In this document: one piece after another, positions 1 to 64,000 of the stretch | How positions within the stretch are numbered: position 1 is the first letter of the stretch | Layout of the letters: each line of letters starts with the position of its first letter | From: an uncultured Saprospiraceae bacterium | GTDB taxonomy: Bacteria; Bacteroidota; Bacteroidia; Chitinophagales; Saprospiraceae | Assembly (NCBI GenBank): GCA_937872385.1 | Contig: CALMSO010000047.1 | Span: forward strand, 78,660-142,659 | Length of the DNA stretch: 64,000 nucleotides | Direction of reading: 5' to 3' | Notes under the pieces: generated by a model | What the model saw: the letters and a program-made list of their open reading frames with translations, nothing else | The model's database searches: none | Told to the model about the DNA's origin: nothing | Made by a program: the position numbers and the translations under genes

Positions 1-915
1 CCCGGTGGCAAACCCAAAGCCGACGATACCAACCGGCCCGAGCGCGCCGAGCCTGCCCAAAAGCGGGTGATTATTTTCAGCCCGCACCCCGACGACGACG
101 TCATTTCGATGGGCGGCACCTTCATTCGCCTGCACGACCAAGGGCACGAGGTACATGTGGCGTATCAAACTTCTGGCAATATTGCTGTTTTTGATGACGA
201 CGTGGTGCGTTTTGCGGATTTTGTCAATGATTTTCACGAAGCCTTTGGTTTACATCGGGAAGTGACGCAATCCTTGTTTGACACGATCCAGGGAAAGCTC
301 AGCGCGAAGCGCCCAGGCGAGGTGGACTCAAAAGAAATACAGAAAATAAAGGGACTCATTCGGCGCGGCGAGGCCAAGGCCGGCTGCCGCTATGTGGGCA
401 TTGCGGAAGAAAATATGCATTTTTTAGATATGCCATTTTATGAAACCGGCCTGGTAAAAAAGAAGCCGCTTAGCGAAACCGACATTCAGATTATTGTGGA
501 TTTGTTGCGAAAAGTGAAGCCCCATCAGGTCTTTGCCGCTGGCGATTTGTCCGATCCGCACGGTACGCACCGGGTATGCCTGAGCGCGATTTTCCAGGCG
601 CTGGAACGCTGCAAAGAAGCAAGCGACGAATGGATAAAGGATTGCTGGCTTTGGCTGTACCGGGGTGCCTGGCAAGAATGGGACATTGACGATATAGACA
701 TGGCGGTGCCGCTCAGCCCGGAAGAATTGTTGCGCAAACGCCGCGCCATCTTCAAGCACCAGTCGCAGAAAGACCGGCCACTGTTTCCGGGGCATGATTC
801 GCGGGAATTCTGGCAACGCGCCGAAGAGCGCAACCGAGGCACGGCGCGCATTTATGACGAATTGGGCTTGGCTGAATACGAAGCCATTGAAGCGTTCAAA
901 AGGCATTATTATTAG
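1..915 (+). CDS. nagB: LmbE/PIG-L-like deacetylase domain, probably the C-terminal half of a long-form glucosamine-6-phosphate deaminase (5' partial, continues upstream of window)
   Basis: The frame is open from nt 1 with no stop. PIG-L motifs SPHPDDDVISMGG and AGDLSDPHGTHRV are present. Stop is TAG at 913-915. Confidence 0.55.
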   Translation, partial: PGGKPKADDTNRPERAEPAQKRVIIFSPHPDDDVISMGGTFIRLHDQGHEVHVAYQTSGNIAVFDDDVVRFADFVNDFHEAFGLHREVTQSLFDTIQGKLSAKRPGEVDSKEIQKIKGLIRRGEAKAGCRYVGIAEENMHFLDMPFYETGLVKKKPLSETDIQIIVDLLRKVKPHQVFAAGDLSDPHGTHRVCLSAIFQALERCKEASDEWIKDCWLWLYRGAWQEWDIDDIDMAVPLSPEELLRKRRAIFKHQSQKDRPLFPGHDSREFWQRAEERNRGTARIYDELGLAEYEAIEAFKRHYY

Positions 916-919
916 AATG

Positions 920-947
920 GCTATTCGCAATTAGCTATTCGCAATTG
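920..947 (-). repeat. heptamer array (family C on the minus strand)
   Basis: The plus strand reads GCTATTC GCAATTA GCTATTC GCAATTG, which on the minus strand is GCGAATAGC-type. It starts 5 nt after the stop at 915. Confidence 0.75.
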
Positions 948-1013
948 TCCAGATAAGTACCGAAAGATTGTACTCTATTATGAAACTAATTATCTAACCT
1001 AATTAAGCGACTT

Positions 1014-4000
1014 ATGACTTACACTCACTCAAGCCGACGGTTGTTGCTGCTTGTATTGCTGGCAATGACCACTACTATCGCTTTCGCACAAAGGATCAGT
1101 TTCTCCATTAAAGGAACTGTGACCGACGACACCGGCACGCCGCTAATCGGGGTAACCGTGTTGCTGTTGGAACCCAGGTTAGGAACTGTAACCGATGCAA
1201 ATGGCTACTACGACCTCTCCGACGCCGTTGCCGAAGGCACCTACACCTTGCAGGTAAGCTACGTAGGCTACGGCAGCTACAATGAAAGAGTAGCGATTAA
1301 CGCTGCTACTACCAACTTGTTGAAAGACATTCGATTAGGACTTGACATTCTCGAACTCGACCAGATTGTAGTCACTGGCAATACCGCTACTTCTACCCGC
1401 CGCCAATTGGGCAACGCCATCGGCGTAGTAGGGGGTGAAAAACTGCAAAATGCCGGTACCACGAACACGCTCGCCGCCCTCAGCGGCAAAGTAATGGGCG
1501 CACAAATCACCCAAAATGACGGCTACCCGGCCGGAGGCATCTCGGTGCGGCTACGCGGCCCCAGCTCTATCAAAGGCTCAAGCGACCCGCTCTACATCGT
1601 GGACGGAGTAATCGTGGACAACAGCTCCACCAACGTCATCAACCTTAGCGCCGACGCCATGACGACTGGCCTGCAAGGCGGCCAAAACCGTTTAGTGGAC
1701 ATCAACCCCAACGACATCGAGCGCATCGAAGTGCTCAATGGTGCGGCGGCAGCGGCCATCTATGGCTCGCGGGCTTCCAACGGGGTGGTGCAAATTTTTA
1801 CCAAACGCGGCAAATCAGGCAAGCCAACTATTGAATTTAGCACTTCGGCTACGCACAGTTCGCTGCGCAATCGCGTGTTTCTGACCCAGCATCCGGAGCG
1901 TTTCGGCGTGCCCGGCAACGACCGCCTCGAACTGGCACAAGACCGGCTCACCATCTTGCTACACCTCGGACCCTCGGAGGCGGTATTGCAACAACAGGGA
2001 GTAAATTTTGCAAAAGTGGGGCCCGTCAACCGTTTGCTCATTACAGACAAATACCCAGTACAACGCTATGATTATCAAGATGACATATTCACTGGTGCTT
2101 GGGGTACGGACAATCACCTCTCCGTATCAGGTGGCAACGACAAAACGAACTACTTCGCGTCTTTTGGTTATTTCAACAACGACGGTATTATCAAAAACAC
2201 CAATTTTACCAAATACACCGGGCGCTTGCGCCTGAATCAGACCCTTGCTAACTGGGCTTCCATGTCGGTAGGCTTGTCGTACAATTACAGCGCCAGCCAA
2301 GATATGCCCAATGGCAACAACTTTTTCAGCCCGATCAGTACCATGTTCATCATTGACAATGTCTGGAACCTGAACGACCGCGATGCCGGCGGCAACCTCC
2401 GCCAGGTAGAACAGGTGCGGGTCAATCCGCTTTCGGTGCTCGAGACATTCGACCTGACGCAACGCACCAACCGTACCATCAGCGACATTCAGTTCAACCT
2501 GTACCCCGTTCAAGGTTTGAATATCAATGCAATATTCGGTGTGGACAACTACTCGCTGGTGGGCAACGAATTTCGCCCGCGCCTGCCCTATCCGGATGTA
2601 GCTGCAGGCTTCTTCCCCGATGGCTACATTGGCTATGCTACTAATAATGTAACCTTGCTCAACCATGACCTGACCGCCACTTACAATCGTACCCTGAACG
2701 AGAAAATCAGCTCGACCACTACGGCTGGCTATCAGATACAATATGACCGAAATCACTTTACCTCGCAAGAAGGACGCGACCTGGCACCTTTTGTACAAAC
2801 CATTTCGGCGGCAGCCAACCTCTTTACACTGCCTCGGCAAAGCATCGCAGAGCGCAGCATCTGGGGGTATTTCCTACAACAGACTTTCAGCTACAACGAG
2901 CAGCTTTTCGTGACCTTAGCCGGTCGTGTTGACGGCTCCTCAGCTTTTTCGGCTGACAACCAGAATATTTTCTACCCCAAAGCCAGCTTCAGCTACGTAC
3001 TGTCGGATTACTGGAAAGGTACCGCCTTGCAAAAGTCCCTCGGAACGCTCAAAGTGCGCGCTTCGTACGGGCAGGCGGGCAACCTCACCGGTATCGGGCC
3101 TTTCGATCGCTTCGACAACTTCCTGCTGAGCCAGCTCACGGGGCTGCCCTCGATTGCACCTTCGCGCCTGCTGGCCAACCCAGACGTGCGGCCGGAAATC
3201 ATGACCGAGTTTGAGGCAGGTGCCGATATGTCTTTCCTCAACAGCCGCGTGGGTCTGAATGTAACCTATTACAATCAGAAAATAGATGATTTGCTGCTCG
3301 ATCGCCAGTTGCCCCCAACCGTGGGTGGCTCCAGTATTGTAACCAACGTGGGTAGCATGACCAACAATGGTATCGAACTGATGCTGCAAGTAGCTCCGAT
3401 ACGTACCAAAGACCTCGGCTGGGACTTGACGGCGCTCTGGTCGCGCAACCGAAATGAAGTGTCTGGCATTGACGGCGTACTGTTCCTGCGGGGTAGCGAC
3501 GGCACACAAGCGGCTATCAGCGGCGAGCAATTTGGTCTTTTCTTCGGACGGTACTACGCTCGTAATAACGCAGGCAACCTGTTGCTCACCGGACAGGGCT
3601 TGGCACAACCCGAACGCGGCCTGATCATTGCAGAAAGCCAGTACAATCCTGCCAATTTGCCGGAAGGCGCCCAACGCGACCGCATCTATCGGGCGGCGGG
3701 CAGCTACTATGTACCGGTACGCGACGCCAACGGACAACCCACGGGCACGGAACTCCTGCGCGTGATTGGCGACCCCAATCCCGACTGGTTTGGCTCGTTC
3801 TCTTCTGATTTGCGATACAAAAAACTGAGCTTCCGCTTCCAGTTTGATGCCTTCTGGGGCGCTGATATTTACAACTGGAACCGCATCACCGGCAACAACG
3901 TAGGGCATGGCAAAATAGCCGAGCAGGAGCTAAAAGGCGAGGTAGCGCGCGGTTATGTCGCTTCAATTGCGGGCGGCGTTACGGGGCAGCGCATCCAGGA

Positions 4001-4253
4001 AGAGCATATTGAAGATGCTTCGTGGATCAAGCTAAGAGAAATTGCGCTAAGCTACAATGTAGGCAACGTCGGTAAAGTATTGCAAAACGTTAATATCAGC
4101 TTGATCGGACGCAACCTGCTCTCTTTCGATAGCTATGAAGGCTTCGATCCAGAGACCAATTCGGCCGGGCAAAACGACCGCGTACGCGGCGATGACTTTG
4201 GCAATGTGCCCATTCCGCGTACCATTCAGTTTAGAATTGGTGCCAAATTCTAG
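1014..4253 (+). CDS. SusC/RagA family TonB-linked outer membrane receptor
   Basis: Signal peptide ends AFAQ. It has a carboxypeptidase-regulatory-like N-domain (IKGTVTDDTGTPLIGVTVLL), a plug motif (IERIEVLNGAAAAAIYGSRASNGVVQIF) and a C-terminal barrel ending RIGAKF. A SusD-like gene follows directly. Confidence 0.9.
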   Translation: MTYTHSSRRLLLLVLLAMTTTIAFAQRISFSIKGTVTDDTGTPLIGVTVLLLEPRLGTVTDANGYYDLSDAVAEGTYTLQVSYVGYGSYNERVAINAATTNLLKDIRLGLDILELDQIVVTGNTATSTRRQLGNAIGVVGGEKLQNAGTTNTLAALSGKVMGAQITQNDGYPAGGISVRLRGPSSIKGSSDPLYIVDGVIVDNSSTNVINLSADAMTTGLQGGQNRLVDINPNDIERIEVLNGAAAAAIYGSRASNGVVQIFTKRGKSGKPTIEFSTSATHSSLRNRVFLTQHPERFGVPGNDRLELAQDRLTILLHLGPSEAVLQQQGVNFAKVGPVNRLLITDKYPVQRYDYQDDIFTGAWGTDNHLSVSGGNDKTNYFASFGYFNNDGIIKNTNFTKYTGRLRLNQTLANWASMSVGLSYNYSASQDMPNGNNFFSPISTMFIIDNVWNLNDRDAGGNLRQVEQVRVNPLSVLETFDLTQRTNRTISDIQFNLYPVQGLNINAIFGVDNYSLVGNEFRPRLPYPDVAAGFFPDGYIGYATNNVTLLNHDLTATYNRTLNEKISSTTTAGYQIQYDRNHFTSQEGRDLAPFVQTISAAANLFTLPRQSIAERSIWGYFLQQTFSYNEQLFVTLAGRVDGSSAFSADNQNIFYPKASFSYVLSDYWKGTALQKSLGTLKVRASYGQAGNLTGIGPFDRFDNFLLSQLTGLPSIAPSRLLANPDVRPEIMTEFEAGADMSFLNSRVGLNVTYYNQKIDDLLLDRQLPPTVGGSSIVTNVGSMTNNGIELMLQVAPIRTKDLGWDLTALWSRNRNEVSGIDGVLFLRGSDGTQAAISGEQFGLFFGRYYARNNAGNLLLTGQGLAQPERGLIIAESQYNPANLPEGAQRDRIYRAAGSYYVPVRDANGQPTGTELLRVIGDPNPDWFGSFSSDLRYKKLSFRFQFDAFWGADIYNWNRITGNNVGHGKIAEQELKGEVARGYVASIAGGVTGQRIQEEHIEDASWIKLREIALSYNVGNVGKVLQNVNISLIGRNLLSFDSYEGFDPETNSAGQNDRVRGDDFGNVPIPRTIQFRIGAKF

Positions 4254-4349
4254 GAAATTGTGGATAGTGCGTTGTTCCATTATTAGAACAATAGCCATTC
4301 CCGGCACCGAGCGTTTTGCATTTATTTCAAAAATTTCAATTGGAAAATC

Positions 4350-5660
4350 ATGAAAAAAATAATTATCATCGCAATGATTCCCCTGCTATTTTTGCTGGGC
4401 AGTTGCGAAAGAGAATACCTCAACCCCAATGCCGCTACCAAGCAAGAAGTGATCAACAGCGTGGAAGGGCTGCTGGCTATGGTAGTTGGTCTGAAGCGGG
4501 AATATTCGGTAGGTGCTACCGGTGCATTGTACAATGTGGTATCTGCTAATGGACTGACCACCAATGAGTTATTTGTTATCAATACCGGTAACGGCGAGTT
4601 AGCCGCCCTGGAAGCAGGTTTCGCCACCTTAGGCAATGCCAACGCTTTTCTCAATAACATCTGGACCAGCCTGAACTTGGTGCGCGTAAATTCGCAGTTG
4701 ATTATTGACAATGCCCGCAACATCCCCGACCCTGGCACAGCCACGGGCGTAGTGGTGTATGGGCACGTTTTCAAGGCGTTGGCCATTGGCACTATGGCTC
4801 AGTTTTGGGAGCAAGTACCCACCGAGGTGATTAGCTCTGCTGACTTTTTAGCCGGGCGCAACGTCACTTTCAAAGCACGCACCGCAGCCCTCGAAGAGGC
4901 CGTTCAACTGCTGGAGGCTGCCGCCGGTGAGCTTGCCAAAACTCCCATTTCGAGCTTTTTCACTTCCAAAGTAGGTGCCGATATCAATATTGGCAATACC
5001 ACGCAGGCGCTGTTGGCTCGTTATTACATGATGCTGGGCAACGCCGATAAAGCCTTAGAGGCTGCCAACCGCGTGGACCTGAGCAGCCGCTCGGTGTTCC
5101 GTTATGAAACCATCAACCAGAATCCGGTATTCCGGACTTCTTTGGTGAACAACAACACCTACAACGGTGTCCATAATTTCGGGCTGACCGGCGCGCTGGC
5201 TCCCAACCCGGCTGACGGGCGCATTCCTTTTTATTTGGGCGACAACCCATTGAGCAACGTGCGGGTGCAGGGTTTTTTCAAAAGCGACCCCGACCCCATA
5301 CCTGTGTACCTGCCCGGAGAGGTCATTCTGATCAAGGCTGAGGCCCAAGCGCGGAGAAATCAATTGCCACAAGCGATTCAAGAGTTGAATCGGGTACTGA
5401 CCAAAACAGACGATATTTTCGGGGTGAACGCCAACTTACCTGCCTATAGCGGCCCGCAAACGCAGGAAGCGGTTTTGCAGGAAATTTATCGCAATCGTTG
5501 CATTGAGTTGTACATGACTGGGCTGAAATTAGAAGATAGTCGTCGTTTTGGACGCCCTGGCCCCACCGCTACGACTCCAGAGCGCAACCGCAATTTCTAC
5601 CCGTATCCCTTGCGCGAGCGCACTAACAATCCGAATACCCCGGCCGACCCGGCAAATTGA
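4350..5660 (+). CDS. SusD/RagB family nutrient-binding outer membrane lipoprotein
   Basis: Lipoprotein signal LLFLLGSCERE and SusD-like C-terminal region (IYRNRCIELYMTGLKLEDSRRF). It lies immediately downstream of SusC. Confidence 0.85.
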   Translation: MKKIIIIAMIPLLFLLGSCEREYLNPNAATKQEVINSVEGLLAMVVGLKREYSVGATGALYNVVSANGLTTNELFVINTGNGELAALEAGFATLGNANAFLNNIWTSLNLVRVNSQLIIDNARNIPDPGTATGVVVYGHVFKALAIGTMAQFWEQVPTEVISSADFLAGRNVTFKARTAALEEAVQLLEAAAGELAKTPISSFFTSKVGADINIGNTTQALLARYYMMLGNADKALEAANRVDLSSRSVFRYETINQNPVFRTSLVNNNTYNGVHNFGLTGALAPNPADGRIPFYLGDNPLSNVRVQGFFKSDPDPIPVYLPGEVILIKAEAQARRNQLPQAIQELNRVLTKTDDIFGVNANLPAYSGPQTQEAVLQEIYRNRCIELYMTGLKLEDSRRFGRPGPTATTPERNRNFYPYPLRERTNNPNTPADPAN

Positions 5661-5704
5661 TATTCGGCATCAATAAAGCTACTATTTCACACACATATTT
5701 TTGG

Positions 5705-5739
5705 TCTCCTCGTCTTTTTCAGGCGGGGAGATTTTTTTT
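5705..5739 (+). terminator. Rho-independent terminator after the SusD gene
   Basis: Stem TCTCCTC (5705-5711) pairs with GGGGAGA (5725-5731) with one mismatch, followed by T8 (5732-5739). Confidence 0.6.
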
Positions 5740-5814
5740 GCTAAATACCCTGCAAAAGAAGTAGCCTTGCTATCTTGTGCGACCAGCCGTAGCATCACCC
5801 AAAACGGATTATGC

Positions 5815-6762
5815 ATGAACAATGTTGATACACGCATAGCGCGCCTGTGGTTTGGTTTGCGCAATAATTTGTCTTGGCGGCCAGCACCCAATGTTCGGCT
5901 TTCGTCCCGAACGGTTTTTCGCTTCGTGCAAATAGCCACTATCGCCGTGTTCGTCGGGCGGGCTTGGCAGCACTTGTATTGGGACGCACCTTACCGGGCG
6001 TTGCTCTGGGACGAAAACTGGCTTCGCCCTTTAGTAGAAGGTGTTTTGGGTGGCGATTGGGGTGTATATGTGCGCACTTCTGAGCAAGGCATCGAGCGCT
6101 GGATACGCGGCACAGGCATTTTGTATCTACTATGTGCCCTGGCGGCGGCTGTCGGAGCACAACGCTGGCGGAAACCAGTTGTGGCATTGTTAGCCATAGG
6201 CGCAGCCAATCTGCTATTGCTTGCAGCATTGTACTACAAAGAGCACTTCTGGCAGGCTGGGCAATTGATTGAATATACGCTGCAATGGGGAAGTCCTGTT
6301 TTTCTCATCCTGCTGTTGCAAACGAAGCCTCCCGTAGAGCAACTTATACGCTGGATGCGCATAGCTACTGCGCTTACTTTTGTAGGGCACGGCCTGTATG
6401 CGTTTGGTTATTATCCGCGTCCGGTATTGTTTGTAGAAATGACGATGTCCATTTTACAAGTTTCTGATGTAGGAGCGGCTGGGTTTCTGCAAATAGTCGG
6501 CATCCTCGATTTTGTAGCAGCCCTATTGCTTTTTGTCCCCGGCAAACTGGGGCGAGTAGCCCTACTCTACTGCGTTATCTGGGGTTTTCTGACTTCTGTT
6601 GCGCGCCTGTGGGCACATTTTCACCCTGCTTTTCTCGACAATTTGCTATTGCAATGGCTGCACGAAGCGGTGATGCGTAGCCCACATTTTCTAATACCGG
6701 CCGCTATCTGGTACGCGCAGCGAGCCGCCACAGTTTCGCCCGAAGAACTGGACGCAGGTTGA
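5815..6762 (+). CDS. multi-pass integral membrane protein, function unknown
   Basis: The ORF has several hydrophobic helices (LYLLCALAAAVGA, LLAIGAANLLLLAALYY, VFLILLL, ILDFVAALLLFVP). I chose the ATG at 5815 because the track start at 5701 overlaps the terminator hairpin. Confidence 0.5.
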   Translation: MNNVDTRIARLWFGLRNNLSWRPAPNVRLSSRTVFRFVQIATIAVFVGRAWQHLYWDAPYRALLWDENWLRPLVEGVLGGDWGVYVRTSEQGIERWIRGTGILYLLCALAAAVGAQRWRKPVVALLAIGAANLLLLAALYYKEHFWQAGQLIEYTLQWGSPVFLILLLQTKPPVEQLIRWMRIATALTFVGHGLYAFGYYPRPVLFVEMTMSILQVSDVGAAGFLQIVGILDFVAALLLFVPGKLGRVALLYCVIWGFLTSVARLWAHFHPAFLDNLLLQWLHEAVMRSPHFLIPAAIWYAQRAATVSPEELDAG

Positions 6763-6860
6763 GGTGTATTAAAGGTTGAATTAAAATACCCAATTAACTG
6801 ATAGTCAGTTTATTAAAATGCACTTTTTTCGATTATAAAACCCTTAAAATAACTGCTCAT

Positions 6861-7814
6861 TCAGCATCCAGCGTGCTGATAATACTCCTGCAAATGCCAT
6901 AGCATCTCCTGCGTCATCTGGTCGAGGTCGTAGGCCGGATGCCAGTGCCAGTCGTTGCGAGCGGCGCTGTCGTCAATGCTTGCGGGCCATGACTCAGCGA
7001 TAGCTTGCCGGAAATCGGGTTGGTAGCTTATTTGAAAATCGGGTATCTGCTTGCGAATGGAATCTGCTATTTCGGAAGGCGTAAAGCTCATGCTAGCGAT
7101 ATTGTAGCTGGTGCGGATTTTCACTTGCTCAGCCGGAGCCTGCATCAGCTCGATGGTAGCGCGAATGGCGTCATTCATGTACATCATGGGCAGCGTGGTA
7201 TCTGCCTTTAGAAAGCATTCAAACGGGAGGCCCTGCACCGCCTTGTGATAAATATCCACTGCATAATCAGTGGTGCCACCGCCGGGCAATGACTGATACC
7301 CAATGATGCCAGGATAGCGCACCGAGCGCGTATCGAGCTGGTATTTTTGGTGATAATAATTGCACCAATGCTCGCCAGCTACCTTGCTAATGCCATAGAC
7401 GGTTTGGGGCTGTAGCACCGCATGCTGGGGCGTTTTGTATTTGGGCGATTCGCCGCCAAAAACGGCAATAGAACTCGGAAAAAAGATCCGACAATGATGC
7501 ATTTTCGCTACTTCTAGCACCTGAAACAGCCCCTGCATATTGATGTCCCAAGCCCATTTGGGGTTTTGCTCGCCTTTGGCCGAGAGTATAGCCGCCAAAT
7601 GATAAATATCCTGTATTTGATGCTTTGCTACAAGGTCGTTTAGGCGCTCGCCGTCCAGTACATCAAGCGTTTCAAACCAGCCGCTCGCCTGTTCGGGTGC
7701 GTGCAGGTCAGTAGCCAATACCCGCGTATCGCCAAAATGCGCGCGCAGCGTTTCGGTTAGCACAGTTCCGATTTGGCCATTGGCCCCGATGACTAAGATG
7801 TTTTCTTTTTTCAT
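6861..7814 (-). CDS. tdh: NAD-dependent epimerase/dehydratase-fold L-threonine 3-dehydrogenase
   Basis: Rossmann motif ILVIGANGQIG, catalytic YGISKVAGE, and LPMMYMNDAIRATIELMQAP typical of epimerase-like TDH. Start taken at MKKENILVIG. Confidence 0.6.
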   Translation of the reverse strand: MKKENILVIGANGQIGTVLTETLRAHFGDTRVLATDLHAPEQASGWFETLDVLDGERLNDLVAKHQIQDIYHLAAILSAKGEQNPKWAWDINMQGLFQVLEVAKMHHCRIFFPSSIAVFGGESPKYKTPQHAVLQPQTVYGISKVAGEHWCNYYHQKYQLDTRSVRYPGIIGYQSLPGGGTTDYAVDIYHKAVQGLPFECFLKADTTLPMMYMNDAIRATIELMQAPAEQVKIRTSYNIASMSFTPSEIADSIRKQIPDFQISYQPDFRQAIAESWPASIDDSAARNDWHWHPAYDLDQMTQEMLWHLQEYYQHAGC

Positions 7815-8025
7815 AACCGCGAATTCGTACGAAATTTTCGGCAAAATTACAAAAAGGATGGAAAGCTAACCGTTTTTTAGAACTTACATTGCCAATAAGC
7901 AAAGCGCCGATAACAGCTTTCTAACATAGAAATACATCTTTCTTTGGCTTTGGATACTGTTTTTTTACAAATGGGCGTTACTCCGGAAAGATTTTATCGT
8001 CTAATACAACAAAACGACAACCAGA

Positions 8026-9561
8026 ATGAAAATACAAACGCTTACACTTTTTTTGTGTTGCCTGCTGGCCGTGGGCTACGCCCAGGAGTCGGATTCGCGG
8101 CATTCTATCGGAGCGAAGTTGCTCTTTATTGACTACGGGCGGCCCAATTCGATAGATACCCTGAGTATCACCAATGGTTTGGAGCTGATGTACAGTTACC
8201 GTATCAATGATTTAATCAGCGTTGCCGTGCCGCTCAAGGTCGGCGTCGCCAATGTAATGGGCGATATCAACAACCGCAATGTGACCAGCATAGACGGTGT
8301 GCTGCATTTCAATTTTCTGAAACCGAGTAGCCCGGTAATTCCTTACATCTTTGGTGGGGCAGGTATTGTAGCCGAGCGCGATGCGGGTTCCAACCTGCAA
8401 ATTCCCGGCGGCTTAGGTGCGCACTTTCGCGTAGCTGGCAATTCCTATATCAATGTGCAGGGCGAATTTCGCTATTCGATGCAGGAAGATCGCAACAACG
8501 CTCAATTGGGCGTAGGCTACATTTATCGCCTTGGCAAACAAAAAGATAGCGACGGCGACGGCATCCCTGATGCATTAGACGAGTGCCCCAACGAACCGGG
8601 GCCTAAGGCCACCAATGGCTGCCCCGACCGCGATGGCGACGGCGTGCCGGATAAGGACGATCGCTGCCCCGACCAGCCCGGCCCAGCGGCTACTAACGGC
8701 TGCCCGGATACGGATGGGGACGGTTTCCCCGATCACCTCGACGAGTGCCCGACCATACCTGGCACCTTACGCGGCTGCCCCGATAGCGATGGCGACGGCA
8801 TTCCGGACAAAGACGACCAGTGCCCAGATGAGCCGGGTCCCGCTGCTACCAAAGGTTGCCCCGACCGCGATGGCGACGGTGTGCCCGATCGTTTTGATGA
8901 TTGTCCGGACGAACCCGGCCCCGCTGCCAACAATGGCTGTCCGGTAGCCGACCGCGATAACGACGGTATTCCCGATATCAATGACCGCTGCCCCGACGAG
9001 CCAGGCCCGGCAGCAACCCAGGGCTGCCCCGACCGCGATGGCGATGGCGTACCAGATATTGACGACCGCTGCCCCGATACGCCTGGCCCAGCAGAAACCC
9101 GCGGCTGCCCCGATAGCGATGGCGATGGCGTACCCGATGATATAGACCTCTGTCCGGATGAACCCGGCTTGGCCAGCAATAAAGGCTGCCCAGAACTAAA
9201 AGCCGAGGTAAAAGAAGTGCTGGAATTTGCGATGCGAGCCGTGCAATTTGAAACTGGACGCGCTACCCTCAAGGCAGAATCTTATCCAGTACTCGACCAG
9301 ATTATCCAGATTATGCGGCAATACCCTGTGTATGCACTGCGTATTTCCGGGCATACCGACAATGTAGGCGCTGACAGTCGTAACCAAATTTTGTCCGAGC
9401 AACGCGCTAAAGCTTGTTATGAATACCTCGCTTCCTCTGGCATTGTTGCCGACCGGATGAGTTTTGCTGGCTTTGGTCGTACGCGTCCTATTGCTGATAA
9501 TAACACTACGGAAGGACGTCGCCTCAATCGGCGCGTGGAGTTTGAACTGTATATAAAGTAA
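8026..9561 (+). CDS. OmpA family outer membrane protein with thrombospondin type 3 repeats
   Basis: It has a signal peptide, an N-terminal beta-barrel-like region, eight DxDGDGxPDxxDxCPdePGP repeats and a C-terminal OmpA domain (ISGHTDNVGADSRNQILSEQRAKA, NRRVEFEL). Confidence 0.9.
   Translation: MKIQTLTLFLCCLLAVGYAQESDSRHSIGAKLLFIDYGRPNSIDTLSITNGLELMYSYRINDLISVAVPLKVGVANVMGDINNRNVTSIDGVLHFNFLKPSSPVIPYIFGGAGIVAERDAGSNLQIPGGLGAHFRVAGNSYINVQGEFRYSMQEDRNNAQLGVGYIYRLGKQKDSDGDGIPDALDECPNEPGPKATNGCPDRDGDGVPDKDDRCPDQPGPAATNGCPDTDGDGFPDHLDECPTIPGTLRGCPDSDGDGIPDKDDQCPDEPGPAATKGCPDRDGDGVPDRFDDCPDEPGPAANNGCPVADRDNDGIPDINDRCPDEPGPAATQGCPDRDGDGVPDIDDRCPDTPGPAETRGCPDSDGDGVPDDIDLCPDEPGLASNKGCPELKAEVKEVLEFAMRAVQFETGRATLKAESYPVLDQIIQIMRQYPVYALRISGHTDNVGADSRNQILSEQRAKACYEYLASSGIVADRMSFAGFGRTRPIADNNTTEGRRLNRRVEFELYIK
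8551..9181 (+). repeat. in-frame coding repeats (8 thrombospondin type 3-like calcium-binding units of about 25 aa) inside the OmpA gene
   Basis: DSDGDGIPD, DRDGDGVPD, DTDGDGFPD, DSDGDGIPD, DRDGDGVPD, DRDNDGIPD, DRDGDGVPD and DSDGDGVPD, each followed by a CPDEPGP-type segment. Confidence 0.85.
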
Positions 9562-9572
9562 AAACACCATAC

Positions 9573-9611
9573 AAAATGACCGGCGGGCTAAGAAACGCGT
9601 CGGTCATTTTT
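9573..9611. terminator. bidirectional hairpin terminator between the convergent ompA-like and purE genes
   Basis: AAAATGACCGGCG (9573-9585) pairs with CGCGTCGGTCATTTT (9596-9610). An A-run lies upstream and a T-run downstream. The purE stop codon sits in the loop. Confidence 0.55.
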
Positions 9612-10082
9612 CATTTTTTCCGCTTTGCGCAATACCTCGTCTCGCATAGACGCTTTGTACGCCAATATCCGCTGCTGTATAGCCGGATGGGCGATGCCCA
9701 GCATTTGAGCGGCCAAGATACCAGCATTTTTGGCTGCATTGAGCGCAACGGTGGCCACTGGCACCCCGTTTGGCATTTGCAAAATAGACAAGACGGAGTC
9801 CCAGCCGTCAATAGAATTGGAAGATTTTATTGGTACGCCAATAACTGGCAATGGTGATAGCGAAGCAACCATCCCTGGTAAATGTGCGGCCCCGCCTGCT
9901 CCGGCAATAATCACCTGCACGCCTTGCTCGTGCGCCTTGCGCGCAAAATCGAACAGCCGCTCCGGAGTGCGGTGCGCCGAAACGATGGTCATTTCTATGG
10001 GAATTTGCATTTCCTGCAAAAAATCCGCTGCCTGTTGCATCACCGGCAAATCAGAATCAGAACCCATGATGATACTTACCAT
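9588..10082 (-). CDS. purE: 5-(carboxyamino)imidazole ribonucleotide mutase
   Basis: MGSDSDLPVM, SAHRTPE and IIAGAGGAAHLPGMVAS motifs, with a length of about 160 aa. Confidence 0.9.
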   Translation of the reverse strand: MVSIIMGSDSDLPVMQQAADFLQEMQIPIEMTIVSAHRTPERLFDFARKAHEQGVQVIIAGAGGAAHLPGMVASLSPLPVIGVPIKSSNSIDGWDSVLSILQMPNGVPVATVALNAAKNAGILAAQMLGIAHPAIQQRILAYKASMRDEVLRKAEKMKNDRRVS

Positions 10083-10107
10083 GTATAATTTTTTTATTGG
10101 CTGTTGG

Positions 10108-10857
10108 TCAATAATAGATTTCGCGGGCTTCTTGTCCTACGTAAAATGGCAATATCCATCCGGCACGGATGCCAAAGAGCAAATCGAGGCGCGGCTCGGT
10201 ATCGCTGCGGCGGGTATCAAAGTTGAAACTGCGGCGGTTGCGCGTGAATGCTTGGGTACATTCTATACCGGCAAAAAAATTGATACGCTTGTCGGTGCTC
10301 AACATTTGATACCCAAGAAACTGATTGAATGCCAGTCCATTACTCAAGCGGTCGTAGCCTTTCTGATAGTCGCCAATGAGCTGCGGCACCACCCGGAAGG
10401 GGTCTTCTTGAATGCGAATTTTGTGTTGTAAAATACCGGCACTGAGCGTAGCCCGAATGCCCGCGCGCGGATTGCGATTCGAAAGTGCAAATAATTTGCC
10501 CATCAACAAACCGGCGTAGAGTCCTCGCTGGCGCAATTCAATTTCAGCATACGACTTGTCATTGCCAATAATGAAGCCTTCTGGAGTTCTCAGCGGTGCT
10601 ATCACATCTTCCTTCACCTCGGTTCCGAAAAGATAAAATCCTTCTACGCCGAAAATGAAATTGCCTTTTGCCGTCATAAACTCCAGCCCGCCTCCTACGC
10701 TCATGCTTGGCCCAAAGCGTGCAGCCAAATCGCCGCCGGGCAACTGGCCGCTGTAGGTCATATTCAGCAAAATGGCATTGCCCTTGTTCAAATCAGAAAC
10801 TTGGGCTAAGGCCGTTATTGAAAAGCAAGTACCCACTATCCACAACCAGTTTCGCAT
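10108..10857 (-). CDS. predicted outer membrane beta-barrel protein, function unknown
   Basis: It has a signal peptide (ITALAQ), alternating-hydrophobicity strands and a C-terminal aromatic residue (...EIYY). Confidence 0.5.
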   Translation of the reverse strand: MRNWLWIVGTCFSITALAQVSDLNKGNAILLNMTYSGQLPGGDLAARFGPSMSVGGGLEFMTAKGNFIFGVEGFYLFGTEVKEDVIAPLRTPEGFIIGNDKSYAEIELRQRGLYAGLLMGKLFALSNRNPRAGIRATLSAGILQHKIRIQEDPFRVVPQLIGDYQKGYDRLSNGLAFNQFLGYQMLSTDKRINFFAGIECTQAFTRNRRSFNFDTRRSDTEPRLDLLFGIRAGWILPFYVGQEAREIYY

Positions 10858-10921
10858 CTTTTTTTTACAAAAGTAAACAGAACCGGTTAATAAAACAGTA
10901 GTTCATTGCGTGCTTTTGGGT

Positions 10922-10929
10922 TATATTTG
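10922..10929 (+). promoter_or_regulatory. candidate Bacteroidota -7 promoter box (TAnnTTTG)
   Basis: TATATTTG lies 18 nt upstream of the GTG start at 10947. Confidence 0.3.
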
Positions 10930-10946
10930 CGACAAAACGTAATCAA

Positions 10947-11882
10947 GTGAAAAAAGTACTCATCACCGGTGCGGCCGGTTTTCTGGGTTCGCACCTTTGC
11001 GACCGCTTCATCCGCGAAGGATACCACGTCATAGCCATGGACAATTTGCTCACCGGAAGCATGGATAATATCCAGCATTTGTTGCCGCTTGAGCATTTCG
11101 AATTTTATCATCATGATGTAACGAAATACGTACACCTCCCGGGACAGCTCGATTATATTTTGCACTTTGCCTCGCCAGCCAGCCCAATTGATTATCTGAA
11201 AATGCCTATTCAAACGCTGAAAGTAGGCGCTTTGGGCACGCACAATCTGCTCGGACTTGCTTTAGCCAAAAAGGCGCGCATTTTGGTGGCTTCTACCTCT
11301 GAGGTGTATGGCGATCCGCTGCTGCACCCACAGTCGGAGGAGTACTGGGGCAATGTGAACCCGGTGGGGCCGCGTGGCGTATATGACGAAGCGAAGCGTT
11401 TCTTAGAGGCAATCACGATGGCGTATCACAATTTTCATGGCGTAGAAACCCGAATTGTGCGTATTTTCAATACCTACGGCCCCCGGATGCGGGTGGAGGA
11501 CGGACGCGCGCTGCCAGCGTTTTTTTCGCAGGCTATTCGCGGCGAAGGCTTGACGGTGTTTGGCGATGGCTCACAAACGCGCTCTTTTTGTTATGTGGAC
11601 GACCTCGTGGAAGGCATTTACCGCCTATTGCTAAGTGACTATCACCTGCCGGTGAATATTGGCAATCCGGATGAAATCACGGTGAAGCAATTAGCAGAGG
11701 AAATTCTGGCATTAGTCAATAATCCTGCGGCCAAAATCATTTACAAACCTTTGCCTGCCGATGACCCAAAGGTGCGCCAGCCTGATATTACCAAAGCCCG
11801 CGAAATACTTGGCTGGGAGCCTCGTGTGCCTCGCGTTGAAGGCTTGGTGACTACGCATGATTATTTTCGCAAGGTGGTGTGA
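10947..11882 (+). CDS. UDP-glucuronate decarboxylase (UDP-xylose synthase)
   Basis: Motifs [26 protein letters not shown] and YDEAKR (SDR Y-x3-K). The protein is about 310 aa. Confidence 0.85.
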
Positions 11883-11928
11883 TGGGGTTGATAGGGGGAT
11901 GGGGTTGATAGGGGAATAGGGAAATAAG
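11881..11928 (+). repeat. G-rich tandem unit array (family A) abutting the stop codon
   Basis: GATGGGGTTGATAGGGG occurs twice, followed by AATAGGGAAATAAG. The UXS stop TGA (11880-11882) is part of the first unit. Confidence 0.85.
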
Positions 11929-11940
11929 AAAAAAAATTGT

Positions 11941-12351
11941 ATGTATTCTTTTGATTTTCAGAAGCGTGTGCGCTATGGCGAAACAGATCAGATGGGTTAT
12001 TTGTACTATGGCAATTATGCGCAATACTACGAAATCGGGCGGGTGGAGATGCTGCGCTCATTAGGGCTGACCTATCGGGAAATGGAGCAGGAGCACGGCA
12101 TATTGATGCCTGTCATGTCATTAGAAATGCGCTTTGTCCGTCCGGCATATTATGACGAATTGCTGACGATTCGAACCACTTTGCGGCACTTGCCGGACAC
12201 GGTCATCCGCTTCTACGTCGAAATTTTTAACGAAAAAAAGAAGTTGATAAACGGCGGAAATGTTAAATTGTGCTTTGTAACGGCTTCAACTGGAAAAACC
12301 ATCGCCGCCCCTGAATTTTTATTAGCGAAATTGCGACCTTATTTTGAATAA
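11941..12351 (+). CDS. acyl-CoA thioesterase, 4HBT/YbgC family
   Basis: Hotdog-fold N-terminal motif RVRYGETDQMGYLYYGNYAQYYE. The protein is 136 aa. Confidence 0.8.
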   Translation: MYSFDFQKRVRYGETDQMGYLYYGNYAQYYEIGRVEMLRSLGLTYREMEQEHGILMPVMSLEMRFVRPAYYDELLTIRTTLRHLPDTVIRFYVEIFNEKKKLINGGNVKLCFVTASTGKTIAAPEFLLAKLRPYFE

Positions 12352-13387
12352 GCTTCGAAAACCAAAAAAGCGAAGAAGGCTGCGCAAGCCGGATTTGTCG
12401 CCCGATGCCCTCTGGCGGTTTGTAGAAAGCTTGCCAGTAGTGCGTGTGCTGATTGATTGGTCGAAGCGGCGTTCCCTGCCGGGGCTGCGGCGCATTCCGG
12501 TGTATGATATTTGCAGTTTTTTGTATAAAGAAATACAACGTTCCGACCTGTTCACTCGTGCCAACTCTATGGCGTTCAGCTTTTTCATTTCTATTTTCCC
12601 CTCTCTGATGTCGCTGTTTACGCTGTTGCCCTATTTACGAAAGTATATACTGAAGTATTTGCTGCCCGACGAAGCGGAAGAGAACTTCACAGAAATTCTG
12701 AAAACCGAAATTCAGGTATTTCTGCCGGGCAATGCGGGCGTAGAAATCGCTCGTTTCATTGAAGACCTCATCACCAATCCGCGCGTGGGGCTGCTGTCTT
12801 TCGGCTTTTTTCTGGCGCTATTTTTCGCTTCCAATGGCATGCTTACTATGATGCAAGGCTTTGAAAAAGCTTACACCCGCACTTTCAAAAAACGCAAACC
12901 TTTTCGCAAGCGGCTCATCGCCATTTTTTTGACCTTTCAATTGGGCATTTTGCTCCTCGCTTCGGTGGTACTCATCATCATGGGCAATTTCCTCATTCAT
13001 ACCCTCAACCAATGGGTAGAATTGGACAAAATCACTGGTTGGGCAATTTTTTTCACGCGCTGGCTGGCTATTATCTTCCTTTTTTACATGGTCATTTCCA
13101 TTATTTACCGCTACGGAATGCCCACGCGGCGCAAGTTCAAACTGTTTTCGCCGGGTGCCACGATAGCTACCGTACTGTGCATCGTCACTTCGGTTGGCTT
13201 TGGTTTTTACGTGGACAATTTCGCATTGTACAACAAACTCTACGGCAGTTTTGGCACCATCATCGTCACTATGCTCTGGCTGCAACTCAACTCATTAGCG
13301 CTGCTCATCGGCTTCGAACTCAACGCCAGCATCGCCGTCAACCGCGATATGCGCGAGCAAGTAATGGAAAAAGCCAGTTTTGAATAG
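12344..13387 (+). CDS. YihY/BrkB family inner membrane protein
   Basis: ANSMAFSFFISIFPSLM motif and six predicted TM helices. It uses a TTG start overlapping the previous stop, so the exact start is uncertain. Confidence 0.7.
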   Translation: MNKLRKPKKRRRLRKPDLSPDALWRFVESLPVVRVLIDWSKRRSLPGLRRIPVYDICSFLYKEIQRSDLFTRANSMAFSFFISIFPSLMSLFTLLPYLRKYILKYLLPDEAEENFTEILKTEIQVFLPGNAGVEIARFIEDLITNPRVGLLSFGFFLALFFASNGMLTMMQGFEKAYTRTFKKRKPFRKRLIAIFLTFQLGILLLASVVLIIMGNFLIHTLNQWVELDKITGWAIFFTRWLAIIFLFYMVISIIYRYGMPTRRKFKLFSPGATIATVLCIVTSVGFGFYVDNFALYNKLYGSFGTIIVTMLWLQLNSLALLIGFELNASIAVNRDMREQVMEKASFE

Positions 13388-13523
13388 GCTGATTTAACCC
13401 TTCGTGTTCCTGATTACACCTTGGCTAATCCTTATGGTACAATAATTATTTGTAAAATCCTCATTATCAATATTTTATTTATAAATCACAAGTTGCTAAC
13501 CGCAAAAAACAATATCACTTCCC

Positions 13524-14585
13524 ATGAATAGCAAAACCTTTTTCCAGGGTATGAAAGTGGTAGAGTTGGCCAGCGTGCTGGCCGGGCCGGCAGTGGGTAT
13601 GTTTTTTGCCGAGCTGGGCGCCGAAGTCATCAAAATTGAAAATAAAACTACCGGTGGCGACGTCACCCGCTCGTGGCGCGTACCCGAAGAAGACCCGACA
13701 ACGGCTTATTCTGCTTACTATTGTAGCGTCAACTGGGGCAAAATCGTACAACAATTCGATCTTCGGCAGGCGACCGACCAGGCGGTGGTGCACGCGCTCA
13801 TTCAGGAAGCAGATATTGTCATCAGCAATTTCAAACCCGACTCAGCCCAGCAGTTGCGTATGGATTATGCCTTTTTGCGAACGCTCAATGCGCGCCTGAT
13901 TTATGGGCAAATTACAGGATTTGGCGACACCGACGATACCGTAGCCTTCGATGTAGTGCTACAAGCAGCAGCCGGTTTTTTGTATATGAATGGCGAGCCG
14001 GGGCGTCCGCCGGTCAAAATGCCCGTAGCCTTGATTGATCTGCTGGCAGCGCATCAATTGAAAGCCGCTATGTTATTAGCTTTGCTGCACCGCGAACGCA
14101 CCGGCGAAGGAAGTTACGTCAGCGTGTCGCTCTTTGAATCCGCGGTCGCGTCCTTAGCTAATCAAGCGAGCAATTGGCTCATGGCTGGGCATATCCCGCA
14201 GCCCATGGGTACCCAACACCCGAATATTGCGCCTTATGGTGATATTTTATACACTGCCGACGACAAGCCTGTAGTCTTAGCAGCAGGTACAGAACGGCAG
14301 TTTCAACAATTGTGCGCTGTTTTACAAATAGAACCGGAAGAACTTTTTCGTACCAATGCCGACCGCGTAAAAAACCGCGCCGCCCTGCTTGCACATTTGC
14401 AACCTGCTGCGCAACACTACACCCGCGATGAGTTGCTCGCTGCCTTGCACCATGCCGGAGTGCCTGCTGCTGCTATCTGCACCATGCCGGAGGTTTTTGA
14501 GCATCCTTTGGCAAAAAATTGCATCTTAGAATGGCCGCTGCCCGACGGGCGCACCGCGCGCTGTGTGAAAACGGTGGTTTTTTAA
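13524..14585 (+). CDS. CoA-transferase family III (CaiB/BaiF) protein
   Basis: N-terminal MKVVELASVLAGPAVGMFFAELGAEVIKIE matches the family III signature. Confidence 0.8.
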   Translation: MNSKTFFQGMKVVELASVLAGPAVGMFFAELGAEVIKIENKTTGGDVTRSWRVPEEDPTTAYSAYYCSVNWGKIVQQFDLRQATDQAVVHALIQEADIVISNFKPDSAQQLRMDYAFLRTLNARLIYGQITGFGDTDDTVAFDVVLQAAAGFLYMNGEPGRPPVKMPVALIDLLAAHQLKAAMLLALLHRERTGEGSYVSVSLFESAVASLANQASNWLMAGHIPQPMGTQHPNIAPYGDILYTADDKPVVLAAGTERQFQQLCAVLQIEPEELFRTNADRVKNRAALLAHLQPAAQHYTRDELLAALHHAGVPAAAICTMPEVFEHPLAKNCILEWPLPDGRTARCVKTVVF

Positions 14586-14587
14586 TG

Positions 14588-14629
14588 GCGATTTGCTTTT
14601 CGCGGTTTGCAGTTTGTGGTTTGCTATAA
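14588..14629 (-). repeat. heptamer array (family C, GCRAAYA-like on the minus strand)
   Basis: The plus strand reads GCGATTT GCTTTTC GCGGTTT GCAGTTT GTGGTTT GCTATAA. It starts 3 nt after the CoA-transferase stop and lies between convergent genes. Confidence 0.75.
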
Positions 14630-14637
14630 AACGAGTA

Positions 14638-15180
14638 TCAGTACCTCCACTCATCTAAGTATTTGGCAAAAATGCGGGCGAGGTTTTGCGCATCGTCAAT
14701 GCCTCGGTGGTGGGTACCAATGAACTCGAAACCCTCGGCGGTGAGTGCGGATTTCAAACCTTTGGATTGTGGCAAGCGCTTGATTTCGCGGTATTGTTGT
14801 TTCAGATTGATGTGCGGCTCCACCCAGTCGTACTCCATATCGTACAGTTGGCAATCGTTGATCAGCATTTTTTTATCAAAACTGCCCCAAGAGCAGAGCA
14901 AATAATCCTCGTCAAAAATTTCGGCCCAGTCCTGAAAATCTTCTACCACTGCCGGAAAAGTGCGCGCCCGGTCCACGTCTTCCTGCCGGATGGAAGTCAG
15001 TTCTTGACAAAAAACCGACAGCCGCGGGTTCAATTTAGGTCGGATGAAACTATTAAAAGTGCCCTCCACTTCGCCGTAGCTGTTGATACGCACCGCCCCG
15101 ATTTCGATGATTTCCTGAACCAAAGAGGGCGGGCTACCTTGCCAGCAGGTGGCTTCGAGATCGTAAATGATAAAGTTCAT
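14638..15180 (-). CDS. DEDDh 3'-5' exonuclease (ERI-1/KapD-like)
   Basis: FIIYDLEATC (Exo I), EIIEIGAV and HHRGIDDAQN (Exo III with His). Confidence 0.75.
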   Translation of the reverse strand: MNFIIYDLEATCWQGSPPSLVQEIIEIGAVRINSYGEVEGTFNSFIRPKLNPRLSVFCQELTSIRQEDVDRARTFPAVVEDFQDWAEIFDEDYLLCSWGSFDKKMLINDCQLYDMEYDWVEPHINLKQQYREIKRLPQSKGLKSALTAEGFEFIGTHHRGIDDAQNLARIFAKYLDEWRY

Positions 15181-15228
15181 GGCTGCGGATAGTTAAAAAA
15201 ACCGGTGGCTTGGTCGTCATTACAGTAT

Positions 15229-16110
15229 TCAAAGGTACGGTAAAGTTATCGTCTTTTCCAGCACTTGCCGGATGAGTTCATCAACGGCTCGGGCCGGGTC
15301 GGCTGCAAACTGCCCCAAGATTCGGTTCGCCAAAATCACATTACACGATACGGCTCTGTGTCCCAGCATTTGCGACAAGCCATAAATAGCGGAAGTCTCC
15401 ATTTCAAAATTGGTAATTCGCCACTGGTCATACTGAAAATCGCTCAGATGCATCAGCGTATCGGCGGTAAGGCGAGTAAGCCCGCGCAACTGCCGCCCTT
15501 GTGGTGCATAAAACCCTGGGGAAGTGAGTGTAATCCCTTGAAAATCAAGTGTATAATGTTGCAACAATTCAGCGTTTGCCGCAAAGGCGTAAGGCTGTGT
15601 TGGAAGCGGTCGGGTCGGAAAAGCGGCGAATTGCTCGGTCAAAGCCATTGCTTTTGCATCGGGCTGATAGGCATAAAAGTGCATCAAATTATCCAATCCG
15701 ATACCGAAAGCAGCAGTTACAAAACTGCCCACGGGCATTTCGCGCCACACCGCGCCGGAGGTACCCACCCGGATGATATTGAGCCGGCGAAGCTGCGCCC
15801 GAGGCATTCTGGTAGTCAGGTCAATATTCGCCAATGCGTCAAGTTCATTTAGCACGATGTCAATATTATCTGTACCGATACCGGTGGAAATAACCGTCAG
15901 GCGCTGCGTGCCGATTCGGCCGGTATGCGTCACAAACTCGCGGCGATGCACCTTGTGCTCTATCGCGTCAAAATGTTTGGAGATGCGTGCTACACGTCCG
16001 GGGTCACCCACCGTGAAAATAGTATCCGCGATTTGCTCCGGGTGCAAATTGAGGTGATACACCGTGCCGTCGGCATTGAGCACTAATTCGGAATCCGGAA
16101 TAGGTTGCAT
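15229..16110 (-). CDS. nucleoside phosphorylase (PNP/UDP family 1)
   Basis: Motifs TVGDPGRV, VISTGIGTDN, RVGTSGA and EMETSAIY are typical of uridine/purine nucleoside phosphorylases. Confidence 0.75.
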   Translation of the reverse strand: MQPIPDSELVLNADGTVYHLNLHPEQIADTIFTVGDPGRVARISKHFDAIEHKVHRREFVTHTGRIGTQRLTVISTGIGTDNIDIVLNELDALANIDLTTRMPRAQLRRLNIIRVGTSGAVWREMPVGSFVTAAFGIGLDNLMHFYAYQPDAKAMALTEQFAAFPTRPLPTQPYAFAANAELLQHYTLDFQGITLTSPGFYAPQGRQLRGLTRLTADTLMHLSDFQYDQWRITNFEMETSAIYGLSQMLGHRAVSCNVILANRILGQFAADPARAVDELIRQVLEKTITLPYL

Positions 16111-16158
16111 AGCTCAGGATTTGACGTTTCGATGAATATTCTTGGCAAAATAAAGCCT

Positions 16159-16166
16159 TATCTTTG
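16159..16166 (+). promoter_or_regulatory. candidate -7 promoter box (TAnnTTTG)
   Basis: TATCTTTG lies 11 nt upstream of the ATG at 16177, with CTTG about 20 nt further upstream. Confidence 0.3.
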
Positions 16167-16176
16167 CCTTTACAAA

Positions 16177-16536
16177 ATGATTTCCATGATGAAGAAAATA
16201 TTTCACCTTTCCACTTGCAAAACCTGCCAGAAGATTATCGCTGAATTAAACAATGGCGAAGGCTTTGAGTTGCAGGATATTAAGGAAAAGAACGTTTCCG
16301 CTGCCGAACTCGACTGGATGCGCGAGCGCGCGGGGTCTTACGAAGCACTTTTCAGCCGCCGAGCCATGAAATTTCGCAGCTTGGGCCTGCACGAGCGCGA
16401 ACTGACCGAGCAGGATTACCGCAGCCTTATTCTGGAAGAATACACTTTTTTGAAACGCCCGGTGATTGTCATCGGCGAAGCGGTTTTTGCGGGCAATGCA
16501 CGAGCCACCATTGAAGCGGCCAAAGCGATGAACTGA
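16177..16536 (+). CDS. ArsC/Spx/YffB family (arsenate reductase-like thioredoxin-fold) protein
   Basis: HLSTCKTCQK redox motif. With the start at MISMMKK the protein is about 119 aa. The upstream part of the track ORF overlaps the divergent gene. Confidence 0.65.
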   Translation: MISMMKKIFHLSTCKTCQKIIAELNNGEGFELQDIKEKNVSAAELDWMRERAGSYEALFSRRAMKFRSLGLHERELTEQDYRSLILEEYTFLKRPVIVIGEAVFAGNARATIEAAKAMN

Positions 16537-16569
16537 TGCGCCAAATGCACGGTTGAAAACAGAAAAAAT

Positions 16570-17481
16570 ATGAAACACCTCGACAAAGAAACCATCGTTG
16601 AATGGTTAAAAACTTTGCAAGATGATATTTGCCAGCAACTGGAAGCGGCGGACGGCCACGGGCAGTTCCGGGAAGACTTCTGGGAACGCCCCGGCGGCGG
16701 CGGCGGGCGCACACGCATCTTCGAAGGTAGGCATATTGAAAAAGGAGGCGTCAACTTTTCAGCGGTGGAGGGCGAAGTAAGCGACCGAATGCGGCGCAGC
16801 TTGCAATTGGAGGGCGAGCGTTTTTTTGCTACCGGCGTTTCCATTGTGCTGCATCCAGCCAATCCATTAGTGCCCATCATCCACATGAATGTGCGCTACT
16901 TTGAGTTGAGCGATCAAATCTGGTGGTTCGGCGGCGGCATTGACCTCACGCCACACTACATCGAGCCGGCGGATGCCCGTTTTTTCCATCAAATGCTCAA
17001 GGAGGCCTGCGACCGGCATCATCCCGATTATTATACAAAATTCAAACCCTGGGCGGATGACTATTTTTACCTCCGGCATCGGCAGGAGACGCGCGGCATC
17101 GGGGGGATTTTCTTCGATCGGCTCGGTGGCGACGGCGGCTTCAGCAAGGAGCAGCGCTTTGCTTTTGTACAAGAAGTAGGACAAGCTTTTTGCCCAATTT
17201 ATGTGCCCCTACTACAAAAAAATAAAGACCGTCCTTTTGGCGAGCGCGAACAACGCTGGCAAATGCTGCGGCGCGGGCGCTACGTGGAGTTCAATCTCGT
17301 ATGGGATGCCGGTACTAAATTTGGCTTAGAAACCGACGGCCGCACCGAATCCATCTTGATGAGCTTGCCGCCAATGGCGCAATGGGTCTATGACCATCAG
17401 CCCGAACCCCAAGGGCCAGAGGCGCGCACGCTGGCCCAATTGCGCAAGGGAATAGATTGGCTTACCGGCACAAAATCGTGA
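16570..17481 (+). CDS. hemF: oxygen-dependent coproporphyrinogen III oxidase
   Basis: Motifs WERPGGGGGRTRIFEG, EKGGVNFS, HMNVRYFE, WFGGGIDLTP and RRGRYVEFNL. Confidence 0.9.
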   Translation: MKHLDKETIVEWLKTLQDDICQQLEAADGHGQFREDFWERPGGGGGRTRIFEGRHIEKGGVNFSAVEGEVSDRMRRSLQLEGERFFATGVSIVLHPANPLVPIIHMNVRYFELSDQIWWFGGGIDLTPHYIEPADARFFHQMLKEACDRHHPDYYTKFKPWADDYFYLRHRQETRGIGGIFFDRLGGDGGFSKEQRFAFVQEVGQAFCPIYVPLLQKNKDRPFGEREQRWQMLRRGRYVEFNLVWDAGTKFGLETDGRTESILMSLPPMAQWVYDHQPEPQGPEARTLAQLRKGIDWLTGTKS

Positions 17482-17971
17482 TGGGCGGCGTGCGAATGAT
17501 GTTGCTCAGATTGCCAGCCCGATCCTTGATTTGAATCGAATACGAAAAGGTATCCTGCGGAAAGCGCGGATCAGTTTGGCACACCCGCCGGTCTGGGAAA
17601 ATGCAGCAAATATTGGGGCCCGCTACTTTATTGGGAATGCGAATGGTAATTTCACCAGAGACTCCGTTGCCGCTGCCTTGTTCGGGTATTGGAAACAAAC
17701 GATTGGGAATCAAGCTGTTGTCTCGACTATCGCGCAGAAAAAAATTGGTTGTATCGCTGCCAATGTCGCCATTGCCATCAGTAAAAAAAAAGGTAATAGC
17801 CAGCGTATCGCGCGGGGACGAGGCGCTACCTTGCGCAATGGCATTTTTATTCATCCCGACAAACTCGATGTACGGCTCATCCGGATAATTGGGCGGCTCG
17901 GTGCAAGCGGTAAATGCTGCAAATAATACCACGAAAAGACTGTATGGCAGATATTTCATAAATAACATCAT
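17462..17971 (-). CDS. predicted lipoprotein, function unknown
   Basis: Signal with lipobox (VVLFAAFTAC). The start could also be the ATG at 17959. Confidence 0.5.
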   Translation of the reverse strand: MMLFMKYLPYSLFVVLFAAFTACTEPPNYPDEPYIEFVGMNKNAIAQGSASSPRDTLAITFFFTDGNGDIGSDTTNFFLRDSRDNSLIPNRLFPIPEQGSGNGVSGEITIRIPNKVAGPNICCIFPDRRVCQTDPRFPQDTFSYSIQIKDRAGNLSNIIRTPPITILCR

Positions 17972-18167
17972 TTTTTGTGAAAAATTGAAAATCAGTGTGC
18001 TCTTATAGCCGTTAATTTACACTGTGATTTATAATACCTTGACTAACTTTCTAATGAAACAGATTTTATTAAAACACTTATATTCAGTTATTTGTATAGC
18101 GAAAAACGATAAGCAAATAACGAAAAGCATTACATAAAAAATACAACATTTTACTCAATTTGTTGCA

Positions 18168-19163
18168 TTGGAAAACCAAATCCGACAATACCTGACAAAA
18201 AAAATCGAAACGGTCGCGCCGTCCGACTTCGACAGCTTGGCTATGGAAGTTTTCCAGTATCAAGCGCAGCGCAATATGCTGTACGCGCAGTACCTCCGGC
18301 TATTGCAAAAGCCACCTGAATCCGTCACTGCGCCCGCCGATATTCCATTTTTGCCCATTCAATTTTTCAAAAACCAAACCATTCAAACCGGCACTTGGAC
18401 TCCTGCCGACACTTTCAGCAGCAGCGGCACTACCGGCCAAATCACCAGCCGCCACGCCGTGCGCGCCCCAGGTTTTTACCTGCGCAATACGCGCCGGGGT
18501 TTCGAGCATTTCTATGGCAATTTAGCAGATTATTGCGTACTGGCGTTGCTTCCGGCGTACTTGGAGCGGCCCGGCTCGTCTTTGGTGGCTATGGCTGATT
18601 ATTTCATCCAGCAATCCCGGTACGCACCAAGCGGCTTTTTTTTATATAATACGAACGAATTGCTGAAAGTAGTGCAAATTTGCCAAAAAAAACAATGGCC
18701 TGTGCTCCTGCTGGGCGTTACTTTTGCTTTGCTTGACTTGGCGGAGCAACGTCCGACCGATCTGAGCGGCATCACCATCATGGAAACGGGCGGCATGAAA
18801 GGGCGGCGCCGCGAAATGATTCGATCCGAGCTACACGAAGTGCTTTGCAGCGCTTTTCGGGTGCAGACCATTCATTCTGAATACGGCATGACGGAGTTGT
18901 TTTCGCAGGCTTATTCCAAGGGGCAGGGGTTGTTTTATCCAGCGCCGACCATGCGCGTGTATGCCCGCCAGATTACCGATCCGCTGGCCGCGGAAATGCC
19001 CGGCAAAACCGGTGCGCTCAATATCATTGACTTAGCCAATCTCGATACAATCAGTTTTATCGCTACCGACGACCTCGGCAAAGTGTATCCCAACGGCTCT
19101 TTTGAAGTACTCGGCCGACTCGACAACAGCGACCTGCGCGGCTGCAATCTGATGGTGCAATGA
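18168..19163 (+). CDS. LuxE/PaaK-like adenylate-forming acyl-protein synthetase family protein
   Basis: SSGTTGQITSRH adenylation P-loop-like motif, GGMKGRR, and a YGMTE-type motif. It uses a TTG start. Confidence 0.6.
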   Translation: MENQIRQYLTKKIETVAPSDFDSLAMEVFQYQAQRNMLYAQYLRLLQKPPESVTAPADIPFLPIQFFKNQTIQTGTWTPADTFSSSGTTGQITSRHAVRAPGFYLRNTRRGFEHFYGNLADYCVLALLPAYLERPGSSLVAMADYFIQQSRYAPSGFFLYNTNELLKVVQICQKKQWPVLLLGVTFALLDLAEQRPTDLSGITIMETGGMKGRRREMIRSELHEVLCSAFRVQTIHSEYGMTELFSQAYSKGQGLFYPAPTMRVYARQITDPLAAEMPGKTGALNIIDLANLDTISFIATDDLGKVYPNGSFEVLGRLDNSDLRGCNLMVQ

Positions 19164-19170
19164 AATTGCA

Positions 19171-19199
19171 GATGATAGACGATAGATTTTAGATTTTAG
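19171..19199 (-). repeat. heptamer array (family D, TCTNNNA on the minus strand)
   Basis: The plus strand reads GATGATAGACGATAGATTTTAGATTTTAG, which on the minus strand is TCTAAAA TCTAAAA TCTATCG TCTATCA. It lies 8 nt after the stop at 19163. Confidence 0.75.
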
Positions 19200-19474
19200 C
19201 CGTATCACCCATGGCCCGTCCTGAAATAGCTTGCAAAAAAAAATTAATCCCTCAACAAACGTTTTCGGTGCCTGATACCGTTGTAGTACAAAAATTCTAC
19301 ATTTTTATTGTAGCAAACTGTATCGAATCAAACTGCTGCGCATTCTATCAGAAGCGCTTATTGACCAGAACAAAAACACCCCGATGGGTTGTCTAAATAA
19401 ATGAGCGGGCAGTTTTAAAGCCTCTTAAAAAAAACAAAGCGACCAGCATTCACCATTTAAAAATTACAGCATCC

Positions 19475-21298
19475 ATGCGCCTGACCTTGACCCTACTCTG
19501 CCTCGGTTTTGCCTTGTTATTGCCTTTTGCAGGCCAAAGCCAGAAGTTGGATAAAGCCATTGACAAATTAGAAAAAGCCCGCAAAGACTCTTGGCCACCC
19601 ACGCGCACGCATTCGCGCATTTCTTTGGGTTATGCTTTGCAGCAAAAGTTTAAAACGCACGCCCAGTACTGTGGATTCGACCTGCCTGGTGACAGCCGCC
19701 GCGACTATGTGCCTGCCGACATCGTACGCTTTCTTGGCAGCCGCGACCTGCGCACCAAGGTAGAAACCGCCGACATCCGGGGTGGTGGCCTCATGTATTA
19801 TATCTTTCACGATTCAGAACTCAACCAGCCGCTCAACGTAGTGAATTATATGCCTACGCGCGTACTGCAACTCGATGGCGTACAAAATCAGTTTGCCGTC
19901 AATCCAGACGCCAATTTCGACACCTATTTGCTCACCAAAACCTGCGGCGGCTACCTAAAAGCGGCTTTAGATGCAGGCATCGAACCGCCCTACGCTGCCT
20001 TCAAGGCTGCCTTAGATACCGACAGCCGGCGGGAGTCCTCGATCATGGCTTTGTCGGGGTCTTTTGTATCGCCGCTCAAGCTGGCATTAGATGCCAACAA
20101 TGACCTCACCACCGAGGTGCTGATGAAGCTCTGGAAATTTTATCTGGATAACCCTTCTTACGCCAATCGGGCGTACTACCTGCGTGAGTTTGAGGGCGTG
20201 ATGATTCGGCACATTACCTCCGCCGAAGAGAACCGCAAGGTGGAAATGGAAGGCGGCCTCAACCTATCGGGGCTGCTGCCGGGGCGTTTCAAAACTACTT
20301 TTGGTGCGGGCGCTGCCTCCCAGGGTTCGTTTTTGGGTACCGACTGGGAGACCATTGTTTACGCCGATTTTGAGGAAAAAGGACTGAGTCGTCAGCAGAT
20401 ATTTTCGAAGCTACCCAGCCCGGAGTTTATTCGGCGACATTTTGAAAACCTTCAGCCCATTGTGCAGAAATCCCGCGATTTTCCGGTGATGGCCGAGGGC
20501 ATCGAGCACAAGCATTACCTGCTGCTGGAAGGCATTCCGGCTAATATGACCAACAATTTTTGGGAAATCGAATCGGTAAAATCAGGCGTATTTGACGGAT
20601 TTCCAACACTTTCCGCTGAATTTATACAAGACAACAAGGGCGGTGCCGGTTGTCGGTTTACCATTAGCGGCAAGCCCCTACGCAGCAATTTTGAAGGGCC
20701 CTCCGCTACGCGCCCCAGCCGTCTAACGCTGTCGTATATCATTCGCAGCCGCTACCCGGTAGGCGGCGAGTACATTCGATTCTATGTCAACGAAGAAATC
20801 CAGACCAGCGCGCAACCGGTGGCCACGCTGAGTTCCGGCGAATTTGACCTAAACAAAAAAGAAGACCGAAAATTTGCTTTTCAATGGAAATTTGAGGTGG
20901 ACATTGAAGACAGCTACAATCCGGTGGACTTCAGCGAAACACCTTATATTGGCAATCTGACCGTGCGACGCAGTGATAAAAATTTGAATGTAAAACTCGC
21001 TAAAATAGAGCGAGATGCGCAACGACGTAAGCTCATTATCACCGTAGAAACCTTCGATACTTTTCCTTTGGACAAGATTGACGATGCCAACATGCAAGCT
21101 TATAACCTTTCATTGGATGTACATTTGCGCAGCAAAATTTCCAACAACATCTCCGTGCGCCCCTTGCGCGGCACGCTCTATTTTCCAGGCATTAAACCCG
21201 ATTTGCCTATTGGGCAAGCAGCCGAAGAATCGGCTAATGGCTTGTTGCAAGCCCTACCCGAAATCACCCCCGTAAAAAGCGGCGGCGAGAAAGAGTAG
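19475..21298 (+). CDS. secreted protein of unknown function (607 aa)
   Basis: Long ORF with a clear signal peptide (LLCLGFALLLPFAGQSQ). I recognise no motif in it. Confidence 0.6.
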   Translation: MRLTLTLLCLGFALLLPFAGQSQKLDKAIDKLEKARKDSWPPTRTHSRISLGYALQQKFKTHAQYCGFDLPGDSRRDYVPADIVRFLGSRDLRTKVETADIRGGGLMYYIFHDSELNQPLNVVNYMPTRVLQLDGVQNQFAVNPDANFDTYLLTKTCGGYLKAALDAGIEPPYAAFKAALDTDSRRESSIMALSGSFVSPLKLALDANNDLTTEVLMKLWKFYLDNPSYANRAYYLREFEGVMIRHITSAEENRKVEMEGGLNLSGLLPGRFKTTFGAGAASQGSFLGTDWETIVYADFEEKGLSRQQIFSKLPSPEFIRRHFENLQPIVQKSRDFPVMAEGIEHKHYLLLEGIPANMTNNFWEIESVKSGVFDGFPTLSAEFIQDNKGGAGCRFTISGKPLRSNFEGPSATRPSRLTLSYIIRSRYPVGGEYIRFYVNEEIQTSAQPVATLSSGEFDLNKKEDRKFAFQWKFEVDIEDSYNPVDFSETPYIGNLTVRRSDKNLNVKLAKIERDAQRRKLIITVETFDTFPLDKIDDANMQAYNLSLDVHLRSKISNNISVRPLRGTLYFPGIKPDLPIGQAAEESANGLLQALPEITPVKSGGEKE

Positions 21299-21490
21299 CA
21301 GTCTGCGCAATGCCCTTACCTCAATGGCTGATGCCGTTTGTGCCCTTTTTGGTGCAGCACCGCACCGGAGTGCATTTGCTGCGGAATTCTTCGTATCTTC
21401 ACCAGAATTTTGGTGATAGCCCGCGCCTTTGCCCCTCCAAGAGCGCGGATGACAGATAGCCTCCGAGCGTTCAGGAAAACGATACACACC

Positions 21491-22366
21491 ATGGAACAGC
21501 TCCTGCGAGGCCTGCTATACGGTCTAATCTTCTTTTTTGCGGGTTATATGCTGTTTACCCGACAGGATATAATCATGCAGCGCATGGCCAGCTCGGCTTA
21601 TTTACCTGTCATTGAAAAATTATCCCGCGATTTTAAAACTGGCGTAGAATTAGCCGGACGCGATTTTCGGGTCTTTGTCGAAAAAGAACTTGGCGACCGC
21701 GACATTCAGCAATTGCTGGGCCGCCGCACCCCTTGGGCTTGGCAGCGCACGGATATTGAAAATAAATTGGCGCAGCATTTTGGTAAAAAACAGGCTGAAA
21801 AAAGGCAGCTTTTTTTAAATTATATTGAACAATATGCTCCCTTAGCCCTGTCGGAAATGGCCGCCAGTGGCATCCCGGCCAGCGTCACCTTGGCGCAAGG
21901 CATCCTCGAAACCAATGCTGGCAATAGCTACATCGCTCGTACCGCCAATAATCATTTTGGCATAAAATGCTATAAACGAAAAGATTATAAAGCAGATGGC
22001 ATCATAGACGACCGTGATTTTTATCACCACGAACTCGCCCACGGCTGCGTGCAAATCCACGACGACCACGCCTGGGATCGCTTCCACATGTACCAATCGC
22101 CTGCCCTGAGTTTCCGGCATCATACCCTGCTGCTAAGCCGCGAGCCGCGCTACAACTGGATGCTGCGCGCCTATGGCGACAAAATCGGCGCTTATTGTCA
22201 AGTAGAGCCACACTGGTTTGGCACGCCTGAAGTGCCTTACTACGCTGCCTGGTGCATCGGTTTGAAAAAAAGCGGCTATGCCACCAGCAAGACCTACGCA
22301 CAGAAGCTGGCTTATATCATAGAAACGTATGAACTCTGGCGCTTCGATTATTTATTAGTAGGATGA
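21491..22366 (+). CDS. membrane-anchored glucosaminidase-domain (GH73/FlgJ-like) peptidoglycan hydrolase
   Basis: N-terminal TM (LLYGLIFFFAGYMLF) and the motif GIPASVTLAQGILETNAGNSYIARTANNHFGIK. Start taken at the ATG at 21491. Confidence 0.75.
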   Translation: MEQLLRGLLYGLIFFFAGYMLFTRQDIIMQRMASSAYLPVIEKLSRDFKTGVELAGRDFRVFVEKELGDRDIQQLLGRRTPWAWQRTDIENKLAQHFGKKQAEKRQLFLNYIEQYAPLALSEMAASGIPASVTLAQGILETNAGNSYIARTANNHFGIKCYKRKDYKADGIIDDRDFYHHELAHGCVQIHDDHAWDRFHMYQSPALSFRHHTLLLSREPRYNWMLRAYGDKIGAYCQVEPHWFGTPEVPYYAAWCIGLKKSGYATSKTYAQKLAYIIETYELWRFDYLLVG

Positions 22367-22446
22367 GCAATAGCAAGATTAAGGATTTAACACATAGATT
22401 ATAAGCATATTACAATCAATAACATTTTTTAATCCAAAACCACATC

Positions 22447-23499
22447 ATGATGAAAAATTTACTTACTATTATGGGCTTTTTGCTCGCCGGATTTTGTTTT
22501 TTTGCCTGGTACGGCAATCGGGAAGGCACAGGCACACCCTACCATGAGCAGCCAGCCATAGCCGAAGCCGGAGCCTTTGGCGCGGATGTTTTTGGCGGAA
22601 GCCGCACCTTAGAGCGTCCATCAGAGGTATCAAGTGCCAAATCGGCGCAGTCCGCCCGCCAGTCAGAACCAATAGCTGCGGCCACAGCACCGGGCGCGGG
22701 GCGCAAATCTTTTCAGCGAGAAGTACAAATGCTCTCGGACATTGCGATAGCTGGAGCCTTAGACCAGCAAAAACAAATTCCGGCCGGCGCTGCCCTCGCT
22801 TTGCTCATTTACTCCGCAGAGCGCGGCAAGCAAGCCGACGCCGCCAATCTGCGCCGCGTGATTGATTACCTCGACGGCATCCGCTATGAGGCTTCCAAAG
22901 ACGACCGCGGTAATTATTTCAAATATGCTTCCAACTCAGAAAAATGGTTTGCCGGGCTGGCCCTCGACCGCAACGGCGCGCACCCCAAAACGGATTTACT
23001 GCGCATTTATCAAGCTTATAATTTGCAACAATACGACAAAAGTGTATTTGCCAAACTGACCAATGCCGCCCCCGAAGGTGTGCATTTTGATAAAACCGTG
23101 ACCCCGCAAAGCAAGGCGCCCGCCATGAAAGGCGACCCCTCGGTAGAAGAAGTGCGGCGCAATCAGGCTTACGCCAAAAACCGCTGGGTAGAAAATGCAG
23201 GCAAAAACAGCGATGCCGATGTGCGCTTTTTACCCTCTCGCTCACGCGACCGCGAAACGGTAAGTGAGGCGCGCAGTGTGGTACAAGCCCTGCGGGTGGG
23301 CGAATCGCTTACTTTCGACGAGCCAGATATTTATCACGCGGCGGTAAAAGAGATGATTGCCTTTGAAAATGGCTACGCCAACTGGCAAGCTTACGAAACC
23401 GGAATGGGCCGGAGCAATGCCGATAAAGTATTTCGCAAACGTGCCGAAAAAGGCGGCTTCATGGCTACTGGCACCCTGAAACTGACCCGCGAACGTTAA
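22447..23499 (+). CDS. membrane-anchored protein of unknown function, possibly a degenerate glucosaminidase-like paralogue
   Basis: N-terminal TM (LLTIMGFLLAGFCFFAWY) and an Ala/Ser-rich linker. IPAGAALALLIYSAERGK resembles IPASVTLAQGILETNAGN of the upstream gene. Confidence 0.5.
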   Translation: MMKNLLTIMGFLLAGFCFFAWYGNREGTGTPYHEQPAIAEAGAFGADVFGGSRTLERPSEVSSAKSAQSARQSEPIAAATAPGAGRKSFQREVQMLSDIAIAGALDQQKQIPAGAALALLIYSAERGKQADAANLRRVIDYLDGIRYEASKDDRGNYFKYASNSEKWFAGLALDRNGAHPKTDLLRIYQAYNLQQYDKSVFAKLTNAAPEGVHFDKTVTPQSKAPAMKGDPSVEEVRRNQAYAKNRWVENAGKNSDADVRFLPSRSRDRETVSEARSVVQALRVGESLTFDEPDIYHAAVKEMIAFENGYANWQAYETGMGRSNADKVFRKRAEKGGFMATGTLKLTRER

Positions 23500-23519
23500 A
23501 AAAAAATTCATTTTGCAAT

Positions 23520-23559
23520 ATGCCGGATGTGGCAAGAACATGGCGCGTCCGGCATTTTT
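23520..23559 (+). terminator. Rho-independent terminator
   Basis: ATGCCGGA (23520-23527) pairs with TCCGGCAT (23548-23555), with a 20-nt loop and then TTTT. Confidence 0.6.
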
Positions 23560-23876
23560 CATACAGATTTCAATAAAAGTAATGGGACATGGTTATTTGT
23601 TCATTGGGACAGTTTTATACCAATGTAACCATGAACTGGTTATCAGTGAACGTTGAACTGTGTTGATAATCAACCAGTTGTAAAACCATAGCATACGTCA
23701 CAACTCATTGAAGTTGGCACTATATTACCATCCAAATACTTATGAATTTTTTATATTCAAAATAACGATGTATATGTTGCGAATTACATGGCTCAATACT
23801 AGCCCATTGAACGGTTCGCTGCCTGCCCTTGGAAATGGTACTAAGCTGGTTCGAGAAGTATCGCCAGCGGTAGTGG

Positions 23877-24095
23877 CTACTGTTCGCCACGGAAATTGCT
23901 CTGCGCCAGATAGATAATGACAATGCCCGCAATGATGAAGACAAGGCGCATGACGAACCCAAACAAGCGCCCCGGCGCGTCTATCCAAGTAAGGAATGCC
24001 AATTGTAACCCGACTAAGCTGAGAATAAGCGCCAAAAATCCGGTGCCAGCTAGCAGGAAGCCAACTAAAGTAAACAAGCCTTTGTTTTTTATCAT
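23877..24095 (-). CDS. small two-TM membrane protein (72 aa)
   Basis: Two hydrophobic helices (LFTLVGFLLAGTGFLALILSLVGL and LFGFVMRLVFIIAGIVIIYL). No family recognised. Confidence 0.4.
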   Translation of the reverse strand: MIKNKGLFTLVGFLLAGTGFLALILSLVGLQLAFLTWIDAPGRLFGFVMRLVFIIAGIVIIYLAQSNFRGEQ

Positions 24096-24323
24096 AATGA
24101 GTCGTTTTTTGTTTTTGAACGCCGAGCTATTGCAAAAGTTTTATTTTGTAGCGCATCATCGGTAAAAGCATTGAAAAAGTAGCTTATTTTTGGCAAAAAA
24201 TACTCAAATCGTTTTAAAAACCCGTGCCATTTTCCAGCGAAGTGCCGCAGTGGGTAAGCATTGTAATATATGTACAATGCGCCTGATTGGCTTCGCACAT
24301 GGTATGAAAAAACCATTGCCCGA

Positions 24324-25178
24324 ATGGTCAAAATAATTGAATGCCCCCGCGATGCCATGCAGGGATTAAAAGACTTCATCCCGACTGCCACCAAAGCTGC
24401 GTACATCAACCAGTTGCTGAAAGTGGGTTTCGACACCATTGATTTCGGTAGTTTTGTTTCGCCCAAGGCAATTCCGCAAATGCGCGACACCGCCGAAGTG
24501 CTAAAATCACTCGACCTGAGCAACACGCGCTCCAAGCTGCTGGCTATTGTGGCCAACCAACGAGGTGCTACCGACGCAGCAGCCTTTGCTGAAATCGCCT
24601 ATCTCGGCTACCCGTTTTCTATTTCCGAAACCTTCCAATTGCGCAATACCAACGCTACGATTGAGGAATCGCTGGAGCGCGTAGAAGAAATTCAGGCGAT
24701 CTGCCTAAAAACCGGCAAGCAATTAGTGCTCTACATTTCAATGGGTTTTGGCAATCCCTACGGCGACCCCTGGAACGTAGAAACCGTGCAAAAATGGGTA
24801 AACCGATTGGCAGACATGGGCATTACGATTTTTCAATTGTCGGACACAATTGGCGTGGCCAGCCCGGAGAGCATTCGCTACCTCTTTCAGGATTTGATAC
24901 CCGCTTATCCGCAGCTTGAAATCGGGGCACACCTACACACCGTGCCACAAAGCTGGCGCACCAAAGTGGCGGCTGCATACGAAAGCGGTTGCCGACGCTT
25001 TGACGGAGCCATCAAAGGCTTTGGAGGCTGCCCTATGGCCAAAGACGACCTGACGGGCAATATGCCCACCGAAAATATGGTTCGATATTTTGATAAAACA
25101 GGCGAAACCACTGGTCTTGACGCGACTGCCTTCGAAGCATCGCTACAAATGGCTACCGAAGTATTTCCGCTGCATTGA
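24324..25178 (+). CDS. hydroxymethylglutaryl-CoA lyase
   Basis: KIIECPRDAMQGL (RD-x-xQ motif), a DTIGVA motif and a HLH metal site. Start taken at MVKIIE. Confidence 0.8.
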   Translation: MVKIIECPRDAMQGLKDFIPTATKAAYINQLLKVGFDTIDFGSFVSPKAIPQMRDTAEVLKSLDLSNTRSKLLAIVANQRGATDAAAFAEIAYLGYPFSISETFQLRNTNATIEESLERVEEIQAICLKTGKQLVLYISMGFGNPYGDPWNVETVQKWVNRLADMGITIFQLSDTIGVASPESIRYLFQDLIPAYPQLEIGAHLHTVPQSWRTKVAAAYESGCRRFDGAIKGFGGCPMAKDDLTGNMPTENMVRYFDKTGETTGLDATAFEASLQMATEVFPLH

Positions 25179-25201
25179 GCCAAAGCTTAGGACATAAACA
25201 A

Positions 25202-25240
25202 AGCCCCAGCGAAACTACTTTCACCGGGGCTTCTCTTTTG
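25202..25240 (+). terminator. probable Rho-independent terminator after the HMG-CoA lyase gene
   Basis: AAGCCCC (25202-25208) pairs with GGGGCTT (25227-25233), followed by a T-rich tail CTCTTTT. Confidence 0.45.
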
Positions 25241-25366
25241 TACCATTTTCAATTGAAAATAACGCACCTATCCATTTTCAAAAGCCTGTCTATCAATTAT
25301 TTACAGAATCGAAAATCGAATTTCGCAAATTGTAAATGGTATTATAGCTTACTGTACCTATGTAGC

Positions 25367-26521
25367 TTATGCTTTCAATGCTTCCCGCGAAATGACCAAT
25401 TTCTGAATCTCAGAAGTGCCTTCGCCAATGGTGCAAAGTTTGGCATCGCGGTAGTATTTTTCCACCGGAAAATCTTTGGTGTAGCCATAGCCGCCATGCA
25501 CCTGAACGGCGTCGGTAGCAATTTCCACAGCAATTTCCGACGCATAATACTTTGCCATTGCGGAAAGCTTGGTCGTCTTTTCGTTGTGGTCTTTCAGATA
25601 GCCCGCCTTGCGCGTGAGCAGCTCTGCCGCTTCGATTTTCACAGCCATATCTGCCAATTTGAAACTGATCCCCTGAAATTTGGCAATCGGCTGCCCAAAC
25701 TGATGCCGCTCCTGCGCATAACGCACCGACGCCTCGTAAGCACCTTTGGCAATACCCAAGGATAAGGCCGCGATGGAGATGCGCCCGCCGTCGAGTATTT
25801 TCATGGATTGGATGAAACCTTCACCGACCTTACCCAGCACCTGGCTTTCGTGAATGCGGCAATTGTCAAAAATCATCTCGGCGGTTTCGGAAGCCCGCAT
25901 CCCGAGTTTGTTTTCCTTTTTACCAGCCTGAAAACCCGGCGTGCCTCGTTCTATGATGAAAGCCGTCATACCGTGACTGTCGAGTAGCTCGCCGGTACGC
26001 GCGATGACCACCGCTACGTGCCCTGATTTGCCATGTGTGATCCAGTTTTTGGCACCGTTCAGCACGTAGTATTCGCCGTCTTTTTCAGCAATGCACTGCA
26101 TACGCATGGCGTCGCTGCCGGTATTGGGTTCTGTAAGCCCCCAAGCGCCGACCCATTCGCCGGTGGCGAGCTTGGGCAGATAAGCTGCTTTTTGCGATTC
26201 ATTACCAAACATCAGTATATGATTGGTACACAGCGAGTTGTGCGCAGCTACTGAAAGTCCGATAGAGCCGCAAACTTTAGCGATTTCTTCAATGACAGTG
26301 ATGTATTCTTGGTATCCGAGACCTGCGCCGCCATAGGCTTCGGGCACAAGCACACCGAGGAAACCGTATTCGCCCATTTGGTGAAACAAATCCATTGGAA
26401 AATGTTGACTTTCGTCCCATTCCATGACCTGCGGTCGGATGTAGGTTTCGGCAAAGTCGCGTGCGCTTTCGCGGATGAGTTGGAGGTTGTCATGGCTTAC
26501 GCCGGCAGTAACAACGTTCAT
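25367..26521 (-). CDS. acyl-CoA dehydrogenase (short/branched-chain type)
   Basis: Motifs GLTEPNTGSDA, KNWITHG, YYRDAKLCTIGEGTSEIQ. Confidence 0.85.
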   Translation of the reverse strand: MNVVTAGVSHDNLQLIRESARDFAETYIRPQVMEWDESQHFPMDLFHQMGEYGFLGVLVPEAYGGAGLGYQEYITVIEEIAKVCGSIGLSVAAHNSLCTNHILMFGNESQKAAYLPKLATGEWVGAWGLTEPNTGSDAMRMQCIAEKDGEYYVLNGAKNWITHGKSGHVAVVIARTGELLDSHGMTAFIIERGTPGFQAGKKENKLGMRASETAEMIFDNCRIHESQVLGKVGEGFIQSMKILDGGRISIAALSLGIAKGAYEASVRYAQERHQFGQPIAKFQGISFKLADMAVKIEAAELLTRKAGYLKDHNEKTTKLSAMAKYYASEIAVEIATDAVQVHGGYGYTKDFPVEKYYRDAKLCTIGEGTSEIQKLVISREALKA

Positions 26522-26716
26522 AAGTTCGAAGTTTTTTTTGTAAAACGATTTGAGCTAAAAAATTGAGTTCGGTCAAAAATACGCATCAGCGGTTGGAAAA
26601 TGCGCGTCGAGGCCAGAAAATTTGTCTGACACACAGCATCTGTACAGTAGTACAATATTTTCTGAACGATTTTTGTTGAGGCCTGTTGAATGATTATTAA
26701 TGAATGTGCAGATTCC

Positions 26717-27868
26717 TTACCGATAATTCAATGCGGAGGTAGAGTCGCCAAAGCCAAGTGCCTGTCGCATTTTTCGATAAACATCGGTGTTGTCATAAAT
26801 ACCGGCGAAGGTATGCGCGTAGGGGCCATAAGCGAAAATCGGAACCATAGCGGCAGTGTGCGTATTGCTGGTAAAGCCAAGTTTCAGTTTGTTAATCCGG
26901 GAACCTTCATTAATAGACAAGCCGCCGGTTTCATGGTCGGCGGTGACAATAACGAGCGTATTGCCGTCTTTGCGGGCAAAGTCAAGTGCTGCTTCGATGG
27001 CTTTATTAAAATCGAGCAACTCGGGGATGAGCCATTCGGCTTTGCCATGATGACAAGCCCAGTCAATTTGGGAGCCCTCGACCATCAGAAAGAAGCCTTT
27101 TTCGCTGCGTTGTTCAAGGAATTGCAAGGCTTTCTTGGTAGCGATGGGTAAAAAATCGCGCCCGTTGCCAGCTACGGTAGGGTCGCGGTCGGCGGTGAAA
27201 TAAACGAATTTCTTTTTGGGGTTAGCGCTGATGTGCGCAAATTCCCCTTCCATATAATCGGTTACATAATAGCCCTTTGCGCGGAGTTCCTCGGACAGCT
27301 TGCGGTTATCTATTTCGCGGTTATCAAAATAATGTTTGCCGCCGCCCACGGCAAAGTCCACACCTGAATCTATGAAATCGGTGGCAATTTGCTCATACAA
27401 CACGCGAATGTTCTGGTGCGCATAGAATGCAGCGGGCGTAGCATGGCTGAACATGGTCGTCACCACAATGCCTGTCGCGTGGCCTCGGTCGCGGGCTTCT
27501 TCCAGAATAGTGCGGCAGGCCACACTATCCGCATCTAATCCAACCGCACCATTATAAGTTTTTACGCCACAGGCAAAAGCAGTAGCTCCGGCGGCCGAAT
27601 CAGTGATAAGGTCATCAGCAGAATGGGTTTTGACAAAGCCCACGACCGGAAACTTCTCTAAGGACAAGCGATTGTTGTTGCTATACAAAGCGGTAGAAAC
27701 CTGCCCCAGCCCCATGCCGTCGCCGATCATCAAAACAATGTTTTTCGGGCGCTGCTCAGGCGGGAAAGTATGTGCAGACGGAATGACAGAGTCCTTGGGT
27801 GTCGTTGTTGTACAGGAAACAATGACAAGAACCATCCAGAAACAGCGGGCTACCTTACAGTGCGGCAT
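26717..27868 (-). CDS. alkaline phosphatase (PhoA family), lipoprotein-type signal
   Basis: Motifs IVLMIGDGMGLGQ, the active-site TDSAAGATA, and VTADHETGGL. The signal ends IVSC. Confidence 0.85.
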   Translation of the reverse strand: MPHCKVARCFWMVLVIVSCTTTTPKDSVIPSAHTFPPEQRPKNIVLMIGDGMGLGQVSTALYSNNNRLSLEKFPVVGFVKTHSADDLITDSAAGATAFACGVKTYNGAVGLDADSVACRTILEEARDRGHATGIVVTTMFSHATPAAFYAHQNIRVLYEQIATDFIDSGVDFAVGGGKHYFDNREIDNRKLSEELRAKGYYVTDYMEGEFAHISANPKKKFVYFTADRDPTVAGNGRDFLPIATKKALQFLEQRSEKGFFLMVEGSQIDWACHHGKAEWLIPELLDFNKAIEAALDFARKDGNTLVIVTADHETGGLSINEGSRINKLKLGFTSNTHTAAMVPIFAYGPYAHTFAGIYDNTDVYRKMRQALGFGDSTSALNYR

Positions 27869-28203
27869 CAGTAAAAGTTGAAATTAGAAAGTCGCTTTCA
27901 ATGAATAATACAATAGGGTAAAAATATGCGATTTCAATATTTAATTTTGTCCTGTTTTGTAAAAAAGAATTTAATTCTTTTCAATTAAAATAATAGTTTT
28001 GAAATCAAACAATATTTGGTTTTTGTGCGTTCAAAATGTGACTTTTACAATGTGCAATCGTCAAAAATACATCTTTACATTGATTTACACAATGTTAAAA
28101 AACGGGGATAGCTCCCCACAGCGCTATTTTCGTTTGCTTTTTCGTTAAAAGTGTATTGCAAAAAGCGTAATTTGAAGCAGATTCAGGTTTAAATATAAAG
28201 ACT

Positions 28204-29361
28204 ATGACAATTCGATTCAGAATTTTATTACTCACTGTCTTAATAAGCAACATTTTCGGCGGCGCAATAGTTGCTGCTGAAACTTATTCTCCGGTCAGTG
28301 AGCCACCTCGGAGTATTTTCGAAGCCTTGGGCTATACCGAGTTACTTGACCTTACTATCCGTACCGACCTAAACGCACTGATTGAAAACCGGCGCTCGGA
28401 AGCCTATCAGCGGGCAGTATTGGTCTATAAAAACAAGAGCGGCAAGACCGTGCAACAAGATATAGAAGTACAGGTGCGCGGCAAATTTCGGCGGCGGGTC
28501 TGCGATTTTCCGCCCCTGAAGCTCAAGTTCCCGAAGAAAGAACTGGCTGCGGCCGGGTTAGAAAAAGATTTCAATAAGCTCAAGTTGGTCACGCATTGCA
28601 TTGACGACAAAGACTACGGCAATGATAACTTGCTGCGCGAGTACCTGATTTACAAATTGTACAACGAGCTAAATCCCGTCAACAGTTTTCGGGTGCAACT
28701 TTTGAGAATAACCTACGAAGACAGCCAAGGCGTACAAGCGAAAATAAAGCGCTATGGCTTTCTGATAGAAGACACAGACGAAATGGCTGCCCGTGTGGGC
28801 AAGGCAGAGTCGGAGCGCCTCAATGTATCGCCCGATTCGCTTTCGACTGCCGACGAGCATATTATGGGGCTTTTTCAATATATGATTGGTAATGCCGACT
28901 GGAGCACTACCCTGCTGCGCAATGTAAAACTCGTAGCGCCGCGCACGGGCCACCGCAACATTCCGGTACCTTATGATTTCGACTTTGCCGGCTTGGTCAA
29001 TGCTTCTTACGCCATCCCGCAGTACGACTTGGGGCTGCGCAGTATCCGCGACCGCTTCTACCTCGGCATGATGCCTTGCCAGCAGGAAACCATGCGCGCG
29101 ACGATGCGGCTTTTCCTCGAAAAAGAACAACGCTTGCGGGATATTGTAGCCAATTGCAAATGGTTGACCAAAGAATCTCGAATCGAGGTTATTTATTACT
29201 TGCACCATTTTTTTGAAGCCATCGAGCCAGCTTACTTGGATGCTAACGTAGATTTGGCCGAGTTTTTCAGCTTGCGAAACGCCACCATGGAACAATTGCG
29301 TCAGAAACAAGCTGCCGACAAGCAAAATGCATTATTGCCAAATGGCATGAACGGGCGATAG
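28204..29361 (+). CDS. secreted protein, CotH-like (tentative)
   Basis: It has a signal peptide. VRGKFRRRVCDFPPLKLKF, LLREYLIYKLYNEL, GNADWSTTLLRNVKL and IPVPYDFDFAG resemble the order of conserved CotH-family blocks. This is an eye-level match only. Confidence 0.35.
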   Translation: MTIRFRILLLTVLISNIFGGAIVAAETYSPVSEPPRSIFEALGYTELLDLTIRTDLNALIENRRSEAYQRAVLVYKNKSGKTVQQDIEVQVRGKFRRRVCDFPPLKLKFPKKELAAAGLEKDFNKLKLVTHCIDDKDYGNDNLLREYLIYKLYNELNPVNSFRVQLLRITYEDSQGVQAKIKRYGFLIEDTDEMAARVGKAESERLNVSPDSLSTADEHIMGLFQYMIGNADWSTTLLRNVKLVAPRTGHRNIPVPYDFDFAGLVNASYAIPQYDLGLRSIRDRFYLGMMPCQQETMRATMRLFLEKEQRLRDIVANCKWLTKESRIEVIYYLHHFFEAIEPAYLDANVDLAEFFSLRNATMEQLRQKQAADKQNALLPNGMNGR

Positions 29362-29384
29362 TTCTTAGACCTAATCTGCCTTGC

Positions 29385-30050
29385 TCACTGCGTGAAGGCG
29401 AATTGTACAATATTGGCACCCATTTCGAGCGAGCGCCGACGCAGCGCTTCCGGATTGTTGTGTACTTCTTGCGACTCCCAGCCGTCGCTGATGTTGCTTT
29501 CGGCGGTGTAAACGCACACCACACGCCCCTCATGCAGGATAGCAAAGGTTTGTGGCGGCTTGTTGTCGTGCTCATGTACTTTAGGCGCACCATTCGGGAA
29601 GCGAAATTTCTGACTGAAAACCGGATGTTCAAAAGGCAATTCGATTAATTCCTTTTCCGGGAATACCTTTTTAATAGCTACGCGAAAATAAGGATCCATC
29701 CCGTAGTCGTCGTCCACGTACAAGAAGCCTCCGCCCAGCAGGTAGTTGCGCAAGTTCTCCGCTTCGGCATCCGAAAAAACGATATTGCCGTGCCCCGTCA
29801 TAAACAGGAAAGGATAATTGAAAATCTCGGCACTACCCACTTCCACCGTGCCATAATTCCGATCAAAACTCATGTACAACTGTTCATTGCAAAACTGCGT
29901 GAGATTCTCCAGCGCGTCCACCACCGAGTACCAGTCGCCACCGCCATTATACTTGAGCAAAGCCAACTTAATGCTGCGCTGCGCATCGGCATTTACCAAC
30001 AAAAATGCTGCGATGAGCATCGTTCCAATAATTCTTTTCATCAAATCCAT
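29385..30050 (-). CDS. DUF4159-like secreted protein
   Basis: Signal peptide plus LKYNGGGDWY and FLFMTGHG motifs, which I associate with DUF4159. Confidence 0.45.
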   Translation of the reverse strand: MDLMKRIIGTMLIAAFLLVNADAQRSIKLALLKYNGGGDWYSVVDALENLTQFCNEQLYMSFDRNYGTVEVGSAEIFNYPFLFMTGHGNIVFSDAEAENLRNYLLGGGFLYVDDDYGMDPYFRVAIKKVFPEKELIELPFEHPVFSQKFRFPNGAPKVHEHDNKPPQTFAILHEGRVVCVYTAESNISDGWESQEVHNNPEALRRRSLEMGANIVQFAFTQ

Positions 30051-30092
30051 AGTTTTATTATAAAAAATGTGATTTCAAACCGTCGAGCACAA

Positions 30093-30187
30093 TAATAGAC
30101 TTTAGATAATAGATGATAGATTTTAGACCCCTTTAACTTATTCCCCTATTCATCCCATTCCCTTATATCCCTATTTTTCCTATTCTC
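30093..30187 (-). repeat. composite tandem-unit array: family A (G-rich on the minus strand, 30128-30187) followed by family D heptamers (30093-30127)
   Basis: The plus strand reads TAATAGA CTTTAGA TAATAGA TGATAGA TTTTAGA, then CCCC..TTCCCCTATTCATCCCATTCCCTTATATCCCTATTTTTCCTATTCTC. It lies between corA and the next minus-strand gene. Confidence 0.8.
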
Positions 30188-30220
30188 AAAATAGCAATGT
30201 TCCATCATTTATAACGTTTT

Positions 30221-31174
30221 CTAAAGCCATTTCTTTCGTCGGAAAAAGAATAAAGTAATAAGCGAAGATACTACCATAAGTGACAAAGACAGCGGATAGC
30301 CGATTTGCCAATGGATTTCGGGCATAATGTCGAAATTCATACCATAAATACTAGCAATGAGTGTAGGCGGCATAAACACTACGGTTACTACCGTAAAAAT
30401 CTTGATAATCTTGTTTTGTTCAATATTGATCAGCCCGAGAAATGTATTTTGCAAATATTCGAGTCGTTCAAAATTGAAGGAAGTGTGCCCCAGTAGCGAG
30501 TCAGCATCTTTTAGCAGCACTCGTATTTTTTCGTATTCGTCTTTTGGAAAAAAATCGCTTTTCAAAATGGAGGAAAAAAGGCGCTTTAGTTCACTGGTAC
30601 TTTCCCGAAAAAGAATGGTGAGTTCCTGAAAATTATACACCTCAATGAGTACATTTTCGCGCATTTGCTTATCGAGCGCCAGGTTTTTGCCTACGGCATA
30701 GATTTTTTTGGACAGGTCTTCCAGAAAGTCGGCTTCTACGTCAATGCGTGCCTCAAAGAGCAGCAAAAAAATGTTGTACCCGGAGATTTTCTCTCGGCGG
30801 CTGCTGCGCACAATGCGCTTGACCTCCTCGAAAGAGCGCAGCGGGATATTGCGCTGCGTAATAAGGCGGCGCTCCTTGAGAATGAACGAAACCGGATCGG
30901 TGGTGTAAATGTTGTCTTCTTTGCGGTAGATGTAGTTTAGGTTGGCATTGATTTCCCGGTCATTTTCAAAATATTTGGAGCTGCTTTCGATTTCTTCAGC
31001 TTCTTGACGCGTGAACAACTCCGTGCCCGATTTGGCCTCCACCACATTTTTTTCTGCTTCGGTCGGATTGAACAAGTCTATCCAAATGATGTCTTCCGCT
31101 GGTATTTCGGCAAGTTTTTCCGGGTCGGTTACAACAAGAATTTCTGCTCGTGACTGATAGAAACAGGTCAGCAT
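30221..31174 (-). CDS. corA: CorA family magnesium/cobalt transporter
   Basis: YGMNF (GMN) motif before two C-terminal TM helices. The protein is about 317 aa. Confidence 0.85.
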   Translation of the reverse strand: MLTCFYQSRAEILVVTDPEKLAEIPAEDIIWIDLFNPTEAEKNVVEAKSGTELFTRQEAEEIESSSKYFENDREINANLNYIYRKEDNIYTTDPVSFILKERRLITQRNIPLRSFEEVKRIVRSSRREKISGYNIFLLLFEARIDVEADFLEDLSKKIYAVGKNLALDKQMRENVLIEVYNFQELTILFRESTSELKRLFSSILKSDFFPKDEYEKIRVLLKDADSLLGHTSFNFERLEYLQNTFLGLINIEQNKIIKIFTVVTVVFMPPTLIASIYGMNFDIMPEIHWQIGYPLSLSLMVVSSLITLFFFRRKKWL

Positions 31175-31302
31175 TTTTTGCTGGCAAGATAAAAAATTCC
31201 TTGTGCTTCTGTCCTGTCCTTATCAATTTGGTCTCCAAAAACGTTTTCTATTTTTGTTGCTGACTCCAGAATTTTGGTTATTATTGAGAAAATCTTGCAA
31301 AC

Positions 31303-32286
31303 ATGATGCCAACCCGACCATCCTATTGCCCACCCAACTACCGCCGCTGGTGGTGGACGCTGCCCGCTTTGCTGCTGTGCCTATTGGTGCTGGCGCTGAT
31401 ACCTTGGTCCTTAGTGCGACCGGTTAGCTCCCCACAGCCTGCCACTACGCACGCCGAAGCCTTGCAAAAGCTGACTGCCCTGCAAACACAGGAACCTGCC
31501 GACGCTATGAATCCGCTTTGCCGCAGCCAATTGCTCGACCACGGCCGCCGCACCGCGAAAGCGATTATTCTGGTGCACGGCTACACGAGTTGCCCGCATC
31601 AATTCAGGGAGCTTGGGCAGCGATTGTACGACCGAGGCTACAATGTACTGCTGGCACCGATGCCCTATCATGGGCTGGCAGATCGGATGAGCGAGGCGCA
31701 TAGTATGCTTACCGCCAACGATTTAGCTGTCTATACCCATATGGTGATGGACATTGGTCGCGGGCTGGGCGATACGCTTGTAATGGCGGGGCTGTCGGCA
31801 GGTGGAGTTGTGGCGGCTTACGCGGCCCGATACCGACAAGACTTAGATATAGCGATGCTGATTTCACCGGCTTTCGGTTACAAAAGTGTACCTACATCCT
31901 TGACGGCTGCTGCGATGAACATTTTCGCGGTATTGCCCGATGGCTATGGCTGGTGGAACGAACAATTGCAAGAACAGGGCGGCGTACCGCATGGCTATCC
32001 GCGCTACTCCAAACGCGCCTTGGCACAGTTGTTGCGCCTGAGTTTTGCTGCTCGCAAGGGCAGGCCGCAGGTCGGGCAGATGATTGTAGTCACCAATCCG
32101 AATGATGCAGCGGTGAATAATGCTTTGACTGAACAAACCTGCGCCCGCTGGCGTCGGTGGGAAGTGCCACTCACCACGTATGCTTTCCCGCAGGAATGGC
32201 AACTCGACCATGATTTGATAGAGCCAGCGCATCCGAAAGCGCAGATTGAAAAGGTGTATCCGAAACTGATAGACTTGCTGCCCTGA
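31303..32286 (+). CDS. alpha/beta hydrolase with N-terminal membrane anchor
   Basis: ILVHGYTS and the nucleophile elbow GLSAGG. N-terminal hydrophobic segment LPALLLCLLVLALIPW. Confidence 0.65.
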   Translation: MMPTRPSYCPPNYRRWWWTLPALLLCLLVLALIPWSLVRPVSSPQPATTHAEALQKLTALQTQEPADAMNPLCRSQLLDHGRRTAKAIILVHGYTSCPHQFRELGQRLYDRGYNVLLAPMPYHGLADRMSEAHSMLTANDLAVYTHMVMDIGRGLGDTLVMAGLSAGGVVAAYAARYRQDLDIAMLISPAFGYKSVPTSLTAAAMNIFAVLPDGYGWWNEQLQEQGGVPHGYPRYSKRALAQLLRLSFAARKGRPQVGQMIVVTNPNDAAVNNALTEQTCARWRRWEVPLTTYAFPQEWQLDHDLIEPAHPKAQIEKVYPKLIDLLP

Positions 32287-32468
32287 GCGTAATGGCAGTT
32301 CCCTACTGAAAAAATCAGGCAACTTTTTGTAACACTTTACCGTTTATTCTGTTATAATGCTGCACAAAAAAATTCTTGATGGGTCTAAATAAGTTGCATC
32401 CAAATATAGAATGGCGGATATTCCATTGAATGTTTCTATTGATTGTCAGCACTCAAGTACCCAACGAT

Positions 32469-32684
32469 ATGCAACAACTCAAACACCTGCTCGAACGCTC
32501 TGCCTTTGGCGTATGTAGTTATCTCGGCGAAAAAATGGGCATCGCCTCGGCTACGGTGCGGCTTTATTTCATTTATATTTCTTTTGCTACGCTAGGGTCG
32601 CCGCTCATTTTCTACCTTTTTGTTGCCTTTTGGCTCAATATTCGTCGCTACCTCAATAGCGGGCGCAAACTCCTCTGGGGCTGA
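32469..32684 (+). CDS. PspC domain-containing small membrane protein
   Basis: FGVCSYLGEKMGIASATVRLYFIY motif. Start taken at MQQLKH. Confidence 0.6.
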   Translation: MQQLKHLLERSAFGVCSYLGEKMGIASATVRLYFIYISFATLGSPLIFYLFVAFWLNIRRYLNSGRKLLWG

Positions 32685-32685
32685 T

Positions 32686-33384
32686 TCAAGCATTCAACAA
32701 ATGCAAGGTGTGACAAGCTACCATGCCCGCCGTTTCGGTGCGCAGGCGGCTATTGCCGAGGCTTGCACCTACAAAACCATGCTCCAAAGCGTACTCGATT
32801 TCTTTTGCTGAAAAATCGCCCTCCGGCCCGATTAGCACCAGCACTTTTTCATCGGGTGTACAAATTCGTTGCAGAAGCGGCTGTGGCGGCGTGCTTAGCC
32901 AAGCGATAATCTTTTTATAATCAGTAGCTTGTGTTACAAAAGTTTCAAAAGTAGTCAATGGATATAATACCGGAAGATTAGCTTTGAGCGATTGTTTCAT
33001 AGCGGCTACCAGCACTTTTTCCAGCCGGTCTGGGCGCAGTTGTCGGCGTTCAGAATGCGCGCACAGCAGCGGCGTGATGGCATCAATCCCGATTTCGGTC
33101 GCTTTTTCTAAAAACCATTCAAACCGGTCTATATTTTTGGTGGGTGCTATGGCAATATGCACCCCAAACGGTCGGCCCGGCTCAGGGCGGCGCTGCTCAA
33201 TTTGAATCGTACAGGTTTTCTTTGCAATGCCTGCAATTTGTCCTTCGTAGAAATTGCCCTGCCCATCCACAAAATGAATCAAATCCCCCACGCGCATCCG
33301 TAGCACTTGTGTGCAATGGCGTGCCTCTTCCTCTTGCAAAAATGCTTCATCGCCTTGAATATCAGTAGTATAGAAAAGGTTCAT
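32686..33384 (-). CDS. rsmE: 16S rRNA (uracil1498-N3)-methyltransferase
   Basis: Motifs EEARHCTQVLRMRVGD, SERRQLR and IGPEGDFS. Start at the ATG at 33384, since the longer track ORF has an implausible N-terminus. Confidence 0.8.
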   Translation of the reverse strand: MNLFYTTDIQGDEAFLQEEEARHCTQVLRMRVGDLIHFVDGQGNFYEGQIAGIAKKTCTIQIEQRRPEPGRPFGVHIAIAPTKNIDRFEWFLEKATEIGIDAITPLLCAHSERRQLRPDRLEKVLVAAMKQSLKANLPVLYPLTTFETFVTQATDYKKIIAWLSTPPQPLLQRICTPDEKVLVLIGPEGDFSAKEIEYALEHGFVGASLGNSRLRTETAGMVACHTLHLLNA

Positions 33385-33675
33385 TGTTTTGTAATAATTT
33401 GATAGCCGCCTTAAATAACAAGTGGCGGGCAGTAAAAAATTGAGCGCCGAATAAGCATATGGCATGTGGGGTAGAAAGACCAAAAACGGTGCATTGGTCG
33501 CAAAAAAACCGAGGCAAAGCGAAAAATGCTGTACCTTTGGTCGGCAGAAGTCAACACAAAAGCAAAAAAAACGTTTTTCTAAGAAGTTTTCAGAAAAAAG
33601 CAACGGAAAACCTGAAAAGTCCTTTCCTTTCAGAAAATAATGGACAAGCGTTTATAAACCATCAACAATTTTTAC

Positions 33676-35094
33676 ATGGATATTTTGATTATGGCCGGGC
33701 AGCTGATGCTGAGCCTCATGATTTTGGTCACGCTGCACGAACTGGGGCACTTCATGCCGGCACGCTGGTTCAATACTCGCGTAGAAAAATTTTACTTATT
33801 TTTCGACCCCTGGTTTGCACTATTTAAAGCCCGAAAGGTAAATGGCTCGTGGAGTGTAGCCAGTATTTTCAATAAAAACAAGGACTATCCAGAAGACCAA
33901 AAAGACGCTACGGAGTACGGTATCGGGTGGCTACCTTTGGGTGGCTACGTGAAGATAGCGGGCATGATAGACGAAAGCATGGACACCGAGCAAATGAAAC
34001 AACCGCCGCAGCCCTGGGAGTTTCGCTCCAAGCCAGCCTGGCAACGCCTGATCATCATGCTGGGCGGTGTGACGGTCAATTTTATCCTCGGCTTTTTGCT
34101 GTATGCAATGGTACTTTGGGTCTGGGGCGAAGCGTACTTGCCAAGTGAAAACGTGAAATACGGCATTTTTGTAGATTCGCTTGGCATGGAAATGGGCTTG
34201 CAAGATGGCGACAAAGTGCTCTCGGTAGGTGATGCGCCTTTCGTGAAGTTCAACGATCGCCTCGTTATCCGCGAGATTATTATTAACAATGCCGATAATA
34301 TCAAAGTGGAGCGCGACGGCGAAACGGTGCGCATCCCAGTGGACGAAAAATTTGTGAGCATCCTATCGAGCCGCGAAACCAAAAACCGACTGCTGTTCGG
34401 GGCACGCACGCCTTTTGAGGTGGATGCAGTAGCCAAAAACTCGCCCGCCGAGCAAGCTGGTTTGCAGCCGAATGACCGAATTATTGGTTTTAACGAAGTA
34501 GCCACGCCTTATTTTACTGATTTTCAACGACTTGCACGCACACACAAAAACCAAGAGGTAACCTTAACCCTGCTGCGCAACCAAAGCGATTCGCTACAAG
34601 TAGCACTCACCACTACCGAAGCCGGCACCATTGGTGTAATGGCCAAAGGCCTCAGCCATTATTTTGAAACCCGCCGCCAGGAATATAGTCTTGCTCAGGC
34701 CCTGCCCCTTGGTGTTACCAAAGGCTTAGGCTTCCTCAACGACCAGCTCAAAGCTTTCGGGCAGATGTTCAAAGGGCGCATCAAGGTCTCGGAAAGTCTC
34801 GGCGGGCTTGGCTCCATTGGCGGTATGTTTGGCGGCGAGTGGGTCTGGGAGCGTTTCTGGCTCATGACGGCTATCCTCTCACTCATTCTGGCTTTTATGA
34901 ATCTGCTGCCCATCCCGGCACTCGACGGCGGGCACGTTATGTTTCTATTGTACGAAATGGTAAGCGGCCGCAAGCCCAGCGACAAGTTTTTAGAATACGC
35001 CACTACTTTCGGGTTCATCTTAGTGCTGGGGCTGATTGTATATGCCAATGGGTTAGACATCTGGAATGCCATCAAAGGCTTTTTCGGGCGATAG
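33676..35094 (+). CDS. rseP: RIP (site-2) zinc metalloprotease RseP
   Basis: HELGHF zinc motif, a PDZ-like middle region and NLLPIPALDGGH. Confidence 0.9.
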   Translation: MDILIMAGQLMLSLMILVTLHELGHFMPARWFNTRVEKFYLFFDPWFALFKARKVNGSWSVASIFNKNKDYPEDQKDATEYGIGWLPLGGYVKIAGMIDESMDTEQMKQPPQPWEFRSKPAWQRLIIMLGGVTVNFILGFLLYAMVLWVWGEAYLPSENVKYGIFVDSLGMEMGLQDGDKVLSVGDAPFVKFNDRLVIREIIINNADNIKVERDGETVRIPVDEKFVSILSSRETKNRLLFGARTPFEVDAVAKNSPAEQAGLQPNDRIIGFNEVATPYFTDFQRLARTHKNQEVTLTLLRNQSDSLQVALTTTEAGTIGVMAKGLSHYFETRRQEYSLAQALPLGVTKGLGFLNDQLKAFGQMFKGRIKVSESLGGLGSIGGMFGGEWVWERFWLMTAILSLILAFMNLLPIPALDGGHVMFLLYEMVSGRKPSDKFLEYATTFGFILVLGLIVYANGLDIWNAIKGFFGR

Positions 35095-35112
35095 GCTTAT
35101 AATACATGTGGT

Positions 35113-35637
35113 ATGAACTACTTTGAATTTTTTGACCTGCCCGTCGCTTTCAAAATAGATGAAGCAAAGCTCAAGCAAGGTTTCTATGAACGAAGCAGGC
35201 GCTACCATCCAGATTTTTATACACTCGAATCAGACGAAAAGCAGGCCGAAATCCTCGAATTGTCCACCTTTAATAATGAAGCCTATCAAACGTTGACCGA
35301 CTTCGATCGCCGCGTGGCCTATCTGCTCCGGCTGCGGGGCGCGCTGGCCGAAGAGGGGCAAAACGAAATTCCGCAGAATTTTCTGATGGAAATGATGGAA
35401 CTCAACGAGGTGCTCATGGAGTTAGAATTGGACTTCGATGCTGCCCTGTACCAAAAAGCTGTGCAGGAGCTGGAGCACCATGAAAAAGCTGCTTTCGAGC
35501 AAGTGGCGCACATCATCGAGCAATACGACGATAAAAAAGCCGACCCGACGGAACTTTCTGCGGTGCGCGATTTTTATCTAAAAAAGCGATACTTATTGCG
35601 CATTCAGGAAAATTTGGCTAAATTCGCCCCGCATTAG
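35113..35637 (+). CDS. hscB: J-domain co-chaperone, HscB-like
   Basis: NYFEFFDLP...RRYHPD J-domain with the HPD tripeptide, followed by a helical C-domain. The protein is 174 aa. Confidence 0.6.
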   Translation: MNYFEFFDLPVAFKIDEAKLKQGFYERSRRYHPDFYTLESDEKQAEILELSTFNNEAYQTLTDFDRRVAYLLRLRGALAEEGQNEIPQNFLMEMMELNEVLMELELDFDAALYQKAVQELEHHEKAAFEQVAHIIEQYDDKKADPTELSAVRDFYLKKRYLLRIQENLAKFAPH

Positions 35638-35702
35638 CCCAAAAAGGTAGTAGGATGAAAAAAAATCTGTGGGCACTGCATGAAAAATTCAACTATTGCC
35701 AA

Positions 35703-35710
35703 TATCTTTG
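35703..35710 (+). promoter_or_regulatory. candidate -7 promoter box (TAnnTTTG) for the tRNA-Leu pair
   Basis: TATCTTTG lies 37 nt upstream of the first tRNA. Confidence 0.3.
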
Positions 35711-35746
35711 CGCACACTTTTTGAAAAATAAAAGTGCCCTTGTCAA

Positions 35747-35830
35747 GCCGAAGTGGCGGAACTGGTAGACGCGCTGGATTCAAAATCCAGTGATGGCAAC
35801 ATCGTGTGGGTTCGAGTCCCACCTTCGGTA
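35747..35830 (+). tRNA. tRNA-Leu (anticodon CAA)
   Basis: Acceptor stem GCCGAAG/CTTCGGT, D-arm GCGGAACTGGTAGACGC, anticodon loop TTCAAAA, a long variable arm and T-arm GGGTTCGAGTCCC. No CCA is encoded. Confidence 0.9.
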
Positions 35831-35873
35831 CTCATTTTTGGCAAAGCGACTTTCAACACCCTACTTTACAACA

Positions 35874-35957
35874 GCCGAAGTGGCGGAATTGGTAGACGCG
35901 CACGTTTCAGGGGCGTGTGTCTTCACGGGCGTATGGGTTCGAGTCCCATCTTCGGCA
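35874..35957 (+). tRNA. tRNA-Leu (anticodon CAG)
   Basis: Acceptor stem GCCGAAG/CTTCGGC, anticodon stem CACGT/GCGTG with loop TTCAGGG, a long variable arm and T-arm GGGTTCGAGTCCC. Confidence 0.9.
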
Positions 35958-35970
35958 CTACTAGATTAGA

Positions 35971-36001
35971 AGCTCAATGCACAGCGCATCGGGCTTTTTT
36001 T
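35971..36001 (+). terminator. Rho-independent terminator after the tRNA-Leu pair
   Basis: AGCTCAATGC pairs with GCATCGGGCT (one mismatch, one G-T), with loop ACAGC and then T7. Confidence 0.6.
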
Positions 36002-36246
36002 GTTGGCGCATCCATCTATTTTCTCTTCCGGTTTATTCATTTTTATTTCTTGCAATTGTCAATTAATTTAAATAATATCTTTATCTATAAAAATTTGTTA
36101 ATCAAACTTTTGGAAAACTAACGTTCCAAAAAAATTCCTATTCAAAGGTAGTGCTTTCGCGCCAATGAAGGTTTTCCAGCTACAACGAGGAGCAGAATTG
36201 AACCGAATGTATTAATTTTACATTAATTCTCTGTAAACTTTTCTGC

Positions 36247-36687
36247 ATGAAACGGGTCCTGGTAGTATCCGCCGGTAATGCTTGTCGAAGCCAAATGGCT
36301 GAGGGTTATCTGCAATTTTATGGCGAAGGCAAAGCGCAATATTTCAGTGCTGTACTTGCTCAGGGCGACGTGCACCCGCTGGCCATAAAAGTAATGACCG
36401 AAGACAGCATTGAGATGACTTGGCAGGTAGCTCAACCGCTCGAAAGCTTCAAAAATGCACATTTTGATTATGTAATTGACCTGCACGACGGGCAGCCCAA
36501 CGATTTTTCCGAGCTTTTCACCAGCAACCATATCTATCCATTGCACATTCCCAATCCCTCGGCACTTTCCGAAGTACAACCGCCGCCCATCGAAGCCTTT
36601 CGGCAGGTACGCGAGCTAATTCGAGCCCACATTCTGAAGTTTATCGGCAAAGAACTCACCGGCAAGGAAGAAGTCGCTCTCCCTTGA
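36247..36687 (+). CDS. low-molecular-weight phosphatase/ArsC-fold protein with substituted catalytic residues
   Basis: The P-loop-like VLVVSAGNACRSQMAEGY aligns to the LMW-PTP/ArsC CTGNSCRSQMAEG motif but has Ser in place of the nucleophilic Cys. Confidence 0.6.
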   Translation: MKRVLVVSAGNACRSQMAEGYLQFYGEGKAQYFSAVLAQGDVHPLAIKVMTEDSIEMTWQVAQPLESFKNAHFDYVIDLHDGQPNDFSELFTSNHIYPLHIPNPSALSEVQPPPIEAFRQVRELIRAHILKFIGKELTGKEEVALP

Positions 36688-36740
36688 GCCAGCGGCTGGA
36701 AATGCCAGCCCTTTTGCTATCTTTGGCAGAAAAACAGTGC

Positions 36741-38810
36741 ATGTTTTCCTACGAATATTTCTCCCGGGATGTCAGTTGGCTTATGTTCAACCACCGCGTG
36801 CTGCAAGAAGCCAAAGACCCCACTGTGCCGCTGTACGAGCGAATCAAGTTTCTGGCGATTTACAGCTCTAATCTCGACGAATTTTACCGGGTTCGGGTCG
36901 CTTCGTTGCGCAGTTTCAAGGAATTAAAAAAGAAAACCCGCCGGGAATTGCTCGACCTAAGGCCCAAAAAAGAGCTGAAGCAAATCCGACGAATCGTACA
37001 ACAGCAGCAGCAGGAATTTGGTGCCATTTTCCGGGCAGAAATTTTACCCGCGCTGGAGGCGCAAGGTATTTTCATCGTTCGGCAAGAGGCTTACAGCAGC
37101 GACCAGCAGCGGTTTGCCCGTCAGTATTTTTTTGAAAAAATCTACCCGCATTTGCACCCCATTATTGTGAACGAAACCGGCGAACTGCCTTTTTTAGAAA
37201 ATGCAGCGCTTTATTTTGTAGTAGAATTGGTCGAAGAACGAGCTATCCGCGCCATTGTCAATATCCCATCTGATAAGTTGCCTCGTTTCGTGGTGCTGCC
37301 GAGCGAGGCCGGACAGTATGCGGTTACTTTTCTCGACGACTTGCTGCGCGCCGGGCTCCCGGAAATATTTCAGCAACCCGTGGCCGGTGCCTACGCCATT
37401 AAGCTCTCCCGCGATGCCGAACTGTATATCGAAGATGAATATGCTGGAGATTTATTAGAAAAAATCAAAAAAAGCCTTACCAAACGCGACATCGGGCTGC
37501 CTACCCGCCTGCTCTTCGATCAGGAAATGCCCCTGCCGCTGCTCGAATGGCTCACCACCCGGCTCGACCTGAATAAAGACGACCTGATACCCGGTGCCCG
37601 TTATCACAATTTTAATGATTTTTTCCGGTTTCCGAACCCGACTGGCAATGCACAATTGCACGACACTCCCCTGCCGCCGCTCCCCCACCCCGTGTTGGAG
37701 GGGGCGCCTTCACTGCTCGAAGTTTTGCAAAAGCAAGACGTGCTGCTCCATTTTCCGTATCAACGGTTTGAGTATGTTCCGCAATTGATTCGGGAAGCCG
37801 CCAATGACCCGCTCGTGACCACCATCAAAATCACCTTGTACCGCGTGGCCGCTAAATCATCGGTGATTGAAGCATTGCTACAAGCCTGCCAACAACAAAA
37901 ACAGGTTGTCGTTTTTATTGAAGCGAAAGCCCGTTTTGACGAAGCCGCCAATCTGCACTGGGGCGATGCGCTGAGCGCGGCCGGAGCGCAGGTTTTTTAC
38001 AGCTATCCGGGCATCAAGGTGCACGCCAAGCTGCTGCTCGTGAGCCGGCAAGAAGCAGTATTGCAACACTACGCTTACATTGGCACTGGCAATTTCAATG
38101 AAAAAAACGCCGAACTTTATACCGACCATGCCTTACTGACCGCCGCACCGTACCTCGCCAATGAAGTAGCGCAGGTTTTTGCACTTTTAGAGCGCAAAAT
38201 TATTGTGCCGACCTGCAAACAACTACTCGTAGCCCCCTTCACGCTGCGGCAGCGTTTTGTAGAAATGATAGATCGGGAAATTGCTCATGCCCATGCAGGC
38301 AAACCTGCCCGGATACTCCTGAAAATGAACAGCCTCGAAGATCACGGCATGATAGACAAACTCTATCGGGCCAGCCAAGCGGGCGTACAAATCCGGATCA
38401 TAGTGCGCGGCATCTGCTGCTTGATACCAGGCGTAGCGGGTATGAGCGAACACATCGAGGTGATTAGCATCATTGATCGCTTTTTGGAGCACGCGCGCGT
38501 GTATGTGTTTGCCAACGATGGGCAAGAAGCAGTCTATCTCGCTTCCGCTGATTGGATGACCCGCAACCTCGACCGGCGCGTGGAAGTGGCTGTACCGGTG
38601 CTTGACCCAGCATTGGCCGCCGAGCTACGTAGCCTCCTTGAGCTACAATGGCACGACAATACCAAAGCTAGGCGAATAGATGCTTCGCAAGATAATAACT
38701 ACCGATTGGCACTACCCCTGACCCCCGCCCAGCGCGCCCAAACGGATATTTATCGCTATTTAAAACAAAGCTCGGCCGCAGCTGTGCCGCTCAATGCACA
38801 GCAGAAATAG
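36741..38810 (+). CDS. ppk1: polyphosphate kinase 1
   Basis: SWLMFNHRVLQEAKDPTVPLYERIKFLAIYSSNLDEFYRVRV, two PLD-like HxK regions (GIKVHAKLLLV, FLEHARVYVF). Start at the ATG at 36741. Confidence 0.9.
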   Translation: MFSYEYFSRDVSWLMFNHRVLQEAKDPTVPLYERIKFLAIYSSNLDEFYRVRVASLRSFKELKKKTRRELLDLRPKKELKQIRRIVQQQQQEFGAIFRAEILPALEAQGIFIVRQEAYSSDQQRFARQYFFEKIYPHLHPIIVNETGELPFLENAALYFVVELVEERAIRAIVNIPSDKLPRFVVLPSEAGQYAVTFLDDLLRAGLPEIFQQPVAGAYAIKLSRDAELYIEDEYAGDLLEKIKKSLTKRDIGLPTRLLFDQEMPLPLLEWLTTRLDLNKDDLIPGARYHNFNDFFRFPNPTGNAQLHDTPLPPLPHPVLEGAPSLLEVLQKQDVLLHFPYQRFEYVPQLIREAANDPLVTTIKITLYRVAAKSSVIEALLQACQQQKQVVVFIEAKARFDEAANLHWGDALSAAGAQVFYSYPGIKVHAKLLLVSRQEAVLQHYAYIGTGNFNEKNAELYTDHALLTAAPYLANEVAQVFALLERKIIVPTCKQLLVAPFTLRQRFVEMIDREIAHAHAGKPARILLKMNSLEDHGMIDKLYRASQAGVQIRIIVRGICCLIPGVAGMSEHIEVISIIDRFLEHARVYVFANDGQEAVYLASADWMTRNLDRRVEVAVPVLDPALAAELRSLLELQWHDNTKARRIDASQDNNYRLALPLTPAQRAQTDIYRYLKQSSAAAVPLNAQQK

Positions 38811-38850
38811 TCCGTACACACTTTTTATGTATAAAAAATGGTCGTTTTAT

Positions 38851-38858
38851 TAACTTTG
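38851..38858 (+). promoter_or_regulatory. candidate -7 promoter box (TAnnTTTG) upstream of the btaA-like gene
   Basis: TAACTTTG lies 32 nt upstream of the ATG at 38891. Confidence 0.3.
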
Positions 38859-38890
38859 CGCTGTATTCATTCCCAAACAAAGTATTATCC

Positions 38891-40078
38891 ATGTTGCTAA
38901 AAGCTATAAATCCAGGTAAAGTGGACAAACTAAACGAACTGAGAGACTGGGTTTTCAGACAGGTACACACTAAAAACCTTGTTTATAATACCTGCTGGGA
39001 AGACCCCCGGTGCGACCGAGAGCTGCTCGAATTTGACGCCGACAGCGAAATCGTAATGATCACTAGTGCGGGCTGCAATGCGCTGGATTATCTGCTCGAC
39101 GACCCACGCCAGATCAACTGCGTGGATGTGAACCCGCGTCAGAATGCGCTGTTGCAACTCAAGCTGGCTACTTTCAAAACCGGTGATTTTGCAGACCTCT
39201 TCGCACTTTTTGGCAAAGGCGCTCACCGCGACGTGAAAGCCTTGTATCAAGAAAAAATTCGTCCGGAACTACCCGAATTCGCGCAGCGTTATTGGGACAA
39301 AAACCTGAATTTTTTTAATGGCAAGGGCATTCGCAAAAGCTTTTACCACTACGGCACTTCGGGCACGTTCGCCTGGCTGACGCACCAATATCTGAAAGCC
39401 CAACGCAACCTGTACGATAAGGTGCAGCAAATGTTTGAAGCAGAAAACATTGAACGCCAGTCGGCTATATATTACGAAATAGAGCGCAAGCTACTCAACA
39501 AGCTGATAGAATGGGTGATCAATCGGCACGTCACCATGAGCTTGGTGGGGGTGCCCCGCAGCCAGCAGGAGCTGTTCATTGACAAGTACGAGCGCGGCGC
39601 CTTGGGCTATGTGCAGGAGAGCTTGCGCAAGGTATTTACCAAAATGGACTTGCACGACAATTATTTCTGGCGTTTGTATCTGAATGGCTCCTACACCGAA
39701 GCGTGCAGCCCGTCTTATTTGAAGCGCGAAAATTTCGATACCCTTCGCAACCGGGCAAGCAAAATCAATACGAATACCTGCACCATCAGCCAGTTTTTGC
39801 GCGAAAACCCGAAAGCGTACTCGCATTATATCCTGCTTGACCACCAAGACTGGCTGGCGGCCAATAACCGCCCGGCTTTGGAAGAGGAGTGGCTGCTTAT
39901 TTTGCAAAATAGCCGCCCCGGTACGCGCATCCTGCTGCGCTCCGCCGCCGAGCAAATTGACTTTTTCCCGGATTTTGTGCTCGACGCCGTCGAATTTGAA
40001 CGCGAAAAAACCCTTGAAATGCACGAACAAGACCGAGTGGGCACCTACGCCAGTGTGTATATGGGCATTGTAAAATAA
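38891..40078 (+). CDS. btaA: DUF3419/BtaA-like S-adenosylmethionine:diacylglycerol 3-amino-3-carboxypropyl transferase
   Basis: NLVYNTCWEDPRCDRELL, MITSAGCNALDYLL and VDVNPRQNALLQLK match my memory of the BtaA/DUF3419 signature. A small SAM methyltransferase gene follows. Confidence 0.65.
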   Translation: MLLKAINPGKVDKLNELRDWVFRQVHTKNLVYNTCWEDPRCDRELLEFDADSEIVMITSAGCNALDYLLDDPRQINCVDVNPRQNALLQLKLATFKTGDFADLFALFGKGAHRDVKALYQEKIRPELPEFAQRYWDKNLNFFNGKGIRKSFYHYGTSGTFAWLTHQYLKAQRNLYDKVQQMFEAENIERQSAIYYEIERKLLNKLIEWVINRHVTMSLVGVPRSQQELFIDKYERGALGYVQESLRKVFTKMDLHDNYFWRLYLNGSYTEACSPSYLKRENFDTLRNRASKINTNTCTISQFLRENPKAYSHYILLDHQDWLAANNRPALEEEWLLILQNSRPGTRILLRSAAEQIDFFPDFVLDAVEFEREKTLEMHEQDRVGTYASVYMGIVK

Positions 40079-40130
40079 GTGCAATTGGCAAAAGCAATTT
40101 TATGATACTATAAGTAAAATTTGTAAACAT

Positions 40131-40778
40131 TTGAAAAACACCAACTTTACCGAAGATATAGCTGCGCAAAATCAAACAATGCGGCGCTACTATCGCCTAC
40201 AATCCAAAATTTATGACGCCACGCGTTGGACTTTTTTGTTTGGCCGCCGGCGCATCCTAAAACTATTGCCTTTCCCGGACAAAGCGGCCATTCATATTTT
40301 GGAAATTGGCTGTGGCACAGGGTACAATTTGTCGCGGCTGGCGCGCATTTTTCCGAATGCCCGGCTGACCGGCCTGGACGTCTCGGGTGATATGATTGCA
40401 CAATCCAAAAAGAACACCAAATCTTTTGGCGAGCGCATTGCCCTCGTAGAAAAGCCCTACACCCCAGAAGAAACGGCATTTGCCAATCAAGTAGATGCGA
40501 TACTGTTTTCCTATTCTCTGACGATGATCAACCCACAGTGGCGCGACCTGATACTCAAGGCCAAAGCTGACCTCAAGCCCGGTGGTGCTATCGCCGTGGT
40601 GGACTTTCATAATTCGCGTTTCGGCTGGTTCAAACGACACATGGGCAACAATCACGTGCGCATGGACAGCCACCTGTTGCCATTGCTACAAAGCGAATTC
40701 ACCCCCTTAGTGGAAGAGGTAAAGCCAGCCTACGGCGGCGTGTGGGAATATGTGCTTTTTGTAGGTAAAAAAATGTAA
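40131..40778 (+). CDS. btaB: class I SAM-dependent methyltransferase, BtaB-like
   Basis: SAM motif I ILEIGCGTGYNL and an N-terminal YRLQSKIYDATRWTFLFGRRR resembling BtaB. The alternative ATG at 40179 may be the true start. Confidence 0.6.
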   Translation: MKNTNFTEDIAAQNQTMRRYYRLQSKIYDATRWTFLFGRRRILKLLPFPDKAAIHILEIGCGTGYNLSRLARIFPNARLTGLDVSGDMIAQSKKNTKSFGERIALVEKPYTPEETAFANQVDAILFSYSLTMINPQWRDLILKAKADLKPGGAIAVVDFHNSRFGWFKRHMGNNHVRMDSHLLPLLQSEFTPLVEEVKPAYGGVWEYVLFVGKKM

Positions 40779-40904
40779 GCAATCAGTGCCCGTTTGGTAA
40801 AATTGATATCTTGGCTTAGCACAATTGCCCGGTATCCTCCAAATGCTCGGACGTAATTGTTTTTTTAGTAAAAAAACACAAATCACTGATTATCAACAGA
40901 TAAA

Positions 40905-40963
40905 TTTTAGATAATAGCCGATAGAAGTTAGATGCGGTCATCCCTCTAAACCCTCTAAACCCT
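40905..40963 (-). repeat. composite array: family B (GGGTTTAGAG x2 on the minus strand, 40942-40963) then family D heptamers (40905-40932)
   Basis: The plus strand reads TTTTAGA TAATAGC CGATAGA AGTTAGA ... CCCTCTAAA CCCTCTAAA CCCT. Confidence 0.8.
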
Positions 40964-41028
40964 GTTCCAAATAACCAATAACAATATCCCATTATTTATC
41001 TCGAAATCCGATACTCAAAAATAAAATT

Positions 41029-41931
41029 ATGGTTAGTCGCATCCATCGAATAATGCTGTTTTTCGTGCCACTGTTGTTGATTTCCCTAACCGCCTGCCAA
41101 AACGAGCAAAAACAGCAACAGCAAGCCATTGGGCGGCTGGCTCAAGCCTTAGACAAACAATTTGAGGTCGGGCAGGCCGAAGCATTGCTTACGCTTTACG
41201 AGGTTTATTTACAAAAATATGGTGCGGATGAAGCGTACCAATACGATAAAGCCAGATTAATGAGCAGACTTGGGCAGCACGAACCCGCCACGCGCCTGCT
41301 GTTGGAATGGTTGCAAACCTACCCTACGAGTGCGCGCGCGCCCGAAGCAGCGCTGCTGCTGGCCGCTGTCTATGAAGAAAAATTGCAGGCGTATGAGGCA
41401 GCTCGCAGTGTTTACCAAATGGCGCAACAAGTTTATTCAGCAGATGAGACGCTCCAAGCGCGTACGAAAACCGAGTGGGGCACCTTCGACGAGCGCATGC
41501 AACAACTGCGTGCGCAGGTATTCAATGAGAGGACGGGGCGCGTGAATGCTCAGGCGGCACAGGAATTCATCTGGTCAGCGGAAGTGCTGGCGACTTTCTT
41601 ACCAAAGGATACACGGGCACCGGAGTTGCTTTTTCAGGCAGGCGATGTGGCAGGCGCTATGGGCGATTATGCCCAATGCCTCCAGCTTTTTGAGCGGATT
41701 AATGAGCAATACCCCGCTTATGAAAAGTCGGCGCAGGTGCTGTTTATGCGGGCTTTTACGCTCGACGACCGGCTGGGGCAGTTGGAGGCAGCCAAAGAAT
41801 TGTACGAAGCTTTTTTAGAAAAATACCCGGACGACGAATTAGCCGCCAGCGCCCGTTTTTCCTTAGAAAACCTTGGCAAAAGCGAGGAAGAAATTATCCA
41901 GGAATTTTTGCGCAAGCAATCGGAGCAATAA
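41029..41931 (+). CDS. tetratricopeptide-repeat lipoprotein
   Basis: Lipobox LISLTAC. Helical repeats rich in A/L/Y/Q look TPR-like (YEAARSVYQMAQQVY, AAKELYEAFLEKYPDDE). Confidence 0.55.
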   Translation: MVSRIHRIMLFFVPLLLISLTACQNEQKQQQQAIGRLAQALDKQFEVGQAEALLTLYEVYLQKYGADEAYQYDKARLMSRLGQHEPATRLLLEWLQTYPTSARAPEAALLLAAVYEEKLQAYEAARSVYQMAQQVYSADETLQARTKTEWGTFDERMQQLRAQVFNERTGRVNAQAAQEFIWSAEVLATFLPKDTRAPELLFQAGDVAGAMGDYAQCLQLFERINEQYPAYEKSAQVLFMRAFTLDDRLGQLEAAKELYEAFLEKYPDDELAASARFSLENLGKSEEEIIQEFLRKQSEQ

Positions 41932-41970
41932 GCAAACACCGCCGTTTGGAATGTTTTTTTACAGCCAAAA

Positions 41971-43188
41971 TCAACTGCGCATGGCTTCTACTGGTTGTAA
42001 TCGTCTGATTTTCAATATTGGATACATTGCCAATAAGGCAGTCAATATTAATACGATGATAGCTTGCAGTACAAAAATATGCAAGTTAAATTCTGCTGGA
42101 AAAATGGGTTCAAAACCGTATTTTTCCATAGCGACTGCATAATCGCCGGAAAAGCGCAACGGATTTTTATGAAAATAAGCGACCACCGGAATGCTTGCCA
42201 AAATGCCCAGCAGCGCCCCCAGCAAGCCCAGCATAATTACCTCTATCCACACCGTAGCTGCCAGCCGCAGCCGTTTCATACCAATGGCTACCAGCACGCC
42301 AAATTCGTAAGCGCGCTCTTTGGTCATCATCAGAATGGTGCCAAAAATACCAAAGGCAATGATGAGATAAAGGATAAAATAGACGATGTAATTGCCCGCC
42401 GAATCGAGGGCTTTGGCCTGCACAAGGTCGGGTAGCATCTCCTCCCAATCGAGCACTTCGTATTGCTCTAAGTCCAGTTGTGATTTCAGCGCTTGCACCG
42501 CTGGGCGGATGTCGCGCGGATGCTCAATGTGCAAGGCCAGTGAAGTAAGCAGCCCTTCTGCGCCATAAAACCACTGCGCCGCTGCGAGCGGTAGATAGAC
42601 CATTTGCTTGTTCAGCTCCGGTGAGCCAAAATGTACGATGCCTTTCACCGGGTACTTGCCGGCAGCATTCACGCCGCGATAGCCCTGGCTTACGAGTACT
42701 AAGGTGTCGCCGAGGCGGAGTTTGAGGTTTTCGGCGAGGCCAGCAGCCACCAGCACCGCTTCGTCTGTATCGGTAAGGTAAGCACCCTCCGTGAGGCGAC
42801 TGCGCAGTTGGGTCATCCCGTTTTCTACCTTTGGTGCAATGCCAACGACTAATGCGCCGGTGGTGGTATTGCCCGTAGAAGCCAATGCAAACGACTCGAT
42901 GCGCGGTAGTACCGCTTTCACCTGTGGGATACCCGCGAGCGTGCGCTGCAAATCGTCGGTGTAGGCAAAAGCTTCGTCAATGGATTGCTCTTCCCAGTAG
43001 CCTTTGGTATGAATTTGCGCGTAGCCAAAGTAAAAATTGACCACATTGCTGATCATATTGTTCCAAGCACCTTTTTGCAATGACTCCATGAACGAAGCCA
43101 GCAGCACCGCAAACAGAATGGATGCCACCGTGATGTACGTGCGGCGCTTGTTGCGCCAGATATTCCGCCAAGCCAATTTGATGATCAT
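41971..43188 (-). CDS. FtsX/MacB-type ABC transporter permease
   Basis: N-terminal LAWRNIWRNKRRTYITVASI, a large periplasmic domain and a C-terminal FtsX 3-TM bundle. The protein is 405 aa. Confidence 0.8.
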   Translation of the reverse strand: MIIKLAWRNIWRNKRRTYITVASILFAVLLASFMESLQKGAWNNMISNVVNFYFGYAQIHTKGYWEEQSIDEAFAYTDDLQRTLAGIPQVKAVLPRIESFALASTGNTTTGALVVGIAPKVENGMTQLRSRLTEGAYLTDTDEAVLVAAGLAENLKLRLGDTLVLVSQGYRGVNAAGKYPVKGIVHFGSPELNKQMVYLPLAAAQWFYGAEGLLTSLALHIEHPRDIRPAVQALKSQLDLEQYEVLDWEEMLPDLVQAKALDSAGNYIVYFILYLIIAFGIFGTILMMTKERAYEFGVLVAIGMKRLRLAATVWIEVIMLGLLGALLGILASIPVVAYFHKNPLRFSGDYAVAMEKYGFEPIFPAEFNLHIFVLQAIIVLILTALLAMYPILKIRRLQPVEAMRS

Positions 43189-43238
43189 CGTTGTTGTTTT
43201 ATGGTTTCAAAGTTTCACTGTTGTATGGCTATATGTTT

Positions 43239-43294
43239 CCCCCTATTCCCCCTATTCCCCCTATTCCCCCTATTCCCCCCATTCAACCCATCCC
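43239..43294 (-). repeat. family A array: four perfect GGGGGAATA units on the minus strand plus a GGGATGGGTTGAATGG core
   Basis: The plus strand has CCCCCTATT x4 (43239-43274), then CCCCCC ATTCAACCCATCCC. It begins 2 nt downstream of the LolA-like stop and lies 50 nt upstream of the permease ATG. Confidence 0.9.
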
Positions 43295-43296
43295 TA

Positions 43297-44052
43297 CTAC
43301 CTTACCCGCTTCATATTTTGCACCGAAAAAAAATCCGTTTTAATCGGTTTGTCAAATTCGAGCGTACTGTATTCAATAATGGTTTTGTGGTTCGGTTTAT
43401 CAGCCGGGATGACTTCGAGGCGAGCGGGCAGCAGCTTGCCCCCGAGGGTTTTTACATCTTTGCCGAGCATGGTGTTTACTAAATAGCCATCTTCATCATA
43501 AAACTCCGTTTTTAGCTGCATAAAGTCCTGTTTATCAATCCAAAGCAAGACCTTTCCCCAAACTACGGCCGCCTTTTCGGTGGGTACCAATTCGAGGCGA
43601 TAGCAGTCGCGGCCGTCTATTTTTTCTGAGCCAAGCAGTTTGTGAATATAGTCATTCACCGTTGATGACTCGCGCACGAGGTCGTCGTTGGTAAAATCCG
43701 AACCCATCCACGATTGCGACATCATCGAGGGCGGCATTTTAATCGTGCGGTCAATGGTGGGCTGCCAGTTCCAGATTTCCCGGTTGCGCTTGAGGAAAGC
43801 CGTGCCTCGGTCGCGGGCGGGCGCGGTGACGAGTATCAGGCTGTACGCATCGCCGAGCGACCACGACTTTAAGCTCATTTCGCGTTGCCACGAAGGCCGC
43901 ACAATGGTCATTTTGATTTCTGCAATGCTCGATTGACCCCGCAGTTTTTCATCTGCTTTCGCTACAATCTCCTTTGCCGAAAGCCCACTTTGCGCCGTTC
44001 CATTCAGCAAGCCGACGACACAAAGCGCCAGCACCATCAGGTAAGTTCTCAT
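43297..44052 (-). CDS. outer membrane lipoprotein-sorting (LolA-like) protein
   Basis: It has a signal peptide. The SWSLGDAYSLILVTAPARDRGTAFLK region is typical of LolA-like proteins that accompany FtsX permeases. Confidence 0.65.
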   Translation of the reverse strand: MRTYLMVLALCVVGLLNGTAQSGLSAKEIVAKADEKLRGQSSIAEIKMTIVRPSWQREMSLKSWSLGDAYSLILVTAPARDRGTAFLKRNREIWNWQPTIDRTIKMPPSMMSQSWMGSDFTNDDLVRESSTVNDYIHKLLGSEKIDGRDCYRLELVPTEKAAVVWGKVLLWIDKQDFMQLKTEFYDEDGYLVNTMLGKDVKTLGGKLLPARLEVIPADKPNHKTIIEYSTLEFDKPIKTDFFSVQNMKRVR

Positions 44053-44132
44053 TGTTTTTTGTTTGTTTATTGTTATTTGTATTCAATTGATTTTCAAAAA
44101 TTTATGACTGAACGGTTTCGTGGTTGCGTAGT

Positions 44133-44255
44133 TATTCCCCAATTTGTCCTATTTCCCCATTCAACCCATCAATCCATTTCCCCTATACACCCTATTCCCC
44201 CTATACCCCTATTCCCCCATACACCCCATACACCCTATTCCCCCCCTATCCTATA
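44133..44255 (-). repeat. family A array (G-rich on the minus strand), overlapping the last codons of the TetR gene
   Basis: The plus strand has C-rich units TTATTCCCC, CCCTATACA, CCCTATTCC, CCCTATACC, CCTATTCCC, CCATACACC and others. The TetR C-terminus YRIGGE is encoded by repeat units. Confidence 0.85.
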
Positions 44256-44825
44256 TCTTTCCAAAATCAATTCTTTCATTACCGCCAAGGGATAGTCTTC
44301 GCCCAATTGCAAATATTGCAGCATCACGCCGTCGGTCATAGCACTGTAGAGCAGCAGCTCCCCCAGTGGATTCGCTACACCGAGGCGCTCAAACAAAGGC
44401 AGCATTTTAGCAATTGCTGCTTCTTCCTGGACTTTGGTGACGGGGCGCAGCATCTCCTGCACATCGGGCTGAAAGGCCAAAGATGTAAGCAGTCGCCAAT
44501 TGTGCTCGTTGGATTGTACCCAAGCGACCGTGCGGTTGAGTAGGGCTTCCAACTGCTCGAAAGGCACTTCGCTGACCGCCAGCGCGTCGTCCAGCAGCTG
44601 CATACCGGTAGCAATCACCTCGGTCATAATTTCAACCAACAGGGCTTCCTTGCTCTCGAAGTAATTGTACATCAAGCCTTTAGAAACACCCGCCGCTTTC
44701 GCAATGGCACTGATGGAAGTGCTGTGATAACCTTGTCGGCCAAACAACTCCAGCGCCGTTTGCTTGATCGTATCTCGGCTTCGCTGCCGGATGGACTCAA
44801 ATTGTTCTTTTGTTTTGGGCGACAT
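44235..44825 (-). CDS. TetR/AcrR family transcriptional regulator
   Basis: The N-terminal HTH (ALELFGRQGYHSTSISAIAKAAGVSKGLMYNYFESKEAL) is present. Confidence 0.85.
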   Translation of the reverse strand: MSPKTKEQFESIRQRSRDTIKQTALELFGRQGYHSTSISAIAKAAGVSKGLMYNYFESKEALLVEIMTEVIATGMQLLDDALAVSEVPFEQLEALLNRTVAWVQSNEHNWRLLTSLAFQPDVQEMLRPVTKVQEEAAIAKMLPLFERLGVANPLGELLLYSAMTDGVMLQYLQLGEDYPLAVMKELILERYRIGGE

Positions 44826-44837
44826 AATTTTTTGAAT

Positions 44838-44919
44838 GAACGGTTGGTCAAAAATAATTCCATTGCACGGTTATTCTCAATCTTGCTCGACCAACGAACG
44901 CTTTTTTTCGACCAACGGC
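44838..44919. promoter_or_regulatory. candidate TetR operator: three GACCAAC boxes upstream of the tetR operon
   Basis: TCGACCAACG occurs at 44887-44896 and 44908-44917 (21-nt spacing). An inverted copy GAACGGTTGGTC lies at 44838-44849, 13 nt from the start codon. Confidence 0.4.
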
Positions 44920-45020
44920 AAAGATTATTCGCTGAATGTTGCAAATGCAAGATCGGGATGGTGCTCTATTCTAACAATGACGATGGTCACTTTACGACAA
45001 GTCTGATACCATAATTTTGC

Positions 45021-46172
45021 TCAAATGCTCAAAGCGGCTATCAATCGCCGAACAAATTCCTCACCTTTTGCCAACTGCTCCTTGCTGATAAATTCATTGG
45101 CCCGATGCGCTTGCGCAATATTGCCCGGCCCGCAGATAACCGTTTGAAAACCACCTTCGGCAAACTGGCCTGCCTCGGCCGCGTAGGCTACTGTTTGTAA
45201 TAGGTGCTGCCCGCTAAGCTGACGAATGAAGTCCACCACTGGCAGGTGTTCCGGCGTATCCAAAGGTGGCACTGGCGGATGGTGCTCGGTGGTGATGATG
45301 CGAAAACCCGGATAGCGTTGGCGCAGGAACAACTCCCGCTCGCGGCAGTGAGTCTCGAAATCTGCCAAAATATTTGCTACTGAATCTTGCGGAATGACCC
45401 GTACATCCCAGTGAAAAGAGCAGCGATCGGCAATGACATTGGGTGCAATACCCCCTTGAATAACCCCCGAATGCAGCGAAGAGTGGGGCGGCGTAAAGCG
45501 CTCGTCCGTATGTCCGGCCGCAATCAACTGCTCCATTTTGTCTTCCAGCCACAGGATGAGGCGGGCCGCTTCGTGCACGGCGCTGACCTCCTGCCGAATG
45601 CGGCTACTGTGCCCCGCAGAGCCATGCACCGTAGTTTCAAAAATGCAGATACCTTTCTGACCCACAACGGCTTGTAACATAGACGGCTCGCCAATGATGG
45701 CGTAGGCAGGTTGCTCGGTATAGCTAGCCTTAATGTGCTCGACCAAAGCGGGCCCGGCGAGGCAACCAATTTCTTCATCATAAGAAAAAGCAAAATAAAT
45801 CGGCTTTTGCAAAGGCGCTTGCAGCATTTCCGGGAGGCAGGCTAAGCAACAGGCTATAAAGCCCTTCATATCTGCCGAGCCACGGGCATAGAGTTTATCG
45901 GCTTTTTCTACTAAGGTGAAAGGATCCGTTTGCCAATCTTGCCCCGCTACGGGCACCACATCCATGTGCCCCGACAGGATCACGCCGCCATCTACCGCCG
46001 GCCCGATGCGGCAGTGCAAGGAGGCTTTCGTACCGTCTTCGTTGGGCACGAGGTGATACTCCACGCCATGTTGGCGCAGGTACGCTTGTATCCATTGCAA
46101 AATCGTCAAGTTACTCTGACCACCCAACACTGGAAAAGCAACCAGTTGGGAAAGAATTTCAATAACATTCAT
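45021..46172 (-). CDS. M20 family metallopeptidase / acetylornithine deacetylase (ArgE-like)
   Basis: Motifs SGHMDVVPV and RGSADMKG. Start taken at MNVIEIL. Confidence 0.75.
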   Translation of the reverse strand: MNVIEILSQLVAFPVLGGQSNLTILQWIQAYLRQHGVEYHLVPNEDGTKASLHCRIGPAVDGGVILSGHMDVVPVAGQDWQTDPFTLVEKADKLYARGSADMKGFIACCLACLPEMLQAPLQKPIYFAFSYDEEIGCLAGPALVEHIKASYTEQPAYAIIGEPSMLQAVVGQKGICIFETTVHGSAGHSSRIRQEVSAVHEAARLILWLEDKMEQLIAAGHTDERFTPPHSSLHSGVIQGGIAPNVIADRCSFHWDVRVIPQDSVANILADFETHCRERELFLRQRYPGFRIITTEHHPPVPPLDTPEHLPVVDFIRQLSGQHLLQTVAYAAEAGQFAEGGFQTVICGPGNIAQAHRANEFISKEQLAKGEEFVRRLIAALSI

Positions 46173-46360
46173 GTGTTTTCCACGCATTTGTTTTGTTTTC
46201 GATTCGTATTTGCTTATCAATCTTCCAGTAAACCACTACTTCAATAAACCGTTCACCCTTAATCCAGAAATTTGTAGCTTTGCCATGCAAGATACCAAAC
46301 CCGGCAAAATAGACAAGTCATCAAACGCGTTTAGAAAGCTGGCTGTGTAAATCAGTAAAC

Positions 46361-47272
46361 ATGAGTGTGATTGTAAAAAACCTGACCAAAATATATGGCA
46401 CCCAGCGCGCAGTGGACCATGTGAGCTTTGAGGCTAAACCCGGCGAAGTGCTGGGATTTCTGGGTCCAAATGGTGCAGGCAAGACCACCACGATGAAAAT
46501 CGTGACCTGCTTCATCCCCCAAACCGACGGCGAAGTGCGCGTTTGTGGCTACGATGTGGCCAAAGATACTATGGCCGTGCGGCAGCAAATTGGTTATCTG
46601 CCAGAGCACAACCCTTTGTACAACGACTTGTACGTCAAGGAGTATCTTGGTTTTGTAGCCCGCTTGCACGGGTTGCGCAATACCCGCCAGCGCGTGGACG
46701 AGCTGATACAAATGACCGGGCTGGAGCGCGAGCAAGGCAAAATCATCGGTGCTTTGTCCAAAGGTTATCGGCAACGCGTAGGGCTGGCCCAAGCCATGCT
46801 GCACGATCCGCAGGTGCTGATTCTGGATGAACCTACATCTGGGCTGGACCCCAATCAATTGGCAGAAATTCGCAACCTGATTAAACAATTGGGCCGGCAA
46901 AAAACGGTCATTTTTTCTACGCACATCATGCAGGAGGTGCAGGCGCTTTGCGACCGGGTTGTCATTATCAACCGAGGTAAAATTGTAGCCGACGATTCTA
47001 TCGAAACTTTACAAAACCGCATCAAGGGCGCGACCATTATTACAGTAGAATTTGCAGAAAAAACAGATAAAAAGCTGCTGTCTGGTATCTCTGGCGTGCA
47101 ACAAGTGAAAGACCTCGGCAAAAATCGGTGGCAGCTCATCGCGCCAGCTACTACCGACATACGGTCGGGCATAAGTGCTTTTGCCGCTAAGCACCAATTG
47201 ACCTTACTTGAAATGCGCAAGGAAACCTCCAGCGTGGAAGATGTGTTTCACCAATTGACTGCTGACCAGTAA
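46361..47272 (+). CDS. gldA: gliding motility-associated ABC transporter ATP-binding subunit
   Basis: Walker A GPNGAGKTTT, signature LSKGYRQR, Walker B LILDEP. gldF and gldG lie downstream. Confidence 0.75.
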   Translation: MSVIVKNLTKIYGTQRAVDHVSFEAKPGEVLGFLGPNGAGKTTTMKIVTCFIPQTDGEVRVCGYDVAKDTMAVRQQIGYLPEHNPLYNDLYVKEYLGFVARLHGLRNTRQRVDELIQMTGLEREQGKIIGALSKGYRQRVGLAQAMLHDPQVLILDEPTSGLDPNQLAEIRNLIKQLGRQKTVIFSTHIMQEVQALCDRVVIINRGKIVADDSIETLQNRIKGATIITVEFAEKTDKKLLSGISGVQQVKDLGKNRWQLIAPATTDIRSGISAFAAKHQLTLLEMRKETSSVEDVFHQLTADQ

Positions 47273-47314
47273 AAAACCATTGATTGGCTTGTTGCAAAAC
47301 CTTGATTATCCTAT

Positions 47315-47989
47315 ATGAAATTCAGATTTTGGCTACTTTCTGTTGCTTGTTTGTTCATTATCGGGCGGGCCGCTGCCTATTCCGACAGCCTATTGTTGAC
47401 CAAAAACTTCAAGTTTCAGGATGGTATCTATCTGGATTTTACCGATTTGCAACAAAACCGCCCCACCTACCGCTGGGAAGAAGTAAGCGCGCGCATGGCC
47501 ACCAGCGATGAAGGCTTCATTGCACAAGTAGAGCGTATCCGCAAAGACCAACAACTACTCGACCTCAGCCAAGTCTGGGGTATTTGTATCGGAGGCATTC
47601 CTTACATCCGGCTGCCGGAGGGCGAAGTAACCGAGTCAGCAACGGTATTTGCGGGTTTGCGCGTGCGCGGCAAAATTTCCTATTTCAAATACAAGACCAT
47701 CATTACCGAAATGAAAGAAGTAAAAGCCTACAATCCGCTCAATGGCCGAGCCTTTCGGCAAGGCATCGTGCCCGTGGAACGCACCGTGGAGCGCGAGCAG
47801 ATGCTGCACTGGGAAGATGGTACTATCGTGGATTTTACCGTCGCTAACTTTCTCGACTGGATCCAGGACGATCGCCAGCTCTGGCGGGCTGTGCGCGACC
47901 TATCGCCGGAGGATGCCGAAGAGAAGCTCTTTCAGTGCCTACTGATTTATGCCGATCGGAGCAAGGTGTATCTGAAAACGGGGGATTGA
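47315..47989 (+). CDS. secreted protein of unknown function
   Basis: It has a signal peptide (WLLSVACLFIIGRAAAYS). No family recognised. Confidence 0.5.
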   Translation: MKFRFWLLSVACLFIIGRAAAYSDSLLLTKNFKFQDGIYLDFTDLQQNRPTYRWEEVSARMATSDEGFIAQVERIRKDQQLLDLSQVWGICIGGIPYIRLPEGEVTESATVFAGLRVRGKISYFKYKTIITEMKEVKAYNPLNGRAFRQGIVPVERTVEREQMLHWEDGTIVDFTVANFLDWIQDDRQLWRAVRDLSPEDAEEKLFQCLLIYADRSKVYLKTGD

Positions 47990-48200
47990 TGGGGAATAGG
48001 GGTATAGGGGGTATAGGGGGAATAGGGTGTATAGGGGAATAGGGTTTAGAAGGGTTAGAAGGTAGAGGGGTTAGAGGGGGGCGAACAGCAAACAGCGAAC
48101 AGCAAATAGCGAACAGCGTCCCGCCCTAAAGTCTGGCATCTCAAAATCTGGCATCTGGCATCTATCATCTATTATCTAATATCTAAAATCTGGCATCTAA
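47981..48200 (+). repeat. four-module composite tandem-unit array (A 47981-48044, B 48042-48081, C 48081-48118, D 48132-48200)
   Basis: A is GGGGAATAG/GGGGTATAG-type units. B is GGGTTAGAA/GGGTTAGAG units. C is GCGAACA GCAAACA GCGAACA GCAAATA GCGAACA. D is TCTGGCA TCTCAAAA TCTGGCA TCTGGCA TCTATCA TCTATTA TCTAATA TCTAAAA TCTGGCA TCTAAAA. Confidence 0.9.
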
Positions 48201-48225
48201 AAAATTTAAAAACAAGCAGAATCGT

Positions 48226-48957
48226 ATGCGCAGTATTTTTCTCAAGGAAGTGAATACTTTTTTTAGTTCGTTAATTGGCTATATCGTCATCGGGGTGTTT
48301 CTTACGGCGCTGGGATTGGTGTTGTTTGTGTTTCCTGACACCAGTTTATTACAATATAATTATGCCACACTCGATCAGTTATTTAGTGTAGCGCCCATGA
48401 TTTTTGCTTTTTTGATTCCGGCTATTACTATGCGCTCCTTTGCCGAAGAGCAGCAAACCGGCACCATCGAACTATTGGCGACCAAACCGGTGAGTGACTT
48501 AGCCATCGTGCTGGGTAAATTTTTTGCCTGTCTTATGTTAGTCGTTTTCGCTATTCTACCTACGCTATTGTATTATTACACGGTGTATCAACTCGGTGCA
48601 CCCAAGGGCAATCTCGATTCGGGCGCTATTGCTGGTTCTTACATTGGGCTGGTGCTGCTCGGCGGCGCGTTTGTGTCTATCGGTTTGTTCGCTTCTTCGC
48701 TCACAGCCAATCAGATTGTCGCTTTTATTTTCGCTACATTTCTGTGTTTTTTCATTCACTGGGGCTTCGATTTATTTAGTCGGCTACCCATTTTTGTTGG
48801 CAAATCCGATGTGCTGGTACAAATGCTCGGTATAGAATATCATTACAAATCCATTAGCCGGGGCATCATAGATTCGCGGGATGTTATTTACTTTATTTCA
48901 CTCACTGCATTTTTTATTATATTAACACTCACTTCAATGGAAAGGCGAAAATGGTAA
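48226..48957 (+). CDS. gldF: gliding motility-associated ABC transporter permease
   Basis: N-terminal IFLKEVNTFFSSLIGYIVIGVFL, an ABC-2-type six-TM layout, and position between gldA and gldG. Confidence 0.75.
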   Translation: MRSIFLKEVNTFFSSLIGYIVIGVFLTALGLVLFVFPDTSLLQYNYATLDQLFSVAPMIFAFLIPAITMRSFAEEQQTGTIELLATKPVSDLAIVLGKFFACLMLVVFAILPTLLYYYTVYQLGAPKGNLDSGAIAGSYIGLVLLGGAFVSIGLFASSLTANQIVAFIFATFLCFFIHWGFDLFSRLPIFVGKSDVLVQMLGIEYHYKSISRGIIDSRDVIYFISLTAFFIILTLTSMERRKW

Positions 48958-49192
48958 TGTGAATTATTATGAAATTATTACACAAATTAAACCACAAAAT
49001 ATTAAATGTAAAATGTAAAAGTATCGCACGATAAATAATGGAACATTGTTATTTAAAAAATCTTGGTCGTGGGTCAAATCAGTTGTTTTACTTTTTAGAT
49101 GTTGCAAACCTTAAAGATTTATGACATTTTATACACCATTCTGACCCATTACCAAAATTTTGATAAAAATTTCATTGCCAATTATTCGTGTT

Positions 49193-49222
49193 GCGAAAAG
49201 CGAACAGCCAATAGCAAACAGC
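49193..49222 (+). repeat. heptamer array (family C)
   Basis: GCGAAAA GCGAACA GCCAATA GCAAACA GC, located 45 nt upstream of the gldG start. Confidence 0.75.
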
Positions 49223-49266
49223 ATTATAATAACTTACAACAGATATTTACTTTTTGACAGGAAAAT

Positions 49267-51003
49267 ATGGCTGACAAAAAAAAACATATCAACCCTAAGC
49301 GGGTGCAGTCGCTACTCAATCTGGCGCTGCTTTCTGGTATTATTATTTTTATTAACATTCTGGCTAACGCACGATTGGGCGAGCGGGCTTTTTATACTAC
49401 CCTCGATCTGACGGAAGACAAGCGCTTCACGCTCACGCCCACCACCAAAAACCTGCTGCGTGAGCTGGATGATGTAGTGTATGTGCGCGTTTTGCTCGAC
49501 GGCAATTTTCCGGCAGGATTCAAACGCCTGCAAACCGCCACCCGCGAGTTGCTCGATGATTTTCGCAGTGTCTCCGGCTATATAGAATACGCTTTTGAAG
49601 ACCCCTCCGTGGGAAGTACCGAAGAGATAAACGCCCGGCGAGAACTGCTGCGCGAAGAAGGCGTGGTGCCTGTGTCCTTGCGCGTGAAAGACAAAGACCA
49701 GACCAGCGTACAATTAATTTATCCTTACGCCCAGGTTTTTTATAAAGGGCGCAGTACCAATGTAAAATTGCTCGGCAACGAAGTGCCCGGAATGCCCCCG
49801 GATATTGTACTCAACAACTCCATCGCGTTGCTCGAATATCAAATTGCCAATGCCATTCAGAAACTCCGCGCGCCGCTGCGGCCGGTCGTTGCCTTCACCA
49901 CTGGGCACGGTGAGCTATCACCCATTGAAACCGCCGATCTGGAAATTACCCTCCGGCAATTTTATGAAGTGGGGCGCCTGCGCCTCGATAGCTTGGTGCG
50001 CATACCCGCCGAAGAGCTGTCGGTGCTGGTGGTAGCCAAGCCGCGTGCGGGTTTCTCAGAGCAAGACAAATTTAAGATAGACCAATACGTGATGAACGGC
50101 GGCAAGGTGCTTTGGCTCATTGACCAGCTCAACGTGGATCTTGACAGCCTGCGGCGGGGTACGTTTTTTCCGCAGGAATATAATTTGCAACTCGACGACC
50201 TGCTTTTCAAATATGGCATTCGTATTCAGCCCAATCTTATCCTCGACATGCGCTGCTCTCGCATCCCCTTAGCCACTGGTATGCTGGGCAATGCTCCTCA
50301 ATTCGACTACTTTCGCTACCCGTACCATCTTGTGGTGGCGCCTACGTCCACGCATCCGATAGTGAAAGGCTTGGGTATCCTTAACTTGCTGTATGCCAGC
50401 ACAATAGACACAACCGTACGCACCAAAACCGAAGTACAAAAAACCGTTTTACTAACTTCGTCGCCCAACAGCCGCTTGCAATATATTCCGTTGGAAATGA
50501 ATTTTGACTTTTTGCGCTACGACCTCGACGCTACCAAATTTGATAAGCCGGGGCAACCCGTCGCCATGCTACTGGAAGGTATTTTTCCTTCTTTGTACGA
50601 AAACCGTGTAACGGAAGACATGCTGGCAGGTTTGCAACAGCTGAAAATGACTTTTCAGGCCCAAAGCGTGCCCACACGCATGGTAGTAGTGTCGGATGGG
50701 GATATTGCTAAAAATGGAATTGATGCGCAAAAACAATCTTACAAACCACTGGGTTTCAATGAATTTGAACAATATCAGTTTGCTAATAAAGATTTCCTGA
50801 TCAATGCGCTGGAGTACCTCGTAGATGCCAACGGCGTCATCGAAGCACGCGGCAAGGAAGTAAAACTCCGCCCGATGGATACCGTGCGCGCGCAAGCTGA
50901 GCAAACGCGCTGGCAAACGCTCAACCTGGCGGCCCCCTTAGTCTTTTTGGCACTATTTGGGATAGTGTATAACTGGCTGCGCCGGCGTCGGTTTGCCCGA
51001 TAA
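49267..51003 (+). CDS. gldG: gliding motility-associated ABC transporter substrate-binding/auxiliary protein
   Basis: N-terminal TM, then ANARLGERAFYTTLDLTEDKRFTL and a C-terminal TM (LAAPLVFLALFGIVY), which is the GldG architecture. Confidence 0.75.
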   Translation: MADKKKHINPKRVQSLLNLALLSGIIIFINILANARLGERAFYTTLDLTEDKRFTLTPTTKNLLRELDDVVYVRVLLDGNFPAGFKRLQTATRELLDDFRSVSGYIEYAFEDPSVGSTEEINARRELLREEGVVPVSLRVKDKDQTSVQLIYPYAQVFYKGRSTNVKLLGNEVPGMPPDIVLNNSIALLEYQIANAIQKLRAPLRPVVAFTTGHGELSPIETADLEITLRQFYEVGRLRLDSLVRIPAEELSVLVVAKPRAGFSEQDKFKIDQYVMNGGKVLWLIDQLNVDLDSLRRGTFFPQEYNLQLDDLLFKYGIRIQPNLILDMRCSRIPLATGMLGNAPQFDYFRYPYHLVVAPTSTHPIVKGLGILNLLYASTIDTTVRTKTEVQKTVLLTSSPNSRLQYIPLEMNFDFLRYDLDATKFDKPGQPVAMLLEGIFPSLYENRVTEDMLAGLQQLKMTFQAQSVPTRMVVVSDGDIAKNGIDAQKQSYKPLGFNEFEQYQFANKDFLINALEYLVDANGVIEARGKEVKLRPMDTVRAQAEQTRWQTLNLAAPLVFLALFGIVYNWLRRRRFAR

Positions 51004-51019
51004 ACAATTGCACATACGC

Positions 51020-52045
51020 ATGAACACAAGTAAAAAAACCTTACTGCTACTTATCGCTTTTGCCCTGTTGGGCGCCATCGCTACTTGGTACCTACTCACG
51101 CAGCCCGACGACCAAACAACGCTGGCCGGAGCCGACCGCCAATTTGCTATAGCCAATACCGACGTTATTTATAAAATTTTCATCGCCGACCGTCAGGGCA
51201 GCACCACCACCTTGGAGCGCCGCGATGGCTACTGGATGTACAACGGCCAGTACCGCGCCCGACCCAATGCCATAGACAATCTGCTCGACGCCATCCGTCG
51301 GGTGCAGGTAAAATACAAACCGCCGACCGCCGCCGTGAAGCACATGGTGAGCGACCTCGCTACGCAAGGATTGAAAGTAGAATTGTATGATAAAAATAAT
51401 CGCTTGCTCAAAACCTACTACGTGGGCGGGGCTACCGCCGACGAGCGGGGCACTTACATGATTATGGATCGGGCCGAGCAACCTTACGTCACGCACATTC
51501 CGAGTTGGGAAGGTAATCTGCGCTTCCGGTACAGCCTCAAGGGCGATGATTGGCGCGACAAGACGATTTTTGCTTACCGCCCAGAGGACGTTCAGGCGGT
51601 CGTAATTGAATACCCAAAGCAGCGCAACAACTCCTTTCGGTTAGCGCGCGCGGGCCAGGATTTTCGGGTACAACCGTTTTATGAAGTGACGCCGGTCATC
51701 AACCGCCCGCTGCGCAGCGGTGTTATAGAAGCATATATAGAAGGTTTTCGCAGCCTCGGAGCCGAAGCATTTGAGAATAAAAACCCGCGCCGAGACTCGG
51801 TTTTGCAGTTAATTCCATTCAGTATTATCAGTGTTACCGACAAAAATGGCGTCACGACTACGGCCCGGTTGTACCCTATTTTTCCGGAGCCCATACCTGG
51901 CGCTACTCGGCTGCCCGATGCAAACGTGGTGGAACGTTATTTCGCAGCATTGGATAATGGAGATTTTATGCTCATTCAGCATCATGTGTTCAAAAAAATA
52001 TTATGGGGATATGAATTTTTCTTTCAACCTGCGGAAGCCGGTTAG
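51020..52045 (+). CDS. DUF4340-like protein, the usual partner downstream of GldG-type genes
   Basis: N-terminal anchor (LLLLIAFALLGAIATWY). Position and size match the DUF4340 genes that follow GldG-like genes. Confidence 0.5.
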   Translation: MNTSKKTLLLLIAFALLGAIATWYLLTQPDDQTTLAGADRQFAIANTDVIYKIFIADRQGSTTTLERRDGYWMYNGQYRARPNAIDNLLDAIRRVQVKYKPPTAAVKHMVSDLATQGLKVELYDKNNRLLKTYYVGGATADERGTYMIMDRAEQPYVTHIPSWEGNLRFRYSLKGDDWRDKTIFAYRPEDVQAVVIEYPKQRNNSFRLARAGQDFRVQPFYEVTPVINRPLRSGVIEAYIEGFRSLGAEAFENKNPRRDSVLQLIPFSIISVTDKNGVTTTARLYPIFPEPIPGATRLPDANVVERYFAALDNGDFMLIQHHVFKKILWGYEFFFQPAEAG

Positions 52046-52099
52046 TAATAACGGCGCACAACCCTCGTTTTTATGATAAAAAAATCCACCTTGCGCTAT

Positions 52100-53341
52100 A
52101 TGAAAAAGTCACTTCCCATTTACCTACTGCTGGCTGCCATCACACTCTCTGGGGTAGCGCTGCTGCCCGATTCTACTGCCGACGCTGACGACTGGGGCTT
52201 CTTCGGGCATCGCCGCATCAATCGCCTTGCCATTTTTACTTTGCCACCAGAAATGATGGTTTTTTATAAAAAGCACATCGAATACCTCACCGAGCACTCC
52301 GTGGACCCCGACAAACGCCGCTACGCCACCAAACACGAAGCGCCCCGCCATTATATTGATATTGATATGTGGGGTACTTATCCTTTTGAGAATGTGCCCC
52401 GCGACTGGACGGACGCGCTGATGCAATACACCGATCTGTACCTTGTACAAGGACTCCGCGATACCATACATCTGTTTGGCAATGCACAAATGACTATAGA
52501 CCGCGAATTCGTACGCAGCCAAAGTGGCATCATCGTAGAGCGCCGCGCTTACCGCAACTTTTTTACCCGCAATGTACTCAATCAATACTACGAAGACGAG
52601 TGGCTCGTTTCCTGCGACAGCCTGCGCGCCCTACTTGGCTACGATACGCCCTGCCTTACCGTATTGGCGATAGATCGCTTCTCTGAGCATGGCATTCTGC
52701 CGTATCATTTATTGAAAATGCAACGCGACCTCACCGAGGCTTTTCGGCGCAAAAATATGGACCGTATCCTGCGGCTTTCAGCAGAAATGGGGCATTACAT
52801 CGGCGATGCCCACGTGCCTTTGCATACCACCGTCAACTACAATGGTCAGCTTACCGATCAAATTGGCATCCACGCACTCTGGGAAAGCCGCCTGCCGGAG
52901 CTTTTTGCCGATGCGCAGTATGATTTTTTTGTTGGAAAAGCCGAATATATTGAAAATCCACGCGACTACTTCTGGAATATCGTATTGGAAAGCCACCAAC
53001 TGCTCGACAGTGTGCTATTGATAGAAAAAGACCTGAGCCGTACCTTTCCTACCGACAGGCAATACTGCTACGAAGAGCGCCTCGGCCGCACCATCCGTAC
53101 CTACTGCGAAGCCTACGCAGCCGCCTATCATGCACGCATGCAAGGCATGGTAGAGCAACGCATGCGCGACGCCATTCACGCCACTGCCAGTAGTTGGTAC
53201 ACTGCATGGGTAGATGCCGGCCAGCCCAATATGCGCGCCTTAGCTTCGCCGGGGCAGGCGCCCCTCACCGATGAAGAGGCCGCAGCAATCGAAGCCGCTT
53301 TTCAAAAAGGTAGCACTAAGGGCCGCGAACATGAGCAATGA
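52100..53341 (+). CDS. zinc-dependent phospholipase C / S1-P1 nuclease superfamily protein
   Basis: It has a signal peptide, then WGFFGHRRIN, DPDKRRY, PRHYIDID and GDAHVPLHT histidine/aspartate metal-site-like motifs. Confidence 0.55.
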   Translation: MKKSLPIYLLLAAITLSGVALLPDSTADADDWGFFGHRRINRLAIFTLPPEMMVFYKKHIEYLTEHSVDPDKRRYATKHEAPRHYIDIDMWGTYPFENVPRDWTDALMQYTDLYLVQGLRDTIHLFGNAQMTIDREFVRSQSGIIVERRAYRNFFTRNVLNQYYEDEWLVSCDSLRALLGYDTPCLTVLAIDRFSEHGILPYHLLKMQRDLTEAFRRKNMDRILRLSAEMGHYIGDAHVPLHTTVNYNGQLTDQIGIHALWESRLPELFADAQYDFFVGKAEYIENPRDYFWNIVLESHQLLDSVLLIEKDLSRTFPTDRQYCYEERLGRTIRTYCEAYAAAYHARMQGMVEQRMRDAIHATASSWYTAWVDAGQPNMRALASPGQAPLTDEEAAAIEAAFQKGSTKGREHEQ

Positions 53342-53567
53342 CGGAACATTATTTTTGTGTAGGAAAATGGTGCTTAATACGATCTAAAAACGGTAAGTAA
53401 AGATTGGCGTTTTTACTTGTTATTTGTTAATCAGAGCGTTTTTTATGCTTGATAATGAGGATTTTATACATTTTTTTATTTAAAATAATCATACCCGGAC
53501 ACTCAAAGTTATTTACCATTGCTTTACAAAATGTAACATTACAAGTATAACATTGTCATCACCCACT

Positions 53568-56060
53568 TTAAAAAGGGTAGCCCAAGCCAAGATTGAAATT
53601 GACTAACTCATTGAAGCGGGTTTCGCCCCAGTGATACCAGTAATCGGCACCCCGTACGCTTCGGTCTTCCGGCACTTCCAATGGAAAAGGACTACGCATA
53701 CGCACGCCCATATCAAAGCGAAAGATGAAGTAGCTCATGTCAAAACGCAAGCCAAAACCAGTGCCCAATGCAATCTGCCGCAGAAAAGCATCATTAACTT
53801 TATACGTTGATTTGGCATCGGGGATAGCCCGTGCATTGAATAAAAATAGGGAGCCAGGGCGGTTGACATCTTCGCGGGTAGTCCATACATTGCCACCATC
53901 TAAAAAAAATGCGCCATTGAGCCGCCAGAAAATATTGAAGCGATATTCGGTGCTAAATTCCAACTTCAAATCGCCGGTTTGATAAAAAAACAAGCGGTTG
54001 CGAGCGCTTTGCGTAAGCGGATCGTCGTGCCCGCCCGGCCCGAGTCCGCGTATGGCCCAGGCGCGAATGCTATTGGGACCGCCCACGTAAAACTGCTTGA
54101 CGTAAGGCACATCGGTGGTATAACCAAAAGGTTGGGCTATGCCAAAACTAATCCGCGAAGCGAGGCTATTGCGCGGGCTAAACTGTTTGAAAAAACGGTA
54201 ATCCACCTCTATTTTGGCATATTGCGAAAAGTCAATATCGCCGAGGCGCAGGGTATCCGAGCGGAGTGCAAAAGCATTGTAAATGGCATTGCCTGTCCAT
54301 ATTTCTGCGCCAGCCAGCTCTATATTCAGCCCTCGATAGTGCGAATTGCCGTACCGGTTGGGGCGCGTGGTACGCACAAAGCTGAAATCTCGAAACAACA
54401 AACTGACAAACAACTGCTTGCCAAAGCTGCGTTCGAGAAAAGGATTGGAGCGCAGGATGGTATCAAAATTTTCTTCAATCACCGGTCGCAAAAAATCTAC
54501 TCCAACATGATTGACAATGTAACGGCGCGTGCCGGTGGGGTCTGATTTTTGCAAATCGTAGCCAAAAGTAGCGTTGAGCAGATTGTAGCTATAAAAATCG
54601 AGCAAGAGCAAATAATTGTAGCTGGCGGTGAGCCGAGTCTGGGCATTTTCGTGCAATAAGCGGTAGTACTCATCGCTAATTAGCCCTCCTTTTTTACTGA
54701 CGCGTGCGCTGTACAATCCGCGCCAAATGCCGAGATAATCATTGAAACGCGGGAAAAACAAATCGGTTTGCGCTCGCAAATCAATAGTATTCCAGAATCG
54801 GTTGTCGGTAAAGTTTGGATTCACTTCTACCCCTGCCGACAGGTTGGTGATGAGCAATTCGGCACCGCGAAACAAGTTGCGGTTGCGCAGGCTTGGGCTG
54901 AGAAAAACCCCAATCAAATTACCCGTACCAGAGGTGGCACTACGGTTGGTAAAATTGACATCAAAGCCGATGTCGAGTTCCATGCGGGTATTGCGCGTCA
55001 GCTCTATGCGAAAGTTCAGGAGCGTAGGGTCATTGGCATCTGCTTCTTCTACAATCCGCACGAATCGGTAAATAGACAGCGCCGAAAGCTGCCGGATGCT
55101 CAGGTCGTAGTTGTCTTGGCTATACACATCGCCGCGCAGCAAGTGAATGGACTCGGCAATGACCTGCGGGCGCACCTTGAAAGTACTATTTTTCGGAATG
55201 CGAAAACGATACCCCTTCACCATTGTATCCAACAAGTCGGCTTCTTCTATCAAAGGATTGTATTGCGAATAAATCGTCACATCGCCGATGCGGTACACCT
55301 TGTGGCTGCTGTCACGAGCTGGCGGCAGTATTTCAAAGTAAACGTTGGCGCGGCCCAAACGCAAGGTGGAGTCTGCTTCAATAGGTGCTACATAATTGGC
55401 ATAAAAATTGGCGTAGCCGTTGTTGCGCAAATGGTTCGTAATCCGTGCCTTTTCCTGCTCGTAGGCACTTTGCGTAAGTGGGTCGCCTGGCCTTAGCATC
55501 GAGCTGCGCCGAATGTCCTCCAATATTTGTTGCACATTGGTATCTTGGCTACTGAAAAAAACCGTATCAATAAGCATCTGCCTGCCGGGTTTTACACTAT
55601 AATGCACCTGTACTTTTTTATCATTTTTTCTATTAAAGACAGGATCCGCATGCACTTTTGCGCTATAATAACCATTATATTGCAAAAAATACTTCATAGA
55701 TTTGGCAGTACTATCGCCTATTTCACGATGGTAGATAGTTGGCGGCTCGGCAATGACACGCTGCTTCCAGCGGGCAAACTTGGTGGTATCTCTCGGTGGT
55801 AGGGTAGAAAAATAAAACCATTCGCGCGGGAAGAAAATCAAAAACCGGGTGTTGGGCTTTTGCTGATAAAAAGTAGCCAAATCATATTTTAAAGCGGTTT
55901 TACTTTTTACATGTTTTGCCTCTTCTAATTTTATGACGTTTTTAACCAACAACTGCTCATCGCCCGCAAGGTATTTAGTTGTATTGCAAGCAGATAAGCT
56001 GGCCAACAAAACCAGCCATTGCAGCAGGTACCACCATTGAAATGGGCGTATTTGAAACAT
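53568..56060 (-). CDS. Omp85/BamA-TamA family outer membrane protein
   Basis: Lipoprotein-like signal LASLSAC, a POTRA-like N-region, and a C-terminal bacterial surface antigen barrel (FYVGGPNSIRAW) ending NLGLGYPF. Confidence 0.75.
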   Translation of the reverse strand: MFQIRPFQWWYLLQWLVLLASLSACNTTKYLAGDEQLLVKNVIKLEEAKHVKSKTALKYDLATFYQQKPNTRFLIFFPREWFYFSTLPPRDTTKFARWKQRVIAEPPTIYHREIGDSTAKSMKYFLQYNGYYSAKVHADPVFNRKNDKKVQVHYSVKPGRQMLIDTVFFSSQDTNVQQILEDIRRSSMLRPGDPLTQSAYEQEKARITNHLRNNGYANFYANYVAPIEADSTLRLGRANVYFEILPPARDSSHKVYRIGDVTIYSQYNPLIEEADLLDTMVKGYRFRIPKNSTFKVRPQVIAESIHLLRGDVYSQDNYDLSIRQLSALSIYRFVRIVEEADANDPTLLNFRIELTRNTRMELDIGFDVNFTNRSATSGTGNLIGVFLSPSLRNRNLFRGAELLITNLSAGVEVNPNFTDNRFWNTIDLRAQTDLFFPRFNDYLGIWRGLYSARVSKKGGLISDEYYRLLHENAQTRLTASYNYLLLLDFYSYNLLNATFGYDLQKSDPTGTRRYIVNHVGVDFLRPVIEENFDTILRSNPFLERSFGKQLFVSLLFRDFSFVRTTRPNRYGNSHYRGLNIELAGAEIWTGNAIYNAFALRSDTLRLGDIDFSQYAKIEVDYRFFKQFSPRNSLASRISFGIAQPFGYTTDVPYVKQFYVGGPNSIRAWAIRGLGPGGHDDPLTQSARNRLFFYQTGDLKLEFSTEYRFNIFWRLNGAFFLDGGNVWTTREDVNRPGSLFLFNARAIPDAKSTYKVNDAFLRQIALGTGFGLRFDMSYFIFRFDMGVRMRSPFPLEVPEDRSVRGADYWYHWGETRFNELVNFNLGLGYPF

Positions 56061-56078
56061 AACTGAAAATCTCAGACG

Positions 56079-56858
56079 ATGACCGTTTCTCGAAATACTA
56101 TCAAATATATCAGGTCGCTTCAACTCAGGAAGTTCAGGCAAAAGTATAACAATTTCGTGTTAGAAGGCGACAAAATTGCCAAAGAAGTCCTCCGGCAGGC
56201 CAAGTTCGACGTAGCAGGGCTTTATGCGCTGCCAGCCTGGCTCGAAGCAAACCATATTTTATTACAAAACATTGATTCCGAATCAATTATACCTGTTAGC
56301 GAAAACGAACTCACCAAAATATCGGGGCTGGCCACGCCCAATCAGGTGCTGCTCATTGCCCGCCAGCCTCAGTACGATCTTGCCAACACTTCTATCAGCG
56401 GCCGATTCACTTTGTTTCTCGATGCCATTCAAGACCCCGGCAACATGGGCACCATCCTGCGCATTGCCGACTGGTTTGGGCTGCCGGCGGTGCTTTGCTC
56501 TCCCGACTGCGCTGATGTGTTCAGTCCCAAGGTCGTACAAGCCTCCATGGGCGCACTGCTCCGGGTGCCTACCATCGAAACAACCTTGCCTGAGGTGCAT
56601 CGCCAATATCCTGACCTGCCGCTGCTGGGCGCTGTACTCGACGGCGAGAATGTATTTCAGGTATCCTTGCCCACGCAAGGAATTCTTATAATCGGCAATG
56701 AAAGCCGGGGCATTGATTCTGCCTTGCAGCCACTACTGACGCAGCGTATTGCCATACCACCGGCAGCGGGCGGGGGTGCTGAGTCGCTGAATGCGGCTGT
56801 GGCCACTGGCATTTTGGTAGCCTTGTTAACGAACCGGCAATATAAGAATGTAGTATAA
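56079..56858 (+). CDS. TrmH/SpoU family RNA 2'-O-methyltransferase
   Basis: Motifs IKYIRSLQLRKFR...FVLEGDK, DPGNMGTILR, IIGNESRGI and ESLNAAVATGI. Confidence 0.8.
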   Translation: MTVSRNTIKYIRSLQLRKFRQKYNNFVLEGDKIAKEVLRQAKFDVAGLYALPAWLEANHILLQNIDSESIIPVSENELTKISGLATPNQVLLIARQPQYDLANTSISGRFTLFLDAIQDPGNMGTILRIADWFGLPAVLCSPDCADVFSPKVVQASMGALLRVPTIETTLPEVHRQYPDLPLLGAVLDGENVFQVSLPTQGILIIGNESRGIDSALQPLLTQRIAIPPAAGGGAESLNAAVATGILVALLTNRQYKNVV

Positions 56859-56873
56859 TTTGCGAAATTCGCA

Positions 56874-57284
56874 TCAGCGCTTCCCTTCGAGGCGATCTAC
56901 ATATTCAACCTCCCCCAGCCTTATTTTTATAGGAAAACGAACGGCCTGTTCCATTTTTACTTCTATTTTGCAAAAAATCGGCAAGTGCTCGTAGCGATGC
57001 AGGTTGGGAATGTCCGTACGACGTTGCAGTATGGCGTTAGAAAGGGTGGGCGGCAGATAGCTCGCCATGACCGGAAAAGCAGGTTTTGTAATAAGCGGCA
57101 GTGAGTAGTTATACCCAATCGCAACCCGTTGTAAATCAATTGATTCTATGCGTAGCTCCAGCATAGGTTTATCGCTCACTTGGGCGCTTAGAGCCGTTGT
57201 ACATAGCCAACACACGCACAAAAGTAGGTATCCCCTACTCTGCCGGAGCGGCTTCCGTCTTTGTTTGGTCGAGGCTGCCTTCAT
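56874..57284 (-). CDS. small secreted protein of unknown function
   Basis: It has a signal peptide (YLLLCVCWLCTTALSAQ). Its 5' end overlaps the 3' end of the upstream gene by 50 nt. Confidence 0.35.
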   Translation of the reverse strand: MKAASTKQRRKPLRQSRGYLLLCVCWLCTTALSAQVSDKPMLELRIESIDLQRVAIGYNYSLPLITKPAFPVMASYLPPTLSNAILQRRTDIPNLHRYEHLPIFCKIEVKMEQAVRFPIKIRLGEVEYVDRLEGKR

Positions 57285-58398
57285 ACAATTTATATTGCTG
57301 AAATTTACATTCTAACGCACCGTTAAATAAAGTCATTTTTTGCGAAGCACGCAAGCCAATGTGTTTCAAAGCCGCCAAATTGGAAGAAATCAGCCATGCT
57401 TCGTAGCCAGCAAAAGCCTGCTTGAGCCGATCGCCGATCATGCTATAAAATGCAGCTACATCTGCTTCTTGCAAGCGCTCGTCGTAAGGCGGATTGGTAA
57501 TGAGCAGCCCCGGCGGTGGCGGCGGTGTGAGCTTCTCGAAAGCTTGCTTGGCTACCCGAATACGCCCTCCTTCTAAGTGTGCCGAAAAAATATTCTGGGC
57601 ACTGGCCCGCACAGCGCGCATGTCTTTGTCGAAGCCGAGAATATCGCACGCCAAGGGCTTTATTTGCGCTTTGGCTTGTTCCAACACCTCCTCCCAGAGC
57701 TTGGCGTCAAAATTGCGCCAGCGCATGAACCCAAAAGCATCCCGATGTAACTGCGGCGGCGTGCCCGTAGCAATCAACCCCGCTTCAATCAACAAAGTGC
57801 CCGACCCGCACATCGGGTCAATGAAAGTAGCATCCCCCTGCCAGCCAGTATGCAATATCATACCTGCCGCCAGTACTTCGTTGATGGGCGCTTCCAGCGT
57901 GGTGGCCCGATAGCCGCGCTTGTGCAGGGAGTCCGCTGAGCTGTCTAAGGAAAGTGCGCACTGGTCTTCGTTGATGTGCAAATTGATGCGCAAATGCGGA
58001 AAAGTTACATTCACGCTGGGCCGCGCACCTGTCAGCTTCCGAAAATAATCGGCGATGGCGTCTTTGGTTTTCAGCCCGGCGTATTTAGAATGGCGAAAAA
58101 TTTCGGAGTGCGCGGTCACATCCACTGCAAAGGTCTTGTCAATGCTCAAATGCTCCTGCCAGGCAATGCGACTGATCTTTCGGTACAATTCATCTGGGCT
58201 GTCGGCTCGAAAATCTGCTAAATGTACCAATACCCGCAGCGCCGTACGCAACTCTAAGTTGGCCCGATATAGCAAGCGCAAATCTCCCTCGCACTCCACC
58301 GCACGCCGGCCCACTCGTATCGCTTGCCCGCCGATTTTCCGAATTTCTTCTGCCAGCACCGGCTCCAGACCGTGTAAGGTTTTTACAATAATTTTCAC
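57235..58398 (-). CDS. THUMP domain class I SAM-dependent RNA methyltransferase (RlmL/K-like)
   Basis: THUMP-like N-terminus, FIDPMCGSGTLLIEA (SAM motif I) and LITNPPYDERL (motif IV). Confidence 0.8.
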   Translation of the reverse strand: MKIIVKTLHGLEPVLAEEIRKIGGQAIRVGRRAVECEGDLRLLYRANLELRTALRVLVHLADFRADSPDELYRKISRIAWQEHLSIDKTFAVDVTAHSEIFRHSKYAGLKTKDAIADYFRKLTGARPSVNVTFPHLRINLHINEDQCALSLDSSADSLHKRGYRATTLEAPINEVLAAGMILHTGWQGDATFIDPMCGSGTLLIEAGLIATGTPPQLHRDAFGFMRWRNFDAKLWEEVLEQAKAQIKPLACDILGFDKDMRAVRASAQNIFSAHLEGGRIRVAKQAFEKLTPPPPPGLLITNPPYDERLQEADVAAFYSMIGDRLKQAFAGYEAWLISSNLAALKHIGLRASQKMTLFNGALECKFQQYKLYEGSLDQTKTEAAPAE

Positions 58399-58467
58399 AA
58401 TGAAAAGGAATTATTGAATTGAGAAATCAGGCTTGTTTATAAAATTTATACACTTGATTATCAATTG

Positions 58468-58489
58468 ATTACAACTAAATTACAACTAA
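58468..58489 (+). repeat. tandem 11-mer ATTACAACTAA x2
   Basis: Perfect direct duplication in the intergenic region downstream of the stop at 58497. Confidence 0.7.
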
Positions 58490-58496
58490 AAATACT

Positions 58497-59507
58497 TCAC
58501 CAATGCAACTGTACCTCCGGTGCCCTCGTGGAGCGCTCGCGACGGATACGATACTGCGAAGCATTCAACCCCTGCCGCCAAAGTGCTTTTTGCAAAGCCA
58601 ATTTTTTGGCTTTAAAATGCAAGCGATTGGCTTCGGCAATGGTAAAAATAACGCGCCGCTGCGAATGCTGGCCTAACCAATCAACAATTTGATACAAATA
58701 ACGGTTGCCCTGTTCTAATTCGCCTGCGGATGTATAAAAAACGTGCTGCTCGGGCCCCTGATCTATCGGCGAAAACCGAATGTACTCGGCGAGTTGACGC
58801 ACCTGCCCATCAGCAAGTGTGGCGGTTGTTGCGGGTAAAGTATCCAGCGTGCATAGGGGCAATTGCGAATGACAATCAATAGGCAGCAGCGGCGACGCCC
58901 GGTCAATCAATACATTGCCACAATAGGGCACCTCGCCCTCGGCGTGGCGGGCTTCTATCAACAAGCGATTGCAGGTGACTTCCGGCTGAAACTGAAAAAC
59001 ATACGCTTGCCATTCTGTATGTTTAATCAACGGCGACTCAGCCAGCAGCGTGCGCTTGTCGCAATGCCATTGTCCGCCCCACAGCAGCAAACGCACCGGG
59101 CGATCAAAATTCAGCACCTGCCGAGCGGTTCGGCTATAACTTTCGTACTGCGGCGAACGGGCGGCATACAAAGAAAACGTATAACAATGACCGACTTCCA
59201 ACGGAGTGCTGAGCCACTGGCTGACGGCTTCCCAGGTGTTGTTGTCGCGCACCACCATGCCAATGTAGGTACGCCCGTGCTGTGGCGGCTGCGTGACGCC
59301 GAAGTACCCAGCCGGGTGTGTATCGGGAGGCGTTTCACCGGTTTCACCACAAAAAAACCAGCCTTCGGGTAGGCGGCTGTGGCCGGGCATGTCTTCAAAA
59401 GAAGGATTCTGTAAAAAAATAACCGATTGTGCTTCGCCGGGCAGCGCGCACATGCTCAAAGTCAATAGCCATAGCCATCGGGCAATGCCCTGCTTACACC
59501 TTTTCAT
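58497..59507 (-). CDS. secreted protein of unknown function with a possible degenerate OmpA-like C-terminus
   Basis: It has a signal peptide (WLWLLTLSMCALPGEAQ) and an NPSFED-type N-domain. The C-terminal RRVIFTIAE...KAKKLALQKALWRQGLNASQYRI resembles an OmpA-C layout without the GHTD motif. Confidence 0.45.
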   Translation of the reverse strand: MKRCKQGIARWLWLLTLSMCALPGEAQSVIFLQNPSFEDMPGHSRLPEGWFFCGETGETPPDTHPAGYFGVTQPPQHGRTYIGMVVRDNNTWEAVSQWLSTPLEVGHCYTFSLYAARSPQYESYSRTARQVLNFDRPVRLLLWGGQWHCDKRTLLAESPLIKHTEWQAYVFQFQPEVTCNRLLIEARHAEGEVPYCGNVLIDRASPLLPIDCHSQLPLCTLDTLPATTATLADGQVRQLAEYIRFSPIDQGPEQHVFYTSAGELEQGNRYLYQIVDWLGQHSQRRVIFTIAEANRLHFKAKKLALQKALWRQGLNASQYRIRRERSTRAPEVQLHW

Positions 59508-60072
59508 ACTCCGATTTGGTATAGCCAAACAACATGACGTCCATCAATTCGCCACTGGGTCGGCGTATCTCCGAGCGCAGGTCGCCTTCTCGCCGGAATG
59601 CGCACTTGCGCGCTAAGCGCTGCGTAGGATAGTTTTCGGTGCTGGTGCGCAGCCGCAGTTTTTCGATTTGCAATTGGCTGAACGCAAACCGCATTACGGC
59701 TTGCACTACTTCCGTCATAATGCCTTTCCCTTCAAATTCGCGGTCAATAAAAAAAGTAATATCAGCGGCGGGCACGCGCCAGTCTAAGTGATATATTTTA
59801 ATGAATCCGATGAGCTGCGCCTGTTTATTATCCCATACGCCAAAGCAAAATTCGCGCTGCTGTAGCCAAGCGGCAATTTTTTCGCGCACATAGCCCTCAG
59901 CAGCTTCGCGGTCGTTGACCACATCGAGGGTACCCGGCAGCAGGTTGTTGATGCGATAGTTATTATTCTCAATCAGATGGAACAGCGCGCCGCCCTCTCC
60001 TTCGCGGAAGCGGCGAATGACGGTGCGAGGCGACAACAGGGCCGTATCTATATTGTACAATTGAGCTTGCAT
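59494..60072 (-). CDS. GNAT family N-acetyltransferase (RimJ/RimL-like)
   Basis: FEGKGIMTEVVQAVMRFAF acetyl-CoA-binding-type motif. The protein is about 190 aa. Confidence 0.7.
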   Translation of the reverse strand: MQAQLYNIDTALLSPRTVIRRFREGEGGALFHLIENNNYRINNLLPGTLDVVNDREAAEGYVREKIAAWLQQREFCFGVWDNKQAQLIGFIKIYHLDWRVPAADITFFIDREFEGKGIMTEVVQAVMRFAFSQLQIEKLRLRTSTENYPTQRLARKCAFRREGDLRSEIRRPSGELMDVMLFGYTKSEYEKV

Positions 60073-60168
60073 AGCTTCTTTTTTCGGAATGCTAAATTAG
60101 CTTTTTGTAGGCATACCTCCTACCCTGTGTCTTGGGGATTCTGTTTGTGGTCTGTTTTTTGTACTAAA

Positions 60169-61218
60169 TCAGGCTTTTTCGAGCGTAAAACCGAAGGTAG
60201 TACCAATATCTACGGTACTGCGCACATGAATAGTTTGGTTGTGGGCTTCTACAATGTGTTTGACAATAGCCAACCCCAGCCCGGAGCCGCCGCGCTCGCG
60301 CGAGCGATGTTTGTCCACCCGATAAAAACGGTCGAATATGCGCTTGAGGTGCTCTTTGCCAATGCCAATGCCGTTATCCGCCACCTCTACGAGGATGTAT
60401 CGGTCCATATCATAAAAACTGATTTTCGTGGTGCCGTTGTTATTACCATACTTAATAGAATTGCTCACCAAATTAATCAGCACTTGCCGAATGCTTTCGC
60501 GGTCGGCGCGCACCCGGTAATTTTGGGCGGCTCCTTCCTTGAATTCCAGCCGAATATGTTTGTCCACCGCTTTCATCTCCATATCCTCAAATACTTCCTC
60601 GGTCAGTTTTCTGATGTCAAATACCTGCATCTCCAAAATTAGTTCTTCCGATTCGAGACGGGCAATAGATTCAAGATCATCTACAATGGTGTTGAGGCGC
60701 TCCACGTTTTTAGCTGCTTTTTGCAAAAAAGTAAGATTGATCGCTTCGTCCTCCAGGCCGCCATCGAGCAAGGTATGCAGATAGCCCTGGATGTTGAAAA
60801 TAGGTGTTTTCAATTCGTGCGAAATATCGCCCAGAAACTGCCGCCGGTAAGCAGCCCACGATTTGTATTTATCAATTTCGCGGCGCTGGTCTTCGGCCCA
60901 TTCGGTCACTTCGCGCTCCACATCATCCATGATGTTGCTATTCATATCAATGGAGGTATTCTTTTCGTGAGGCTGGAGGCGCTCTTCGTGAATGGTTTTG
61001 TAAATTAATTTAATTTTTCGATAAATATATCGTTCGAGATAGTAAATAATAATTAAATAGCATAATGAAAATGTAATACCGGCCCAACTGAAATAAAACA
61101 AAAGTGGCTGCTTAGTAGCGCTGACGAGAAAAAACAGCGATAAAAACAGCGTAGAAAGGGCAGTAATTAACAGAGAAGTGAATATAGCAACCTGATTCGG
61201 TGTCGGATTTTTCAGCAT
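60169..61218 (-). CDS. sensor histidine kinase (two TM, HisKA + HATPase, PhoR-like)
   Basis: H-box DISHELKTPI, N-box LVSNSIKY, G-boxes DNGIGI and GGSGLGLAIV. Confidence 0.85.
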   Translation of the reverse strand: MLKNPTPNQVAIFTSLLITALSTLFLSLFFLVSATKQPLLFYFSWAGITFSLCYLIIIYYLERYIYRKIKLIYKTIHEERLQPHEKNTSIDMNSNIMDDVEREVTEWAEDQRREIDKYKSWAAYRRQFLGDISHELKTPIFNIQGYLHTLLDGGLEDEAINLTFLQKAAKNVERLNTIVDDLESIARLESEELILEMQVFDIRKLTEEVFEDMEMKAVDKHIRLEFKEGAAQNYRVRADRESIRQVLINLVSNSIKYGNNNGTTKISFYDMDRYILVEVADNGIGIGKEHLKRIFDRFYRVDKHRSRERGGSGLGLAIVKHIVEAHNQTIHVRSTVDIGTTFGFTLEKA

Positions 61219-61907
61219 TAAAATTCAAATTTATAGCCAATGCCCTTGATGGTGCGGATGTAATTCTCACCAATTTTCTCCCGTAGTTTGCGCACGTGCA
61301 CGTCAATGGTGCGATTGCCCACAATCACATCGCTGCCCCACACTTTATTGAAAATTTCCTCGCGGGAAAATACCTTACCTGGCTTGGACACCAACAAATA
61401 AAGCAGCTCGAATTCTTTTTTAGCCAACTCTATAATTACATCGTTTTTGCGCACTGTCACCCGTTCGCGGTCAATTTCGAGGTCCGCAATTTTTATAATA
61501 TCCGAAAAATCAGCTACGGGGGTCTCTTCGCGCTCGCTGCGGCGCAGTAAGGCCTTAATACGGCTGACAAACACGCGCGGGCGGATTGGCTTGGTGATAT
61601 AATCGTCGCCGCCTACGTCTAAGGCAGCGATTTGGGAATAATCTTCTTCGCGGGCAGTTAGAAAAACAATGAGCGTTTTTTCAAAATCTGGATTGCTGCG
61701 TAGGGTGCGGCACACTTCTACCCCATCCATTTTGGGCATCATAATGTCCAGAATGATTAGTTGAGGATGCTCGCGTCCGGCAATTTTAATCCCCTCCTCA
61801 CCGTCTGATGCCGTCAGTACTATGTAGCCCTCTTTGACTAAGTTGTATTCTAAGAACTCCAGGATGTCTAACTCGTCATCAACGATAAGAATTTTTACAG
61901 AATCCAT
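61218..61907 (-). CDS. OmpR/PhoB family response regulator
   Basis: Receiver domain (ILIVDDE, LIILDIMMP, K in ITKP) and a winged-helix C-terminus (RTIDVHVRKLREK, GIGYKF). Confidence 0.9.
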   Translation of the reverse strand: MDSVKILIVDDELDILEFLEYNLVKEGYIVLTASDGEEGIKIAGREHPQLIILDIMMPKMDGVEVCRTLRSNPDFEKTLIVFLTAREEDYSQIAALDVGGDDYITKPIRPRVFVSRIKALLRRSEREETPVADFSDIIKIADLEIDRERVTVRKNDVIIELAKKEFELLYLLVSKPGKVFSREEIFNKVWGSDVIVGNRTIDVHVRKLREKIGENYIRTIKGIGYKFEF

Positions 61908-62008
61908 TGTATTTCAGGTAGTTTTGAAATCTCGCACAAAATTAAACCTTTCACACTGTATGCTGTTGGGAGCTGTATTAAATTATTGTTAAGTTATTTA
62001 ACATGCTA

Positions 62009-62332
62009 TTAATCCACTTCTTTTTCTCTTTCCTCTAATGTAGCCAGCACTTTCGCGTATAGCTGCGCCATGCGGGCGGGGTCTTGGCGCAGCATAGTCA
62101 GGCTTTGATTAAAATCGGCGGCTGAAACATTATGTATTGTAAAAAACTGCTCATAAAAAATCGTGCCGATACTATCGCGCAAGCTGCCGGGCATCTCCTG
62201 CATGGCCGCTTCTATAAAATGCACATCTACCAGCATGTCCACCATTTTGGCTTCGTTGAGGGGTAGTGCTACCTGTTTTGAGCCGCAGGCCGCCATCATA
62301 ATGAAAATAGTAAGCATCAGAACCAATCGCAT
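62009..62332 (-). CDS. small lipoprotein, DUF4296-like
   Basis: Lipobox MMAACG. MVDMLVDVHFIEAA resembles DUF4296. Confidence 0.4.
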   Translation of the reverse strand: MRLVLMLTIFIMMAACGSKQVALPLNEAKMVDMLVDVHFIEAAMQEMPGSLRDSIGTIFYEQFFTIHNVSAADFNQSLTMLRQDPARMAQLYAKVLATLEEREKEVD

Positions 62333-62829
62333 CAGTCTAAATATTGTTTTGGATACATAAAATTCGCTACTTCAGCGGTATCGGGGCTGAAAGCTGCCCA
62401 GTGCTCTATGTCGGCATTGAGCTGTACAATGCCGCAAGTAGGAATATTGGCAATCAAGCGGCGCGTGAAATAATTGGCAACGTCGGTGAAGGTAGGATTG
62501 TGACCAAAGAGCAGCACCGTGTGCCATTCGTCGGACAATTGTCGAATAAGCTGCAAAATATCTTCAGAATAAGCTTCATAAATTCGATCCATGATGATGA
62601 TATCCGCTGCGCGTTTGCCAAAAGCTTCGGCAAAGAATGTGGCGGTAGTCAGCGCGCGATTGGCCGGGCTGGAGATGAGCTGGTCGGGTTTTACGCCCTG
62701 CCCGCTGAGCAGCTTGGCCATGAAAGGCGCGTCGCGGCGGCCACGGCTGTTGAGCGGCCGATCCTTGTCGCGCAATCCCGGATTCTCCCAGCTTGATTTG
62801 GCGTGCCGAATAAGATAAATCGTCTTCAT
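62332..62829 (-). CDS. histidine phosphatase family protein (SixA-like)
   Basis: The RHAKS catalytic motif (IYLIRHAKSSW) and GHNPT are present. The protein is 165 aa. Confidence 0.75.
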   Translation of the reverse strand: MKTIYLIRHAKSSWENPGLRDKDRPLNSRGRRDAPFMAKLLSGQGVKPDQLISSPANRALTTATFFAEAFGKRAADIIIMDRIYEAYSEDILQLIRQLSDEWHTVLLFGHNPTFTDVANYFTRRLIANIPTCGIVQLNADIEHWAAFSPDTAEVANFMYPKQYLD

Positions 62830-62957
62830 CTGCCTGTTTTAATTTGCTATCTGCTGTGAATATAGTACATTTCGGTTCAGATTGGTAATAAGCTAAGAAC
62901 AATTCTTCCGCTTATGATTTTTTATAGTGATATAAAATAGATAAATTTTCTTTTTGC

Positions 62958-63770
62958 ATGGGTTTTAAAGACAAAGTAATTTGGATCACGGGGGCTTCCT
63001 CCGGCATTGGCGAGCACCTGACGTATGCGCTAGCCGACGAAGGGGCGCGCTTGATACTCTCCAGCCGCAATGAAAAAGAACTGCAACGCGTGAAGGATAA
63101 CTGCCAGAACGACTGTAATATACTCATTCTCCCCTTAGATATTACCGATTTTGAGGCTATGCAGCCCGCGGTGCATAAAGCCGTTGAGGCCTTTGGTAAA
63201 ATAGATTTGCTCATCAATAATGCAGGGCTTTCGCAGCGCTCGCTTATTAAGGAAACCATGCTGGCTGTTGACCGGCGCATCATGGAGGTAAATTATCTGG
63301 GTACGGTAGCCATGACTAAAGCCGTACTGCCTGTCATGCTCGCGCAGGGCCACGGGCACATTGCCGTGGTCAGTAGTGTGATGGGCATCATCGGGGTGCC
63401 TTGGCGCTCGGCTTATGCCGCTTCTAAACACGCCTTGCATGGCTACTTCGATTCTATGCGCTCGGAAATGTTCCGCGATAATATCAAGGTGACTATTCTG
63501 TGTCCAGGCTATGTGCGTACCAACGTGACTATCAACGCTTTGCGTGGAGATGGCAGCCGCAACAACCAAATGGCTGAGGAAACCAGCAAGGGCATGGATC
63601 CCACTTTCTGCGCGCGCAAAATGCTCCGAGCTATCGAGCGCGAACGCGAGGAAACCTATATTGGCGGCTGGGAACTCAGCGCTATCTACGTGAAACGCTT
63701 CACCCCCTGGCTTTTCTCCTATGTAGTAAAACGCCTACGCTTTTCGGCGCAAGGCATGCGCAGGCGCTGA
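62958..63770 (+). CDS. SDR family oxidoreductase
   Basis: Motifs ITGASSGIGE, NNAG and YAASKHAL (Y-x3-K). Confidence 0.85.
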   Translation: MGFKDKVIWITGASSGIGEHLTYALADEGARLILSSRNEKELQRVKDNCQNDCNILILPLDITDFEAMQPAVHKAVEAFGKIDLLINNAGLSQRSLIKETMLAVDRRIMEVNYLGTVAMTKAVLPVMLAQGHGHIAVVSSVMGIIGVPWRSAYAASKHALHGYFDSMRSEMFRDNIKVTILCPGYVRTNVTINALRGDGSRNNQMAEETSKGMDPTFCARKMLRAIEREREETYIGGWELSAIYVKRFTPWLFSYVVKRLRFSAQGMRRR

Positions 63771-63787
63771 AGAAGATGAGCAAGCAC

Positions 63788-64000
63788 TTACTTTTCCTTA
63801 CTTTTCATTTCCAGCACGCGCTCTAAGATTTCATCCAACTGCTCAGCCGCAATCCGTTTGGAAACGATTTCCTTTTTTTTGTCCAACAAATAAATAGTCG
63901 GGGTAGCTTTTACAAAATAAGCATCGCTAAAACGCGAACTGTTGTAAGGGTCAGCAACGTGGATCCAGTCATTAATGCCATTTTCATCCACATAATCCCA
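63788..64000 (-). CDS. thioredoxin-fold (TlpA/redoxin-like) protein, C-terminal part (5' end beyond window)
   Basis: The frame is open to the window edge. The C-terminal YFVKATPTIYLLDKKKEIVSKRI is typical of TlpA-like proteins. Confidence 0.5.
   Translation of the reverse strand, partial: WDYVDENGINDWIHVADPYNSSRFSDAYFVKATPTIYLLDKKKEIVSKRIAAEQLDEILERVLEMKSKEK

Follow-up and report, generated by a model that had tools for sequence, protein, structure and literature searches.

Several classes of short tandem repeat have been described in bacterial intergenic regions. Long simple sequence repeats (LSSRs) have units of 5-11 nt and form arrays longer than expected by chance, with heptamers as the dominant period, for which polymerase slippage has been proposed as the cause (Mrazek et al., 2007, as reported in PMC4679880 and PMC4692102). 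The STRR or TAACTGA heptamers of Beggiatoaceae, Cyanobacteria and some Bacteroidetes occupy many intergenic sites per genome, frequently just upstream of start codons; different heptamers can share one spacer, as in Microcystis, Gramella, Aequorivita and Elizabethkingia, and the same spacer in close relatives can be without repeats (MacGregor, 2015; PMC4679880). The G-quadruplex (G4) repeats of Xanthomonas (GGGAATC) and Nostoc (GGGGA(C/T)T) carry one G-tract per unit, usually in at least four units, and have a strong non-coding bias. They prefer spacers between co-directional ORFs, are under-represented in divergent ones, and lie on the sense strand beside stop codons, closer to the 5′ ORF than to the downstream ORF, sometimes as inverted pairs. 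The Xanthomonas repeats are transcribed, and no regulatory role was found (Rehm et al., 2015; PMC4692102).

The window analysed here, a stretch of 64,000 nucleotides from an uncultured Saprospiraceae bacterium, contains arrays that fall within a class of intergenic repeats already known in bacteria. The earlier note had presented them as an undescribed class; no Rfam family matches the arrays, even at E<=1, and novelty nonetheless fails through the published heptamer LSSRs, mixed Bacteroidetes heptamers (PMC4679880) and stop-adjacent G4 repeats (PMC4692102). The window units of 7-9 nt fit the LSSR definition and its other properties as summarised above, although the arrays are degenerate and compound rather than pure, and Saprospiraceae are not named among the repeat-rich genomes of that survey in the account given by PMC4679880. 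Families C and D share heptamer units with TAACTGA/STRR repeats, along with the intergenic distribution, the mixing of heptamers, the start-proximal placement and the patchy conservation. The unit sequences, however, are unrelated, families A and B consist of 8-9-mers, and a stop-to-start polarity in composition is not described for TAACTGA/STRR in PMC4679880. Family A shares the listed features of the G4 repeats, including the same stop-adjacent placement in other phyla, and differs in its 9-mer unit, GGGGWATAG, with an internal TAG stop, in its Bacteroidota host, in the G-poor repeat families that come after it in the same spacer, and in that G4 folding here is predicted only. REP/BIME elements and intrinsic terminators are likewise intergenic, 3′-proximal and found within operons, and the inverted arrays of relatives give comparable hairpins, whereas the window arrays are without palindromic structure, a U-tract or conserved element boundaries.

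Three further classes had been discounted from the sequence, rightly in each case. The arrays are not CRISPR, since no unique spacers separate the units. REP/BIME elements are excluded by a lack of Watson-Crick folding in the arrays themselves (two, with the quadruplex option off, gave MFEs of 0 and -1 kcal/mol) and by complementarity between families A/B and D that equals that of shuffles (z -0.21, -0.01 and +0.59), on which ground A/B-D hairpins are also rejected. MITEs are rejected because inverted repeats around the arrays score no better than other pairs in the same regions, a level that we judged to be chance.

Tandem arrays are present at all ten sites listed previously. Tandem Repeats Finder reports them at 920, 11881, 14602, 19183, 30092, 40942, 43237, 44156-44243 and 47991-48202; the heptamers at 49193 are visible in the sequence. 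The array at 47990-48225 is complete, with one SNP, in an independent ENA assembly, and its first part is identical in a Logan contig that stops within it, at 48037, so the arrays are not an assembly artefact. Against expectations from dinucleotide shuffles, three of the four proposed unit families stand far above chance: family A (GGGGWATAG, exact) with 14 matches against 0.45 at four spacers, family C (GCRAAYA x2, at most one mismatch) with 7 against 0.71, only at 48081 and 49193, and family D (TCTNNNA x2.4) with 8 against 0.01, at 30104 and 48147. Family B rests on two sites, with three exact GGGTTTAGA matches at these two spacers only, and with one mismatch allowed is not above chance (16 against 20 expected). 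Intergenic DNA makes up 10.7% of the window and contains 18/21 A, 4/4 tandem-C and 11/11 tandem-D matches, which bears out the claims that the arrays are non-coding and enriched in spacers. The claim that arrays usually start 0-10 nt from a stop codon also stands, with seven of the ten sites within 10 nt (920, 11881, 14588, 19171, 43296, 44246 and 47981) and 30187 (34 nt), 40905 and 49193 further away.

Five arrays belong to family A. The first (11881..11926, + strand) comprises two copies of a 17-mer core, GATGGGGTTGATAGGGG, followed by GGGGAATAGGGAAATAAG, giving five G-tracts; it overlaps the TGA stop of an epimerase gene (10947-11882) inside the 58-nt spacer preceding a thioesterase gene, and its G4-aware MFE is -24.6 kcal/mol against 0 on the opposite strand. 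At 43237..43296 (- strand), a core GATGGGTTGAATGGGG precedes (GGGGGAATA) x5.3 (97% identity), the array starting directly at the TAG stop of a LolA-like gene (43297-44052) on its sense strand, upstream of an FtsX-type permease gene (-46.9 kcal/mol against 0). The array at 44133..44246 (- strand; -34.2 kcal/mol), with GGGGWATAG and GGGTGTATG units and then the core GATTGATGGGTTGAATGGGG, overlaps the last codons of a TetR gene (44235-44825) on the sense strand and provides its TAG stop codon. On the + strand, 47980..48054 (GGGGAATAG, GGGGTATAG and GGGTGTATAG units; -30.0 kcal/mol) includes the TGA stop of a 224-aa gene (47315-47989) that runs three codons (TGD) beyond the C-terminus common to its nearest orthologues (...VYLK). 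The fifth array, 30130..30190 (- strand), is degenerate (GAATAGG AAAAATAGGG ATATAAGGG AATGGG ATGAATAGGGG AATAAG...), lies on the sense strand 34 nt past the CorA stop codon (30221) and has a weak predicted G4 (-8.2 kcal/mol).

Downstream of the family A array at 47980, on the same strand, follow family B (48041..48079; GGGTTTAGA AGGGTTAGA AGGTAGA GGGGTTAGA GGGG), family C (48081..48118; (GCGAACA/GCAAACA/GCAAATA) x5.4) and family D (48126..48202; TCTGGCA, TCTATCA, TCTATTA, TCTAATA and TCTAAAA units), which ends 24 nt upstream of the gldF ATG (48226). A second family C array (49193..49222, + strand; GCGAAAA GCGAACA GCCAATA GCAAACA GC) lies 45 nt upstream of the gldG ATG (49267). Family D also occurs on the - strand at 30092..30127 (TCTAAAA TCTATCA TCTATTA TCTAAAG TCTATTA), in sense orientation to a DUF4159 gene whose start (30050) lies 43 nt downstream, and, with one mismatch, at 19171..19200 (TCTAAAA TCTAAAA TCTATCG TCTATCA), where the sense strand reads as purine-rich AGATNNN units 8 nt past the stop of a + strand gene ending at 19163.

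The earlier assignment of sites to families was loose at 920, 14588 and 40905. The - strand array at 920..946, (GCTATTCGCAATTA) x1.9, lies 5 nt past the stop of a + strand gene ending at 915; its alternating GCGAATA and GCTAATT units are not matched by the strict family C pattern, making it only a loose look-alike. Another opposite-strand look-alike, at 14588..14630 (- strand; GCAAACC ACAAACT GCAAACC GCGAAAA GCAAATC; period 7, 75% matches in Tandem Repeats Finder), fills the convergent spacer, 52 nt long, that separates a CoA-transferase gene from an RNase T-like gene. Within 40900..40966, family B (40942-40963, - strand; GGGTTTAGA x2.4) is followed on that strand by degenerate D units (40900-40937), antisense to the + strand genes on either side, which encode a methyltransferase and a TPR protein; no G4 is predicted for this array, which contains just three G3 tracts. 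By the strand definition of the earlier note, three of the ten sites (920, 19171 and 40905) are antisense.

We compared the window with 80 loci from related Saprospiraceae (1.29 Mb in all, the relatives' loci being at most 20 kb each). Arrays cover 42 bp/kb of intergenic against 3 bp/kb of genic DNA in this set, a 14-fold difference, with period 7 the commonest (78 arrays, against 25 of period 8), and a 50-kb E. coli control had no intergenic arrays. Families A, B and C were found in none of the 80 related loci. It had been proposed that unrelated sequence at the same spacers in relatives would lessen functional interest: the sequence there does differ, yet many relatives carry arrays of other units there and others no array. 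Even in the closest relatives found (81-88% GldF identity), the same spacers differ in sequence and lack A, B and C. Of the 80 related loci, 10 have one unit repeated in several of their spacers. The D-type units TCTGGCA and TCTAAAG are common to relatives, often just upstream of start codons, with family D running either with or against the genes. The number of units did not vary between the window and the sole other strain, a comparison of low power at 99.86% identity. (GGGGWATAG)n is found again in contigs whose GC content spans 31-67%, and among 50 flanked metagenomic arrays of this unit the median distance from the stop of a 5′ neighbour on the same strand to the array is 3 nt.

All three composite sites keep the fixed order A/B-C-D, which has a chance probability of about 1/16 given free orientation and order; it does not define a four-module element, and is one case of a family-wide polarity in composition. 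In co-directional spacers, G-rich arrays follow the stop and G-poor arrays precede the next start. GC skew declines along the co-directional spacer (rho -0.61, -0.60 without the window, p ~1e-6), a trend also seen for solo arrays in both gene orientations, and arrays in 65 such spacers lie closer to the stop (median 4 nt) than to the start (42 nt; p=1.5e-4). On the sense strand, stop-proximal arrays have 29% G and 10% C, with all three reading frames closed in 16/34 against 3/34 antisense, and start-proximal arrays have 3% G and 26% C, with a start-triplet density of 0.007 against 0.097 antisense, a depletion that is partly biased because the ORF caller picks the most upstream start. Homology-anchored gldF ends gave a similar result; convergent spacers, small in number, showed no polarity.

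We favour, with a probability of roughly 55%, the reading that these are lineage-specific, slippage-born repeats of the STRR/LSSR type, filtered by position-specific constraints. Repeats with 7-9-nt units would arise and turn over in non-coding Saprospiraceae spacers, most likely by replication slippage, and would survive only at positions and orientations harmless to the flanking genes. Stop-abutting arrays, G-/purine-rich and carrying their own stop triplets, could extend up to or across the gene end. Start-abutting arrays, almost G-free and without ATG, GTG or TTG, may keep the leader unstructured and unambiguous, as would suit the Shine-Dalgarno-independent initiation of Bacteroidota; initiation in Bacteroidetes needs low mRNA structure, and AUG is depleted near start codons (Baez et al.; PMC6847099). 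With at least four G-tracts, (GGGGWATAG)n is predicted to form a quadruplex immediately past the 3′ end of the upstream cistron, in the sense transcript or in the non-template strand of the DNA, and this quadruplex, or an inverted-array hairpin in relatives, could cap or insulate the upstream message. The family A arrays account for five of the window's seven canonical G4 motifs, against 0.69 expected; each of the five is in sense orientation to the gene before it, in a co-directional spacer, and four are at or over the stop codon.

Structure could instead be the purpose of the arrays, a possibility that we place well below even odds. They would then be dedicated cis-acting elements setting the relative expression of neighbouring cistrons, through a stable structure right after the stop (quadruplex here, inverted-array hairpin in relatives) that acts as intercistronic attenuator, terminator or 3′-exonuclease block, with the downstream G-poor arrays as a ribosome landing pad. 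The sense orientation of all five family A arrays in co-directional spacers would fit this. Four have large predicted G4 energies (-24.6 to -46.9 kcal/mol) on the sense strand only, against 0 on the opposite strand, no canonical terminator was found beside them, and their placement is that of the transcribed Xanthomonas repeats (PMC4692102). The spacer orthologous to the one before gldF folds into very strong hairpins in relatives (z -13.3, -10.6, -7.8 and -4.3), and several relatives have a long hairpin of inverted arrays at the place of family A. Against such a role, the corresponding spacer of many relatives is without an array or holds one that lacks structure, such as (AGCTATC)14 or (CAACCAG)n, the other 80 loci are poor in G4 motifs, with 25 in 1.2 Mb and 7 of these intergenic, the fast turnover speaks against an essential function, and Rehm et al. 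found no regulatory role (PMC4692102).

It is unlikely that the arrays are binding sites of a lineage-specific protein co-evolving with the unit (an RNA binder of, for example, the S1, cold-shock or RRM type, or a DNA-binding protein), as MacGregor proposed for TAACTGA repeats (PMC4679880). The recurrence of one unit at several spacers per genome, with units differing between species, and the shared start-proximal TCTGGCA and TCTAAAG would fit, but no candidate protein is tied to the arrays, units are degenerate inside each array, four families would need several binders, and D occurs in both orientations. That new spacers were seeded by miniature elements of a MITE-, REPIN- or SDR-like kind, mobile or copied through recombination, is less probable still: the core GATGGG(G)TTGAWWGG occurs four times, always beside A units and in this genome only, and identical 9-mers recur at four spacers, yet the core sits at either end of arrays, palindromes, terminal inverted repeats above what we judged to be chance, target duplications and conserved element boundaries were not seen, and the window genes examined included no recognisable transposase. 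The slippage reading must nonetheless accommodate this 16-17-nt non-tandem core and the identical 9-mers in 4-5 separate spacers of one genome which, with the recurrence at 31-67% GC, slippage alone does not explain, so that some copying or unit-specific selection is required.

One array missing from the earlier note's list, at 44053..44080 (- strand; Tandem Repeats Finder 44052-44074), is G-free and CA-rich (ACAAATA ACAATAA ACAAACA AAAAACA in sense orientation), immediately precedes the ATG of the LolA-like gene, and agrees with the G-poor rule for start-proximal arrays.

Tandem Repeats Finder analysis, combined with reading of each site, confirmed short-period arrays at all ten intergenic sites picked out in the earlier note (920, 11881, 14588, 19171, 30093, 40905, 43239, 44133, 47981 and 49193). 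Their units had been sorted into the G-rich 8-9-mers of families A (GGGGWATAG type) and B and the heptamers of families C (GCRAAYA) and D (TCTNNNA). With dinucleotide shuffles of the window as the expectation, GGGGWATAG is found 14 times (0.45 expected), two tandem GCRAAYA units seven times (0.71 expected) and TCTNNNATCTNNNATCT eight times (0.01 expected). Family B is represented by three exact copies of GGGTTTAGA in two spacers, but its matches do not rise above chance once a single mismatch is allowed. On strict membership, family A occupies four spacers plus one degenerate example and B, C and D occupy two each, with two additional loose sites for each of the heptamer families. The array at 19171 is a good family D array with one mismatch, and the sites at 920 and 14588 and the D part of 40905, which had also been assigned to these families, are look-alikes only. 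On a gene map made by simple longest-ORF calling, which leaves 10.7% of the window intergenic, 18 of 21 family A matches and all tandem matches to C (4/4) and D (11/11) fall in intergenic DNA. The proposed tendency to start near a stop codon was upheld, with seven of the ten arrays beginning no more than 10 nt from one, and the order A/B, then C, then D is kept at all three composite sites, for which the chance probability is roughly 1/16. The arrays in the window are a real and statistically solid feature. Outside the original list, a G-free, CA-rich array (44053-44080) lies directly upstream of the start of a LolA-like gene, and weak arrays are found just 3' of the gldF stop ((AAATTATTACAC)x2.8 and (AAAATGT)x3.6; 48972-49020) and inside the spacer 58399-58496 ((ATTACAACTAA)x2.1; 58468-58490). 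Beyond the window, another 12 kb of its genome yielded no further arrays, and an unbiased 8-mer census, in which A-rich words predominate, added nothing.

By exact protein match the window falls in NCBI assembly GCA_035324695.1, on contig DAOLBF010000004.1 at about 39838-103837. Two further assemblies, ENA ERZ27240676 and Logan SRR2107178, contain contigs with 99.86-100% identity to the window. The large array, which fills the spacer between a 224-aa gene (47315-47989) and gldF, is spanned whole by the independent ENA contig and covered in its first part by the Logan contig, and the arrays are thus not assembly artefacts. In the only other strain found (99.86% identical) this array carries one SNP and no indel, a near-identity that leaves little divergence in which changes of unit number could show; the closest relative beyond it, among 5.8 billion proteins searched, has ~73% identity in the 224-aa protein. 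In practical terms such arrays break short-read assemblies, and one Logan contig ends within an array.

Seven canonical G-quadruplex (G4) motifs, defined as (G3+N1-7)x3 G3+, are present in the window against 0.69 expected, five of them being the family A arrays, so that every family A array matches the motif. All five are in sense orientation to the upstream gene, between co-directional, Pfam-supported genes, and four touch or contain the upstream stop codon, the fifth lying 34 nt off. When folded with the gquad option of ViennaRNA, four A arrays gave minimum free energies (MFE) of -24.6, -46.9, -34.2 and -30.0 kcal/mol, compared with 0 for the complementary strand; the array at 30187 has a weak predicted G4 (-8.2) and none is predicted for family B at 40963. 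The repeat (GGGGAAUAG)4, as RNA or as its DNA equivalent, is a predicted quadruplex candidate. Family A also supplies the stop codon of the TetR gene and of the 224-aa gene. The product of the latter ends in ...VYLKTGD and its nearest orthologues in ...VYLK, a three-codon extension (TGD, 47978-47989); the ancestral stop has given way to a TGA inside the family A array, an example of how arrays can shift stop codons.

Comparison with sister genomes bore out recurrence for only one of the four unit types: units of A, B and C are missing at all 80 Saprospiraceae gldF loci, and D-like units recur. Several relatives share the units TCTGGCA, TCTAAAG and TAAAATC, which frequently lie shortly before a start codon. 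At locus L008, (TCTGGCA)n (2840-2871) lies 4 nt upstream of a 303-aa gene, and at L208 an inverted pair (AGATNNN)n...(TCTAAAG)n (3985-4045) lies just upstream of a gene encoding a GldA-like ABC ATPase. Many of the 80 relatives carry arrays of their own in the same conserved spacers (that between the 224-aa gene and gldF, that between gldF and gldG, and others), with units such as (AGCTATC)14, (GACTTYA)n with (CTAATCA)n, (GAAGTAC)n, (GAAGGCG)n and (CAACCAG)n. In several of them the spacer upstream of gldF contains, right after the stop codon, an inverted pair of tandem arrays, such as (GGTTGAGGAA)n...(CTCAACCTCC)n, which is predicted to form a very stable hairpin. The z-scores range from -13.3 to -2.3 over five loci: L060 (9885-9995; -13.3), L066 (9870-9995; -10.6), L067 (9915-9995; -7.8), L039 (9910-10000; -4.3) and L010 (6250-6324). 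We considered G4 formation as a property common to all Saprospiraceae and rejected it, since G4 motifs are rare in the relatives; the predicted quadruplex is therefore specific to family A of the window's species. The predicted quadruplexes, or the hairpins of the relatives, may affect transcripts.

In the pooled set of the window and the 80 loci (1.29 Mb), intergenic DNA contains 42 bp/kb of array sequence and genic DNA 3 bp/kb. Arrays are present in 16% of spacers between co-directional genes, in 18% of convergent spacers and in 11% of the divergent ones, which are longer. A period of 7 is the commonest (78 arrays), followed by 8 (25) and 9 (19). One unit recurs at separate spacers in ten of the 80 relatives. 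At L044, (AGCTATC)x14 flanks the gldF region on both sides (9097-9195 and 10730-10832), and at L056 and L057 ACTCAGG/AAGTCCT is found at five sites; this reuse implies that genome-specific unit families are general in Saprospiraceae. A 50-kb E. coli control contained four arrays, every one within genes.

Between co-directional genes the arrays follow a polarity, G-rich after a stop codon and G-poor before the next start codon. In the 65 co-directional spacers that contain arrays, the median distance from the stop to the first array is 4 nt and that from the last array to the next start is 42 nt, the arrays being nearer the stop in 48 spacers and nearer the start in 17 (p=1.5e-4). Array GC skew, read on the sense strand, declines along the spacer, being +0.47 for the stop-proximal third and -0.71 for the start-proximal one (Spearman rho -0.61, p=1e-7; -0.60 without the window), whereas the skews in array-free spacers are just +0.04 and -0.12. 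The trend is also seen in solo arrays of both gene orientations; no significant trend was detected in convergent and divergent spacers, for which numbers are small. Stop-proximal arrays are 29% G and 10% C. Their sense strand is richer in stop triplets than their antisense strand, and all three frames are closed in 16/34 cases on the former and 3/34 on the latter. Start-proximal arrays are 3% G and 26% C, and ATG, GTG and TTG have a frequency of 0.007 on their sense strand compared with 0.097 on the antisense strand, a difference to which ORF-caller bias contributes in part. At gldF, where the gene boundaries are anchored by homology, G makes up 8% of the sequence upstream of the start when arrays are present and 15% when they are not, and 28% and 20%, respectively, downstream of the stop. 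The order in the window, from G-rich A/B through C to G-poor D, is an instance of this rule, as are the G-free arrays that precede the starts at 44052 and 43188.

A wider search, of metagenomes for GGGGWATAGGGGWATAGGGG, matched at least 120 contigs (L083-L202), which carry arrays of (GGGGAATAG)n and (GGGGTATAG)n and have a GC content of 31-67% among the matches listed. Where the flanks were callable among these matches, the array begins a median of 3 nt past the stop of its same-strand 5' neighbour. Of 50 cases, 12 have a complementary C-rich array on the downstream side of the G-rich one and none has it upstream; the C-rich units in the listed matches are imperfect complements, for example CTTACTCCC or CTTATACC. 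Some metagenome arrays are followed by arrays of other units, such as (AATTATCT)n in L116 and (GTAATTG)n in L084. The non-tandem core GATGGG(G)TTGAWWGG was found only in the genome from which the window comes.

Most economically, the arrays can be explained as simple-sequence repeats born by slippage, with their position deciding which survive. Units rich in G and purines and carrying stops would be harmless beside a stop codon and can even replace it; beside a start codon, arrays would be tolerated only if G-poor, start-free and unstructured, in an organism that initiates without Shine-Dalgarno pairing. Initiation in Bacteroidetes is known to need low mRNA structure, and AUG is depleted near start codons (Baez et al., PMC6847099). 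Such position-dependent survival of slippage-born repeats would explain why arrays lie close to stops, why family A favours the sense strand, why the modules keep their order, why turnover is fast and why arrays are scarcer in divergent spacers. It leaves unexplained the identical units and shared core at several spacers of one genome, and the wide recurrence of (GGGGWATAG)n, and for these a copying mechanism, or selection for a structure or a binder, is therefore possible. A bolder proposal, which we regard as unlikely (a probability of roughly 0.15), is that the intercistronic regions of Saprospiraceae, and perhaps of other Bacteroidota lacking Shine-Dalgarno sequences, are fast-evolving repeat modules acting as two-part punctuation. 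A G-rich module that forms structure, either by folding into a quadruplex or by supplying the 5' arm of a hairpin of repeats, would cap or attenuate the upstream message at its stop, and a G-free, AUG-free module would serve as a landing pad for the next cistron. In that case changes in unit number would adjust how strongly neighbouring genes are expressed relative to one another, and a trans-acting binder or a copying mechanism would keep the genome-specific unit families uniform.

Several other readings were rejected. MFE folding draws a long RNA hairpin in which A/B pairs with D around a loop of C, and we rejected it because the z-scores of whole-spacer folding are -1.0, +0.4 and -0.1, and the A/B-D duplex energies against shuffled arms are those of chance (z -0.21, -0.01 and +0.59). 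Canonical intrinsic terminators at the arrays were likewise rejected, as terminator-like sites occur at chance frequency and none falls at an array on the relevant strand. By eye, GC-rich hairpins followed by T runs can be seen in spacers at 25200-25245 and 23515-23560, for example gccccagcgaaactactttcaccggggcttctctttt, so the organism also has ordinary intrinsic-terminator-like sites, at array-free spacers. In line with the earlier note, which had called both unlikely, the arrays are not REP/BIME elements or MITEs, having no palindromes, terminal inverted repeats or conserved element boundaries; two A arrays folded without the quadruplex option have an MFE of 0 and -1 kcal/mol and no Watson-Crick structure. 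Inverted repeats around the arrays are short and equal in quality to other pairs throughout the same regions, and we judge them to be due to chance. A 15-nt inverted repeat (44085-44099/44258-44272, 87% complementary) that brackets the array at 44133-44246 was rejected as a MITE or REP sign, being no better than regional pairs and having one arm within the TetR coding sequence. Rfam covariance models matched two tRNA-Leu genes only, whether the cut-off was the gathering threshold or E<=1. CRISPR is dismissed, as it already had been, because its conserved repeats of ~24-48 nt and unique spacers of similar length are both lacking and the 7-9-nt units abut without spacers.

The suggestion that the repeats belong to no described class did not hold, as long simple-sequence, heptamer and G4-forming intergenic repeats are already known. 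Heptamer-type intergenic repeats have been known for decades from cyanobacteria, xanthomonads, Beggiatoaceae and a few Bacteroidetes. Families C and D resemble the cyanobacterial STRR in having tandem heptanucleotide units dispersed over many intergenic loci. However, STRR hosts are (heterocystous) cyanobacteria and the present host is a Saprospiraceae (Bacteroidota) MAG, and the window units are not known to be related to the consensus heptamers of STRR, which makes the arrays analogues of STRR and not members. According to MacGregor's summary (PMC4679880), Mrazek et al. surveyed long simple-sequence repeats with units of 5-11 nt, heptamers being commonest, and proposed slippage. The window arrays have such head-to-tail units above chance, by their periods of 7-9 and the shuffle counts, and heptamers also predominate in the window and the 80 Saprospiraceae loci, as in other repeat-rich genomes. 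MacGregor also reported heptamer repeats between the genes of Beggiatoaceae, cyanobacteria and five Bacteroidetes, with mixed heptamer assemblages in some spacers and close relatives lacking the repeats (PMC4679880). Rehm et al. found G4-forming GGGNATC repeats to be non-coding and enriched between aligned ORFs, with no function found (PMC4692102); all five A arrays share with these a G-tract of at least three per unit, at least four tracts per array and a sense-strand place near stop codons between co-directional genes, and quadruplex folding, a trait of this class that CD spectra and K+ dependence would demonstrate, is predicted for the A arrays. A Nostoc preprint describes modest promoter effects of heptamer repeats and speculates on a binding protein. 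Our literature search returned no paper tying Saprospiraceae to such repeats. What is new here is a whole family with arrays in about 15% of spacers and units that turn over between species. The polarity offers a quantitative handle, suggesting that the repeats are at least filtered by the requirements of translation termination and initiation, and it opens simple tests of quadruplex or hairpin arrays at stops against operon expression without Shine-Dalgarno sequences. We rate the importance as moderate, chiefly because of this family-wide rule and the experiments it makes possible.

The window otherwise carries gldF, gldG, a TonB-dependent receptor, a thrombospondin-repeat OmpA protein and other genes typical of Bacteroidota, and a genome scan with GldF returned Saprospiraceae and related MAGs only, the best at 88% identity. 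The 511-aa OmpA-family gene (8026-9561) contains a coding tandem repeat of 81 nt (6.5 copies, 67% matches; 8611-9138), whose repeats are of thrombospondin type 3, as marked by Pfam in the same gene of the identical Logan contig (L207). In the gene calls of L207 (1195-3102), the ORF at 67-915 belongs, as its C-terminal portion, to a 635-aa glucosamine-isomerase/PIG-L fusion protein whose start lies ahead of the window. The two tRNA-Leu genes are in tandem (35747-35831 and 35874-35958; anticodons CAA and CAG), and a 122-aa ORF that overlaps both (35753-36121) is spurious.

Follow-up and report, generated by a model that had tools for sequence, protein, structure and literature searches.

In the DNA analysed here, a stretch of 64 kb from an uncultured Saprospiraceae bacterium (the window), the gap between a conserved ORF and gldF is nearly filled by short tandem repeats, which raises the question of whether these repeats form an element dedicated to gldF or belong to a wider class. 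The gap, from the stop codon of the ORF to the start codon of gldF, comprises 236 nt (47990–48225), of which the repeats fill ~211 nt (89%). Four arrays adjoin one another in this tract, A (GGGGWATAG), B (GGGTTAGAR), C (GCRAAYA) and D (ATCTNNN), whose coordinates are given in Table 1. Tandem Repeats Finder (TRF) assigns them periods of 9, 9, 7 and 7 with 3.6–5.4 copies each, a placement that agrees with an earlier, sequence-only reading of the locus as a four-module array. Each of the unit-family patterns is expected 0–0.8 times per random window. An assembly artefact is rejected because independent ENA assemblies agree on the sequence of the tract, which is present whole in one (L081) and in part in two others (L082 and L083). 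Neither strand of 47990–48225 contains a hidden ORF of 40 aa or longer, and AUG does not occur in the gap at all, against an expectation of 3.6.

Table 1. Positions in the window of the gld cluster, the parts of the tract before gldF and the sister arrays.
Feature	Position	Strand	Description
Sister array	11881..11925	+	GATGGGGTTGATAGGGG x2 then GGGGAATAGGG; begins at the stop of the upstream + gene
Sister composite array	30092..30180	-	Degenerate G-rich units, then D-type ATCTATC ATCTATT ATCTAAA; between two minus-strand genes
Small B-type + D-type array	40900..40965	-	G-rich strand antisense to the flanking + genes
Sister A-type array	43237..43294	-	GGGGGAATA x5; between two minus-strand genes; G-rich on the sense strand
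Sister A-type array	44130..44250	-	Overlaps the stop and last codons of ORF 44235-44825 (-)
Candidate Bacteroidota-type -7 box	46275..46282	+	TAGCTTTG; perfect TAnnTTTG, 86 nt upstream of gldA
gldA, ABC transporter ATPase	46361..47272	+	NCBIfam TIGR03522 equivalog, 433.5 bits (cut-off 402.6)
Conserved ORF, unknown family	47315..47989	+	224 aa, hydrophobic N-terminus
Module A	47981..48041	+	G-rich 8-10-nt units GGGGAATAG, GGGGTATAG, GGGTGTATAG; overlaps the stop codon
Module B	48042..48080	+	GGGTT(T)AGAR units of 9-10 nt
Module C	48081..48118	+	GCGAACA/GCAAACA heptamers
Linker	48119..48131	+	TCCCGCCCTAAAG; non-repetitive, C-rich; read directly
Module D	48132..48200	+	Ten (A)TCTNNN heptamers, four TCTGGCA; G-poor, AUG-free, nearly unstructured
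gldF initiation region	48201..48225	+	Outside the array; A-rich, A at -6, -11, -12, -14 to -18
gldF, ABC permease	48226..48957	+	NCBIfam TIGR03518 equivalog, 321 bits (cut-off 288.5)
gldG	49267..51003	+	NCBIfam TIGR03521 equivalog, 556 bits (cut-off 389.85)

The tract begins inside the upstream gene. As the earlier reading had it, the stop codon TGA of the ORF (47987–47989) lies within the first unit of module A, inside GGGGATTGATGGGG. TRF places this module at 47991–48044 with a period of 9 and 5.3 copies, and counting the degenerate leading GGGGATTGAT and the trailing unit as well brings the number to about seven. The composition of module A is A17 C0 G31 T13, and module B, placed by TRF at 48041–48079 with 4.4 copies of AGGGTTAGA, likewise has no C and 21 G. 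Module C, for which TRF reports 5.4 copies of GCGAACA, matches itself to 95% at period 14 and to 80% at period 7; it is in fact built from a higher-order unit of 14 nt, present in 2.6 copies. The linker that follows pairs with the G run at the end of module B in the minimum free energy (MFE) fold, a fold not better than those of shuffled sequences. Module D is placed by TRF at 48126–48202 with periods of 7, 14 and 21. Its units run TCTGGCA, TCTCAAAA, TCTGGCA, TCTGGCA, TCTATCA in the first half and TCTATTA, TCTAATA, TCTAAAA, TCTGGCA, TCTAA in the second, one of them with 8 nt; direct reading confirms the number of units and of TCTGGCA copies claimed before. Only 8 of its 69 nt are G.

The surroundings of the tract are those of a conserved gene cluster. 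The ORF has no match in Pfam or NCBIfam. Of 80 related loci, 49 have a homologue of it upstream of gldF, and in 42 related loci gldA directly precedes this homologue. The -7 box before gldA is probably the promoter of the cluster. Perfect TAnnTTTG matches fall in non-coding sequence, 11% of the window, in 24 of 63 cases, a bias taken as validating the motif for this window. Between 47900 and 48230 there is no such box, even with one mismatch allowed, and the terminator scan finds no terminator-like site on the + strand of the gap. An internal promoter is therefore rejected, the single sigma-70-type match (9/12, in module D at 48148–48175) being uninformative, since such matches number 6 against 6.5 in shuffles and the consensus is inapplicable to Bacteroidota. 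The spacing of the sigma-54 pattern TGGCA-N-TTGC, checked by eye, does not fit either. Given the conserved co-directional cluster, the short junctions in relatives, the -7 box only before gldA and the lack of a terminator, the array is very probably transcribed within the operon, in a gldA-ORF-gldF mRNA; the proposal that it sits inside a gldA-gldF-gldG transcription unit is supported to this extent.

The unit families are not peculiar to this junction. They recur at no fewer than five other gaps in the window (Table 1), where the usual order is stop codon, G-rich 9-mers, G-poor heptamers, start codon. In the array at 40900..40965, the sense strand is hence G-poor and lies upstream of a start codon at 41029; the unit of module B is found there at 40942–40963 on the minus strand. 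A C-type stretch, GCGAACAGCCAATAGCAAACAGC, is located at ~49199–49221, upstream of gldG. The likeness extends to exact identity: module A has blocks of 32 nt and 21 nt in common with the array at ~44180–44226 (minus strand), and module D has a 20-nt block, ATCTATCATCTATTATCTAA, in common with 30101–30120 (minus strand). Such blocks, common to several loci, keep even the order of the variant units. The genes beside the arrays are functionally unrelated. The presence of the same unit families at other gaps suggests that the tract is one copy of dispersed families and no gldF-specific device.

Comparison of orthologous junctions leads in the same direction. In 40 relatives, the ORF-gldF junction measures -19 to 175 nt, and in many -19 to 10 nt; the 236-nt junction is the longest among the loci examined. 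The units found at these junctions are unrelated to those of the window (GAAATNT, ACCAGTA, CCGAACA, CTAATCA and others) or there are none, so that the array is not conserved at this site and gldF does not require it. None of the 80 related loci contains A-type units. Between species, only the composition and polarity of the arrays are kept, whereas the units at orthologous sites differ completely. The C-terminus of the ORF is also affected: many orthologues end in ...YLK*, whereas the ORF in the window ends in ...YLKTGD*, its last three codons (TGD) and stop coming from the leading edge of the array. Comparison within the strain argues against high instability of the tract. Over 2,775 nt, the L081 assembly shows 4 mismatches, with a single SNP in the array, and its copy number is the same, as is that of the partial L082 and L083, L081 being the single full comparison (0.14% divergence). 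A scan of a single metagenome gave no GldF match closer than 84% identity. The sequence-only reading had suggested that the array might affect read-through, the processing of the mRNA or the stoichiometry of the transporter subunits. The recurrence of the units and the general occurrence of such arrays between Saprospiraceae genes, both of which that reading missed, together with the unrelated or missing units at orthologous junctions, the lack of an Rfam family and of a significant fold, and the unchanged length in one same-strain comparison leave a locus-specific regulatory role unsupported; what stands is the array itself within a conserved gld cluster.

Arrays of this kind are frequent in the family. 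Intergenic DNA of Saprospiraceae, 89.5 kb in all, contains ~56 times as many heptamer arrays as its dinucleotide shuffles (56 vs 1.0), and arrays of period 8 (24 vs 1.0) and period 9 (9 vs 0.8) are enriched as well. The density is about one array per kb of non-coding DNA. Non-coding sequence makes up ~12% across the loci, whose period-7 arrays number 74 between genes and 29 within coding sequence. The gene calls under these lineage statistics come from a crude longest-ORF heuristic. The arrays follow a positional rule: those within 15 nt of a stop codon have more G than C in 17 of 23 cases and more C than G in 6, whereas all 17 within 15 nt of a start codon have more C than G, with a mean G content of 6% (Fisher p = 1.5e-6). 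A separate check of divergent gaps gave more C than G in 6 of 7 start-near arrays. In co-directional gaps, relatives included, G-rich arrays are on the sense strand in seven cases and on the antisense strand in none. GGGGWATA arrays at 119 loci of other phyla are biased to the 5′ neighbour (54 vs 28); a universal sense-strand rule for such arrays is rejected, since between co-directional genes of these phyla 26 are sense and 22 antisense. The positional rule is a statistical observation, behind which there may be a selective cause.

Repeats of this kind are already known in cyanobacteria, Xanthomonas and Beggiatoaceae, and the gldF tract is a further example. The heptamer arrays of cyanobacteria, named STRR, have units such as CCCCAGT. 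The tract is the same kind of repeat as STRR and lies outside the named STRR families: modules A and B have 8–10-nt units, no module carries a cyanobacterial STRR unit and the host belongs to the Saprospiraceae, for which no link to such repeats was found in the literature searched. STRR arrays are included among the long simple sequence repeats (LSSR), which have units of 5–11 nt (Mrazek, Guo and Shah 2007, as cited in PMC4679880). The tract has the traits of this class, with head-to-tail units in that range, longer than chance, mostly intergenic and dispersed, and unit families common to many loci. Further likenesses, as far as the account in PMC4679880 goes, are the mainly intergenic placement of units whose length is not a multiple of three (here 7–9 nt, head to tail), the dominance of heptamers, many loci per genome, genome-specific families and, in that account, no established function. 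The differences are the units themselves, the joining of four families in one 220-nt tract and the strict polarity from G-rich to G-poor.

Two further published cases also resemble the tract. The GGGAATC and GGGGA(C/T)T repeats of Xanthomonas and Nostoc, which form G-quadruplexes, occupy the coding strand of gaps that separate aligned ORFs (Rehm et al. 2015, PMC4692102), and for these G-rich heptamer repeats the same positional rule has been published. Modules A and B resemble them in having at least four units with G3–5 tracts and 4-nt A/T-rich loops, in their place between co-directional ORFs, where they lie on the coding strand no more than 50 bp from a stop (here overlapping it), and in that units and lengths differ among related species (PMC4692102). 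They differ in a unit of 8–10 nt rather than 7, in the phylum, in the G-poor heptamers next in the same gap and in that the G-quadruplex is here predicted only. Start-proximal heptamer arrays, some in composite tracts, have been described in Beggiatoaceae, Cyanobacteria and five Bacteroidetes (MacGregor 2015, PMC4679880), and composite intergenic tracts with several heptamer families occur in Gramella and Aequorivita (PMC4679880). Like the TAACTGA repeats of marine Beggiatoaceae, Cyanobacteria and some Bacteroidetes, module D consists of forward heptamers in the leader of the downstream gene; its unit, however, is ATCTNNN and the array ends ~25 nt from the ATG, not within a few nucleotides of it.

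On balance, the tract is probably a composite repeat of the LSSR/STRR type, a copy of families dispersed through the genome and not a dedicated gldF element. Its arrays would have grown by replication slippage or unequal duplication, as their higher-order periods of 14, 15, 17, 21 and 26 nt suggest, and the unit families are common to loci of the genome or have been kept similar across them, as the exact blocks of 32, 21 and 20 nt show. The ending YLK* in orthologues as opposed to YLKTGD* in the window shows that the tract expanded into an operon-internal junction, overran the ancestral stop and added three codons. Constraints at the mRNA level may then filter what persists. In Bacteroidota, low structure and adenines upstream tune initiation, and AUG is depleted around start codons (PMC6847099); the gldF initiation region resembles the A-rich regions of Flavobacterium johnsoniae, which lack a Shine-Dalgarno sequence (PMC6847099). 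The part of the tract near the start is G-poor, AUG-free and unstructured, as would be expected for such initiation: module D with the leader (48136–48235) has an MFE of -5.5 kcal/mol, among the weakest 1% of 100-nt windows. Downstream of the stop, the sense strand of the tract lacks C and is rich in G, for which a selective cause is likewise presumed; the MFE of modules A and B is -1.6 kcal/mol per 100 nt, compared with a window mean of -22.4. The tract would mainly act as a long spacer with little Watson–Crick structure, parting the initiation of gldF from the termination of the upstream ORF. Slippage under neutrality alone predicts less order than is seen in the recurrent unit families and the consistent sense orientation (five of five window gaps; 7 vs 0), and this order could alternatively be caused by a sequence-recognising factor or by a G-quadruplex function.

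Among the other explanations, that of a structured RNA, whether a REP/BIME-like intercistronic hairpin, an intrinsic terminator or attenuator, or a small RNA, is highly improbable. REP/BIME elements of enterobacteria are intercistronic palindromes, dispersed and just past stop codons within operons, and a dispersed family that follows stop codons in operons is what the arrays share with them. The fold of 47975–48235 has an MFE of -56.7 kcal/mol, against a mean of -54.3 for 200 shuffles (z = -0.58), and a search for inverted repeats finds none within the array, so that the tract, tandem rather than inverted, is not palindromic. Known RNA families are rejected as well, Rfam 15 giving no match on either strand of 46000–50000 at the permissive threshold of E <= 1. 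A hairpin is rejected here on the fold, the inverted-repeat search and the lack of a + strand terminator, although in relatives 13 of 42 array-bearing gaps form strong hairpins of array and anti-array at z < -3, which would fold in a REP-like manner; one is the orthologous gap upstream of gldF in a Haliscomenobacter MAG (L058, 5893–6000), with an MFE of -65 kcal/mol (z = -10). Structure of another type is predicted in modules A and B (47981–48081), whose eleven G-tracts of at least 3 G with loops of 4–7 nt make them strongly G-quadruplex-prone on the sense strand. Two motifs that do not overlap (47980–48011 and 48016–48044) lie in module A, where a four-layer quadruplex is predicted once a G-quadruplex energy term is added, the MFE falling from -56.7 to -77.2 kcal/mol. 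A G-quadruplex formed just past the stop codon, in the RNA or in the non-template DNA, might pause RNA polymerase or block a 3′-to-5′ exonuclease, altering the stability of gldA-ORF relative to gldF-gldG and hence the ratio of subunits. The window has nine such motifs against 0.6 ± 0.8 expected, seven of them intergenic in five gaps, all with the G-rich strand as sense and downstream of a stop codon, and such gaps are dense here (5 per 64 kb, compared with 4 per 1.08 Mb in relatives). The repeats with 4-nt loops studied by Rehm et al. form G-quadruplexes in vitro, yet no regulatory role was found for them (PMC4692102). Moreover, ORF-gldF junctions of relatives lack any G-quadruplex motif and the GGGGWATA arrays of other phyla show no strand preference. 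Such a G-quadruplex element is rather unlikely. For the composite repeat preferred here, the G-quadruplex-prone modules make it possible that the tract influences read-through, processing or stoichiometry, and if gldF is affected quantitatively, this would reflect what such repeats do in general and nothing specific to gld.

It is very unlikely that the arrays are multivalent sites for a sequence-specific protein binding single-stranded RNA or DNA (e.g. of the S1, Csp or KH type) that acts post-transcriptionally on many genes. A few unit families at many loci of one genome in conserved orientation would suit such a factor, and MacGregor suggested a role of this sort for the start-proximal TAACTGA heptamers (PMC4679880); the complete change of units between species at orthologous sites and the unrelated functions of the flanking genes argue against it, and no candidate protein was identified. 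That the tract is a phase-variable contingency locus, in which copy number switches the expression of gldF-gldG and so gliding, is extremely unlikely. Simple-sequence repeats are prone to slippage and the array is upstream of a motility-associated gene, but an independent assembly of the strain has identical copy number, no promoter element lies inside the array or is spaced by it, arrays flank unrelated genes and the overlap with a reading frame is limited to the last three codons and stop of the ORF; Rehm et al. also argued against phase variation for this class of repeat (PMC4692102). A broader possibility, quite unlikely as it stands, is that fast-evolving arrays serve as modular punctuation of polycistronic mRNAs without Shine-Dalgarno sequences in Saprospiraceae and perhaps other filamentous gliders, the gldF tract being the largest example. 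A C-free, G-rich module after each stop, here forming a G-quadruplex, would end or insulate the upstream cistron, and G-free, AUG-free and unstructured heptamers would provide a landing pad for initiation of the next one, while in some genomes the two would pair as array/anti-array hairpins. If so, selection would maintain the arrays throughout the lineage as an architecture by which operons set the relative expression of their genes.

For gldF itself, the consequence is small, and the tract gives no reason to assume special control of the operon of the gliding-motility ABC transporter at this point. The broader pattern is of moderate interest: arrays take up a large share of Saprospiraceae intergenic space, the long unexplained STRR/LSSR phenomenon is extended to another filamentous gliding lineage, and the positional rule links the arrays to a constraint, that of Shine-Dalgarno-independent initiation, which needs unstructured, G-poor leaders. 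There is also a practical side. The L082 and L083 contigs terminate within the array; such tracts break short-read assemblies and may lengthen or shorten the annotated ends of ORFs.

Direct reading of the sequence and Tandem Repeats Finder agree with the sequence-only reading in placing four adjacent repeat modules, A to D, at 47981–48200, between a conserved reading frame (hereafter the ORF) and gldF. About 211 of the 236 nt from the ORF stop to the gldF ATG (48226) belong to this array. On direct reading, module D has ten units, TCTGGCA occurring four times and one unit being 8 nt long. The ORF stop TGA (47987–47989) does lie within the first repeat unit, GGGGATTGATGGGG, as that reading had claimed. 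C is absent from all 100 nt of modules A and B, where GC skew reaches +0.8, and module D has only 8 G in 69 nt. The tract is not an assembly artefact, since independent ENA assemblies of the same strain carry the same sequence (L081 in full, L082 and L083 in part). L082 and L083 are short-read metagenome contigs that break off within the array, at ~48110 (module C) and ~48055 (module B), which indicates that such tracts are assembly breakpoints.

Coordinates of the four modules (Tandem Repeats Finder), of sister gaps read on the sense strand, and of gaps in related loci (L-numbers) where an array is followed by an array of reverse-complement units
Feature	Positions	Strand	Unit or layout	Periods and copies
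Module A	47991-48044		GGGGWATAG	period 9, 5.3 copies; periods 17 and 26 match better
Module B	48041-48079		AGGGTTAGA	4.4 copies
Module C	48081-48118		GCGAACA	5.4 copies; period 14 match 95%
Module D	48126-48202		ATCTNNN	periods 7, 14, 15, 21
Sister gap	11882-11941	+	shared layout	
Sister gap	30221-30050	-	shared layout	
Sister gap	43297-43188	-	shared layout	
Sister gap	44235-44052	-	shared layout	
Array/anti-array gap	L058 5893-6000			
Array/anti-array gaps	L064 5146-5234, 5895-5994			
Array/anti-array gaps	L008 2623-2708, 5939-6000, 9560-9669			
Array/anti-array gap	L006 1310-1414			
Array/anti-array gap	L001 8512-8613			

The flanking genes GldA, GldF and GldG are all NCBIfam equivalogs over curated cut-offs. 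The ORF itself (47315–47989, + strand, 224 aa, with a hydrophobic N-terminus) matches no family in Pfam or NCBIfam; among 80 related loci, 49 have a homologue (25–69% identity) 5' of gldF, and in 42 related loci gldA directly precedes the homologue. It may be an undescribed accessory part of the GldAFG transporter in Saprospiraceae. A perfect Bacteroidota −7 box, TAGCTTTG, is found 86 nt 5' of gldA; the motif TAnnTTTG is informative here, 24 of 63 perfect matches falling in the 11% of the sequence that is non-coding, and 47900–48230 has no such box even with one mismatch permitted. The placement of this box, the lack of any in the tract, the gldA–ORF linkage and the often few-nt ORF–gldF junction in relatives support, but do not prove, transcription of the tract as part of a gldA–ORF–gldF(–gldG) mRNA. 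The following gldF–gldG gap (48958–49266, + strand, 309 nt) is very AT-rich (22–30% GC) and has −7 boxes with one mismatch only. Past the gldF stop it carries AAAATGT and AAATTATTACAC arrays, and at ~49199, about 45 nt 5' of the gldG start, a C-type GCGAACAGCCAATAGCAAACAGC stretch; in L081 a 52-aa ORF is called in this gap.

The order of the modules, from G-rich, C-free A and B through C to G-poor D, fits a positional rule that holds across the lineage. Among arrays in co-directional gaps, those within 15 nt of a stop codon have more G than C in 17 cases and the reverse in 6, and those within 15 nt of a start have more C than G in all 17 (mean G 6%; Fisher p = 1.5e-6). Divergent gaps provide an independent test: of 7 arrays no more than 40 nt from a start, 6 have C exceeding G on the sense strand of that gene. 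Convergent gaps have a weak stop-side bias (6 vs 4), and array-free gaps follow the same trend more weakly. From the co-directional and divergent counts, the robust constraint is that G is avoided immediately 5' of a start codon. This polarity agrees with published descriptions of such repeats. G-rich heptamer repeats of Xanthomonas and Nostoc are located on the coding strand less than 50 bp after stops, often overlapping the stop, and on the non-coding strand when 5' of ORFs; they occur mainly between aligned ORFs and differ among related species, and no regulatory role has been identified for them (Rehm et al., PMC4692102). Forward-oriented heptamer arrays just 5' of starts are described from Beggiatoaceae, Cyanobacteria and five Bacteroidetes, with composite multi-family tracts in Gramella and Aequorivita (MacGregor, PMC4679880).

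The same kinds of units form further arrays at 11881, 40942, 43237 and 44176, and their pattern counts far exceed first-order Markov expectation (A-type dimers, for example, 9 vs 0.17). Four sister gaps share one layout, in which the stop codon is followed by G-rich 8–10-nt units, a G-poor, A/C/T-rich and often heptameric leader, and the start codon; the A-type then D-type order recurs at 30051–30220. Two exact blocks, of 32 and 21 nt, are common to module A and the array at ~44180–44226, down to the order of variant units, and module D shares an exact 20-nt block with 30101–30120. These blocks and the recurring layout imply that arrays at separate loci are not independent; they are either copied or homogenised between loci, or held by one common sequence preference. 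The window's one exception to the G-rich-on-sense pattern is a small B-type and D-type array at 40900–40965, which is reversed relative to the flanking + genes, so that the C-rich strand is sense; the gene at 41029 still has a G-poor leader.

The host belongs to the Saprospiraceae (Bacteroidota) by GldF-based retrieval, its nearest species-level relative having 88% GldF identity. In ~0.9 Mb of related loci, where non-coding sequence makes up ~12%, period-7 arrays predominate (74 intergenic vs 29 coding). In 89.5 kb of intergenic DNA, arrays of periods 7, 8 and 9 number 56, 24 and 9; dinucleotide-shuffled, that DNA gives means of 1.0, 1.0 and 0.8. The orthologous ORF–gldF junction in 40 relatives spans −19 to 175 nt (median ~50 nt); about one third of these junctions carry arrays, with units unrelated to those of the window (GAAATNT and its complement, GGAGGAT, CCGAACA, ACCAGTA, CTAATCA and others), and A-type units are not found in any of the 80 related loci. 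On these comparisons, the junction works elsewhere without this array, which is a recent, species-specific expansion. The ORF ends in ...YLKTGD* here and in ...YLK* in many orthologues; judged from this alignment of termini, the leading edge of module A ran over the ancestral stop, adding three codons and a new TGA. The ORF at 44235–44825 (− strand), which by eye resembles a putative TetR-family regulator, ends inside an A-type array; its last residues ...RYRIGGE* and its TAG stop (44235–44260) are made of repeat units (GGATAGGGGGGGAATAG), and it is a second case of an array providing C-terminus and stop codon. The GAAATNT/AAAATGT family fills the orthologous gap in the closest relatives (L001, L002, L005, L006 and L008) and in the window lies 3' of gldF instead (48996–49020). 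Unit families thus seem to outlast individual arrays.

The tract is best supported as a composite repeat of the LSSR/STRR type. It would have been born by slippage and higher-order duplication from unit families common to several loci of this genome, and would have spread into an operon-internal junction, where mRNA-level constraints may have shaped it towards a G-free, AUG-free, unstructured stretch ahead of the start codon. The gap contains no AUG (3.6 expected), and modules A and B fold at −1.6 kcal/mol per 100 nt and module D with the leader at −5.5 kcal/mol, within the weakest 1% of 100-nt windows (window mean −22.4). Each half alone is thus predicted to be nearly without Watson–Crick self-structure. 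The gldF initiation region directly 3' of the array (48201–48225), A-rich at −18 to −14, −12, −11 and −6, is consistent with the Shine–Dalgarno-independent initiation of Flavobacterium johnsoniae, in which low structure and adenines 5' of the start do the tuning and AUG is depleted near start codons (PMC6847099). For gldF, the tract probably serves as a long spacer, poor in Watson–Crick structure.

The main rival to this composite-repeat reading is that the G-rich half is a putative G-quadruplex element that would influence transcript ends or stability. Modules A and B contain eleven tracts of at least three G with loops of 4–7 nt, and in ViennaRNA, a G-quadruplex energy term yields a predicted quadruplex of four layers in module A, bringing the MFE to −77.2 kcal/mol. 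The strict orientation of G-rich arrays in this genome favours the rival: nine motifs occur in the window vs 0.6 expected, and the seven that are intergenic, in five gaps, all follow a stop codon and have the G-rich strand as sense. Such gaps number 5 per 64 kb here vs 4 per 1.08 Mb in relatives, which points to a family specific to this genome. Tandem GGGGWATA units also recur convergently in Cyanobacteria, Rhizobiales, other Bacteroidota, Calditrichota and other phyla, where the arrays are biased to the gene on their 5' side (54 vs 28, p = 0.005) and have no strict sense preference (26 vs 22).

A structured RNA is less likely, the fold of −56.7 kcal/mol being no better than that of shuffles (−54.3 ± 4.1, z = −0.58), with no Rfam family at E ≤ 1, no inverted repeat in the array and no intrinsic-terminator-like site on the + strand of the gap. 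Neither strand of the tract has an ORF of at least 40 aa. Protein-binding arrays are also less likely. Phase variation is likewise less likely, and at high frequency is not supported. Array length, which the sequence-only reading had proposed to compare among strains, does not differ in L081, where 4 of 2,775 positions differ, one of them (48002, G to A) within the array, and indels are absent; a single metagenome scan gave nothing closer than 84% GldF identity, so that the comparison covers the same-strain level.

The repeat class is already known from Mrazek's LSSRs, cyanobacterial STRRs, Rehm's G4 repeats and MacGregor's TAACTGA arrays, and the literature searched did not describe such arrays from Saprospiraceae. 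With its four families joined in strict polarity, the tract illustrates the class well; for gldF its interest is modest. Somewhat more interest attaches to the lineage-wide polarity and to the hairpins of relatives. In many related Saprospiraceae one intergenic gap holds first an array and then a second one built from its reverse-complement units, an arrangement for which the literature searched held no description. The result is long hairpins with slippery register (MFE z-scores −4 to −11), the G/T-rich arm always 5' and the C/A-rich arm adjoining the start codon; z is below −3 in 13 of 42 array-bearing gaps of relatives. Elsewhere in the window, a coding tandem repeat at 8611–9138 (period 81 nt, 6.5 copies, 67% match) translates to a D/G/P/C-rich consensus (…CPDRDGDGVPDNDDRCPDEPG…), which we take to resemble the thrombospondin type-3 calcium-binding repeats of OmpA-family proteins.
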